A DNA stretch of 64,000 nt from Tubiluchus corallicola (Eukaryota > Animalia > Priapulida): assembly GCA_030141605.1 (NCBI GenBank), contig JAQGDQ010000018.1, positions 558,001-622,000 on the forward strand, written 5' to 3'. Shown one piece after another: positions 1 to 64,000 of this stretch. The first letter of the stretch is position 1. Each line of letters starts with the position of its first letter. The notes below the pieces were generated by a model, which was given only the letters and a program-made list of their open reading frames with translations, was not told where the DNA came from and made no database searches. The position numbers were made by a program, and so were the translations under genes.

Positions 1-434
1 ATTTACCACTTATTAAAATATTTTTATTTTTGCATGTCTGCAGTAAATATAGCTTATACGGCAAGTCAGTTTTAAACAAATGCCCTTTTTAGTTGATGCC
101 TTTTCGAAAGTCTGCACATATCATTGTAAATAGCCCAATAAGGAAAAAAGTGATCGCTGCAATCCCAACATATATAATCTAGCAGAACGGTGAAAAACCT
201 GTTCGTTTTGCCTAAAAGTTATGAAATTTTACACAATACTAGAACCCATCAAAGTGATTATTCTGGAGAGGAGGCCAATCGAAAATCACCAAATATGGCT
301 ACCATTTTCAAGATGGCCGAAGAGATGACTGTCTGTAGCTATAAAGGCCATATCATAAGCCATACGAAATTGTCCATAACAGCCCTGTCAGTATTTTACG
401 CCAATATTGGTTGCAACCAAATTTACAGAGACAT

Positions 435-835
435 GAAAAAATGGCTTGGAATACATTGCAAGTGATGTGTCAACACTGCTAGAGCTGAGCTGTCTGAGCA
501 ACTGACTGAACGTATGCCTGTGTTTTGATGTATGCCTATATGACAAAGCTAGTATACTGATGTCAGTTGACAAAGCACCCAAAGACTTGTTCACAAGAAA
601 GAGAAGGTCAATTGGAGCACATCTGACATGTAATATATCAGACAGGATAATTGGTAATTTTGTGATTTTAATGTATTTGTTAGAACAGGACTGCCTCAAC
701 CTTACCATCACCATTTGACTGGGGATGGAAAAAGTCCACTAGTAACACATGGGAGCCAGGGCAGATGTAAATCCGAGCAAGTCCTGATTGTACAACTGTT
801 CGAGCAAATGTGGTGGTGAATGTGGCAAAATTAAT
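435..835 (+). mobile_element. Degenerate DNA-transposon ORF relic, Academ(X)-like C-terminal region
   Basis: Frameshifted translation gives KMAWNTLQ, LYDKAS..SVDKAPKDLFTRKRRSI, LPSPFDWGWKKS..TWEP and GRCK....CT....CGGEC. This is the motif order I recall for the XPG-adjacent and Cys-rich end of Academ-type proteins. Stops and frameshifts are present; element ends not defined. Confidence 0.55.
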
Positions 836-2939
836 TTTTTCTAATTTTAACTACAAACTCTGACTTGAATAGTTTGTTTCTTACTGCAGTTGAAAATTGC
901 TTTCTTACTACCCTATACTGAATGTGTATACACGAGACTGCTGATATTGTTACACTTCAATATGCACAATATTAATACTACCTTAAATGCTTGATCTTAA
1001 AAAATTATATCTAGCTGCAAAAATCATCACCCTATCTCCATTACAACATGTAGTATAGCTAATGAGTGGATGCACATTACAGAAGTGGATGCAGCTATCT
1101 TGGCAATCTTCTTGAGGTCCTAATTAGATGCTATCACAGGTGTTTTTGTGGTGGGTTCAGGGGTGGATTTCTTAACCTTTAAAAACTATATTTACATACC
1201 AAAATCAACATGTGATCTGCTCTAACAGTTTAAGATATGGCCTATATATGGCATGACAGCCATCTAGTTGGTGATCTCGAAAACGACAATCATTGTATTC
1301 ATTGGAGGATTTTTGAATGACCCCATATCCAAAATTAATGCTTGATGGGTTTTGGCATTGTGCAAAAGTTTCATAACCCTGAGACAAAATGAGCAATTTA
1401 CCGTTCTGCCGGACTATATGTCGGGGACTTGGTGGCCATTTTGCTTTTTGCATCCTTTTTGAAGTCCAGAAGTTTTTTATTTTTCACAAAGTCAAATTGA
1501 TAAAAATAATTTGTTTTTTTGTTGCTTTTACAATAAATCTTTCAGTGAAAATTGTATAATCAGCATAATGTCATTTTGTGGCAGCCCTTATGAAAATAGC
1601 CGCCATTTTGACACAATGGTAATACAAATGGATTTCTTAGGTGTCCAACTACCTTGTGGACTAGAGGTTATAATCACATCTTAGTGTTAATTTTCTGGGA
1701 TTCCTTTTTTTGATTATTATTGTTTACTCAATAATTTGGGGGACATCTTGTTTTTTTGCATTTTGATCTTAATTACTAATTTTTCAAGTTGACAACGGTT
1801 TTTCTGGATTCAGTATAGTAAAATTTATGACTATGTTTGCCCACTTTTAGCAAAAAATGCCCTAGAAGAAGCACTTTCAAGATTTTCTTCTAGTCTAAAT
1901 TTAGCGTTTTACCTGGAACTAGTTCTGCTCAAGATGTTCGATCTGTGCGATACTCATACCTCCAAGCTTGGCCTTTTGCTTATACTGCCCCCAGAATTAG
2001 GGCTTGATTCTTACCGGAGTGATGTGTAGTACCCCAGGGATATGTGAAGGGACAACATAGAACAATTTACATTTGAATGTAGTATGTCCTTGCTCATCAT
2101 TTTGTGAGGAACTACTATGAGCTAAGTAAAATTTCGCATTTTCTTAATATGCAGCAACTTTTGTGCTTGTACACCAATTTTGATGACTTTAATCTTTTAG
2201 CATTTTTAGTACTAACCTCTTCAAGATGCTTGCAATTTACAAGGTATTTACGTGTATATTTTTGGGACACACCGATCTGCAATTAAAACACTCTTATCCA
2301 AAAACTGTAAAGAATTCAGCTAAATAACTTTGCATTTCTCCATCATATTCATAAAGGATCACTCTCACTAGATTTTAAAGTAAGACCAGGTGATTGTTTA
2401 GACTCAATCTCGTTTTAATTTACTGTCCAAAATATACATTTTCTTGCCTACAAAAGTTAACAATTGTTCCTTATATTTGAATAATTAGCTTAGAAAGTTA
2501 ATTAATGGCAACCGAACACAATTATTTCTTACGTCAGAAACTAACCACAGTTTGTGCAATGGCAGGCGTCTTCCCTTGCGTGTCAAGCACATTTGCATAG
2601 GTGTTACAGCACTGCTTAAACACATGATGTCACAAAAAATGGCGTCATGAAACTAACACAGCAATTCACGATCATGGTTATCACGGTACCACCTTCTATT
2701 TGTCGGCCACACGCAAAAAAAGCGCTGCTGCCAATCTTAGTACATTCACTGAGCCGCGCATGGCTTTGAAAGTTTAACGAAATGTGAGTATCCGAGGTAC
2801 TTATTATTTAATCTAAGCTTTGACTTAAAATAAGCTATTGTAGTTTTCAATATTTTAGAGCAATCTTTATTCTGAACTCGTGTTTACACAATCATCCGGT
2901 GTTCCCCTAAGTAAAATCTGAGATAGTGAGGTGGGAAGT

Positions 2940-3200
2940 ATTGGATGATTTTGCAATGAGTGACACAGAAGCCTTTGAAATGTGGTATTACAGAGTTTGG
3001 ATGCCTTAGCTGTAAAAGGAAAATCACAACTGAGAAAGTGTTAGACATGGCAGAGGAAATGAAGTTGAAGGATATCATCAAAAACCAGAAAGCTGAATAC
3101 CGTGGACATGTTTTAAGGCACAGCATACTGTCAGATGCAGTGATTGCTGGAAAGAAAGCTCGTATGAAAAATTAGGGGAAGACAGCAGACGTCGCGGATT
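2940..3200 (+). mobile_element. Degenerate RTE-clade LINE 3' fragment
   Basis: EAFEMWYY from 2968, then after a frameshift KITTEKVL..IIKNQKAEYRGHVLRH..VIAGK, matching the post-RT region of RTE elements. Confidence 0.6.
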
Positions 3201-6200
3201 GGTCAATTGGGATCAGTTACTGGACTAAGAGTAAGAAAGCCATCATCAGTAAGAGTAAAAACAAAAATGAATGACATCAAACAATCTCCAATGCACAAAA
3301 TTATAAAAATAATAACAATAAAGTATAAAATGTTACTGTATTTAATATGGTATGCCTGATGTTGAGAGACTCAAGAGTAACATCATAGCTTCTTGAATCA
3401 TTGAATCAGTTTACTAAAATAAAACAGAGATTAACCTAATGCCTGAAAAGTCACAAAGCAGTAATCAAATTTTGAATGAATACTTTCTTGACATGGAATT
3501 AGCAGAATGTCAACTAAAAAAAATTAATACAGACACATATACAGAACATGTAGCCAAAATAGTCACTTGTAAATATACTATCGACAATACCTATAGCTGA
3601 GGATAAGTAAAAAAAAGAAAAACCATGAAAATACTGGTACAAACTAGCAAAGCAAAATTGTGTGTATGTGTGTGGAAATCAAAAGGCATTCAAAGGAAAA
3701 TTGACAATGATGATGTGCCAGCCATGATCTTCATGGGACAAGTGATGAGTCTAGTGACATTGACAATTAAGACAACTGATGACATTAAACCAATCACAAT
3801 AAATTGCATCAGTGTTTCATCTAGCTTTATGTTAGTTAGCATACTTAAGGTAATGGTATGAAAGCAGCACACTAACTACGAAATAAAAGTAGCTCTAAAG
3901 TGATTAATTCTGGCTGATTTCAAAGCCATGACGTAAGTTGCCCTGCAAAGGTCAGTTACTGTTAGAGCTAATATTCAGATCGCAAATTAGTGCATTTGGG
4001 GTTGTAATACTTTGTCTCACCAACAGTATTTACACAGTATTTTCAAATGTAACATATACCAGCTATAATAAAAGTTCTGGCTAACAATATTACAGGCAGG
4101 GGTTAAGGGCAGAATCGGGTTTTGGGTCGGGATCAGCAGTTTGGGATTGGAGTTCAGGATTCTAATTGAGTTCAGAATTTTTCAGGGTTCAGGATCAGGT
4201 GGTTGGGTCAATGTTCGGATCAGAAAGAAAGAATTGGTTCAGGGTTCCCGATCCCAAACCATACATATAATCATCACTAAATGGAGCAGTCAAATTCCAC
4301 AATTGTAGCTCCTATTAATTAGATGCCTCTAAAATCCTAGATGAAAAAAATGTTATCTAGGCTATGCGCAGATTCCATCCACACTGTCTGGCTCTACGCC
4401 AGCTAGAAATGGCTTAATTGCCTTATAATTCTGTGAATGATAAACAGTTGATAAACCCATTAATTGTGGGTTCATATCATCAATAATAATAATCTTTTAA
4501 GACACTAAAATTACAATAATTAATTGATAAAACAGTTGTTTACTGTCCATCTGCTAGTAGAATTATGTGTATTCCCTCTTTCTTTCTGTGATATCTGTGT
4601 AAACAAAACTTGCTCTGAAGTGCATACTTCTCTATGCTATGAAAATATAAGCATAATGATAATCTTCAGCTCTGAAGTTAAACTGTTAGAAACAATGATT
4701 GTGCATTAACGAACTAAAAATTGCTTAGCAGATTTTTGATACTAGTAGCAGTAAGACAAGAATCATATATTTCGATATTCAGTGTTTTATATATTTTCAT
4801 AAATTGTTTCAACATTATTAGCAAATCATGCCCATCAAAACAAATTAGTCACACTCAAAAATGGCTGAAAATGCACGCTCCCTCTGTATGTGTTGCAAAA
4901 AGAAAGTCACATGTTTGCCTTGAACATTTTAAAAAATAACAGCTGACAAATGAGATGGGTTAATAAAATCTCAACTAAAAGTATGTTCTCACAAACTTTA
5001 AGCAACGAATAACTTGGTAAGAGTCTCATTTTTCTAGGTATGCTTTAAAAACTTGAAGTAAACGTTATTTTTTCAAACATCACAATATTTTCAACATTGG
5101 GTTCAGGTTTCAGGGTTGTGATGGGAAGCGAGGTCTGGGACCTGTTTCGGGACAAACTGAGTTTGAGCTCGTCTAGCATACTGCATAATTAAAACACATG
5201 CATACAAATGGTAACATCTTTTTAGAATATACCTCATGTAGCTGATTACATAATAATAGTTTAGTGTAAGAACACTATGGCTCTAATTGTGCCCCTCTAT
5301 CATATTGGCTACATCCTACTTGTGATGTAGGCATTACTATTTACTGTTAGCCTCTGCCCAATCTGGGCTTCCCTGTTGCAGTCAGTTGCAACACTACCAC
5401 TTTAAGCTAATGAGTCTGTTGCCATGAAACTTCTTTACTGTTGTCTGTAAAATAGTTTATTTTGGCTAAATCCATGCAGTTCTAGTGTTTCCTGTTAGTG
5501 ACTTTACATTTTGGTACCATGACTTTTCATCTGGACTTGCAGCACAGAGACATTGCTTGTGGACAGTGTTCTTGTTTTTTTTTGTTGGGCTACATCATGT
5601 GTCTGATTAACTTTTTGGACATGGCTGTTTTGACAGAACTCCAATATAGAACTGAAAAGGTTCTAATGATAACAATGATTTTGGCTGATAATTTTATGAT
5701 ATTTATGATTATGAAATTTATCCATGACATTATAATGTGATATTTTATGTACAAGGCAATCTCGCTTGTTGTAAAATCCTCGAGCATTGTTTAGACAGCT
5801 GCAATTTCCTCAATGATACGGATGATGTTTGAAACTGATGTGTTTATCATGATGAGTATCTGTTTGTGGATGCATTGCTGTATTACGCTTCTGTCGATTT
5901 TTTGATGAAGTGATGGCGCTAAAGCCAATCAAAATATTCAGCATGAATATATTATAGTAATGTATGGTACAGGTTCCAGCTTGTGCTAGGACCTACATAA
6001 GTAAACACATACCCTATATGTCATAATTCGTGCAGCTACAGAAAGTCCATTCTAATGTAACTCAGTAAAGGACGATAATTACTAATTTGTTGTAATGAAT
6101 TTGAAAACAAATCGTATGCGGGAAGTGTCAAACAGTGAATCAAATTTTGAATTCTTTATCTACTACAGTGAGAAGAATTCCTTATCTGATACTCACCAAA

Positions 6201-6444
6201 TGTTCTAGCACAGGATATTGATCTTATGCTGGCGCTAACTAAAACTATAAAAATAACAATAATTGCATTCTGAATATTGTTTATGTGAACTGATTGCAGA
6301 AACACGTGTTTACACAAAATTTGTGATCATCTTCTTAATACCGGAAATCTTTTCGCACGAGTGTTGATTTAGGCAAATGTCTTTGCTTTCGCCCTTACCT
6401 CCGGCCTCTGGTCACTAACGCAAATACAAAATCTCCGTCAGTAG

Positions 6445-9197
6445 TATATATATATATATATATAATAATCTTTATTTGCCATTAAAAACATTGATAATTA
6501 CTGATAAAAACTTTACAGAGATAATCAATCAGTGTTAGTTAATAAAAACTTACACTGCTGAAGGCAAATGCGTCAGTGCAATCTAAACTACTGTGCAGTA
6601 ATGACGAATAAAATCAAACATATTTACAACTATACACAAAAAATATAAAAAAAACTATGATTTAATTAATATGGCCGTGGGTATATGAATTCGGAATTAG
6701 TGTGTATGTTGTCGTACTGGTGTGATGGTATTTCATATCTGGTTAATATTAGTGATTTTAATTTTGTTTTAAATGCTGATAGGGACTTGATTTGTTTAAC
6801 CTGTAATGGTAGAGAATTCCAAAGTAGAATTGCTTGTTTGATTACAGAGTTCGTTCCATAGTGGCTATTTGTCCTAATTTGTTTTAGATTGCTTGTTCTG
6901 TAATTAACGATAGGATTTGGAAAAAAAGGTAAATCTGTTATTCTGGAATAGTTTGCTGATGTTGTTAATGTATTTAAATATAAAAAGCAGAGTAAAATAT
7001 TCTTTGTGTGCTTCAATGATTGGGAATTTTAAAGTTTTTCTCAGGTTAGTTGTTGAAGCTTTGAATTTTTGTCTACCTGCCTTGTGTTTGTATGAGTACC
7101 CAGCTATCAATCTCAACGCATAGTTTTGAAGGAGATTTAATTTTAAGTAATTTTCTCTTTTGGTTTTTTGAAGTAGCGTACATCCATATAAGAAGTGTGA
7201 TAGAACTAAAGTTTTATATATTAGTGTTTTAGTTTCCTTTGTTAGTTGCCCTTTAACTTGTCGGAGATACGATGTGCTAGATGCCATTTTTGTGTATATG
7301 TTATTAAAGTGATCATCCCATGAAAGATTATTGTCTACTTGTATGCCCAGGAATTTAACATTGTTAGTTTGTTTGATTACAGCATTATCTATTGTCAAAG
7401 TGGTTGATGATGCATCATTAGTATTTAATGAGGGTGACAGTATCATGAATTCTGTTTTGTCATTATTCATTTTAGCTTGTAATGACTAAATGCCATATTT
7501 ATATTTTTTATATCTTCTTCTAAATAATTTTTTGCAGTTTGGACATTTTCATAGGCTATGTAGATTGTAGTGTCATCAGCGTATTGCGTTATTTGTGAGT
7601 GTTTTAATACACTGGATATGTTGTTTATATATAGGCAAAATAATAACGGACCTAGTAGTGTTCCTTGCGGTATACCTCTGTTTAATGTGGCCCAGTCAGA
7701 AAAGTTGGTTGTATCTAACTTTACTCGTTGTTGTCTATCTTTGAGATAATTTTGTATCAGTTTTAACGATATCGAATCTAATCCGATTTGTTTTAAATTA
7801 TCGTAAAGTAGTTCGTGATTAATGCTATCGAAAGCTTTACTTAAATCCAAAAATGCTGCTAAAATGTATTGCTTGTTGTCTAAACTATGTCTCCAATTTT
7901 CTGTTGTGTGTATTAGGGCGTCAATGGTTGAATGGTGTTTACGGAAGCCAAACTGATGTTTTGATAAAAGTTCATGTTTATTTACATATGAATTTATCTG
8001 ATCATAAATTACCCTTTCCCAAACTTTGCCGAAACAATGGATTACGGAAATTGGGCGATAATTCATGGGATCACATTTTGGATCTTTTTATGGATTGGAG
8101 TCACGTTTGCCATTTTACATACCGTTGGAAATTCGCCTCTCATAATTATCTGATTAGCAATGTAAGTCATATGCGGGGCTATTACAGATGCACTATCTTT
8201 TAGAATTTTGATAGGAATATCTGATGGTCCACTCCCTTTGTTGGAACTTAGGTTATTTAATATGTCGTTAATTTCTCCTACTGTGACGCTTTTGAATGAG
8301 AATACTGTGTTAGACGATTTGTTTTTTAATTTATTAATTATATTATTGCTAATATGAGAAGCCACTCCCTTAAAATTTCCAAGATTCAGGAATATTGCAT
8401 TTAGCGCATTGGCAATATCTTTGGGTTTTGTAATAAAAGTGTTGTTGATCTTAATTTCGTCAACACGCGTTAGTTTGTTACGGCATTTATTTATTACATT
8501 GTTAATAATTTTCCATTTTTCTTTGGTAATTGTTGCATTTTTACATTGTTGTTGTATATGTTTATTTTTCAAGCATTTATTAAGATTATTAAATTGATTT
8601 CTCTTTTTTTTATAATTGTTATGATTGTTTTTAGTTTTGTTCTTTTCCCATATATTATACATTCTGTTTTTCGCTATTCTTAGTTTGTCAAGTTCAGGTG
8701 TTGTCCAGGTACTTTCGTTATTGAGTTTGCTTTGTTGTGGGATTTGCTTTACGTTTTTATATGGTGCATGTACATTAAGGCAATATTCGACATTATATGT
8801 CAGAATATTAACTTGTGTATCTATTTTATCAGTCATATATATGGAGGTCCAGTTCATTTTTGCTAAGTCGATTAAGTATGAATGTTTGTTGTATTGGGCG
8901 TAGTCTCTCATTAAATGCCAGACTGAATTTTGGTTATTATTATGCTGTGGGGTCATTTTATCTACTAATATTGTGAAATGATGATCTGAATAATCACACG
9001 GGAAAGTATCATATGCTACGAAATTATTGTTACTATTCGAAATGAAATGGTCGATTACTGTGGCTGATGTTTTAGAAATTCGAGTAGGTTTATTGTTGTT
9101 AAGTATGTGGACATTATATTGTTTTAAGAGCTCTGTGTATGTTTTGTATGCCAGTGTGTTTGTAGCTAAAATATCAAGGTTGAAATCGCCCATTATA
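6445..9197 (-). mobile_element. 5'-truncated L2/CR1-group non-LTR retrotransposon (end of APE endonuclease plus reverse transcriptase), frameshifted
   Basis: ORFs 9193-8063, 8066-7467, 7470-6904 and 7016-6666 join into one pol: GDFN, PTR, IDH, SDH (APE); NYRPIS, QFGFR, DLSKAFD, PQGTLLGPLLF, YADDT, FLGI (RT); LWNSLP..FKTKLK tail. AATAAA (6471-6476) followed by (TA)n at 6445-6464 marks the 3' end. Confidence 0.92.
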
Positions 9198-9604
9198 GAA
9201 CTTTTTTGGTGACTTGTCGTCAGATGTCACTAGTTTCATCACGCGTACACTTGTTGAGCAAAAATCATAGGCTAAGGTAATCTTAAAAATGCTTTTCGAT
9301 CCTTTTTTGCCATTACTCGCTGTTTGCTTCCTAGCCCTCCGCTGATTGAACGTTTGCATTACGACTGGCTAACTGAGAAACTAATAAAGGATTTATCGCT
9401 TATCAGTATTAACAGAAACATTACTAAGAAAACCTGCAATTACTACACAAATTAAAATTCTCTAGTTCAACGAGTATAGTTTGCGTTATGCTAATGACAT
9501 TGTTCTATTAGTGGCAAACGCAGAAAAAACACTTCCTTCAGTCTGAATCAACGAATGGTGAATATGCTCAATTTGCTCATAGCTATAGTCATAGTCATAG
9601 CTTT

Positions 9605-9732
9605 GTTCATAGCATTAGTGCAGCGTTCACATAACTTACAGAGATTAATTGCCACATCCCCAGACCAGTTCATAGCATTAGTGCAGCATTCACATAACTT
9701 ACAGAGATTAATTGCCACATCCTCAGATCAGT
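9605..9732. repeat. Two-copy 63-bp tandem duplication
   Basis: gttcatagcattagtgcagc...gccacatcc.caga.ca starts at 9605 and again at 9668 with few mismatches. It explains the repeat in ORF 9555..9776. Confidence 0.9.
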
Positions 9733-9816
9733 CCAGGGCAAATCAGATAATGATGGCCAGAAAGAATTTAATTTAAAACGCAATTATTTTTTGCAATCAT
9801 ACCATGCTATAACTCA

Positions 9817-9882
9817 TTATTATTATTACTATTATTATTATTATTAATATTGTTGTTGTTGTTGTTGTTGTTATTGCTATTG

Positions 9883-9913
<31 letters not shown>

Positions 9914-9920
9914 TGTTATT
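9817..9920. repeat. (ATT)n/(GTT)n microsatellite
   Basis: Direct reading of the sequence. Confidence 0.9.
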
Positions 9921-11235
9921 AGAACTATGTTATATAACTGTTGCTATATGAATGTCTGCGCATTAAAATTACTGCGTAGATCTTACTATTATTCTTTTAT
10001 TTCTCACCGTATGGTACAGCCATAATTATGTAGGCCTACATTTGTTAACATGCACAAAAAGTCAAAACATTAGCAAGAGCTAGTATGCACACACGCATGC
10101 ACATTGCACACATACATGCACACCCTCACACACACGCACATGCACGCACGCACACATGCACGCACACACACAACAAAACAATGAAAGAAATTAGTAATCA
10201 TAAAACAAACAATTCATGAAAAAGGTGAAGTACGTAAAAATATCAGTTTTTACTTTTATGCATTTACTTTGGCTGCTATTACTTTCACATGTAATCTTGT
10301 AAACACACATATTACCATATAAACACACACACATATTTAAAAAAAGCACTTAAAGGTAATTCGTACTTTTTCTTAAATTACACTGACCATCAGTTAGTTA
10401 TAAATATAACGTTAATTAATATGATCAATGTCAGAGTTTGAATTTTCTTTAAAAAAATAAGTTTCTTATATCAGTTAAAAAGTTAGTTAGAGAAATACTA
10501 GTAAAAAGTTTAAAAGATGCAAACATAGTGCCACAGTAATAATAGATCAATTTATTCATTAAAACTTTAACACTCTCATTACGTCTACAATTGACTATCT
10601 TCCCTATAGGCTGTGTTCCAGCAAACTTTTAAAACATTTTCTTGCTCACAAGATAATGAGCCAACTTTACGGCGTACAATAGAATTATTGGTAAACAGGT
10701 GTGCATTATCAAAGTTTTAGACATCATTTTGTTACATCTTTCTCTTAGAGATGACAATATCGAATTCAAAAATACGTCAAATTTGCTGTTTTTATTGTAA
10801 TGTCTATTATAGAGCTCTTACCTGATTTTATATTCCTAAATATTCGTTCTCGTCTTTCCGAATCTGTGTTTTACTTTAATATATATCAAAATTACTTTAT
10901 ATTTATCTTTATTTATTTAACGTGGATTAACAAAACAGTTATAAGTGATACGAATCTCAAAACGTGCAGGTGCTAGTGACACTCATTAAAAAACGCATAA
11001 TTCAACAATCAACAGGATTTTCAACGCAAATAACGTTAATTATGCATACATTATAGTAAAGCGGTGTAATATGGACACGCGGGTAATATGGACCCTTTGG
11101 GTCAAATTTAATTTGCTCTCTTACAAGTATTTGCACAGTTAGTCCATAAAAGTTGAAATGTATAATAAGCTGGTAGCTTCAGCTTTTGCAGGCTTGAATA
11201 AGGGGTTCATATTTCCCAATTCAATCTGTGAATGT

Positions 11236-12230
11236 AAGTAAAAATGGCATAGGAAAAATGGCACGGTAAAAATGACACAGAAAAAATGGCACAAGAAACA
11301 TGACACAAATAGAAAATTGGTAAAAATTACACAGGAAAAAAATGGCACACTTAGAAATATATGTAATTACGGTTAGGATTACAGTGGGGTATAATTATTT
11401 TAGCTATTTTTACTTCTGCCATGGAAATTATGTTTCAACACAGTTTGTTTGTTTCGTTGTTTTTTGTCTGTTATGGGAACTTATGGCAATAAGCCTTTTA
11501 CGCAAAAACTATCTAGCAGATTTCCAAGAAACTTTGTGAAGAAAGGTGGGTATAGAAGCGCAAATTTTTTCGTCGATTCTTTATTCGCAGTAATTTGGCA
11601 GAATACCACGTACAAGAAACGTTCGTGAAGCACTTCATGGAGGTCTCGGAGGTAGTCTTTAGTACTTTATTATCTCTCCCAGGACACACAACTACGAGTT
11701 AGTTTCAGGTTCCATTTCGAGAAAATCTAGCTTGTAAAACTGTGTAACGCTGTCTATAATCCTTGCTTATTAATGCGTATAATCGTATAAGGTGACTTGG
11801 TACGTGTATATTTGCCAGTTTATCACCACCGCCAAAATTTTTGTAGATAAATACTATGTGGAACATGCGTGCATTATTGATTATAAATCAATTTAATGAA
11901 CAAATATTTTGCTAGTCTATATAATACCAACACAAGTGCATATTTGTGTGTTTGCTTGTTTATCTTTGTGTTAAATTTTTTGGATCAAATGAATCAGACA
12001 AATAAGATTAGAATTGTTCGGCTTTGGCAGAGATCTGCTTCCTACCGAATGCATTAGCGCATTCTAGTTTCATCATAGAAATCAATCATTATAGAAGGCA
12101 CCAAAATAACACGTGCCATTTTTCCTATTTTTCCATTTGTGCCATTTTTACCTGTGCCATTTTTTCCTGTGCCATTTCTTCGTGTGCCATTTTTACCGTA
12201 CCATTTTTTTCTGTGCAATTTTTACCACGC
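11236..12230. mobile_element. Non-autonomous DNA transposon with inverted arrays of an AAAAATGGCACRG-like subrepeat (foldback/Mutator-like architecture)
   Basis: Tandem aaaaatggcac units at 11236-11350 and reverse-complement gtgccattttt units at 12112-12230; no coding capacity between. Superfamily is inferred. Confidence 0.75.
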
Positions 12231-13054
12231 ATGCACTCGATATCAATTACGCATAAAATATATCACCTGGGCATTAAACATTGCAGTAAATCGTCACAAT
12301 TTAACAATATACGAATTTACATCAAAAGAAACGCAAGCTGTAATCTGCAAAAACAATACAAATGCTGTGCTCATTCTTCAGTTATCAAAGTTACTAGACT
12401 CATTTGGGATGATTCTATAAAATTTTGAGCCATGATAAATAGAAGCTCATTATATAGCAAGATTTCAAAAAAATTATCATAGAATTACATATAGATTTAT
12501 AGCTAAAATTTGCAAATTCCTCCTGACCAATAAAATTCTTACAGAGTAATTCATTTAGGAAAACGTTTCGTTCATTTCCGTAACGTGCACACTCAAAAAG
12601 TAATGCACATAATTTTCAAACGATCTATTGCAAGAACATACTGGACTATCTGTTAGGTAGCAAGTAAACAAATCAGAATGAACTGTGCAAAATTCAAAAT
12701 AAAATTATTTGCACAATTAAAGTTTGGTGACAATGAGCTTAGATTCATACAGCAGTAACAATTCATTAATGTACTGAACTACTCGACAACTTTTAACTTT
12801 TTAACTTTTATTTTCTATTTAACCCACATCTGAAACTCATAATTTGGAAACATTATACCTGGTTTACATACTGATATGGGCTGGGAGACGGATACATAGC
12901 AATACCCACCCAAACGTATGGGCCACCCAAAATGCTTGTCAGTTCCATTCACGGTAATGGACAGTGTGCGTGTGATAATCAGACAGCATGGGAGTCGGGT
13001 ACGATTCCATGTTCATTCAACAAAATATAAATCCTATAATGAGATTTATTTTCT

Positions 13055-15427
13055 CTAGTTGAGACTGAATTCCGTGAACTGCATCATTACAACAACGTAC
13101 GTGAAGTAAAGACTAGCAATCTGAAGCAAACACATAGTTTTGTATAAGAGTCTGTTATATGTATGTATCAAGGACGAGATCTATTAATTATAGCAAGAAT
13201 GTTAATTGATAATGAATAAGCCCTTATATATATATACACATATTAAAATTTAATTGGCAATAAATGTCTTTCAGAAGATCTCAACTTGGTGATAAGCAAA
13301 AAAGCATGCACTCAAACATTTGAATATTCCTACATAATTTTTTCAAAAAAAGTGTAAAATGCAACTTACCGTGAGAATTACATCCTTTGTTATGATAATT
13401 ATACCCCAGTAAGTGAAACCAATTTTGTCACTGCTAAGTTTTGACAAGAGTAAGTTTATCTGCAAAACATTTATTCATAATTACGTATTGTCATTATTGT
13501 AATCCATAAAATTAAAAGCTGAATCTCAAACTTTGTTTATAAGCACAAAACTTTATAAGACTGATTAATGAACCATAAACGAAACTGATACCAATTCTTC
13601 ATGGGTATAGGCTTCTGGATTTTTGATAAAACGAAAATTATCACTAGGCTGTATGAGGTAGATGGAGCTAGTTGATTAGTAAATCCCAAAAGCGCTAAAA
13701 ATAAAACGGAAAACGATCATGCACTCACGCACGCACGCAGCACACGCACACATACACACACACACACACCGTTTTAATGTTAAATAGGCATTTGTTGATC
13801 TTATGACCTTTGGCCTATAAAACCAAAAGTCAATGGGTTTCCAGCTTTTGCCCTGGCCTTTTCCTTTGTCAGGTATATAGGCTTTATAATATATAGTGTT
13901 ATACTTGTAGGACGAATTCATTTACAGCATCCTTTGACTGAACCCGACTCATGGTTAATCTGGTTGCACTGTCGTCCTTGTACATTTCCAAGTCGTACAT
14001 CGACACTAGTGCTCCTTGTGCCTAAAAATAATGCGATAAATCTATGAACGATGCTAACTACATTAAGTATAATATTAACATATGTATTATGTTAATTATC
14101 ATAGGCATAAGTTTCACGTAACTAAACTCCTGCCGTACTAAACATGAAAACTGAAGATTAAGAAACAAACGTAAAAAGAAGTAGAGATCCAATAGAAAGT
14201 ACGTTCCTTTCAGGCGTATGTCAGAGATTCAATGATTTAGTTGCAATGTTGGCAGGACAACCACAACTTGTTTTACTTTTCGCTTATATTTCGCTTATTT
14301 TCTATACACTCTTATTTTAATTTTAATAGATCTGTGAAACATTTTATTGCTTATTTTAAAAGACAAATTAACAATTAGACATGATCATTAATTAAGTGAA
14401 AACATACCTCCTGGTACAGTGACGCAGCATACACAGAGATAAGAAATAATATGGATAATGTAACCGCCAACCAAAATCCGTTGATGATCATTATAATAAG
14501 ATTTGAATTAACATCACGAGACATTCTGATGAGGTCATAGGTATGCACTCCGGCATTAAGTATGGTCATAGTAAAATAGAAAAAAATTATTTTCTTAAAA
14601 TCTTCATCTGCTATTTTCACCATTTTTGTAACGCTTTGATGTCTGCGGCGCAATTTTTCCAACTGAACCGAGAGGTCGTTGACAGAAGTATCTCTGTTAC
14701 GGATTAAACTTGTTAATGATTCATTCAAATTTTCGTATTCCGTGCGAAAAATTTCACAAAGTCCACAAAAAAATGGTAACGGGAGTATCCATCCGAAGCA
14801 CACAATTGTTGTCAAAGACATGAAAATTATTTTCGTGTGGAACTTTGGCTCAAATGGTACAGCAAAAATTGTAAAAAGCTTGCGACTTTCTTCTATTGGC
14901 CCAAATGCATTAAATGATAACAAGCTTGAATTCAGGAATGAAACTACCCAACCTACGGTGACCAAAACACGAACATGACGTGTAATTCGGTTTGTAATGA
15001 CTTCACTGAAACAGACATCTTCATGAAAGTATCTGAAGATTACTTGAAAATGGCGTTTTTTTCTGAAAGCATTATGTATGACTGCAGTATTGCAAAACAC
15101 CATAAAATGCCAGCTGGCAACAACTGCAAACCATAGTGGGGAAAATAGTGTATTTTGTAAGATGAAAGTAAACAGATATCGAACAAGCTGAACAGCCAGA
15201 AATAATAAAATCACTGCAGAATAACTCAAACTTATCCATCTCAATAACGACTGATTTTCGTTGGGACTTTGCATTAGCGGACACAAACCAGTAACGTAAA
15301 GACTTCGAAGAGCTGGCTTCAGCAACTGATATAATTTGTTTTCACCATCGTCACTGACTGGTGCGAGTATCTGCTTCGTGTATATCGGATTGACTTTCCT
15401 GGATGATTTCAAGCTGAACTTATACAT
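13055..15427 (-). CDS. Gustatory receptor-like 7TM protein, GRL-A (~430 aa, 4 coding exons)
   Basis: Exons 15427-14408, 14021-13905 (AQGALVSMYDL..FVLQ), 13459-13370 (INLLLSKL..IGFTYWGIIIITKDVILT), 13120-13055 (IASLYFTYVVVMMQFTEFSLN*). All introns GT-AG, phase 0. Multiple hydrophobic helices and TYxxxxxQF motif. Start codon uncertain: the frame is open back to a possible acceptor AG at 15452-15453. Confidence 0.9.
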
Positions 15428-16547
15428 AGCTTCCTTCGTCTTTGATGGCAACTATAGTTATTACATAAACTTTCTATTTGGCCAAACAGCCTCTATTTAA
15501 CGAAGGCAATTTCGGTTAACTATTTGCAATGTACAAGTTATTGATCGGTGCATAATAGAAAACTGAAAATGTCTTTTTGCTTATTCGGTTTGTTTGAAAT
15601 AACAGAATAATATATCATAGTGACATCGTTGCGTGGGCACTCTTGCGTGAGCTAATATGTGTCTTGAATGTTGACCCAAAACAGGATAATGCAATGCAAG
15701 CGAGGTGCTTTCACAACTGTATCGTTATTATTACTAATTGACCTTAGGTACATATGCAGTTCAATAATTAATTATTGCTGCACTAACAACATGAAAACAG
15801 AATATAATAGGTAACTTATTTATAAATACGACTATTTTACCACTTATTTGTAAAAAAGGAACACAATAAATTACTGCTTCAACACATTTACAGTTATGCA
15901 TTTATTTGGCAAATCTCGTTCGAGATTGCAAAATAGGAGGTATGGTGTTGCAAATGGCGAAAAATATCTGTAAGTTTTATGAGGTAATTTCATCAGACGC
16001 TCGCCATGCTTATCTAGCAGCTCTGAATTCAATGGCTAAGTATTTAAAGTCATAACGACTCGCTGGTACTTCGTTTCAATTTGAAAAGAGTTACTCACAA
16101 AACTCTTCGACAAATAACATTTTGAGCCCAGCAGGCATTTATGGTGTTGCTAAACATGGATATAGTTATACTCAAGTCTTACAGCAAAAATGTGCATTAT
16201 TGAAGATTGCATGTGCACAGAGGCTGATATGAGTGGCTAAACTGTAGATTGCGTACTGTAGAGTAAATAGCAATTTCGTAAACAACAATATCTTTGACAT
16301 ACTGTAAGAACTGAAATACGTTATTAATACAACTAGACAAAATTTCAGATTTTTCTCTTTAAAACTATGAGAGGAGCAATATCAACACAAAATCAGCACA
16401 AACAACAACAGACGAAAAAGAAAAAATGCAAAAAATCGAATGAATTAAATTCTCACATGCTAAAGACGGGAAACTGCCCCTTAATAACTACGAAGTCTGT
16501 AGTCATGATTCCAACTTTGAATAGATAATTCACTTGCATGGGGTACA

Positions 16548-19500
16548 TTAAGCAAAGTTGAATTGCATCATGATGATAACGTACGTGAAATACACACTTG
16601 CCAACTGAAACAAAAAGAAAAGTGTTAAAACCTAATCAATTAAGGCTACTGCTTAGATTTTTTTATGCAAATGTGAAATAAGCCTTCAGAATGATGAAGA
16701 TAATGAGTGGGGGTGTTTTGCAAATTCTAATTTTTCTTTGCATTAATTTAGTTTTATTTGTGTTAACATTGCAATAACTGTAATAAGCGATTCACAGTTA
16801 TGTTAACGTATTTCTTACGAAGATCACTGCATTAAATGACATTAGTATACAAATGAGTATTACCGTGAGAATAACTTCTTTTGTGATTATAATGATTCCC
16901 CAGTAAGAAAATCCCACGCTGCTATTTGCAAGTTTCGACGTAAGCAAATTAACCTATAAAAGAAAGTTATCTGTGTACATAGTCCCATCAAAAACGAAGC
17001 TTTCTGACTACTTGTGCATAACTAGTTACACGAAATTAAGTGGGATCGATCAAATCCATACTGACTATAGCAAACAATAAATGCAAGCTTTACAGGCCAC
17101 TGTGTCGTCATGGTATGACACTCATTCATTCATTCCTTATCATTTATTTCGACATTCATTACAATACAATATCAATACATACACATTTAATATAATGTAT
17201 TTCATTATAAAAAACGTATTAATGTCAAAAAGACTAGTCGAGGAGAGATTACCTCTAAGGCATAAGCCGCTACCAAAAATGTTACCGATTAATGGCAACG
17301 AGTGCCACGCTGCTTTCACTGATTTACATGCAATGCAGCAAATTTTTGTGCCCTTCTGTACAAATTTTATTGCATGGAAAAACTGAAAACACACCATTCT
17401 TTGTTTTGTTGTCATCGTCGTCGTAGTCGTTGGTATTGTAATGATCATCATTTTCGTCGTTGTTGTCGTCATTGCTTTTGTTGTTAGTATTGTTGCTAGT
17501 CTTCCTGTAATTTCTCTTGACTGAATTAAGCATTATATTGTGAGTGGTATAATACAAACAACGTTATTACCGACCAAGTCTAAAGAAGAGAGTGGCTAAT
17601 AACGTAAAAAATTTTCTTACTTTCCAGCGTACTGACAGATGAATAACCTAGACAATGAAGAGTGACAACGCTCAAACTTTTCTAGTTTTTAAAGAGCCAT
17701 TCGGCGTGATAAGCATGGACATTATGATGTCGGTTCTTTACCTTTATGAAAGTATCAAAATAATCTTGCCCTGACAGTCATAGACCAGGTAATGCATTAT
17801 TCTACCCTTGCCAAGTCGAGAGGCATATGCTGTGACAAGTGCCTTGTGCCAATTTATATCTCGCCACAGTATTCCTAAAACAATCTTTGCAGAGAGATGA
17901 ACCAAATTCACTTCAGCTCTTATTTAAGATCTAGAACAACTTTTAGGAATACAAAGGCATGTTCAAATCCCATACAATACAAAATGTAACAGGTTATGTG
18001 AAAGAACGAACTCTTCCCTGAAACAGTGAATCAACAAACTGACTCAAACAAACAAATGTCTGAACTGGGATGAGGTGCTTTCCTTCATTCCTTTGCTTAC
18101 TGGGTAGAAACTACTAAAAAGGCGCGATTTGATCTGGTCTAAGGGTACGAAGTGAGCAGACCCACAGCAACACTTCGTCATACCGGAGGATGCAGTGAAT
18201 CTTGTTCAGTGTAATGTTGAATATGTTATTCAAGTATTGCATTACCTAAAATCTTACACCACAGAAGCCTAAGAAGTCTTTTTGACGACAAAATTGGTTG
18301 AGAAAGAGTGATATAACCAATATAGGTGAAGAAGGACCCCGAAGTTGTTCAAAAAGCTTTCCTGCCATTACCAATTAATCAGAGAAAACTGGAAACACTT
18401 CTTCGTGGTCTGTATGGGGTCAGTGAGAAAATCCCTGATGAATTTTACGGTATTAGTTGCATTCCTTTCCAGAGCGAGACGAATGGGATATTCTCCTTTC
18501 ACACAAGTGCGTTTAAGAAGCAGAGGTTGAGAGTGAGAATGTGCAACTTTTTTTCCGAAGATGAACAGTCGTCCGATTCTGATTCTCAACCAAAGTTAAG
18601 ACATTCTAGAAGTTTCAATACTATGTCGTTTCAGTAATGCTAGGATCGATGCTTCCCAACTAACACGGTTAATGCAAGTTATCTGAACACTTAACACCTT
18701 CACAACAATGTGAACTGAAACACGTCTTTGAGCACAAAGAGATTCTTTCCTAGTAAACCTGACATGACTCGTCTTATCAAGCATGACGAAAAGATCAGAA
18801 CTGATGAGCCAGACCAGACAAAATTTTATAACATTCAAAGCCCGTTATAGACTTCCCCAAGCCAGAAAAAACCGTGAGAGACGAAAAAAGGAATAAATGC
18901 TTTCCGGTAGAATGATAGCAGAAATAGACGACGTATTTCAAAGTCCAATAGCTTCTGCTCCTAAAGAAGGTGGAAGTATTCGTCTAGCATTGATTTTCGC
19001 AAAGTAAGCTGTCTCGCCAATTGTGACTTCTATTCAATTCCAAGAAGATCACATGCTCAACCAGCTCCACAGTGCCAAATCCCTCTCAAAGTTGATCATC
19101 ACAAAATACTATTGGCAAATTCCTCTTGATGAAAAATCTAAACCCATAACCACTTTTGTTGCAAAATTTGATAAATTTAGATTTAACGTAATGCCTCAGT
19201 GGCTCCAGCTCAATTCTTAGTAGACAAGATTCTTACACCAGCTTTGCACAACGCCTTTGGCTTTATTGGTGATACTCTTATCAAAAGCAGATCCTGGGAG
19301 GAATACTTGGAACATCTGTCAATAGTACTATTACCAATCAAAGAGGCTGGCTTGACAGTAAAGACTTCTAAATCCGAGTTTGCCCAATATCACTTTAAAG
19401 GCTTAGGTCACTTTGTTGGAGACAATGCTTTGTAGCCTCAAATTGAAACGAAACAACACTTTTGGTAAATTTTCGGCAACGAAGGCCTGCAACGAAGAAA

Positions 19501-22500
19501 CAGATTAAATCCTTCGTTGCCTAAGCCGGTTATTACCAGAAGTTCATAGAGATATATTTAAGCAAAGCAGATCCATTACACGAGCTCACCAAGAAGGATA
19601 AACCAAATGAAACCTGTCACGAAGAATGCTAGAAGGACTTTCTTTGTCTTCAAAAAGCATTGAATCCCAAACTTGTTTTACGTATACCAGCTCACCAAGG
19701 CTGGGTTTAATTTTTTATTGAATGCGCAACATTTCGTGCCCCTAAATCGCCTTTTTTCTTTCTTTGACGGTACGTACATAGTCCCTTTGTTTTTTATGGA
19801 CCCTCTCAACTTGTTTATACGGCTGGTTGCAAAGCTGAGCAACAAGTTTTTAATGTTTCCTAAATTTGCAATTTTTTATTGATATCATTAACCCAAAATT
19901 TGTAAATCTTGTTGTGCGAGTAAAGCAACATTACTTTCCTTGATAATTGGTCTGCGAAAATTCAGAAAGATCATAATTTCTTTTTGCTTTTCATTTCGCA
20001 CAACATTTCGAAATGTTTCAGTTTGTTTGTTATGTTCAACATTAAATAAATTAAAAGACAATGCAAACAATTGTCACTGATGTAATGATGCATTTGATAC
20101 AAAAAAGATACAAAGGTCATTTCTATTTAGAACGTGAATTGGTGGTATTTCGTCCTATGAAATAGTCAAACTTTGTTTTTTACTAGTGTGCATAGCATTT
20201 ATGCTATCAGCTACCCTTCAAGATCAGAATTTTTGTGATTATTATCTTGTTAACGTGTGAGACATTTATTCAAAGATTACGTAGATGGAAATATGCTCAC
20301 ATAATTACTACAATATAGTAGCAGATAACTGCCAATTAATTATAATCTTTCCGCCAGGGACGCCTCGACCCGCATTCTATCTATCATTATCATCCTATTA
20401 TCATCCAGGTGAGCGAGGTGTTCACGAGATGTTAGCGTGAATTTACGTTTTGGCTTTGTTTATGTAGACGGTAGAGTTTGTTTCCAGTTTGCTGTTCGTT
20501 CAATGTCTCAGTCGATTTTGTTACGTACCGTGAATCTATGGTGAAGTGATGCTGTGATGACGTCTTGTTGTCACGATCTCCTTGAATGACGTTCACTACA
20601 AGCTATTATCAAATCTCAGCTATGAAATTCGCACTCATTTCTGGCATTTGGTGCTAGACTGGCGTACACAGGTTTATGCAGGAGACTCCTTTATGCGCTT
20701 TGATCGTGACTGTACGTACCGAGTACCCACGAATGTTTGGAAAATGCGGAGTGAGATATCGCCAAGAATAAGGCTCTACGTGTATAATGTAAATCTTAAA
20801 CTCACCCGCTTACGTGCATAATAAGCCGGTTTCATGTTCCATCTCCCATTCCATAATCATGATTTTCATTTGCTAATTTGTTTATTGAGATTTTTGTAAG
20901 CGCTTATAATACGAAAATCCACCCCAGACAATCCAGGGGTGGAATTGAGATGCCGCTTTGATGGGGGGCTCTTCAATCTGTCGCGTTTTCGAGCCAGGAA
21001 CCGCACCACAACCTTCAGAGTGACAGAGCTGCAATATGCGGATGATAATGCGGCACCAGCCCACTCAGCCAATCACCTGCAACAATCAGTCAGCAACTTC
21101 TGTGACGCATATTCTCGCTTTGGCCTTACAGTCAACATAGGAAAAACCAAAGTTATTGTCCAACCATCACCTGAAGCAGACACACCAGTATGTAACATTT
21201 CCATTAATGGTGCAGATCTAGAATGTGTTGAACATTTCCCGTACCTGGGCAGTCTACTCTCCGTCCAGTGCAACTCAACAAAGGATGTGGAAAATAGGCT
21301 TAGAGCTGCCCATGCCGCTTTCGGCAGACTCTCAACCCGTGTCTTTGGTAATGCTCATCTAACTCGTCGAACCAAGCTGATGGTCTATAATGCTATTGTC
21401 GTTTCCACACTCCTTTACGGATGTGAAACATGGACTCTGTACCGCCAAGACCTGAAAAAACTCGAACAGTTCCACCAGAAAAAGCTTCGCTCAGTTTCCA
21501 ACATCAGATGGGATGATTATGTCACCAATAATTCAGTTCTCGAGAGATTAAACACCACTAGTATAGAAGCTATGATTACGAAACATCGGCTAAGCTGGGC
21601 AGGTCATGTAGCACGTATGGACGAAAACAGACTTCCCCGAAGGATCCTCTTCAGTGAGCTGAGCACTGGAAAACGACCCCTGGGCCGCCCTAGGCGCCGC
21701 TACAAGGACCAACTAAAAGAAACCCTGCAATCAGCAAGGATCGATCCAGAAACCTGGGAGCAGACAGCGCGGCAGCGAACAAAGTGGAGAAGAGTCATCC
21801 AGGAAGGGACTGAGCATTTTGAAACAACCAGACGAGCAGCAATTGAAGCCAAACGTCAACGAAGGAAAGAGAAGGCCCGTCAACCTCAGGTAACTCCCAC
21901 CATCCAATGTGACAAATGCACCAGAATGTTTCGAGCAAGGATCGGGCTGTTAAGCCACCAACGTGCCCACCACAGCTAGTAACTTCGACCGAAAGGACAA
22001 TACTCGGAAACGAGTGAAAGCCGACGACGACGACGATAATACGAAAAACAGATATGCCAAGTCGCTACCATTAATTTTACATGCGTTTTATTTTTTGGTT
22101 TCAAATGATGAATGGAGCTCCAGAAGTACTCCCGTAATAAATATAACATCAAAGTCCTTAGACCCTCCTTTTTATGGCCATCACAGGGAGCAAGAATTCA
22201 AACAATTATTTCAATGAATTTAGAGCCTACTTTCAGATAATAAAAAAGTAATTTTGGTTCATTTCAGCACCCTCTTTCCGAGAACGCTCCCTTAGTTCTA
22301 GATTGCATTTTTTGCCCAGTTTTCTGATGTCCTGTCATTTCACTGTGTAATTCGGTTGTCCTCTTTTTCACTGCCCAATTTTGTACGAAATAGAACAGCT
22401 GCCTTCTTTACAAAAGCTTCTTTACCCTCTATGGCTCTGTCTCTTGGTAGAGTTCTTTAAAACAGTATAAATTAAGTAAAGCTTACATAATTAATGAATC

Positions 22501-24546
22501 ATACAAGTTGAAACATGTTCATAACTATTACCTGCAAAATAAATTTGCTCATGACATCACAATGCTGCTCATAACTTATTGTCGATTTGGTAGCAATGTT
22601 AACAGCATTTTCGCACATTTTCAGATCGTAGATCAAATCCAATCCAGCATGAGCCTGGTAAATATAAATCGTGGGTTGAATATTACTGTTTGACAAAAAC
22701 GTTTTGTCACAATCACAGCCCGTCTCATAAAATAGTACATACGTTAGACATTTACATATGAAGGAAATAGATACTCTCACGCACACATGCATCAGGAGGA
22801 ACGTATGACCTAATAGTTAATTAACTGAAGGAGAAGGTGTTGAAAAATTGTAGGCTAACCAACGCATAAACCCAGAGCCACACGCACACACGCTCGCGCA
22901 CACACACGCATGCACGCGCACACACACACACACGTAGCAATTGACGATGTCACCAGACCCGGATTATCCTATAGGCTGGAGCCTATGGACCCTCAAACTT
23001 AAAGAGAGGGGCTGATTTTGAATTGCTGAGTAATTCATTTAGCTTAAAATAAAGTTTCAACTTTAAAAGTGTCCCCTGTTAGTGGCCCCTCATTTGATAT
23101 AAAGGGCCTCTGTTTGAGACATTTATGTGAGACAAAAGGTCATTGTTTGAGGCCCTTCATTTGAGATAAGGGACCCCAATTTGAAGATCTTTATTTGAGA
23201 TAAGGGGTTCCCAGGTATTTTTAAATGTCGGGTGGCTCCGTCTGAGGGTTCCATAATTTCATCAGAGCAGGGGCCCAAAATGTCATAATCCGGCCCTTGT
23301 TACACCGTAAGTACAGTACAACAGATTCTCAAGAGAACATTCGTGCCGCTATTTCTTGGATAAACTTTGCCTGAACTTAGTTCACATGATTAATCGTCTC
23401 ATTTAACACGGAGGAACTATTCTTATTAGATTGATGCAGCAGACTATATTTATAACAATGCAAAGATATCACCGAGCCTACCTCTTCGTGCAAGGCTGCA
23501 GCACACATAGTAATGAGCAACATAAACACCAAAACACTCAGCAACCAAAAAGAGTAGATAATGATGTCACTAAGATGCTGATCTATGTTTTGTAGAGCCT
23601 TTATTAGGTGAAATGAAAGTAAGCATGATCCAATTATTTGTGTTGTTAAAAGAACAAAGATAATCTTTTTGAAATCTTGATCAGCCAATTTCACAAGTTT
23701 GGTTATTAGGTGATGGTCGCGACGTATCTTTTCCAAACGAGCACACAAATGATCTATTGGCACATCTGCATAGTCTTGCACAAAAGACGCAATATAACCA
23801 TTGATAGTTTTAAATTGCACATGAAAAATGAGGCAGAGTCCAGCAAAATACGGTACAGGTAACATGTATGCCATTGTCACGAATGTTGTCAGCGTAACAA
23901 AAATGACTTTGGCAAACATATTTGGTTCAAACGGCACAACGAAAACCAAGAAGACCTTTCTACTTTGTTCAAAAGGCCCAAATGCGTTAAAAATAATCAG
24001 TGCCGTATTAACGAAGCATGTAATCCAACCAGCCACAACCATGATGCGAATGGTGCGCGTGATTTTCTTTGTAGCGGAATTATGGATGGAAATAGTCTCC
24101 TGGAAGTATTTATATAGAACGTCACTGTGGCCTTGTTTTCTGAAGGCGATGTGAATAACTGTGGTGGTGCAAAAGACCATGAAGTGCCAATTAGTTATTA
24201 TTAGCAGCATCATGAGGTTTGCGTAATCAGGCTGCAGTACGATTCCTAGAAAATAGCGTGCCAGATGGATGCCCAACAAAGCTAACACTAATGTGGAATA
24301 GATCAAGCTGGCCAAATGCCATAAGGTGTACTTTCCATTTAAATTCGGCATCAATGGACATAGACCGGCGACATTGAGGCTGAGCAGAGCTGGCTTTAAT
24401 AATGCGTATAGTTTACTCTCATTGGGGTTGATTGCAGGTATTGTCTGCAGGTGCTCCTTGTGCATTTTTAAACCATACTCCAAAGTGTCAGCAGGCTGAT
24501 CACCACTTTCACGTTCAACGTGTACTTTTGCATTTAATCTAAACAT
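16548..24546 (-). CDS. Gustatory receptor-like 7TM protein, GRL-B (~444 aa, 4 coding exons)
   Basis: Exons 24546-23482, 22654-22532 (AHAGLDLIYDLK..FILQ), 16953-16864 (VNLLTSKL..VGFSYWGIIIITKEVILT), 16604-16548 (LASVYFTYVIIMMQFNFA*). GT-AG phase-0 introns; intron 2 (5.6 kb) holds two retroelements. Confidence 0.9.
17690..19670 (+). mobile_element. Degenerate Ty3/Gypsy LTR-retrotransposon pol, integrase upstream of RT (Gmr1-like)
   Basis: Integrase core at ~17690-18100 (EPFGVISMDI, LTVIDQ..HY, FISRHSIPKTI, LLGI..PYN..CNRLCERTNSSLK, WDEVL..FAY). RT at ~18835-19620 (SPYRLP, PKEGGSIRL, YWQIPLDEKSKPITTF, FRFNVMP, FIGDTLI..WEEYLEHL, GLGHFVG, AGYYQKFI, PLHELTKK). Many stops and frameshifts; LTRs not identified. 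Confidence 0.8.
20918..22035 (+). mobile_element. 5'-truncated RTE-clade LINE with uninterrupted 3' ORF, (GAC)n tail and 12-bp TSD
   Basis: ORF 20939-21979 has YADD, FGLTVNIGKT, FPYLGS, LLYGCETW, WAGHVARM, GKRPLGRPRRRYKD and a terminal CxxC..H...H finger. Tail gacgacgacgacg at 22023-22035; TSD ATAATACGAAAA at 20906-20917 and 22036-22047. Confidence 0.95.
22954..23299. mobile_element. MITE with CAG..CCGGATTAT terminal inverted repeats (hAT-like), in GRL-B intron 1
   Basis: cagacccggattat at 22954 versus ataatccggccct at 23285; internal tttgagata-type subrepeats. TSD not clear. Confidence 0.55.
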
Positions 24547-25046
24547 TTTTGGATCAAACACTACTAAACTTTGTTAATTTTATTTACAATAATTCTGGAT
24601 GCTAACTCTAAGTTTACTTGATTGGCGCGTCAAATATGCTGTGTTAGCTTACGTGGTCAAGTACGACACAAACGCTCATGCAGACAACGTGTTTTCAATA
24701 AATACTAATGGTACTATATGAATTGCCCTAATCATAATGCCAGTTAATGTTTGTTATGTTAGTGTTTTCTATGCAGTCCAAATATTTACTTTTGACGAAA
24801 TGCTTGTTACTTCCAATGCTATTATCTTTTATATATGATTGCAAGTCGTGTTTAGTTTATTGACTAAACCTAACTCGAAATGCCTGGCCCTTAAACGCTG
24901 TTAGGTGCTCTCGTCGTATCCGCTGGCAAATTTGGTTATATCCATCTTTTTATTTGAAATTAGCAATACGCCTTAACTTTGGAGTTTTTAGACTCGCAAT
25001 AATTATTGTAATGTAAGGAGTTGCTAGTAAGGAGTTGGAGAAAGAG

Positions 25047-25125
25047 GGGGAGCTGAAAAATTGTTGACTAATCGGGTTTCGAACCCGAGACCTGGAATTA
25101 ATACTACCGTGGCCATCCGAACTAC
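25047..25125 (-). mobile_element. Possible tRNA-derived SINE head (pol III A/B boxes)
   Basis: Minus strand reads tagttcggatgg (A-box-like) ... gggttcgaaacc (B-box-like); no full cloverleaf. Confidence 0.3.
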
Positions 25126-25767
25126 ATGACAGAGCAGGCCTGAGATTTTCTGCTTATAGCACGTAATCCAAGGATGTGTGCTGCAAGAACGAAAACTGCT
25201 GTATAAAATAAGTCAAGGGCTCCTAAATTTACATTTTAATGAATTCTTTGGTTATACCCCCCCCCCCATACAAAGGGTCTGAGAATTCATAGTATTACAC
25301 AGTATAAAAAATTTTGTAGATTAAACTCATTCAAATATTCGTTTGCAAACTGTGTTGTAAATATTTTAATGCTACTAACCTTAGCCGTTTTACTTTGCTG
25401 CAAATCAATTTTAATTCGTTATTAAACTTAACTTTTTTATATTTTAATAGAAATTTTAATTAAGAATAGCTTCCCTGTGTAAGCGGCATGTACCTGGACG
25501 AGGTTACACAAAGCCGTCACTAAGTTAACGACGTCGTTAATATCTCTTTAGTGACGATTTTAGCGAGCTCGTTAGCGTTTGCTTTTCACGCGATTGACAT
25601 TAACATTGACGATTCACACTAACATGATTGTAATAATTGAAGCCGTATAAAATGCACTAGCGTAGTAGTGACCTGAACTTGAAGGTTTCTGCCCTATAAA
25701 TTTAATTCCCTTCACCTATTTGTCTCGAACATTATAGAACATTGTTTGTTATCGACTTTCAGTGCAC

Positions 25768-26281
25768 AGTAAAAATGGCACAAGTAAAAATGGCGCGGTA
25801 AAAATTGCGTAAGAAAAAATGGCACAGGAAAAATGGCATAAATGGGAAAATAGGAAAAACATGCACACTTGTAAAATACGAGTTTAGGATTAGGGTTTAC
25901 TGTGGGGGATAATTATTTTAGTTATTTATACCACTGTTAAGGATGTTGTGCTTCAACACTGTTTGTTTGTTTGGTTTGTTGGTTTTTGTCTGCTACATAA
26001 TAGCAAACTTATTATACAAAAATTACTTAACAGATTTCTAGCTCGAAGTTTTGCGAAAAAGGTGGCGGCAAAAAAGTGTATTTTGACGCAGACTCCTGGG
26101 CGGAGGAGGGGATGAAACTTCCAAAATGGATGGTTTTCGTTTGTTTTTTTCACAAAACTTGACCGAACATCACGTACAAAAAACATTCGTAAAGCGTCGT
26201 AAGGTCTCAGAGGGGGTGTTATAGCTCTTTGGAAAGCAGGCTTTAGAAGATAACTATGAGTTTGTTCCAGGTTCCACTTTC
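25768..26281 (+). mobile_element. Truncated second copy of the AAAAATGGCAC-array element
   Basis: Same subrepeat array, followed by sequence colinear with 11350-11720 (e.g. cacgtacaa.aaac.ttcgt.aagc; acta.gagtt.gtt.caggttcca). Right end missing. Confidence 0.75.
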
Positions 26282-27176
26282 CTAGAGGACGGAAGCAGGG
26301 TTGTCTTGGATATTCAATAACTATAATTTAAGAACAGCAAAGCCTAGGAAGACGAATAGTGGGTAGCCAGGATCGCGGACATTACTGATAGTGAATAAGA
26401 TGTTGTAATTCTGCATTGTTTGGCAACCGAGAAAGCATTTCTTTCTCTACCAAAACTTTCTGTCTTTTTCAACAAAGTCTCAAGCCACGCCGACCAAAAG
26501 GCGCCAAAGAAAACCTTAACATGACGTTTTTGGGCTCATAACTTAGGCGACTTGGCCTCTAATAATCGGACCATGGTTAGCCTCTCCCACTGTATATATT
26601 CAGTTTTGTATATTTTTTAAATTTGTTAAACATATAAATATGTAAATAATTATGTCTTTTTCTAGAATAAGTAATAAATAAATAAATTTGCGGAAGGCAT
26701 ACATTCACGACTGTCGTAGAATCAGTCTCACTTGTTAATAGTTGTAAAGTTTGTAAAGTATTATTAATTGCTAGTATATGTGGATGGAGAGAATAAAATA
26801 ATAAGTTGTTCCTGAGCCGTTTTTCAACTAACAGTTTGCAAACGATCTACAAAGTGCACAATTCAGTTGTTTGGTTCCTCTGGTGTAGTGCTGTGTTTAA
26901 ATCCATAGTCCCGATGCCAATATAGGTAACAAAATTACAAGCTTATTTATAAAATATTATAAGAGTAGCTGCAGCGTATATGCAAGCGTGAACAACAAAG
27001 ATGAGGAGTTTTGCAGCTACTACACAGCGCGCGCGCGTGTTTATGTGTGTGTGTTTGTGTGTGCGCGCGCGTGAGTGCGTGCGCGCGTGTGCGTGAGTGT
27101 GTGTGTCTGACTGACTTTCAAGTACTTGCGTGACGTCATACTTACGTCACATGTTTTGGACGGGGTTCTCACTACA

Positions 27177-27253
27177 CTAGTATTTCTAGTATTCCTCATT
27201 TTCTGGTAGATCATACAATATATTGGAGAAATGGGGAATACTAGAAATACTAG
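27177..27253. repeat. 25-bp inverted repeat (1 mismatch), probable mini-MITE
   Basis: ctagtatttctagtattcctcattt (27177-27201) versus aaatggggaatactagaaatactag (27229-27253). Confidence 0.75.
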
Positions 27254-27754
27254 AGGAACTAAACAAAAAAACAAACAACGATCTGAACTAATCAGTTAAC
27301 AAACTAACCGATTTCACGATTCGTGATGTTAAAAAAGTTCGCTATTGGCAGAAAGATTAAAAGCGCTACAAAAATTGTCTAACCGCATTGATGAGACATC
27401 ATATGAAGCATATGATATGCAAGGTTCCAGACATCATCTTCTTTGTAGGTAATTCCGATAGCACAAGTTTTATGCTTATATATTGTAAATAATTTACATA
27501 AAGAGATGTCAGCCGCGCAACAGAATAGACGTGATGGCCATTTTGAGTCTGAATGAACAGCAAATAGAAATTTCGTTTGTTTGCGCATCTCACCGCAATT
27601 ATTGTGGTGCGTGCTGCTATCTTTTCAGTTACGTGAAGAGTTTTATCGTCAACTAACTTATAAAATCTAACTTGTCGCATTAGGAAAGAGCAAACACAAA
27701 GGCATTTACACCGCATTTGTCGTGTGACGAAAGCACGTAAATGGGTGCACATGT

Positions 27755-29061
27755 ATGCGTGGAAACATAGTATCACATAATTCAAGAACAAGTTTCATCA
27801 AGGCAATGAAGACTGGTCGAAAAAACGTTATCGGACACATGCCCTCAACAGAGATGACCAGAGCTTCTAGACTATCACATTCTACAACAGGCATTCGGAT
27901 GTCTTTACCAGAGGTTAAATGTTCCAGTGATAACAGACTCTTTGAAGTCGTGAAGCCTGCTGTTGTGAGTTTATACATAGCTGGATTGTGCCCTATGGTA
28001 TCAAATTTTAAAGGACAACGCACCATGTTGCACAAGATCAGCTCTGTTTATGCGGCTATTCAGTTGATTTTATTTTTCTTTCAGTTCTTTCGTTGCATAC
28101 CAGCTTTTCTGATCAGTTCGCCATATTATAAAAGCTCAACTCTTTGGATGGTCACCTTCACAACGTGGTACCTTAACGTAGCGTGTATCACTTCCGTTTT
28201 AAACATTGCTTTCAGAAAACGAGATCATATGGAGCTATTTTTCAAATATTTGCAAGAAGATTTGTCTTTGCACAAGTTGACCAAATGGTCTAACAACAAG
28301 GAAGTAGCCACAGCAGCTCGTCATGTTCGTCTAATGGTTGGACTAGGCTGGGCCGCATGCTTCCTCAATAGCGCTATGAGTTTTTTCAATTCTTATGGTC
28401 CGTTCGAACAAGGCCGAGAAATTTTTCTCTTATTTTCCATACCGTTCAAGCCGACTATTCCCATTAGAATATTATTTTCAACATTGGGAACTTTTGCTGG
28501 ATTTGGCTGGGTAATGCCGTTACCGTTCTTTGCTTCTATTTGTATCGTTCTTCGCCTTCTGTACAAAAAAATCAACAATGCAATTGAGACTTTGATGCTG
28601 GATGAAGACATTGGAGTTCATGAACTTTCTGCTAGCTTAGAAAAATTGCGTCGCGAACATCAGCAGGTCACCAAATTAGTTGAAATTGCTGACCGAGACC
28701 TGAAAAAAATGATTTTTTTCTTTTACATTATACTCATTCCACTTTCTTGTTTTATTACATATAAAATGATGGACTTTTTCCAAGATTTTGAGGCAAATTT
28801 TCAAGTTATTTTGAATACCGCGTTCTGGGTGCTGTGCTCTATCATCATACTGATATTACTTTCTGTATCTGCTGCTGAACTAAACGCAACGGTAAGTAAA
28901 ATTAATTTGAGGGACTCTGGTCAAGTTAGTAGTAAGAATGTTGTTAATACGGTGTTGATCTACAAATAAGCACTGTGGGCATTTGTCCTAAGTCTCAACG
29001 TAGGTAGTCTATTGTACGAGTTACTGTTATTATTATTATTATTATTATTATTATCATCATC

Positions 29062-29138
<77 letters not shown>

Positions 29139-30824
29139 TATTATTATTATTATTATTATAAATCTACTTTATTCTCCGTTTCCAGATATGCATTCCAACA
29201 ATTTAGATACGATAGATACGATAGATCTAAATTGTGGTAATAAAATTGTCTATTAAATTCACTGCAAATCAGATGCAACCCAGGAATCGCATCCACTGAC
29301 GTATAATTTATTAATTAAAAATCCTCCAATGACATTTCTCTTGCGGCGGTTTTTCAGTAAATTCCTCAGTATGTTTCAACGCTCCAATATTTTTTTTCTA
29401 AATTTATTCACATAGATTTTGACACAAGCGCTTCGTTTTTCGTGGCGGACCAGGACCTTAATTTAATCCGCTCATTGTGTCTCACAATGTTCGTTCAATC
29501 TCGCCAACAAATGTCACCACGTATTTGCATAATGCTCATATTTAAATCCTCTTTTTTAACTTTTAGGCTACGGAAGGATTAAACGCTTTATTCGATTTGA
29601 AGATGTACAGAGACAATAACGAAGACAAACAAATTACTTCGCTGTCTTCAGATGTTGGTGATGTTGTTAATAAGCTTAACATGACACTACAGGTATCTCA
29701 TCTAAAAAGCTAAAACAATAAATAATATAGAAGAGTTTTGTTAATCAAAACTTTCTTTAAACAGCGTTTACTCTAAACGCCATATGAGGAGAGAATGGTT
29801 GGGATCGCTGTACCAAAACACTAATATTGCTACCTGCTCATTCACCGCACACTGGCGACTTACCAAATTTTGTAATAATTTAATTAGTGAAATTTTGCAT
29901 CTTTATATTTCTGCGATAAACAGTCAATAATTATAAATGAATTAATTGTAAGTACAAAAGAATTACCTGTAGATACTTTTCTCCACACAATAGAACCGTT
30001 TATATGTGTCATAACGTACTACCTTTATAGCAAAGTTGATAAACTAATTTCGTAAGAATCGTCGGAATCTGTTTATACGTACTGAATCGTTTTTTCATTT
30101 TTTTCAGATGACGATGTTTATGATTAAACTTGGCAATGGAAAAATTGGATTTTCTTTTTGGGGTATTTTCATCATCACTAAAGAAGTCATACTTACAGTG
30201 AGCATTACGCTTTTTTTCATAAATTGTACTTTGTAGGGAATGAGACATATCTACCATTTCAACTTTTAGCCATATTATCAGCAAGCCAGTCTGGTATAAC
30301 TCCGACGACCGGGGCATCGATGATATGATATAAATTAAACATAAAAATGTGCCGTGATTGTCAGCTATGTGCAAATACAATGTAATAAAGTGGGTTCTAA
30401 CGTTTCGTATACATAAAATAAATCATTATTTTACGATATAACAATATATGCGGTTACATATTTCCGGGAACATTGGTAAAACTACGTCAATTCAGATGGC
30501 CTTCTTATACAAGAAGAAGGCTGTACAGAAGGCGCTGTCTGTTAACTTTCTAATTTCCATTTCATAGCGTTTTTGGTATAATGAAAGGCACACTATTACA
30601 CGAAAGATTTAACAGGAACTATGAGGCGTTTGATTTTTATTCAGACTACTGGTGCCAAATGTTACCTATGTGTGAAAAATCGTTTCGTGACTGAAATCCG
30701 CATTTGCAGTATTTTTATTTTCCTAAAAAGACTTGCGAGTTTAATAACTTTCTGCATTTTTTTTCAGCTGGCCAGTCTTTACTTTACGTATCTGCTACTT
30801 ATATTGCAGTTTAATTTGGATTAG
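27755..30824 (+). CDS. Gustatory receptor-like 7TM protein, GRL-C (up to ~469 aa, 4 coding exons)
   Basis: Exons 27755-28891, 29567-29692 (ATEGLNALFDLK..MTLQ), 30108-30197 (MTMFMIKLGNGKIGFSFWGIFIITKEVILT), 30768-30824 (LASLYFTYLLLILQFNLD*). GT-AG phase-0 introns. Several alternative in-frame start Mets. Confidence 0.9.
29027..29160. repeat. (ATT)n(ATC)n(ATT)n compound microsatellite in GRL-C intron 1
   Basis: Direct reading of the sequence. Confidence 0.95.
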
Positions 30825-31811
30825 AACGAAGAGCCCAGGAGAAGAAACTTAGACGTTATTCTAGTCATTACCGTTTTATCGTTAATTAGTTATGGTGTAA
30901 TTATATTGATTGTGCTTGTACCCCCTGCGCCGGCATTGGCCCGAACAGACACAGACTTTTCGGACGGTTTATATCATTGCGGTTTGCACTGTATCCACTG
31001 TCACAGGAAGCCACGGAACCACAGAGACGCATATAATCCGCCGTGAATATTTTTCTGGACAAAAACTCTCAGATTCGTGACCGAGATTGCGCAATGCGAA
31101 GATAAACAATGAGTCTTAGTTCTATTTAATTCAGAACAGCACTCACAACAGATTTTCAGACATTGATTTTTGATGAACTCAGATTATGATAAATTTTGTG
31201 TAATAATGATTCTTCTTTGTTAACTATGCAGTAGCTCCACCGACATGGAGAGGCTGCATTAAAATTATATAAATAACAAACATTAATGAGTAATGTTGAT
31301 GTTTACCTTAAATTAGTCCATTAGGGGAAAACAAAGAATCAGATTGCCAAGTTTTCAACAAAAATGGGTAATTTGCACTTGTGGTTACGTCTAACACCAC
31401 TTACGTAACCCTTCTGCGTAAAATTAATATCTGAACTTGTTCACTGTTAAGCATTTAAAGTAACTTTTACCGTACGGTACGGTCCGTATGCTGTTCAAAT
31501 CATTTTCCTTGCGCAACTTATGTGAAAAATAAGGCGAAATTAAAATTCTAACAACTAATACATTTGTTTTTATTCTGTAAAGATCGTGGAAATAAAGTAT
31601 ACTACTAAAAATATCTTTTATTTTGTATTCCTTTTAAGAAACTACCGCAAGTTTTGTAGGTTAAGAAATGCAAGCCATTTCTACAACTGCGGTAACATAT
31701 CGCAGATTGCATATGTGTATGATGGATGCAGTTTTTCCAACTGATAATTTCAACAGAAAAAGTTTTCTGTTTCTGCACGTGTCTGTGCTGACTTAGTGGA
31801 TACGTAGCCTA

Positions 31812-32011
31812 AAGTGGCATTTACCAGACATCCGGAATGCGTTTGCGTTACGTGGATGCGGAATAGATAACATCGGTTTATAATTTTCAATGCACCCGTT
31901 TATCAGACCAGCGTTATGCGTTATTTTTTCTGCAGCTATTTCCTACTGATTTTTATACGCAGCTATTCCGCAGGTGGACAACGCATAAATCATGGCTGGC
32001 AAACGTCGCTT
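31812..32011. mobile_element. Possible PIF/Harbinger-like MITE
   Basis: Imperfect TIRs aagtggcatttaccagac / ggctggcaaacgtcgctt, T/A-rich flanks, interior rich in tgcg/cgca units. Confidence 0.35.
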
Positions 32012-34593
32012 AAGCTACACGCAGATGCAGGTCTATTTTAATTTTATTACACTCTCTGCTTTTTCAATTAATTTCTGTTTTTTCGGCAACTCATAATTTA
32101 TGCAACTGCATGTTAGTGCGTTAGTGAATACAAGTGTAACGAATAACGATTATTTTTAATAAATATAATAAATAGATGAAATTGATTCTGCAAGATTTTA
32201 TCTTTCATTCAGCTCTCTGTCTGTTGTCACTGTTTGTGTGGCTTAGTTATTAGGAAATATTCACTGAATAATAAATATGTATTTAAAGTTTTCATAAATT
32301 TTATATTTCTTTACATCGTTCGACTAAATTTTCATTTTGTCAAGAAATCCCTAGTGTTGTCCGCAGAATATATACCAGTCGATTATACCAAGCTCGGTGG
32401 GTTTGTACTTAAGATACCAGATACACTTCTTCTGTGTAAGGAAATAGGAAGCAAGCATTACTGTGGTCGATACTTCGATCCTTCGGTGGAATCGTCATTA
32501 GTTCTGAAATGAAACTTCTCGGTACCAATGATAAATGATTAAAACCGTGAATATTACGTGAATTAAAACGTCCTATTTTCGACCAATGAAGATTGCTTTT
32601 AGTAGAAGTGTGGTTACTTTACACAACTTGTTTTGAAAAATCACATCCATTATCTTTAATTTACACTAATTTTTTGCCCAGAATTTGGAACTACGTATAT
32701 CGCAATCGATTTTTTTATACAGATCTCCATCAATGCCTTCGACATTCCGTGATTTCGTCGTTGACTTTACCGTCATCAAGTGAGACATTCACAAAAGTTT
32801 TTTAAAGATTCTTTGACATATTTACTGATCATGCCAGTTTTATTATTTTACTAATATCAGAAACTTTTTTGGCATTTCTGACATTTGAAAACGCATTCTA
32901 GACATATCTATCCGCTTAATGTGCGCTGACGCTTTTTATTCTGTTTTTAATACACAAAAGAAATGTTTTCTGTTTAGCCGTTTAATCTTCAATTTAATCT
33001 CACGGACCTGACAGGCATTTACACGCAGTGGCAGGTTAAACCATAACATGCAAAAAACTCCTGTATTTATGGGTTAATAATCCCAGACAAAACAGTGACC
33101 GTGTTGTCAGTCTCCAGTCAGATTTTTCCATTTCTGACAGAATTTAACGCGTACTAGTTTCTAATTGTCACTCGACTCATGGTTTTTACCTGCCGAGCTT
33201 TATTGCCATCTAATGCACTATAATAGTTAACAACAAAAGACAAATGAAGTGGTGTTTAAACAGTAATGGTGGTTCGACGCTTTTAGAGACCAAAATCGAA
33301 TATACATTTCATTATGATAACATGAGTTACAAAAGCGAGTACACAAAGGAACATCCATTAATGCATGGTGGATTTTTCCGTCACGCATTATGACACTTAC
33401 AAATACACAAGATCTCGCTCAGTCTATAGACGGTTTTTAAAACTGCTTCCATGCCAATGCAGTATTCATTAGGGACCTTCAAAAATGTCATAACAATAAC
33501 AACGACAATTCATTTTTTAAACTAAAATCATTAACCCCTAAGACACTTTTTCGTCTTACGTAATATATTGTAACAAACGATAATTTTTGGATATTCCTCA
33601 ATCGACTGTGGTAAGCTAACTTGATTTAACTTTTTTACGATATTTAAGTTGCTACTAGTACTAATTCACTTTTCACAGTAATTTTACTTAATTCTTGGAG
33701 GCCCCTGGGCTGCGGCCGATAAAGCCCTGCTTTGATCCGCCACTGGCAAAATTCTTTTTCAATTGTTTCAAAATGAACAGGTTTGTTAATTTATTCTTGG
33801 ATTTGGCTTCTTTCCAAGAAATTTTTGTTGTTCTTTTTATAGGCAGTTCTGTTCTTGGCCAGTGATTTTATCAGTTTGTTCTGTTACTCTTTTCGGGCAG
33901 ATGGCCTCTTTCATTTAAGAAGGAATGCTGCTTTTATTGAATGACTTTTTAGCATTAATTTGCCGAGACTATGTATTGTGCTTGCTGAACGGGATCGTTT
34001 CCGTGATTCTACACATTTCTTGAACACACCAAAAATAATACCAGCTAGTTAAATACATACTAGGTGAGAATTCACAAAGCGATTTTCTTTTCTTGTCACT
34101 AAAGAATTGTAAAATTAGATGCAATTAGATCCAGTCAATCAGATTGGTCAGCTTAATCAATTTGTCATTTCATTTGAAACTGTTTGTTTTTGAATTGCAG
34201 CTGACATATCAAAGGTAAGATATTTTCTTGAGCATCAGTAATAGACACTAAGGTTATCAAGGCTAGACGTCACTGCTACACAAACCGATTTTGACTTCAA
34301 ATTTACTCAATATAATCGCATATTAGGTCATAGGCATACGTTATAAACGCCATTGAATAAACTCATACACAATGCGCAGAATACAAATCTTTTAATAGCA
34401 GCTATGTCTCGACACAAGCCATTAATATTCTGGCGTGCTTCTTAGTTCCATAAACATTATGACAGTAACTGCTGCTATTGGCTTGTGATCGCATTATAAT
34501 ATGAAGCCTTTGGCTTATTAGTCCATTACAGTTAAACAGATATTAGCATTCGCTGGGCGTCTAGAATCTAGGAGATAAACTTCGTCGAAAATC

Positions 34594-37500
34594 ATGCAAT
34601 ATGCAAGAGAACGAGAAAGGTCGGGAAGCACTCAGAATGACAACAACTCCAAGCCTGAAAAGAAGACATGTATGAAGCGACTGGACGATTGCAGGCTCTA
34701 TGTATTACTGAAACCAACTATCGTCAGCCTTAACATAGCTGGTATATGTCCGCTTATACGAACACCAACTGAACGGCAGTCGCGCATCCACATAGCTTCT
34801 TCTGTGTACTCGATATTCATCTTGATCCTCATGATATTCCTCTTGCTTCGCATCATCGTGTCAATGATCTTGCGCGCAGGAACTGATGCTTATGACGAAA
34901 ACATGGATTCACCTGTCTGGAACACAATTTTCATCACTTGGCACCTCATGGTAACATGCAGCACAATTGTACTGCAAATAGGGTTCAGAAAAACTAAGCA
35001 CATTCATCAACTCTTCAAATATTTTCACGAAAATTGTTCTTCAATATGTATTACAGAAGATAAAATATTTACTAAAACAAGAAATCACGTCCGTGTCCTA
35101 GTCGGTATTGGATGGGGAGCATGCATCTTCAATATATCCATGTTGTTCTTTAATGCTTGTGGACCTATCGAAGAGAGTCGGAAGATTTTTTCTATGTTTA
35201 CAGTCCCGTTTCCAGATACATTACCAATTCGCATTATTTTCCAGGTCCTGTCCATATCAGTGACTCTCGGCTGGTTTTTACCTATACCGTTCTTTGCAGC
35301 AATTTGCTTGATATTCAGAATGGAATACAAGAAAATAAATGAAGCTATTGCTGTACTTATGGCAAACAAGGCTATTACAGTGAAGAGTCTAGCCAACCAG
35401 CTAGAAGCACTCCGTCAGAAACACCAAACAGTCACTAAGTTGGTGAAAATAGCTGACCTGGACTTGAAGAAAATTATATTTTTGTGCTACTCGTTTAATA
35501 TTCCATTAATCTGTTTCATAACCTACCAGCAGATGAAGCTATGGCAACAATCCACTTTACTTGTCTACGCAATGATCAACGGCATGTTTTGGATAATGGC
35601 GGATGTCATCATGTTGTTGATCATTTCGATATTTGCTGCAGAAGTCAATCAAGAGGTAAGCATTGACAAATAATTGTGTCGTCATCAATGTCAGCGTCAA
35701 CGTCAAAAAGGATTAAAATTATCAATGTCAGCGTCAACGTCGTTAAATTATTAAAATACCTGATAGATAGCAGAAACAAAGTAATAATACAAGTACTCAA
35801 GGCATTTTGCGATATCCGTAATGCATACTATTTGACAAAACTGACAAATCTCTGTCAGGCTACTGATTTTATTATTAGTTACCAAGAAGCGATGTAAGTC
35901 ACTTGGGCAAGCGTCTACTTCATAATAATATTATATATATATATATATATACTACATAACATCCTAAATCCTAAAATAATCACACGCTTTTAAGGTCAGT
36001 GATAAAAACTTTGTCAGACAGGAACTTTTTGCTCATCGTCCACTAATTTAGACTGAAAAGAGTAAGGCCCTACTTGTTTGTAAACTACATTTTCTACATA
36101 ACTGTTGATTTAAGAAGACAAGACGGTCTCATCAAATTAACTATGGCAGTTAGATTAAGAATTATTGACACCCAACTAATTCATTTAAAGAATATAAAAT
36201 ATTACGTTTGCTGAACAGATTCATAAATTTTTATCTTCTCTTTTTCTCTCTACAATTTAAAAAATTATCTGCCTGTCTCGCTTTCTCTTTTTGGGCATCA
36301 TGCAGAGCCAAATGATTAGGAGAGTGTTGCAGATGAAACACCTGGAACAGTTTTCTCAAGTGTATGCAAGCTCTTTACTGGCCAATCCTGCCGCTGTTTG
36401 ACTTGTACCCAGTTGCACGCTGTGACAGCCAAGTTATTCTCATGAAAGCTAAAGTGCATTAATTCATGCTATAAGCCAAATCACCATAAGAAGATAATGC
36501 AGTAGAGAATTCAGAACATGATACAGAAAAGTATCTAAAATAAGTAAAAGCAAGCGATAAAAAGTGAAAGATATGGTGACTAGGTCAAATTGTAATAGTG
36601 AGTCAGCAGGCTTTTTGTCTGTTAGGTTTGATCTGTTAATATTCAAATATGTAAAGTTAAGTGACAAAAAAGTAACCGGTACAATGATTACAGCCAACAC
36701 AGTGCAGTTGTGAGCCAGTAAATTTTTGACTATTAACTGGTGAGAGCAGAAAGATATGCTGACAGAAAAACAAAAATGTGGTAAAATGTTACAGGTCATT
36801 TCTTTTTCTTATGTTTCATCTTAAGTGATGTAACACGTGTTGCAATAAATCCTCTACAGGTCGCTTAAGCGTCGTTCCGCTTCAAATCACCCAATATTCT
36901 TCCTGAAAAACACCCTTATGTCGCAGATTTTAATGCAATTTGGTGTGTTGGTTTAGCTTAAGGAGAAATGCAAAAGTCCAAATTTTTAACGAAATTGGGC
37001 CAGCGGTTCAAAAGTTACGGCTCTTTGAAAATGGCCGAAAGGGCCAAAAAATCGCCTAAATCGGCATGACCTGCAATTTTTAAACGTTCATAACTCAAAA
37101 AGTTTAAATCCAATTTCGATGGGAATGGTGCCATTTTAAAGGGAATTCAATAAGCTTTCAGAATCTGCAACAAAACTTCAGATAGGTGGCGTCTGAATTT
37201 ACAAGAACTTTTGACCTTTACTTTGACCTTGAAAATGACCTTGTGGGACAGAATTTTTTGGACCGAGTCTGGCGTTCTTGAATTCCTCGGTATCTGGATC
37301 ATGTACTCTGTAAAAAGCTAAGCTAATGTTAATTTTTATGGGCATTTGAATTTACCATACAAGCCTAATTCGTGGTGACATGTATATATCATAAGGTGTG
37401 TATGAGTACCACATATTTCATATGCATCCATTAAATATTTGGTGGTTAGGAGTGAGTCATCTTTAAATTTTACAAGCTTAGGGTGCATTTTATGTAATGT

Positions 37501-38864
37501 GTGAATTTATTTTAGTGAAATGTGGATAAGTGCAGTTTTTATTAGAAAGAAAGTTAGAAATTACAAATCTACCAAAATCTGTTGTAATTGGGAAAAAAGT
37601 GTGTCCAAGTTGTTGCATGAAACTCAAACAAAAGGTTGATCATGAATAAGACAGTAATATTGAGGAAAATACAGAAGTTTCCTTATCAGAAGCTGACAGA
37701 GATGTATCTTTGACGAATGCTAATGCTGTGTTGTTGACTCTGGATAAAACACCTGCAAACACAGGTTAGTTATTTTTGTTCTATGAAGATACGGTGGTTT
37801 TCCCAAATAATAAACTTCATCGTGCACACTCATACAAACAATTTTGAAAGTAGAAAAGACAGGGGCATCGCTAGACATGGTTGACAGATTCTGAAAGCTT
37901 GTTGAATTCCCTTTAAAATAATACCACTCCCATCAAAATTGGATTTAAAAAATATAAACACAAAACTTGGGCACAGGGATAGGTATGGGCAAGACCAACA
38001 GCCCAGCTTTTGGGTTCAAAAAGTCAAAGGCTAAGGTCACTCAAAATAATTTTTTGTCTATAGTACCTCACGTCACGGCATGAGTCTGACCCTCTAGTTG
38101 GTGCTCTCATTCTAGTTACAACAGACTACAACATAGTAATTGCACAGAAAAATACAGAACAAAAACTGTTTTCTGTATAGGCACATGGAGGATTCAGTGC
38201 ATTATTTGATTTGAAGACCTGTCATCATAACGAATATTGCTCTACCATCAGCAAACAAGAAGACATGGACGTTCTTACCAACGTCAACTTTGCATTACAA
38301 GTAAGTGTACCATATGTCCTCCGGATTTATAAAAGTCAAATTGCGTGCATCAGCATTCTTGAACATTTTTATAGCCAACTATAAAAAAGTATCGGAGCAT
38401 GCTACCAGTATAATACCTTTCCTATGCGACTAATACTAATAGCTGTGCATTTTTCAGATGAATATGCTAATGATCAAGCTTGGAATAGACAAAATTGGCT
38501 TCTCATTTTGGGGCATGTTTGTAATAACCAAAGAAGTGATTCTCACTGTAAGTAGAGTTATGTAATCATTGAAAAACTTTTTTCACTAATTATCACTATT
38601 CTAATCATTAAGAATTAAATTTCCGTTATAGTTATAAGTACTAAAGAGATGCTTTTCCAGTTTTTTTGAAAACAGGGTTGCAGAGATTTAGCAACAAATT
38701 ACAGGTGAAAGCTACAATACTGTTGTTGTAATAAAAACAATACAACGATGTGCATTTTTTGCTCAGCTTTTTCCCGCCAGAGCAATTTGCATAATGATTT
38801 TTCCTTTTAGTTGGCCAGCCTCTATGTCACCTATCTCTTGCTTATGATACAATTCAACGTATGA
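34594..38864 (+). CDS. Gustatory receptor-like 7TM protein, GRL-D (~441 aa, 4 coding exons)
   Basis: Exons 34594-35655, 38181-38300 (AHGGFSALFDLK..FALQ), 38458-38547 (MNMLMIKLGIDKIGFSFWGMFVITKEVILT), 38811-38864 (LASLYVTYLLLMIQFNV*). GT-AG phase-0 introns. Confidence 0.92.
36858..37950. mobile_element. Internally deleted DNA transposon in GRL-D intron 1
   Basis: A ~70-bp imperfect inverted repeat (37103-37171 versus 37880-37950) encloses a degenerate plus-strand peptide GKKVCPSCC...SLTNANAVLLTLDKTP, reminiscent of transposase N-termini (possibly Sola-like; inference). Confidence 0.5.
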
Positions 38865-40676
38865 GTGAAAAATTGACAGCACACTGTTACACGTGACATT
38901 CAATTAGCTAAAATGTTCCAAGATAGTGATCCAAGTTAAAACAAGGAGATGGACTCACTGAAATGTGAAGGGTTGCGATGACCAAGCTATCATACAGGGT
39001 ATGCACATTTAATTTCGCAAAGACAATCCAAGTTCATCACAGTAATTTAATAGAAAGATTACATTTTCCAAGTATTTCTGAGATATCATTTGATTCATTG
39101 GCATTTTATTTAAATTGCCTTCGAAGTCTCGTAATAATTATTTGCGATTTGTTAAGCGGCAAAAATCAACATTAGTTAGCTAGGCTTATTTTATGTTGCT
39201 ACCTACATGTATTTACAATCATACCTGATACCTGTCAAACTGACATTATTAATTTTTTTAGTTTACGTGTATGATGGTTCAATACCTTACTCTTTTTAGC
39301 AAATGCTTTTCAATGGATACATTTGCATGAATTAGTAATGCACCAGGCCACGTTGCCATTAGGTGAATATGCAAGTCATTGTTTGCAGAATACATCAAGT
39401 CATTTATAGCAATTTGCAAAATATGTGTACATAATTCCTCGTATAACCATTACTGTGACACAATGAGGCCATTTACCTGCTTCTATGCAAATTGTTACAT
39501 TGTTCCATGTAAAGGCAAGAATAATAAAAACGTTGTCAGCAACAACTTCTTTTATTTGTTTGAGTTTGTTCTGATAGCATGTCTGGTTACAGTCCGTTGA
39601 CAGCAAAGTCATAATCAAACCAGAAACCAAATTCGCTTCAAAATGCACTGCATGTCAAATTAGTAAACAGCACTGGCACTATGGCTTAAAATAACCTATT
39701 GTTATTATCACAAGAATTATGAAGAGCAGATAAAATAACTTAAGTGATAGCACTTCGCTGTACCTTTATATGTAAACAACACAATAGCTATTCCATTGTT
39801 TATTGCATCTACCTTCCATAAGAAAGATTTGCTTAAGCTCAGACACCTTTACTATTACCACGAAGGATTAGAATGAAAGTTAGATGAAAATTCAAGTCAA
39901 AGCGGCCTCAAAGAGTAACAATAGTTCTAATACACTATAAACCTGGGTAGTCACGGCAGCCCTCAAGCAGCAAAAAGACTAGCTAAATAATTAGGTGTGA
40001 TCCTTTAGTAGTTTATATAGAACAAGATACTGCTTCTTACGAATTATGAGATTAAATTGATCAGCCTATAAGTAACTATTAATTACGGAGTTTGCAAATC
40101 CTGAATTTTTTTTATGTCAGCTACATTTTTTACTGAATGTGTTTACAATGATTAAACAAGCGGTCATGTAACAAGCAGAGAATTTGTCAAAACTAAGAAA
40201 AATTTTTGTCAAGAAACAAAGCAGTCAGAATGACATATCTTCCACAAAGTAAAAACATAATTCTTACAAATAAGCTAAAATTGCCTGTCAATTGTGGCAT
40301 TGTTTGTCTCGGCAGAATGCGTATAGAATTCAGTGATCACTAGGTGCATAATGACAGGAAAAATATTTGTCTAAGAAAAGTGATAAATCGGTTTGACAGA
40401 TAAAATTACTGGCAAAAAATAATCATGAAAACAGATTTTATTTAGTCAAAAGCACCAATTAGCCAAAAAACTTTTAAACTGTTGACTAAATGACAAATGG
40501 TAAATTATTGTTATTTTGGTATTACATATGTGCATACAAGCACAGAACTCCTTACAGTAGTAAAAAAAAATCTGTATTGTACCCATTTTTGCAATGCGCA
40601 ATCGCTGAAGTGCACACTATGATATACCAATGAAAATTTTATTGGTACCACACTGAAAGTTTAGTTGTTATTAGTA

Positions 40677-40816
40677 TTAGCCTTCGTATTCCCACACTGA
40701 AGCAGCTCCCATTCCAGTTCCAATACACATTGATATCACACCATATGATCTGTAATTAAATCCAACAAATAGTAATAGTAATAATAATAATAATAATAAT
40801 AGTAATAGTAATAATA

Positions 40817-40851
<35 letters not shown>

Positions 40852-43800
40852 ACTACTACTACTACAACAATAATTTTTATTAGTATTCTTTATTTGTGAT
40901 ATCTTTTAAATACACAGCAAGTACAAGTTTATAACACATTACAGAAATTAATCAGATAAAGCACACGTGACAAATGGCAATTTCAGGCATCACGGGTACC
41001 CCCATAAAGTAAAAAAACAATTTTACTTATTTCCAATGGGGACATAACACATAATACAATATGCTTACACATTAATGCACTGATAACAGTTGACATTTTA
41101 AATTTGCTAAAGTTGCGACAGCAATGCAATGAATAAGTAAATGAAGTGAGTAGCAGAGTAAACCAGATCCACAAAGAAGTAAGAATAAGACATTCCTGAA
41201 TGTCACTGGTTCACAGAAGTTAACAAGTGGGTTCATATATTTGAAAAATTCACTTAGTACGAAACTTGACTAGGCATTAATGACGAGACCAGATGAACGT
41301 AATAGTAGAAGGTTACTTTCGTTAAACTATTAACCTGAGGTACCGCATAATTATAATTACTGTGCCTAGTATTAAGTATGAGACTTGCCTACTTTAACAA
41401 AATTAGCATGTACCGTATATACTCGCATATAAGCCGAATTTAGAACTATAAAATACAATACTGAAATCAGGGGGTCGGCTTATGTGCGCATGAAACAAAA
41501 TGAACACAAGGACAGACACTAATGCCAATTTTCCAGCCACACATTTTCATCGCTATCTGACTCTTTATTTGGTTGTGTGTCACCAGTGGTGTATTGGAGG
41601 GGTATCGTGGCGTATCGCCGTCCACCCACTTTTTTTTTAGAAAACAGACACTCTATATAAGTTTGAGACAGAGACGATGAGGGTGCTAGTGACAATGATT
41701 TTGAAGGTTTCTAATTATTTTTAGAACGTTAAATTATAAACAGAAATGTTATAATTTTTTGTGAATAAATAGAAAACAAAATATTTTCTTCTTTATTCAT
41801 ATCAAAATGTATAATTTCTTCTATTTCTTCTAGTATGTAACATAAAAGTAAGCATTTTACATCTTTATAGTAAAAAATTTCTATGAACCAAAAATACCCA
41901 ATTAACAAAATGTGACAAAAAGGGATCAATTTTGTTGATTGGGTATGGAGTAAAATTAGACAAGTTGATGGTCGGCTTATATACGGGTTTTTGCAAAAAC
42001 TGGCCATTTTAAAGCAGTTTTAGGGGGTCGGCTTATATGCGATGTAGGCTTATATGCGAGTATATACGGTAATAATTGTGGGCCGCTATTATAAAAGATG
42101 TCAAGCACTAAGGACAATGTTAAAAGGCCCATATTTAAAAGGTTCAGTATGGCTTGTCAAACATGCTGTCAAAGTTTTTCTTGTCAAACATGCTGTCTAG
42201 GCTCCACTTGACAGATATATCTTACTAGTTTTGTTTTCAGTAACTTGACTAAAGATAGGCTAAGTGCATGCTGAAGACTAGGGAAAAACCTTTTAAATGG
42301 CCATATAAAAATTTTACCCTGGGATTACATGTCTGAACCAAGTTTTGTACAAAACAAGAGTTGGTCATCGTCTCATAAATAGTTACACCAAGATATCTTA
42401 CAGAATTGCTTACACGTACAGTTTGCCATTAAAATTCACAAAAAAATTGTTATCTTTTGACTCTTGCATTTAGAAGTAACTAGGATAGTCTCACTCTTTC
42501 TAGATCTTATTTTTTCATGTGATTTACATAAAAATCTCTATTTTTTTACAACCAAGTTAAAAAACTGCAACAAACTAAATACATAACAACATACCTAATT
42601 ACAATAATCAAAGACTTATTTATAAGATAGGTCAACATTAATGATTAAAAAAGCTCAAGAATGGTATTCTATGCAGTTTGAATTTCCACATTAAGCACAT
42701 AACAAAAGACCAAGTAGAGTCCATATTATATCTAACTACTGACTTGTGGTAAATTGAGTTGCCAGCCTCTTACAGCAGTTTAAATAGTTCAATAAATATT
42801 GCACTGAATTGCCTTTATAGCAGACTAACGAAATATGCAAATACTCAGAAAAGATTCTTATTCCAAAGACTTTGTAATAGTAAGTGAGTTACTTTTGGTA
42901 TTAGATAATCTAATTTCTTTTTTCTTTCTAACAAGAAATATAATCAAACTGTTTAGCAAAGAACTTTGATCTAGTAAGCCTTTCCAAAAGGTAAGCCTTG
43001 AAAACCTGGGAAATGGGATTGACATAGAGTTGACAATGCGTTGACTAGCAGAATATATAGGCTATACAATAAATAGCAAGAATTCCATTACGCATCTTTG
43101 GGTACAGACAGTTTGAACCGAACTGAACCCGAAAATTTGCCTGTTCTAACTCTTTGAAAATGATTCAAGTGCTAATTATACTGACTGTACAAGTGACTGA
43201 TTATACAAATGACTGTAAAGCAAATTTTTCAGTATATCCAACTGTTTAAATAATGCAAGGTTACTATCACTACTAAATTACTATTAAACACAAAATTTAC
43301 TATATTAAACTAACCTTTTGCCTCGTCGCTTTAGCTCATGTAACAATGTCCCAACTTGACGCGCACCTGTTGCACCTAATGGGTGTCCAAGTGCAATTGC
43401 ACCACCCTTTGGATTAACCTTGTCCCAAGAAATGCCAAGCTTTTCAACACAGTAAACTGCTTGACTGGCAAAAGCTTCATTAATCTCAAACATGTCAATG
43501 TCGCTAATTGTTAAACCTACAAAGAAAATGCAATCACCAACATTTCATGAAAAAACTGTTCTCAATTCATAACTGGCCCATTCAAGATCTGAATCCAAAA
43601 ACAATACCAGTCCGCAAACAAGAACAGCTAGGGGTGTTGGGGAATGCTGTAAGGCCCCAAGCCAATCCCCAAGGTGCTTATTGTATTTCATGTCCTTGAA
43701 ATTTTAACCAAATGTTGGTTCAAAAAATTTTACTTTCATGCCGAAAATTCAGCCAGCCGAGTGCTTTAGTTTTACACTCCATCATTCCATCAAAAAATTC

Positions 43801-46800
43801 ATTCGGAAAACGTTGAATCATTTACATCAAAGAATTCCAGAAAACTCAACATTTGAAGCTTTTTTGAATATTCCCGAGTGAGTCTTTCTTTATTTATTCA
43901 GGAGTGAACTCTACTGTACACATTAGCACATTACATTTTTGTAAAACAAATGAGTAGTACTTTGTTAACGAAGAATTAATATTGTGAAAAATTGATTTTA
44001 ACATTCTTAAATTGTAATTATCCCTGAATTCTGCAGGAAATTAGCCAAAGAAAGCAGGGCTGTAATAGGATGGCTAACACTTGATAAAGAAAATTCAAAA
44101 TAGGCCTATCATGTTAAATAGGACAAAGAAAGCTGCTTCTACCTTCGAGTAAAGATGTGACACAACTTACCAGCTTTTTCAAGAGCTGCAGGAATAGCAA
44201 AGGCTGGCCCAATTCCCATAACAGCTGGAGGAACACCAACAACGGCATAGGATCTTAACACGCCAAGGATGGGTAAATTCATTCGCTTGGCAACAGAGCG
44301 TCGAGTCATAAGAACAGCTGCTGCTCCATCACTGACTTGACTGGAGTTTCCTGTCAGAGAAACTTATTTGTCAGTACACACACAGTAGGCACCGCATAAA
44401 GGACTCACTTTGGGGTGGAAGTGTTTTGAACCAATTAACCGACTGATTCAATTAGCCTATGGATGTAGTCTATTACTACTATAGCAGTATGAGTCATGAC
44501 TCAACACCTTAGTATGCATTGCAAAGGGTGTAAATGACTTTTAGAAACTAATTAATATCAAAATTCATATGTGCAATTATTTAAGAACACTAATTTATAT
44601 AAGTGAATTAATAAAAAAGGAAAATAAAAATTGCACAAATCTAATTATTACCACTAAAAATTACAAACATTCATGGAAGGTCGGTTGCTTCACTTCTTCA
44701 CGAAGAAGTTGGTTTATGAAATTCTCATACTGATAAATATTAAAAATCTGCTGCTGTGTACTGCAGATATTCATGCAAAACACCTATAATCACATAGTAC
44801 TTGAGCTGCAATTGGTGATGACCTTGTTTCCCCTGTGAAAAGCAGCGGGAACTTCAAAAGCAAACTGATGGGCAAGCTATTAAATGTTTAGCTTCCAGAA
44901 ACAACAAGGTTAACTACAGCACATATAACATATTGCACTTGCTTACAAACAAAACTGTACTTAACATGCCTACATGTATCTACGTGTATTATAGTGCACA
45001 AAACCGATGTAAAGATGACATAAACGCAGTAAAAGCTCTTCAGCACACACAAGTGTCTTATTTTAAGTACGTGAAGGAAAAATATTGAGTCAATTATGCA
45101 GGGTTATTTGAGTCAATTACCGACAGTTTTTATATACATATGAATAAGAGCGGCCCGTACCAGACTTTTTTGAGTCTATTACGCAACAGACTCTATTAAC
45201 CGTGAGTCTAATAAATGGCGTCTACTGTACATAAATTTTTTGAAAAATGAATAGGTGAAACTGTGAATGTAAAACAACCCAGTATTAATGAAAAATTAAT
45301 GTAGATTTATTTTGCTGAAAAGAAGTTACTACAGCTGACAACACACACAGGTTTCTACTTTTTAAATGTTTAATGTCCACATAATAGACTACTGCTATGA
45401 GAAGTGAGAAGGCTATTTGAATGTTCACAGTAATTCCCATGTTCACATGCATAAACTTACTGCATTAATTTGCTTCCCTTTAAGTTTTGTTCGTAGGTAA
45501 TAGTAAAACTTGGTTAGTAAAAGTAAAATTAAAGTAGAAAATAGGTACGACTCTGTCTATGAGGGGCAAATATACCCACGAAAGCATCCATCTACTGTGC
45601 ATTAGCCTATTGCAGGCATTTGTTTTTGTCAAGAGAAAAGGGCATTCATAAAACTGGAAGCACATAGAAACCAATAAGTTACCCTCTTACAAGCATAAAA
45701 AACTGGTTTATGTGAAAGCTTAAATTAAAATTTTCACAATCGAAAAAAGGAAAAAATAAAGAAGAAAAAAGAATGCATTATAAATTACTTCTAATGTTTA
45801 TAAAACTGTTTTTCTTAGAACATCAAAAAAGTTAAAAGTATTGATTGAGTGTGATGATTTAATTTTAAGAATTTTTTGATTTTGTGACTTTAGAAAGAGT
45901 TCAACTGCCTTTTGATGACGAATGAATCCTATGCTTACCTGCAGTGGTTGAACCACCTTCTTTAAAAGCCGCCTTCAACTTTGCTAATGCTGCTTCACTA
46001 GTGTTTGGTCTAATGCCTTCATCCTCTGTAAAGTTCTGTAAAATATTGCAATCCAAGAGAAACCAATTTATATGTTCAGAAAGAAAAACAATTTTTAGAA
46101 TATGGGGGTGAGCCTGGCAAGAATGTCCATGGGATGTTTTTTTTTTGTTTATTCTGATTCCTGATGGCCTAGAGTTTAAGGATTTAAACAATGACCAATA
46201 CAACACCTTGGAGAATTTGAGATTTCAAGATGACAACCACTATGGCTGCTGAAATTTTAAAAACACAGTTTTAACACCTCACTTTAGAGCTTATAAATTT
46301 ATTATCAGTTGATATAAACATATACCCAAAACTTTATGACAGAAGTGGTTTTAAGGTCCTAGTACATACATACGACGTCATATTAACTATGATATAATCA
46401 ACTAGAATTCTTAAACATACTTTTCATTAATAATCATGCACTTTAGCACACAAAAAAAATGCATTACCAACTAATAAAAACATTTGCATAAAGTACCCAA
46501 GTATCAAGGGAAGAACATAGGCCCTGTGTATGATGTGATTATGATGACGGGTTCCAGAATTTAAAACCGCATATTTTACCAAAAGTATTTTATATCAGGA
46601 TATTTCAAATATACTACTGACTTACACAGATTGTGGTCACTATTATGACAGCCTAAATAATTAGCTCTGTTTGTTAGATTCTAGGAAGTGTGAATTTAAA
46701 TTTGTTCTAATCTAACAAGATAGTTGAGTACTACTGTTTTTATATAATATGTGCAAGGAAAAGAACAGAGCACCCTGTTATGGTGAGGCGTTACAGATCA

Positions 46801-49800
46801 GATCGACTGAAAGAAGAAGCATGAAAGAACATATTATACCACACAGCTTATATGTTAAATACGACTGCAAATTTTAGCTTTCATTGGATTTTGTACAAGA
46901 ACTTCTTAAACCAATGGAATTTATTATTGGCCATCTCCAACTATATCATTAATGCATCAAGACATTTTCTCTATCCGCCTTGCAAATTTATCCCATCTAA
47001 ATTATGCTTTTTTGTGTCACGATTGCTCGAATGTTTATAATTTCTTTGAATGCCGGTCATTATTTTGCTCGTTAAATCTACACAGAGAATAAAGATTTAA
47101 AATGCTTATACAATTTAAGACTTAATAGGTGTGTCCGTCATAGCTAATTTGCATCCTCTCCAAAAAGTTGAAGGTTGCACTTGAATAAACAGGCCCAGTG
47201 ATCAGGTAGAAATGTGAATAAGAAAAAGCACTACAAATTACTACAAAGTAATGAAGTTTATTATTTCTTACTCGAACTGGAACTATTTCATCCCTGAAAA
47301 GCCCTTGCTGCTTTGCATTGAATGCTCTATAAAAGATACACAACAATGACAAAAACTAGAACAGTATTTTCAATTATGAAAGCATTTGGAAAAAGAAGTG
47401 CTAGTTTTTGCTGACACTTTCATTGTTCATGATGAGCAAAACGCAAAGATGCACAGTTTAGGTATTCAAAATTATTTATATCTGTCAATAAAAGAAAGCA
47501 GTATTCTCTTTATCATATTTTGTAGAATGATTTTTTATAAAAAGCAACATTTTAATTTTTGGTAGTAAGAATTTTTGAATTGCATGCTTTTATGGAATTT
47601 ATAACTTTGTTTATGTTTCCTTTTTTGGGCTAATGATGCGAACTGATTCAATTATGCTGATTTTAAAGTACAAAATTAGTTAACTATCATTATAAATAAT
47701 TTCCATAACAATCTTGCCATAAAAGTTAAGCAAAGTTAAACCAAAAACACTTAAGAAAATGTCATAAAATTAATATATTCTAACCTTTTGTGAGACTGAT
47801 AAGCCAACCAGTCTTGCTTTGTTCGAGAAATGTTATACTTTTCAGCCACATTCTCCGACGTTATACCCATGGGTATGAGACAGTCTGCAGCATCTTGGAT
47901 TTCCCATGATTCTGCACTCACTGGTTCCACTTGCTTAGCTTGTCTGTTTGGATCTTGAACCGACATCATTTCAACCCTGTTACATTGCACAGTTATTTTA
48001 TATTAAAACAATTTAGAAGGCAAATGTTAAATAAATAAAAATACTTTCTTCTAATTGACAAAAATTTTTCATTACTGCTAATACTGTAGCATCACCAGCG
48101 TGAAATGTAAAAAAGTATTGATTCCACTTAAATGTCTAAAAACAAAATGGTTAAAATATAATATTACAAAAAAATTTTAAAGCTCAAAATTAAAATGACC
48201 CTTGTGCTGGTAACAGACACAATTAATGTGACCATTAAAGTGACATCTATAAACATCTTTATTTAATGTGATAGGAGTAGAAGAATTAGTAATCGAGTGA
48301 TCATAGTTATAATGTCATAACACATTAAAAGCAATTGACTGTTTAATGATACTCAACTGATTGTTCGGAAATAATTTACGAAAATATTGGCTATCAGTGC
48401 CTGTCTAAATTAATGACAGATAAATTTTCTTGCCGAAACAGAAGAAAATTTCAAAACAATTAATACTAACCCTGCACCAATCCCAATGTCAATAATGCCT
48501 GCTTTTATAGCACTGGCTACATTCATGCAAGCTTGCAGACCCGAAGAACACTGTCGATTCACAGCAGTAATCGGAACTGTGAAAGGGATTCCACTGGAAC
48601 CAACAAGGTAAATTTTAATTAAATACTTCTCTATTATTTGCTCAATGTACTTTTTCAATGCTTTCATACGCAACAGAAAGATATTCTATGTAACGAAATT
48701 ACAAGATTGCTATAATATTTAAACAAGATGACACAAAAAATAGTAAAGCAAGTAGACTTTCTGTTTTAGTGCAATTCTTAACTTTTTACAAAATTCTGCT
48801 AATAGCCCGTATGCTGTTGGTTACGGCAGGACCATGAACTAGATATATATATAAGTCTTCTCTTAGTGTTTGGTAATGCTTGTGTAACTAAGCCATTATA
48901 ATTGTAAATATTTAAGAGCTTTGTGTTGTATATTTTGTCTTAAATTAATTTGCAATAAACTAAATCAAATCAAGTCCTTAGTGATGTTGAATATGATGGT
49001 GATCTGACATTAAAGGTCAAAATGTTGCTTATAATCACTTTTTACTTTATTTTGTACAGGTAATTCAATAATGCTAATTTCATTTTCCTGAATAAGTTTT
49101 CAGTTAAATTCAGATAACTTCTATGAATTAAAAATTTCCACACCAACTCAGTCATTATCACTTTTTTAATATTAATCATAGTGCTGGCATTATTGCTATT
49201 ACAAATTTATTATTTTTTCTACCTTCTAAATTGTGCAACACGTGCTACTACTGCCCCACTTCCAAACATAGCCACATTTCCTATAAAAACATTTATCCAT
49301 TTTAAAACAATAGCGACAACTTGGAATTCATCACATTACTGGTGGTTTAATGAAATTTGTGCATTGCCAAATCTGCATTATACTAAAATTGGGAACAGGT
49401 ACAATTCAAGTCCTGCTCATAGAACTATACTCTTTAAAAGACAGACAGAGTACTAGGCTTAATGCACATGGATTGTTGTAAAGTTCCAAATAAAATCAAT
49501 TGATGCTTTATAGACAAATGGATTGTTGTGAAGTTCAGAATGATATAAACTGATACTTTGTAAACATACAAAATTTCAGCATTCTTTCAATGACTTACCA
49601 ACTTGAATATCTCCTATAAGTTTAGGATCAATTCCTGTGTCAGCAAGCACTGCACTGAATACTGTTGATAATAACTCATCAGTCTTGATATTCTATAAAT
49701 TCATTCCAAACTTTAATAATAACAAATTCAATATTTTTATTTTTTCACAATAAATGACAGCAAAGAAAAGCATGTCCTCGGAAAAGTTGAATTCATGCTT

Positions 49801-50040
49801 ACTATTTTTGCTACAGAAAAGACAAAAAGAGTTACGTCAACTAAGGAGCACATAGAAAGAAAGAAAGGCAGTTCTCGCAGGATGAGAAAGCAAAAAAAAT
49901 AATAAATTTTTATCTAACTTACTTTTTAATAAAATAAAATTTAAAAAAATGTGAGAAAAAAGAAACAATTTAATCAATTGATCTAGAGAGAGGAAGAGAA
50001 AGAGAGAAATAAAGAGAGAGAGAGAGAGGAGAGGGGAGAG

Positions 50041-50080
<40 letters not shown>

Positions 50081-50300
50081 AAAAGAGTGAGTGAGTGAAT
50101 GAGAACTAAGGAATTAACCATTTTACCTGATAGTAGCCTTTCCTAGCTCTTGCTATGGGTGTTCTTCGTGCAGCTACAACCACGATGTCACCGTCTTGTA
50201 CGCTAGCTGTAGAGCATTGTTGCATAGACACGATACCATCTGACCGGTACCTTGTATCGTTTTTGCTCAAGTGGTTTACTATTATTGCAGCGCGATGCAT
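40677..50300 (-). CDS. ACAA1: Peroxisomal 3-ketoacyl-CoA thiolase (~415 aa, 10 coding exons found)
   Basis: Exons 50300-50127, 49692-49599, 49280-49223, 48593-48471, 47976-47785, 47326-47272, 46035-45939, 44350-44171, 43516-43315, 40749-40677 splice in frame (1248 nt). Motifs: NRQCSSGL (catalytic Cys), [62 protein letters not shown]; N-terminal PTS2-like RAAIIVNHL. Confidence 0.95.
40770..40872. repeat. (AAT)n(GCT)n(ACT)n compound microsatellite beside the last ACAA1 acceptor
   Basis: Direct reading of the sequence. Confidence 0.9.
41413..42069. mobile_element. Tc1/mariner-superfamily (pogo/Tigger-like) MITE in an ACAA1 intron
   Basis: Perfect 23-bp TIRs ccgtatatactcgcatataagcc / ggcttatatgcgagtatatacgg, flanked by TA at 41411-41412 and 42070-42071. 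Confidence 0.88.
44383..45227. mobile_element. Older Tigger-like MITE in an ACAA1 intron
   Basis: Imperfect TIRs cagtaggcaccgcataaaggactcac / gtgagtctaataaatggcgtctactg, followed by TA on the right. Confidence 0.55.
49985..50080. repeat. (GA)n purine-rich microsatellite in ACAA1 coding intron 1
   Basis: Direct reading; it is the source of the spurious LSLSLS ORF. Confidence 0.95.
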
Positions 50301-52296
50301 AGCTACTATAAACCAAAGAAACTGAATAAATGCCAGCCTTATGCATATTGTAACAGAAATACATACATACACATAATCCAAGTAAACCTCTGTGTAGTAC
50401 AAAATAGTAAAAAGCAACATAAGATTATAAATTTCTTAATAAGATACTGCCCAAAATATTAGTAAAACACTTTTGCTCAATTCTTAATAATTGTATTAAA
50501 CAAACTTACATAATTTTACCTTTTGCACTGTCTGCCTCAATGAACCAACCAAGTACTGCTTGATAATCTCTTGGTACAGTACAAAGGTAATGTTGATAAA
50601 CTGGCGAGAGAAAATGTTTCACATAAACTTTATTTTACCAAACTTACCGCACAAGTCTAAGTCAGAAGCATTAAAAACAGTCTATATTTATCAAAAAAAT
50701 TAAAAAAAAAGATTTCGTGAAAATAAAAGATCAAGGCAGTTTTTTGATGCATGTTGACAAATTCACTCGTCATTTAATACATTTTTTCTCCACGTTATTT
50801 TTAATTATTTAATACCACGTATTATGTGGCACTCACATTTCTGGCCAAGTACAAGAAGCAGCAGATTTGACATCGATGCAGTACCTAATTCTTGAATAGT
50901 AACCATGTAAGACCAATTTACAAAAATTTCAACAAAATAAACCAGTGATTTACAAAAAATATCACTTGTTTATTGAAAACTGCATAGCTAACACACATTA
51001 CAAATATTTTAACTAAAGGAAACTAGAATACGTAATTAATTAAATTACAAGCTGAATACAGAACACTACATAATTCAATCGATAACTTAACAAAAATAAC
51101 AAACGTTAAATGTATTTTCATTTGAACTGTAAGTGAAGATTAAATACATATGATCTACACATTGTTTTAGCATGTAATTAAACAACATAAACAGATACGT
51201 CCCATCACCAGCAACTTAGCTATATGAATTTCTTTTAGCTCTGGACATTTATTTACAATTTCAATGAGAGCTTGTTAAAAAATTGGCAACCTTTGTTAAA
51301 AAAAGCATTACAACTTAAGTTACACACAGAATACATGCCCTGAACTAAAATAATGACATCTTAATGAAATTTGTAGTCATCCGTCTCACTAACTTCTGAG
51401 ACAAGTGACGAACATAAAAAATAGCAGTATCTTATTACACAAATACATAAAAGTAATTGAAATAACACTTCTAAGACTCATGTTGAAAAATACAGTGAGT
51501 TTAAAAGCACATGCATACCAAATCTTTAATATTATGTATTATAGCTATGCAAGAAACTTGAATTTTCAAATTAAAAACAATTTGGTATAACAATTTAGCC
51601 AAAATTATTTAAAATGATAAATTTAGTAATTGAACAAACAACAAAATAAAAACAAAAATGCAAAAACTAGCAATTTTGACCGGTACACCCGTACATTGTA
51701 TTATGTAATACGTTTGCAGTTTAGTACTACTAATGAAAGATACTGATTAAACAAGTTTCTTCGCCAAACATTTGCACTAAAGTGACTGAAACAAGTTATC
51801 ACATAGTCTGTTAACCAGATACATGCTGGAAAGATGTGCCCTTTAGTAATTATAATTACATATTACATATTCATACTCTCTTACTGTGCAATAGGTTGCA
51901 ATATTCTATACCTCACTTGTAATTTGCAGTTAAATTTTAAAAATTTTGCAGAGTTGCCTAAATTATATGTAATGCAGAATAGTTACCATTAGTTGTGTTA
52001 TATATAATTAATTATATAATATATAATGGAGAGAAGGAATCTTCTCATGGTGTAATTAGCTTAATGCACTATAATAATCACAAAACTGCACTCATATTAA
52101 GTCACATGAAACAACAAGCAAATATTATTACACTTCTAGAAGATATAGACGGCCAGTCAGCCTCTGGCCAATGGTCATATAGTAATGTAGGTAATATTTA
52201 ATCATTTTCAGGAATGGCATTCATTATGTCAATATTTAAATTAATTTCAACTAACATGCAAATATTACTACACCACTAAAGCATATGAACAGTTAC

Positions 52297-55200
52297 TTAG
52301 TCACTTGCCATATAGTAGTGTTGGGCATGCTCGATATCCCTTTCCAGCCTGGCATTCATCATGTCATCATTTAAACTAAAGTCAACCTTGGTGTTTTTTA
52401 ACTGTGTATTATACGAATGAAGACTTTTATGGACATGTTCTTCGACAAAATCACACAAATGAGTAGAAAGCACAGACTTGTATGGCAGATCATAGAACAC
52501 AGTTTGACGTGCTGCAATGCAAGCTAAATTCATCTTGGCAGTATTAAACAGGAAGGTACATGTCTTTGGAAAACGACTGCTAGATATGTAATCTACAGCA
52601 GCCCTGCCTACAGAATTGCAGTGGTCAATGTGTATGCCATTCTTAAGAAATATTTCAATGAATTTGCACATTTTTTCATCTGAAATGTCAGGCATGTCTG
52701 GTAAATATCTAGTAGTAAAGTGAAGCACAGAGTTCTGGGAATTATCAAGTTGATTACAGTTGGTTCCGGTACTAAGAACAAGTTCAACTGCTTGTTCCAC
52801 CTCCAACAAAGTAGCATCAAAACCTCCGAACAGTAGCTTGTGCAAAAGTCCACGCCCATGACTGTCACAAGGATTAGCCTGCTTTAGTTTCCACAAAATT
52901 TTATGCTGGAGGCTAGCATTCAGAATAGGATATGATGATACCAGAAAATACGCAAATGACCTAACAAGCATTTCTAAACGTATCACAGTAAATACAAATG
53001 GACAATTATGGTCACAGGTATAATCACAAGCATGTATTTGAGCTATGTCAATCGGCTCCATAACATCAAGACTACTCTGCATAATTTCAGCTTGCCATAC
53101 CTGTTTCATATCTGCAGGAAGGTGCCCTGTGGGCAAGTAATAAAATTTGGAAATTTTTAACACATCATGAACTATTTCCACTGTGCTATTGCTGTCAACA
53201 GTAACCTGTTTTGTCAGCCACAAACGCCACAAACACAAACCAATGACAAGCTCGGAATCATGCCCTCGGATATCATTGGCATTCAGAACCTTGAAGATAG
53301 CTTCAAACAGCTGCAAAATAAGACGATTACATAAACCAAAAATACGGGATTGTATTAAAACTGCCTGTACCATTAATGGAATAGTTCGATGCATCTGACT
53401 AAATATTTCTACCTCTTGAACAGTTTGTAACTCTTTGGCCTTAATTTGACCAACTGGTGGAGAGACAGGTACTTTCTGCAGAAATGGAAATGAAGCTCTC
53501 AAAATTATAGCTTCACGAATAAGCTCACATGATGTTGCATAGTCAGTAAATAAGCTTGATGCAAGTAATTCTAAAGCAATAGCTTTTTCGGCTGCATCAC
53601 AATGCTCGAGAAGAATGCGGACATGTTCTTGTTTTCCATTGCAAGCAGAAAACGTCAGAGCACTTTCTGAATTGGAGTTGGTAAATTTTAGTGCAGATTG
53701 TAAACGTCCAGTTTCAACTAGCCTGTTACATACAATGTGGAGAAACTGAGATTCACAGTGGACACAACAGTGGTATAATACAGACTCTGGGTCAATCACA
53801 ACATGTTTAATTGAGTTTAGCAGTTTTCTCTCTTGACGATTAGATCTACCTGATGCAGATAAATTTTCTGTTATTGTGGAAGGTGGTTTTATACCATAGA
53901 CAACAAACAGGGTAATAATATGAAATGCACGAGGCCAATGCAATTTGCTGATTTTGGTTTGAAAAGTGTCCCAAGCCAGTGTAACAGTACTTGCATTGCT
54001 CCTTTTCAACAAACACCTCAAGTATTTTTCGATTAATAACCAACACTGAGACAAGTTTAAGAAGTCTGTTGACAAAGCTGCTTCACAGACAGACACTTTA
54101 CATGCATTGTTGAAAGTCACAGATGTCAAGCTTTTCTCAACTTCAGCAACACATGATTCCGATGAATCTATTTTATCAAAGTGATACAGCAGTACCAAGG
54201 CATGTGAGAGGATAGATAAAAAAACAGTCCTCGGAAAATACATTTTACTTTGGTCATCACAGAAAAAGTCCAACATTTTGGAAAGTAAATGACTTGTACA
54301 AAAACTGCTATTCTCCCTGAAAGCAACAACCATGGCTGCCATAATACGAGTAAGGTTGGAATCTTTGTTCACAATACCTTTCTCCACTAGCACAATGACT
54401 AGCTTACATAAAAATGTCATGAGAGGCATATCTAAGCCTTTAAATTTCTTTTCAGCAGTTGATGTAAAATGTTGACCAAACACCAAACTTAAGCACTCTA
54501 TAATGCTTTTAAGAAACATCTCTTTGTCACATCTTATTTCACCCATGTGTAAGACACACACTTTAACACCAATGATATTGAAAAGTATTGGAAGATCGCA
54601 TTTAGTCAGTAAACTTTGGATAAGTAATGCGTCATCATTATCAAGTGAAGCCTTTTGTGCACACTGAGTCAAACTATCATTTAGAATAGATGGGTACAAA
54701 TGAACAGCTTTCTCAAAGCACAGCTTAGCTGTATCCTGATCTATAGAAGGATACATTGAAGTTAATTTAAAGAAAAGATAAGCTACAACTCTAGGATTAA
54801 CATGGAATGAATTATGTTCAGAATCTTGAAGTAGTTTGCACAGTATTTTAGTACCTGCTATAACACATGCATCATTATGCATTTCTGCTGCTAATTCTAA
54901 AGGTGTGCATCCCCTATTATCCTCCTGCATTAGTGCCATAAGAACAATTTCATTCCTGGATGTCGACTTCTGCTCACCATCTAAAAAACTGGAAATGATG
55001 TCTATAATTTTGCACAACAAACCAGAATGACATAAAAAGTGCATGCAATTTTGCTTTTGTAAATTTTTAAGCACATTGTTTGTAAAATGTTGATCAAACA
55101 AGAATTTCATTGCTGCTCTATTATCAAAAATGCAAGCAATGCACAGTGGGATATTACCATTTTCATTTTGGACTTGAAAAGCAGCTTTTCCTACACATAA

Positions 55201-57921
55201 AAAACTCAAAAGTTTTTTGCAAATACTGCTATTGCTAGATCCAAACTGACCAAAGCGTGCAGCAAGAAAATGTGCGCAAGTGTTTCCTGCAATATCCCGA
55301 TGTAAGAAAATATCACAGGAAGAAGCATCACCAAAATAATTGATTAATGCAATTGCAGTGTTATAATTTTTTGTCATCAAAGCTGAATGCAATGGAGTTC
55401 TTTGAAATCGGTCAACTGTTTGCACGTTAGACTCAGATTCTATTAACAATTCTACAATGCTTAGCTCAAACACAACCGTGTAATATGGAGCTTTGCACAA
55501 ACATTGTAGTGGTATTTCACCATTGTTGTTCTGCAGACACACATCAGCTTTAAATGATAGCAGTAACTTAATAGCTTTATTTGAACTTCTTCTGCAAGCT
55601 ACATGTAAAGCTGTATCACCATTACTATCTTCAAGTAGTGGATTAGCACCATTTTCTAGCAACCACTTCATCAGCTCATAATCATTTCTTTGTGCGCAGT
55701 CTACTAATGTTGGTATAGAACTTTGGTTTTGATGTTTTTTCGCACACGTTTTAACTGGACAACTGCTGCATCTTTTCACAAGTAAAGTATCAATACTCGC
55801 ACCATGAGTCACCAACATTTTAATAATTTCATGGTAATCATACAAACTTCCTTTAATGTAAGGCCGCCATATTACATCTTTAGCATCTAGTCCATAAGAA
55901 AGCAGTGATGCTGCAACGTGACATTTCGGCTTCTCCCATATATAATCAAAAGCTGTCACTCCACTGTCTTTCGTCGTGAAGTTGGGATTTACTCCAAACT
56001 CCAAAAGTTTATTCAGCAGTTCGTTAAAAAGCTTTTCATTGAATGCATTTAAAAAATGTAGAAAGCAAAAATGAATGGGAGTATATCCAGAAAAGTCTAT
56101 TGCCTGACTTGGATCTGTAACAGAAGTCAAAAGATTCATTACTGACACAATGGAGTGAATTACTGCATAACTTAAAGGAACTCGACCCAATGCATCTTTT
56201 GTATTAGCATCTGCACCATATTTCAAAAGATTTTCAACAATTTCAAGAGACACTGATAAATCCACCATTTCCATTTCACAAATGTGATGCAATACTGTCT
56301 TGCCATACATGTCAATTTGTGCCTTTGTATCAACACCATGTTTAAGCAACTCGGTAATCCCGTCTAACCAACAATTGTCCACAGCAGAACATAATGGCGT
56401 TCTTCTGTCAGGTGCCCTCATCTCAGCATCAAATCCTGATGCTAAAAGCAGTCTTAGTACATCTAAATTACCATCCTTCTTACCATTATTACAACAAACC
56501 ATAAGGCAAGTTAACCCATCTTGATTTCTCATATGAGGGAAAACAGGATGCAAAAGCAAACGTCTGACTAAAGGAACGTTAACGCTATACACAGCAGAAC
56601 TAAGTGCGAGAGTTCTTTGAGCAGTTACCTCATTTTCACATGATATTTCTGTAACAGGATGATTTAAGATAATATCTAACAAACCATTGTTAACATCACA
56701 TAGTCTTGATAAGTATAACAGTGGTGTAACTCCTTCACTATCAGCTATGTTTGGATTTGCTCCACATTGCAAAAGAGCTTTAGCAGCATGCATATTTGAC
56801 TTTTCACAAGCTGTAAAAAATGGTGTTTTACCATCTGACCATCTCTTGAAATTCACGTCAACACCATTAGAAATTAAAAGTGAAGCTAATTTGTCTATAA
56901 CAAATCTATCCTTTTCACAACAAGATAAGGCATGTAAGGAAGAGTTTCCTTTTTCATCTGTTGTGTTCGCCAGTACACCATGCTCAATAAGTAGTTCTAC
57001 AGATATGACATCACCGGCAGCAGTAGCAAAATTCAAAGCACTAATTCCAAACTTATGTACACAAGTAAAAGATGTACATTTTTGCAAAACTGCTTTCAGA
57101 ATATTGTGCTTAACAGGCAATGATTCCGTGTCTAATTTGGTTAATGATGCTGATGTGTGGTAAGGTTGCCGTCTTTTAAAGAGCTCTAGCAGAAAGTCAG
57201 GATGGAACGGATGTTGCTCGTAACTCTTTAACAGATAATTAACAAAGTCACTATCATTCATTTCACAAGCTACAAGTAAAGACTTGTAATGAGCATATGA
57301 TAGGAATGCACCAGCATCGATAAGCATTTTCATCATTTCTAAATTTTCCCATTTACAAGCGAGCTGTAATGGTTCTATTGGCTTTTTGCTTACAGCATGA
57401 TCTCTGTCATAACTAATTGTCTGATAGCAACTGAGAATCCTCTGATAATAACTTGGAGGACCAGATTTTTCTACATTTAAAATCATAATATCAAGTGGAC
57501 TTGCATTAACAGAAGCTCCACTTCTCAGTAACACCTGACAGACTGTATTGTTGCGATATTTACAAGCGAGATATAAGGGGGTTGTTGATCCCATGTCTCT
57601 ACAGTTGACATCTGCACCATTTTCTATTAATAGAGTAACTATGGCATGTTGTTGTTCTGCTGATACAGAGCAATTGCTAATTGCTGCTAGAAGTGGATAT
57701 CGCCAACTGCACCTACAGACCAAATTTGGATCAGCTCCATGTTTCAGTAGCAACCTCACAATGTCCAAATGTCCATTTTCACATGCACTGTATAACAAAT
57801 TGTCATGTCCGTTGTTGAAATTTGGATTAAAACCATCTATCAGCCACTGCTCAACTACCTCAACATCACCTCTTTTGCAACCAGGTAGCAGCTTTTTGTC
57901 AAAAATCACCAACTCACACAT
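52297..57921 (-). CDS. 1874-aa ankyrin-repeat protein with FEM-1-like C-terminal region and VHL/BC-box-like end
   Basis: Uninterrupted 5.6-kb ORF with many ankyrin repeats (TPLYLAC, TPFFTAC, TALHVAC, LL..GADPN) in the first ~1020 aa. The C-terminus has ALELLA, QAVLIQSRIFG, GRGLLH, NSVLH, FLKNGIHIDHCN and LACIAAR....LPY...L..HL.DFVEEH, typical of FEM1 proteins. A plausible acceptor AG at 57941-57942 suggests a non-coding first exon. Confidence 0.88.
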   Translation of the reverse strand: MCELVIFDKKLLPGCKRGDVEVVEQWLIDGFNPNFNNGHDNLLYSACENGHLDIVRLLLKHGADPNLVCRCSWRYPLLAAISNCSVSAEQQHAIVTLLIENGADVNCRDMGSTTPLYLACKYRNNTVCQVLLRSGASVNASPLDIMILNVEKSGPPSYYQRILSCYQTISYDRDHAVSKKPIEPLQLACKWENLEMMKMLIDAGAFLSYAHYKSLLVACEMNDSDFVNYLLKSYEQHPFHPDFLLELFKRRQPYHTSASLTKLDTESLPVKHNILKAVLQKCTSFTCVHKFGISALNFATAAGDVISVELLIEHGVLANTTDEKGNSSLHALSCCEKDRFVIDKLASLLISNGVDVNFKRWSDGKTPFFTACEKSNMHAAKALLQCGANPNIADSEGVTPLLYLSRLCDVNNGLLDIILNHPVTEISCENEVTAQRTLALSSAVYSVNVPLVRRLLLHPVFPHMRNQDGLTCLMVCCNNGKKDGNLDVLRLLLASGFDAEMRAPDRRTPLCSAVDNCWLDGITELLKHGVDTKAQIDMYGKTVLHHICEMEMVDLSVSLEIVENLLKYGADANTKDALGRVPLSYAVIHSIVSVMNLLTSVTDPSQAIDFSGYTPIHFCFLHFLNAFNEKLFNELLNKLLEFGVNPNFTTKDSGVTAFDYIWEKPKCHVAASLLSYGLDAKDVIWRPYIKGSLYDYHEIIKMLVTHGASIDTLLVKRCSSCPVKTCAKKHQNQSSIPTLVDCAQRNDYELMKWLLENGANPLLEDSNGDTALHVACRRSSNKAIKLLLSFKADVCLQNNNGEIPLQCLCKAPYYTVVFELSIVELLIESESNVQTVDRFQRTPLHSALMTKNYNTAIALINYFGDASSCDIFLHRDIAGNTCAHFLAARFGQFGSSNSSICKKLLSFLCVGKAAFQVQNENGNIPLCIACIFDNRAAMKFLFDQHFTNNVLKNLQKQNCMHFLCHSGLLCKIIDIISSFLDGEQKSTSRNEIVLMALMQEDNRGCTPLELAAEMHNDACVIAGTKILCKLLQDSEHNSFHVNPRVVAYLFFKLTSMYPSIDQDTAKLCFEKAVHLYPSILNDSLTQCAQKASLDNDDALLIQSLLTKCDLPILFNIIGVKVCVLHMGEIRCDKEMFLKSIIECLSLVFGQHFTSTAEKKFKGLDMPLMTFLCKLVIVLVEKGIVNKDSNLTRIMAAMVVAFRENSSFCTSHLLSKMLDFFCDDQSKMYFPRTVFLSILSHALVLLYHFDKIDSSESCVAEVEKSLTSVTFNNACKVSVCEAALSTDFLNLSQCWLLIEKYLRCLLKRSNASTVTLAWDTFQTKISKLHWPRAFHIITLFVVYGIKPPSTITENLSASGRSNRQERKLLNSIKHVVIDPESVLYHCCVHCESQFLHIVCNRLVETGRLQSALKFTNSNSESALTFSACNGKQEHVRILLEHCDAAEKAIALELLASSLFTDYATSCELIREAIILRASFPFLQKVPVSPPVGQIKAKELQTVQEVEIFSQMHRTIPLMVQAVLIQSRIFGLCNRLILQLFEAIFKVLNANDIRGHDSELVIGLCLWRLWLTKQVTVDSNSTVEIVHDVLKISKFYYLPTGHLPADMKQVWQAEIMQSSLDVMEPIDIAQIHACDYTCDHNCPFVFTVIRLEMLVRSFAYFLVSSYPILNASLQHKILWKLKQANPCDSHGRGLLHKLLFGGFDATLLEVEQAVELVLSTGTNCNQLDNSQNSVLHFTTRYLPDMPDISDEKMCKFIEIFLKNGIHIDHCNSVGRAAVDYISSSRFPKTCTFLFNTAKMNLACIAARQTVFYDLPYKSVLSTHLCDFVEEHVHKSLHSYNTQLKNTKVDFSLNDDMMNARLERDIEHAQHYYMASD

Positions 57922-60129
57922 AGTCTTTCAGATGTAAAACCTGTTTTAGATAACAAAAAATATGCTTACAAACATTTGCTTGCATTTCAATAATATTTTA
58001 ACTTCAATTTTAGGTGCTACATAAATAGCGATAACAATTCCACAAAATTAGTTATGTTGGTATACAGTTTGCACAAACAAAGCCCTACAAATATATTATG
58101 AATTCCATGGTTAGAACTTTGATGGCTTCTTAATCATTTATATGTCAAACTGAAAGACCTCAGTCTAAGTCTTTTCTTGTATGACTTATTGTTCCTATTA
58201 CGAACACCAGTAAAACAAAAGGCTTCTTTCCCAATTTTTCACATAACTTAACTTTCAGAAAACAGGAACTTCAAGCCGGGTAGCTGTCTAACTGATTGAG
58301 TTACGACTGGGGCAGAACCAAAACACAGGCTGTTTCAAGTTTTGATTCAAGTTATCGGAAACAAATGAGTATTTGTTTGGTTATTATTTAGAAAAATAAT
58401 ACCATGCCTACCCTAAATTTCATACCTGAAAAAAAGAATTGCTAAAGATGCCAACTTGTGTATTCTATACATCTATATTATATGGCAATTCTACATGCTA
58501 AAGTAAAAACTGAATTGTACTGAAACTTTTGCTTTTGCAATTTTAACCATCAGCCAAACAGTCACTAATGATTTTTTCCTAAATCTAAATATTAGACTTT
58601 AACCATGTCACATCAAATTAGAAGCCAACTGTACTTTATAAATAAGTAAAAATATTATTTTTCATATTCCTTTCCAAAACGAAGAAATTTTGTTTAAAAT
58701 TTACTTTTGTATGCCTATTAAAACATTGTTAATCTTTGTTACTTTGTTTCTAATAACAATGGGGAGGCACATCAATGAGATCTCAACAAAAAACGTTGCT
58801 TGACTGATACAAATCAAATGTTTTGCCAGTTTCATTGTTTTATTTTACATAACTTTCTCTTAAATATGAAAATAAGTATTTGAGGCACTAACCACATAAA
58901 GTGTGCAAAGTTATGAACAACTTTATATCTGTTTTCTCATAGAAAGACTGGGCATAAAAATGATAGACAATAAATGATTGCTTCTCATGCCCATACTGGC
59001 CTACCACAGAATAGTAGTAAACTGAATCAACTAGTCACGAATTACAAATCTAAAGCACAGTACCCAATGCAGCAACACACCAATGTAACAAAATACAGTA
59101 TTATCTGATCTAGCAGACTACTATCAAACTTGACTAGTCGGAAAATCAAACTGTTTTTGTACAAATATGATACATATGGTAAGTGAAACAAGAGTAAAAC
59201 CAAAACAATGGACTTGATACAAAATAAGCTTGAGTTGACTACTTTGTTTTAGATCTCTTAGAGGTCAATTAATTGAAGCACATAAATTTGTTCATAAGAT
59301 TTATAGTGCATACTTGAACGCGTAGAGAACTTCTATTGGTGATGAAACTATGAACTGATTATTTCGCTAACATCTTGGAAATGTTCTTCCTGTAAACAAA
59401 TGTTTCTCTTTCTACACTTAAGGGGTTTAGAAACTTGATTGATCATCATTATCGTGAACATCCCCTGAAGCATAATCATAGACTGATACACTACAGCATT
59501 TTGGAGTTATGTGATTTAAATTGTGCGTTAATAATGTCTGTAACTTACTGAGGTAATAATGACCTTCTGAAGTTCTCCGGAACTACTGAAGTCGAATTAC
59601 ACTGTATTACATATGTATTTTTATACCTGCTACAAATATTAAGCTTGCTTATCGATCTTGAAGTTCGTTATTTTCCGGCAATTTTTCTAAATAAACCAAA
59701 GGGCTAACTAGATTCACTTTTCGACTATTCTTCCTAAGCATTATGACTTTTTCATATTGAACAGTAGAAAAGATAGGAAAACAGTAACAAAAACGGAAAA
59801 ATCACGCGCTTTTCGTCATGCACTTCAGCACTATGGGTCATCTTCCAGGTTCTTTTTATTTTTGCTAATCCTGTGCATAATCTAAGATTTTGGTTATTCA
59901 TTTTGATTTTTATAGGCGAACTGGAAAGAATGAATAGAGTTACCTGATTTTAAGTACTTCAAACATTATATTGTGCATTAAATTGCATGTTTATGGTTTG
60001 ATTTTCTACGGAAAGTACAGCTGGCGCGGAGGTAAAATTTATAAAAGTTGTTTATGATAAGGCGCTTATGCACCGATACTTGATGGTGATTGCTTATTGA
60101 TACTTGGCATTTTTTTACATTAGACGATA

Positions 60130-60390
60130 GTCGTGAAACTTAACATGCACCTTAATTTGCCCACTTTGTCTATTGTAACTACTTCTGGCAGAGCATTCCA
60201 AATGTCAATAACTCGAAGTGAGAAAGACAACACGCCTAATATCAATTCGACAACTTCGCTTGGATAAGTAACTTCATGCGATAACTTCTCTGTATGATCG
60301 AGAAAGCTGCTTTAAAAAATCCCGAATAACTAGCCTTAGACATGCCGTGCATAAACTTATATGTTTCCATCAAGTCCGCTAGTCGCTTAG
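60130..60390 (-). mobile_element. Degenerate CR1-type LINE 3' fragment
   Basis: Minus-strand translation with frameshifts: RLADLMETYKFMHG...FF...SFSLRVIDIWNALPE, the conserved CR1 C-terminus. Confidence 0.65.
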
Positions 60391-61385
60391 TTTTTACTTT
60401 TACTAATGCCATAATGGTAGGCTTGCTACCTCTGAGCAGTCCTCAGAATATAGCCTCGTGCAATGATTTTTTACCCTTTGCAAGGCATTTGTATCTCTAT
60501 CATAGTTTGGATTCTATAGGTCTTACAGGTAATGTGCATAGTGCTGAAACTTTTACCCTTGTCAGTCCTGAGAAGCATTGTTTGATCTTGCAGATTCTAA
60601 CATTTGCTTTGCTTCGGCTAAGAAAAAATATGTTTGTATCTGGTTGCCAATCAGCCATGTTATGTGTGACTCAATTTGTTTTTTATGTTTATAAAAGTAA
60701 AATTTTTTAGTTGCCTACCAATTATCACCCAGGTTCACATTTCATACAGCCGCTTATAATTATGCAAATAAAATAGCCAGTGCTTGCCCAACGACACTTG
60801 CAATTTGATATTCCAAGGGCCATCAGACATCACTGCAGCCTGCACAGTGTGACTTCTGATGAAGCAGTCTGATAGCGATTACTCAGTCAGTTGAGAATCT
60901 ATCATCCCCTCAGTATGTATTGTGGAAGCCTTATGCATCTAACAAAGACTGCAGTCTTAATGGGTATCACTCCTAGCAGATAAAACAGAACGGCTTGGAA
61001 ATTCACCGGACCTCAACTCCGTCAAGTATATTGGAGCTGTTTCTAATAGACAGAATCGATGGTAAGATTATCCAAGGAGCATACCATTGATCGATATTCA
61101 AAGGACCAGCTCGGGATGATCTGCAAGATGTGTCGGTTGATCTTGAGTTTGTCCCTGACTTCCGTGAGTTTTCCATCGTACCCTAAAACCCCACACTAAA
61201 TACTGAGGGTATAGATACTCAATTGATTGTCAGAGCAATACTGAGGTGCTCAAGGCTGTAATAAATTGTCTTGTACAATTATTCATTTTTGAGACTCTCC
61301 CTATCAAAAGGCTGCGTTAAACACTGTATTTGCCAGAAATAACACTACTTTGTTTTAGTTCATAAATGTAAGTTTTAGATAACTT

Positions 61386-61463
61386 TGCTTAATTTTTTTC
61401 TGGCGAGTTCATGGCTGAGTGGATAGGCACTCAGCCATGAACTCGCCAGAAAAAAATTAAGCA
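61386..61463. repeat. Perfect 36-bp inverted repeat with a 6-nt spacer
   Basis: tgcttaatttttttctggcgagttcatggctgagtg-gatagg-cactcagccatgaactcgccagaaaaaaattaagca. Confidence 0.95.
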
Positions 61464-63131
61464 TCAGAAAATGGCTGAGATACCTCTGTCTGGATCAGTA
61501 GCTCATTTTAGCAGACAGTAGCTCATTTTAGTGAGACATCCTTGAAAATAAACCCAGTTGTAGTCATACCATAAGCTTCGCCTTGAGCAGGTCTTGCATT
61601 TGAGTGCTGGGTTCCGGTTTGCAGTGTGCTGAAGTGTGTAAAATATTTTTAATCATCATTTGTCCATCTCAAGTTACATACCTTAATGGCGAGTGATACC
61701 GAAATTCTTTACAGCCCATTTCAAAGAAGTAAGTTGTAACCCAAAATGGACATGCTGTTATTCATGCTCAACTCTACTTTAACAGTTGTCAATGTGATAA
61801 ATCCTTTACATCAAATTAATGTGTCATATGCTTTTTGCAACATTATTGTTGTAACAACGAAGTGCAATATTATCAACAATAGGTCTGATTTCCACGTGAA
61901 CTATTTCCATACTAAAACTAAACTGTCTAAAACAGAACCAATTATCACTTCTAACAACAGTGAAAACTAATTTAGCTTGTAGCCTGATTGCTGCAATAGT
62001 TATTGCTATTTCAAGTTGTTGTTGGAGTACAGACTGTTGGAGCCTTTAAAAACCTTACAAACTACATGTATATTTTATGTCAACAAAGAGAAGTAAAGAG
62101 AGCAAACTGTGCTTGGAGTCAGTGTAAAAAAGTGATTTCCTAAATGCACACATGTGCATTGTAAAGAATGTCTGTGTTTTAGTTTGACTGTGCTTTACAA
62201 GTTTAATAAATATTGCAGCATAATATCAAACGAATTCTATGTATTTAATACATGCATAGTAACAGTTACTAGAAATTACAGAACGAAGTGATCTAAAAAA
62301 ATAAAGATAGGCCCTGTGCATTCCAGCTTTGTTAATTTCACATAAATCTATGTTTGGGAATCAGGGAAAATGGCATAGGGGTACAACCTACAAAAAGTGC
62401 AAAAGTTATGCCACCAACCTTTGCTCGGGTGCTAACGTAATTACATGAATGTTTACTGCCAGCTTTTGAAATAATGTACAGGTGTTGAATAGCAATGTTT
62501 TAAATTCGAATTTGTGGTAACTTTGGATAAAAAATGTATATGGAAATGTAAATTATCTATGATAACTCAAATTAATTTATTTTGATACACTCTTGTAATA
62601 GTATGCAATAACTTGACACTCTCTTGCTTAAATAACCAAACTTGAAGCAGAGTGGCTTCATTGATGCAGCTATCTCTTTACAACAAACAGTGGAGTAACT
62701 GCAGAGCTTCAGTTTGCTGCTGACATCTACACTGCTGCTATGCCCCTGAGAAGGACAAAAATGCACGTTCTTTGCACATGTGTAGGTTGTATGCCTGAAA
62801 CGTGGTTGTGTTATTCCAATATTTGAGGTTTCTGTACAATCGTTTAACAGAATTGGTTGTGTTGGAATTGCCATTTATGGCTGTATGTGACAAACACATT
62901 CTGTGCTAAAGATGTCTAGCAATACTTATTAATTGTAATTTTTATCAGTGAAACTTCTGTTTTAAAAGTGTATTTATCTGTAGATGTAAGTATATCATAC
63001 ATTACGTGTCTTTAATAATACAATGTCTTATAATGATGGATGTGTTTTATGCAGAGGTATTATGTTGAAAGCACTGAAAGACGTTTGCCAAAAATTGGGT
63101 AGAATTATTTTTATTAGCTGCAGAAAAGTCT

Positions 63132-63133
<2 letters not shown>

Positions 63134-63165
<32 letters not shown>
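63134..63165. repeat. (TA)n microsatellite
   Basis: Direct reading of the sequence. Confidence 0.9.
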
Positions 63166-63168
<3 letters not shown>

Positions 63169-64000
63169 GTGTGTGAGTATGTATGTATGTATACTCATCA
63201 TAAATCATGTGGCTAATAAGCTAATTATCCAATTAATTATAAAAATTTGACTTTGGGTATATACTTTTCAATAGAATGACATTTTCTATATCCATTTTTT
63301 TACTTTTATGATACTTAATATTAAATCACATTTTAATCTTAGAATTTGGTGTATGACTTTAATTATAGAAATCAATTGAGGTTAATTAACTGATATGATT
63401 ACTGATCTAGGCATTGGTTTTGTACTATCATGAATAGTTCGTGATTGGAGACTGACTTGTAACATTTTTGTGCAAAGATAAAATACCTATATAAGTTTTT
63501 TTAGACTGATCTAATGTGAGTGCTGTCCAACAAACTGGCAACCTGTGGCAGCAAGACTTCACCTAAGCTTACTAAAGCTGAAGTCATTAGTAAGGAAGAG
63601 CCCAGAGAAAGCCAGCATGAGGTAGAGAAGCGTAAAGAGACTGGTACCTTAACAGGTAATGGTCATAGTTAAACTTTGAGAATTTTAGTATGTATGATTG
63701 ATGTGTATTATGCAAAGACACATCGTTTTTGCAGAAGTCCTTGCTTAGCATCACAAGCTTTTATGTGTTATAATCAGTTTGATAAAGTTCAAATGTACAC
63801 GAATAGCGGGCGATATTTCTTGTTTAGTAATTGAGTAACGTTTAGATCTCGGCCTCTTTCATATAATCAGCACTCCTGGGTAGAAGTTTGGGATGTTATA
63901 ATAAACAGTGGTGAGATCACAGCTTTAATGAGGAAAACAGACTTCTCTCTAATAAAACATTTACTGACGTGTACAAGTATTCACAAAACCTTCACAATAC

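What the first reader, a model, noticed from the sequence alone, without database searches (positions are those of the whole stretch)
13055..38864. Cluster of four intact, divergent gustatory-receptor-like (7TM ion channel) genes: a candidate lineage-specific chemosensory receptor family
Seen: four ~430-470 aa multi-TM paralogues share private motifs (L...KP...SL...G.CP, FN..GP.E..R..F, P.P.F, LE..R..H...TK.V..AD.D.KK.IF) and end in GF..WG...ITK.VILT|.AS.Y.TYxxxxxQF. The ORF track shows only exon 1; the diagnostic motif appears only after splicing three short exons. Established: TYhhhhhQF in TM7 is the signature of the insect Gr/Or and GRL superfamily of tetrameric ligand-gated channels; non-arthropod GRLs are mostly uncharacterised and were reported absent from chordates. 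Inference: this is a local expansion with diverged exon-1 (ligand-binding) and conserved pore/anchor regions, as expected of a chemoreceptor repertoire.
Basis: partly seen in the sequence, partly recalled or inferred. Interest (0 to 1): 0.8.

Follow-up and report, generated by a model that had tools for sequence, protein, structure and literature searches.

The report
Four taste-receptor-like ion channel genes
Four intact neighbouring genes of an invertebrate, likely a priapulid worm, encode proteins predicted to fold like insect taste and smell receptor channels and likely act as chemical sensors; relatives are already known from molluscs, annelids and starfish, so these are new members of a known family.

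Summary
Confirmed. Four intact four-exon genes (430, 444, 452, 441 aa; 37-47% identical) lie at the stated coordinates. All 12 introns are GT-AG and phase 0, and TYhhhhhQF occurs only in the four last exons. Exon 1 of gene D folds like Orco/Or/Gr channels (Z 25.6; first unrelated hit 8.0). Named homologues are GRLs of molluscs, an annelid, hemichordates, echinoderms, a rotifer and Trichoplax; most homologues share the first intron site. The four form one clade (100/99) with saturated synonymous sites: an old local expansion. Pocket-side helices diverge (0.31) while anchor and pore are kept (0.53, 0.65). Best reading: ligand-gated tetrameric cation channels with different ligand pockets, likely chemosensory; ligand, expression and splicing are untested. 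The chordate hook is unlikely: ACAA1 falls outside vertebrates but does not fix the phylum, and unchecked notes of this scan call the genome probably priapulid. The scan has noted GRL loci before, in octopus, Owenia and elsewhere in this genome. New members of a known kind; interest 0.3.

The parts
14408..15427 (-). Gene A exon 1 (340 aa; N-terminus, S0, S1-S6)
   Evidence: ORF with ATG and GT donor; Pfam 7tm_6 27.5 bits, cut-off 25.8
13905..14021 (-). Gene A exon 2 (39 aa; S6-S7a linker)
   Evidence: AG/GT, phase 0; covered by a contig piece of divergent run X5
13370..13459 (-). Gene A exon 3 (30 aa; S7a)
   Evidence: AG/GT, phase 0; profile match E 8e-15 (profile includes window genes)
13055..13120 (-). 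Gene A exon 4 (21 aa + stop; pore helix S7b, TYVVVMMQF)
23482..24546 (-). Gene B exon 1 (355 aa)
   Evidence: 41% identical to A exon 1 by tblastn; no Pfam match alone
22532..22654 (-). Gene B exon 2 (41 aa)
   Evidence: AG/GT, phase 0
16864..16953 (-). Gene B exon 3 (30 aa), behind a 5,578-base intron with retroelement remains
   Evidence: AG/GT, phase 0; covered by an X5 piece
16548..16604 (-). Gene B exon 4 (18 aa + stop; TYVIIMMQF)
   Evidence: covered by an X5 piece
24547..27805 (.). 3,259 bases between the start codons of the divergent genes B and C; candidate shared regulatory region (inferred)
   Evidence: coordinates; X5 pieces align within 300 bases upstream of both start codons
27806..28891 (+). 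Gene C exon 1 (362 aa; alternative upstream ATG at 27755)
   Evidence: Pfam 7tm_6 16.5 bits, below cut-off
29567..29692 (+). Gene C exon 2 (42 aa)
   Evidence: AG/GT, phase 0
30108..30197 (+). Gene C exon 3 (30 aa; S7a)
   Evidence: 17 of 30 identical, no gaps, to residues 346-375 of Patella GRL P0248
30768..30824 (+). Gene C exon 4 (18 aa + stop; TYLLLILQF)
34594..35655 (+). Gene D exon 1 (354 aa)
   Evidence: Pfam Trehalose_recp 23.3 bits, cut-off 21; model pLDDT 90.7; Z 25.6 to Orco
38181..38300 (+). Gene D exon 2 (40 aa)
   Evidence: AG/GT, phase 0
38458..38547 (+). Gene D exon 3 (30 aa; S7a)
   Evidence: AG/GT, phase 0; 75% DNA identity to C exon 3
38811..38864 (+). Gene D exon 4 (17 aa + stop; TYLLLMIQF)

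Best explanation
These are four intact genes of the animal gustatory-receptor-like (GRL, Class-A 7TMIC) family that arose by old local duplications, and each is predicted to make a subunit of a four-part cation channel that likely opens when a small molecule binds and likely serves chemical sensing. Shown: gene structure, family, fold of S0-S6, one clade of four. Inferred by analogy with BmGr9, Orco and MhOr5: exon 1 builds the ligand pocket from the outer halves of S1-S6; the inner ends of S4-S6 with exon 3 (S7a) form the anchor that joins four subunits; exon 4 (S7b) lines the pore, where the Phe of QF plugs it and the Gln turns in on opening. The pocket-side helices differ most between the paralogues, so the four likely prefer different ligands while sharing one gate. 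A conserved 20-residue S3-S4 loop with a short helix is predicted and may cap the pocket, as in MhOr5 and unlike the open sugar pocket of BmGr9. The tree ((A,B),(C,D)) fits one inverted duplication followed by a tandem duplication on each side.
For: Fold: D exon-1 model pLDDT 90.7, pTM 0.88. VIA Z 25.6 (rmsd 2.9, 304 aligned) to ApisOrco 8z9a_A; the 8 rows above Z 17 are all Or/Orco/Gr and the next is Z 8.0. All 8 Foldseek hits with E<=0.001 are Or/Orco. Sequence: family profile hits 11 PDB sequences, all Gr/Or/Orco, best Gr64a E 2e-13; ESM Atlas top clusters are Gr/7tm_7 at 0.95. C-terminus: the full-length Patella homologue folds with split S7a/S7b and aligns 17..390 onto BmGr9 16..444, so its motif Phe ends on the gate residue F444; C exon 3 is 57% identical to it. 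All four keep T, Y, Q and F, whose roles in BmGr9 are given in PMC11100771 (passages). Selection: pS 0.74-0.84 (saturated) against dN 0.43-0.56 with no stops. Mean pair identity 0.31 in outer pocket halves, 0.53 anchor, 0.65 pore; 0 of 20,000 permutations reach the difference (sites treated as independent). Clade of four 100/99, A+B 98/92.
Against: No transcript, expression site, ligand or current was seen. Non-insect GRLs with any functional data are often not chemosensory: LITE-1/GUR-3 act in light detection, and sea anemone and sea urchin GRLs are expressed early in development (PMC7746228, passages). [quoted passage not shown] Outer helix halves are more variable than anchors in the homologues too (0.20 vs 0.26), so the pattern is partly generic to the fold. 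C+D support is weak (90/67; 0.45). The spliced proteins themselves were not folded or scanned against Pfam; S7 rests on sequence and on a homologue's model. Tetramer formation was not tested.
Confidence: 0.7

Rival explanations
1. Same family and channel fold, but a non-chemosensory job: light, reactive-oxygen, temperature or internal-state sensing, or developmental signalling, as for nematode LITE-1/GUR-3, fly Gr28b isoforms and Nematostella Grl1.
For: These roles are reported for the few non-insect members studied (PMC7746228, passages). Four genes is a small cluster. The S3-S4 loop and S0 are strongly conserved among the four (0.57, 0.59).
Against: Four old paralogues kept intact, with divergence concentrated on pocket-side helices, fits ligand diversification. 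No named orthologue is shared across phyla, unlike a conserved developmental gene.
Confidence: 0.2
2. The paralogues work only as heteromers, for example an A/B-type with a C/D-type subunit co-expressed from the divergent B-C region, rather than as four separate homotetramers.
For: Head-to-head layout with 3,259 bases between start codons; anchor and S7a highly conserved among the four (0.53-0.64); heteromers are the rule for insect Ors (PMC11100771, passage).
Against: All four keep the full TYhhhhhQF motif as in homotetrameric BmGr9; the paper notes the motif is less conserved in heteromer-forming Ors. No paralogue has a short branch as a conserved co-receptor would (0.48-0.55). No 8-mer is shared by all four upstream regions.
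Confidence: 0.15
3. One or more gene models are wrong, or the genes are silent relics.
For: No RNA evidence for any junction. Gene B has a 5.6-kb second intron with retroelement remains. Start codons are not fixed.
Against: 12 of 12 junctions are canonical and phase 0; no stops despite saturated synonymous sites. The first intron site is shared with homologues. 5 of the 8 listed pieces of a roughly 10%-divergent run fall on coding exons (list truncated).
Confidence: 0.05

Closest known systems
Animal GRLs of molluscs, annelids, hemichordates and echinoderms (e.g. Patella XP_050407229.1, Haliotis XP_067682466.1, Sinanodonta KAL3867161.1, Ptychodera XP_070577621.1, Acanthaster XP_022090696.1, Owenia CAH1786854.1)
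   Same: One long first exon for S0-S6 ending at the same site; near-identical S7a/S7b signature; shared residues P41, G50, Y72, W116, P205, R274, H277, D288, W333 (gene D numbering); same fold.
   Different: Only 15-25% identical over exon 1. The four form their own clade with one unnamed Logan protein, P0121. Exon 2 is 39-42 aa against 23-24 aa for the same linker in 14 of 14 full-length homologues measured. Private motifs.
Insect gustatory receptors (DmGr64a 8jme, DmGr43a 8jm9, BmGr9 8vc1; Pfam 7tm_7 and Trehalose_recp)
   Same: [quoted passage not shown]
   Different: 10-12% identity in the structural alignments; predicted S3-S4 loop of 20 residues against 1 in BmGr9; ligands unknown.
Insect odorant receptors and Orco (ApisOrco 8z9a, AaegOR10 8v02, AgamOR28 8v3d, MhOr5 7lic)
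   Same: Best structural scores (Z 24.5-25.6; Foldseek ranks 1-8); long S3-S4 loop (28 residues in MhOr5); A exon 1 passes 7tm_6 narrowly.
   Different: Ors are an insect-derived branch; the window proteins keep the full Gr-type motif; the sequence profile ranks Gr64a first. The Z gap to Gr64a is under 2 and disappears for the Patella model (33.9 vs 33.2).
GrlHz and PHTF (the 7TMIC lineages known from chordates; PMC9998090, passages)
   Same: Same superfamily fold as reported.
   Different: No WD40 domain or long IL1 here; none of the 20 named homologues is a chordate, GrlHz or PHTF record. Not compared by sequence directly.

Membership tests
Animal GRL / Class-A 7TMIC | 7TMIC helical fold (S0, S1-S6 with long S4-S6 anchor) | tested here: met
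   D exon-1 model, Z 25.6, rmsd 2.9, 304 aligned to Orco; first unrelated Z 8.0. One of four genes folded.
Animal GRL / Class-A 7TMIC | TM7 motif TYhhhhhQF | tested here: met
   4 of 4 last exons; 4 of 3,422 six-frame segments.
Animal GRL / Class-A 7TMIC | Split S7a/S7b at the C-terminus | tested here: inconclusive
   Shown on the Patella homologue P0248 (helices 340-354 and 370-392) and by sequence match; the window's own spliced proteins were not folded.
Animal GRL / Class-A 7TMIC | [quoted passage not shown] | tested here: met
   Three phase-0 GT-AG introns in all four genes. Intron 1 site: 108 of 113 short-tailed homologues begin with Val (the GT donor) at that column. Three database models end or diverge at the intron 3 site. 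Positions were not aligned to Drosophila gene structures.
Animal GRL / Class-A 7TMIC | Match to Pfam 7tm_7 or sister models | tested here: inconclusive
   Exon 1 alone: no 7tm_7; 7tm_6 above cut-off for A, Trehalose_recp above cut-off for D, below cut-off for C, none for B. 13 of 18 homologues pass 7tm_7. Spliced proteins not scanned.
Animal GRL / Class-A 7TMIC | Intracellular N-terminus | not testable with these tools
   Inferred from the structural match only.
Animal GRL / Class-A 7TMIC | Tetrameric ligand-gated cation channel activity | not testable with these tools
   Needs electrophysiology; no complex prediction was run.
Insect odorant receptor (Or/Orco) | Nested in the insect Or clade | tested here: inconclusive
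   No insect sequence among 20 named homologues and none in the trees; the window proteins group with spiralian and ambulacrarian GRLs by profile score. No tree with Ors was built.
Chordate GRL | Host is a chordate | tested here: inconclusive
   ACAA1 lies outside the vertebrate clade (100/99) but unresolved, with no tunicate or lancelet reference. Mosaic CpG pattern. Unchecked scan notes point to a priapulid.
G protein-coupled receptor | GPCR seven-helix bundle | tested here: not met
   GPCR rows score Z 5.0-6.5 with rmsd 4.4-6.8 over 136-155 residues, against Z 17.7-25.6 for 7TMICs.

The most novel reading that the evidence does not exclude
The host is a tunicate or lancelet, so these would be the first canonical Gr-type GRL genes (TM7 motif plus the ancestral 3' introns) in Chordata, overturning the reported loss of the family at the base of chordates. 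My own tests exclude a vertebrate but not an invertebrate chordate; unchecked notes on other pieces of this genome (priapulid affinities, an IR25a gene) argue strongly against it. A milder and far likelier reading (about 0.65, interest about 0.4): a priapulid keeps the mollusc/acorn-worm type of GRL with its ancestral exon layout and a predicted lid over the pocket, a useful ecdysozoan outgroup for how arthropod Grs and Ors arose.
Probability: 0.03. Interest if true: 0.75.

Novelty: new member of a known kind. Interest (0 to 1): 0.3.

Why it matters
No ligand-gated current for a GRL outside arthropods and nematodes appeared in the papers I read, and these four intact, divergent paralogues are ready-made candidates for deorphanisation. 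If the host is a priapulid, they add an early-branching ecdysozoan to the family's range; my searches listed no paper on priapulid gustatory-type receptors, though Robertson 2015 and Saina 2015 were not readable. They do not open a new kind of system: hundreds of similar unannotated GRLs sit in public mollusc, annelid and ambulacrarian data (367 hits).

Tried and rejected
Word-index search with D exon 1: 0 of 2,427 candidates scored; the profile search then found 367, so the blank reflected low sensitivity. Pfam scan of single short exons (9 of the 12 were given): no chemoreceptor match, too short. Metagenome scan with the exon-1 alignment: 596 pattern matches, none confirmed. No whole genome is held, so the genome-wide GRL count is unknown. 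RNA: no RNA holder listed; run X6 (RNA is a guess) laid 7 pieces on 12900-32000, all in repeats and none on a GRL exon. This is no evidence on expression; gene D and a positive-control gene were not covered. Species from ACAA1: two exon searches gave scattered best hits (molluscs, vertebrates, oomycetes) and the tree left it unresolved, with an annelid and an amphipod also misplaced. Alternative-first-exon design (several exon 1s on one pore module): rejected for this window, since each exon 1 has its own exons 2-4 and no orphan exon appeared. Shared upstream motif: no 8-mer common to all four 500-base regions. Rfam: no match in the window. Earlier findings by sequence: none. Saina 2015 and Robertson 2003 are not held. 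Search for a Panarthropoda chemosensory survey listed nothing. No complex prediction was sent, because the tetramer interface lies across exons.
Full report
Observation. The four genes are there as described. From the sequence I built four-exon models and checked them by script: A, minus strand, 15427-13055, 430 aa; B, minus, 24546-16548, 444 aa; C, plus, 27806-30824, 452 aa (469 from an upstream ATG); D, plus, 34594-38864, 441 aa. None has an internal stop. All 12 introns are GT-AG and phase 0, 157 to 5,578 bases long. A and B are in tandem, B and C are head to head, C and D are in tandem. Pairwise identity is 37-47%. The motif TY+5 hydrophobic+QF occurs in 4 of 3,422 six-frame segments, each in a predicted last exon. 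tblastn and a family profile found no fifth gene and no orphan exon in the window.

Are the short exons real? A profile of the four exon-1 proteins found 367 representatives at E<=0.001, of which 150 were listed. Since exons 2-4 were not in that query, the C-termini of the hits are an independent test. A profile from the 15 of 157 sequences that end in a TY..Q-like motif (one of them, P0238, a chance pick) matches the exon 2-4 part of all four genes at E 8e-22 to 5e-18, mostly through exons 3-4. Of 146 homologues aligned, 8 have a gap at the end of exon 1; 113 have a short tail, and 108 of those begin it with Val, the read-through of a phase-0 GT donor at the same site; 25 continue, 19 of them with Ala as all four exon 2s do. 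Exon 2 is the least supported by homology: it is 39-42 aa against 23-24 aa in 14 of 14 full-length homologues measured. In run X5, about 10% divergent and under the same species label, 5 of the 8 listed pieces overlap coding exons of A and B (including A exon 2), 2 lie within 300 bases upstream of the B and C start codons and 1 is a repeat; the list is truncated, so this is only suggestive. No transcript was seen.

Family. Exon 1 alone passes Pfam 7tm_6 for A (27.5 bits, cut-off 25.8) and Trehalose_recp for D (23.3, cut-off 21), scores below cut-off for C and gives nothing for B; none hits 7tm_7. Of 18 homologues scanned, 13 pass 7tm_7. The family profile matches 11 PDB sequences, all Gr, Or or Orco, best DmGr64a at E 2e-13. 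ESM Atlas features point to gustatory receptor clusters at 0.95. The AlphaFold model of D exon 1 (pLDDT 90.7, pTM 0.88) aligns to ApisOrco at Z 25.6, rmsd 2.9 over 304 residues; eight Or/Orco/Gr chains score 17.7-25.6 and the next row 8.0. Foldseek agrees. For the C-terminus I folded a full-length Patella homologue as a proxy: it has split S7a/S7b helices and aligns to BmGr9 through residue 444, the gate Phe. C exon 3 is 17 of 30 identical to it without gaps. The spliced window proteins were neither folded nor scanned against Pfam, which leaves their own S7 structure and 7tm_7 score open.

Relatives and history. I looked up 30 of the 150 listed hits; 20 carry an organism name: 10 molluscs, 4 hemichordates, 2 echinoderms, 2 from the annelid Owenia, 1 rotifer and 1 Trichoplax; no chordate, arthropod or priapulid. 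Identity to D exon 1 is 15-25%. In a 43-row IQ-TREE tree the four form a clade (100/99), A+B is supported (98/92), C+D weakly (90/67), and the sister is one unnamed Logan protein, P0121 (100/99); deeper branches are mostly open. A 146-row FastTree (8 hits dropped for short matches) gave the same clade. Synonymous sites are saturated (pS 0.74-0.84) while dN is 0.43-0.56. So the duplications are old, local and under purifying selection, and no named one-to-one orthologue exists among the hits I could name.

How it likely works. By analogy with BmGr9 (PMC11100771, passages), S7b lines a central pore of four subunits, the TY pair shapes the ion path, QF gates it, the inner parts of S4-S6 and S7a form the anchor, and S1-S6 form the pocket. 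All four genes keep T, Y, Q and F. With segments taken from the model, mean pairwise identity is 0.31 in the outer halves of S1-S6, 0.53 in the anchor and 0.65 in S7b (0 of 20,000 permutations, sites treated as independent). The same direction holds weakly among homologues (0.20, 0.26, 0.27), so part of the pattern is generic. One feature stands out: the S3-S4 loop is 20 residues with a confident helix (193-203) and is conserved among the four (0.57). BmGr9 has 1 residue there and an open pocket; MhOr5 has 28 that close it. A capped pocket for small, perhaps hydrophobic, ligands is a guess from this, not a result. I put 0.7 on chemosensory ligand-gated channels and 0.2 on another sensory or developmental role, because the few non-insect members studied act in light detection, egg laying or early development (PMC7746228, passages).

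Host. The window is an intron-rich animal sequence of about 35% GC. CpG observed/expected is 0.58-1.34 in the 30 one-kb bins from 6,001 to 36,000 and 0.22-0.76 in the other 34, the mosaic pattern of invertebrate gene-body methylation (recalled). ACAA1 is fast-evolving: two exon searches gave no close named relative. In a 41-row tree it lies outside the vertebrate clade (100/99) and outside the vertebrate+mollusc+echinoderm+brachiopod group (96/99), but unresolved; no tunicate, lancelet or priapulid was in the set and two protostome rows were misplaced too. Earlier notes of this scan on the same genome, which I could not check, mention a priapulid in 15 of 33 cases, report an IR25a gene and another GRL locus. 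IRs are described as probably a protostome synapomorphy (PMC11682238, passage). I therefore put a chordate host at about 0.03.

What is known. GRLs are reported across Protostomia including annelids, nematodes and molluscs, in echinoderms and hemichordates, cnidarians and placozoans, but not chordates; the TM7 motif and 3' introns characterise them (PMC7746228, passages; PMC5850775, passages and section 7; PMC11526382, passages). Only the GrlHz and PHTF lineages reach chordates (PMC9998090, passages; bioRxiv 10.1101/2023.08.30.555482, passages). Searches pairing priapulid, Priapulus or scalidophora with gustatory terms listed 4, 5 and 1 papers, none on this topic by title or abstract start. 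The one supplement of PMC5850775 held has no priapulid term. In PMC9998090, 12 of 53 supplement files were searched and hold one Priapulus PHTF and one uncharacterised Priapulus protein; the unsearched files, and Robertson 2015 and Saina 2015 (known to me only through citing passages), may bear on whether priapulid GRLs are on record.

Verdict. It works like an insect Gr/Or channel by every structural test run, and meets the GRL criteria that could be tested. It is not a new kind of system, and the chordate reading that would make it surprising is very unlikely. Interest 0.3.

Noticed in passing
window 52300-57927, minus strand: A single 1,876-codon open frame with about 12 Ank_2 stretches whose last 500 residues resemble Fem-1 proteins by ESM features (0.97): a very long, intron-free ankyrin-Fem-1-like gene.
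   Followed up: partly
window 40677-50300, minus strand: Ten-exon peroxisomal thiolase ACAA1, fast-evolving (best 60% identity among 223 fetched thiolases), with a PTS2-like N-terminal motif (recalled consensus). The stretch between exons 6 and 7 seems shorter than in relatives and may hide a small exon.
   Followed up: partly
window 6001-36000: CpG observed/expected near 0.9 over the GRL cluster against about 0.45 over ACAA1, the ankyrin gene and bases 1-6000. The boundary falls inside intron 1 of gene D, whose 3' exons lie in the depleted zone next to the ACAA1 3' end.
   Followed up: partly
window 20900-21976, plus strand: 5'-truncated LINE (reverse transcriptase and C2H2 finger, weak Pfam matches), antisense inside intron 2 of gene B, with summed contig depth about 60 times the flanks in run X1. 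Decayed retroelement-like sequence follows at about 17500-19900, where run X3 has almost no cover (possible insertion polymorphism; X3 is patchy).
   Followed up: partly
window 6669-9226, minus strand: Endonuclease and reverse-transcriptase-like frames of a second non-LTR element, broken into several frames.
   Followed up: no
window 11240-12230 and 25764-25990: Two or three copies of a non-autonomous element with short tandem AAAATGGCAC-type subrepeats, very high depth in the DNA runs; one lies between the divergent genes B and C.
   Followed up: no
window 37103-37949: 65-base inverted repeats, 91% complementary, 717 bases apart in intron 1 of gene D: likely a MITE.
   Followed up: no
exon 2 of all four genes (e.g. 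window 29567-29692): The intracellular S6-S7a linker is 15-19 residues longer than in 14 of 14 full-length homologues: a clade-specific insertion next to the anchor, of unknown effect.
   Followed up: partly
P0121 (unnamed Logan protein, 412 aa): Closest relative of the clade (E 3e-47; 100/99); an exon-1-type product from an unnamed organism.
   Followed up: partly
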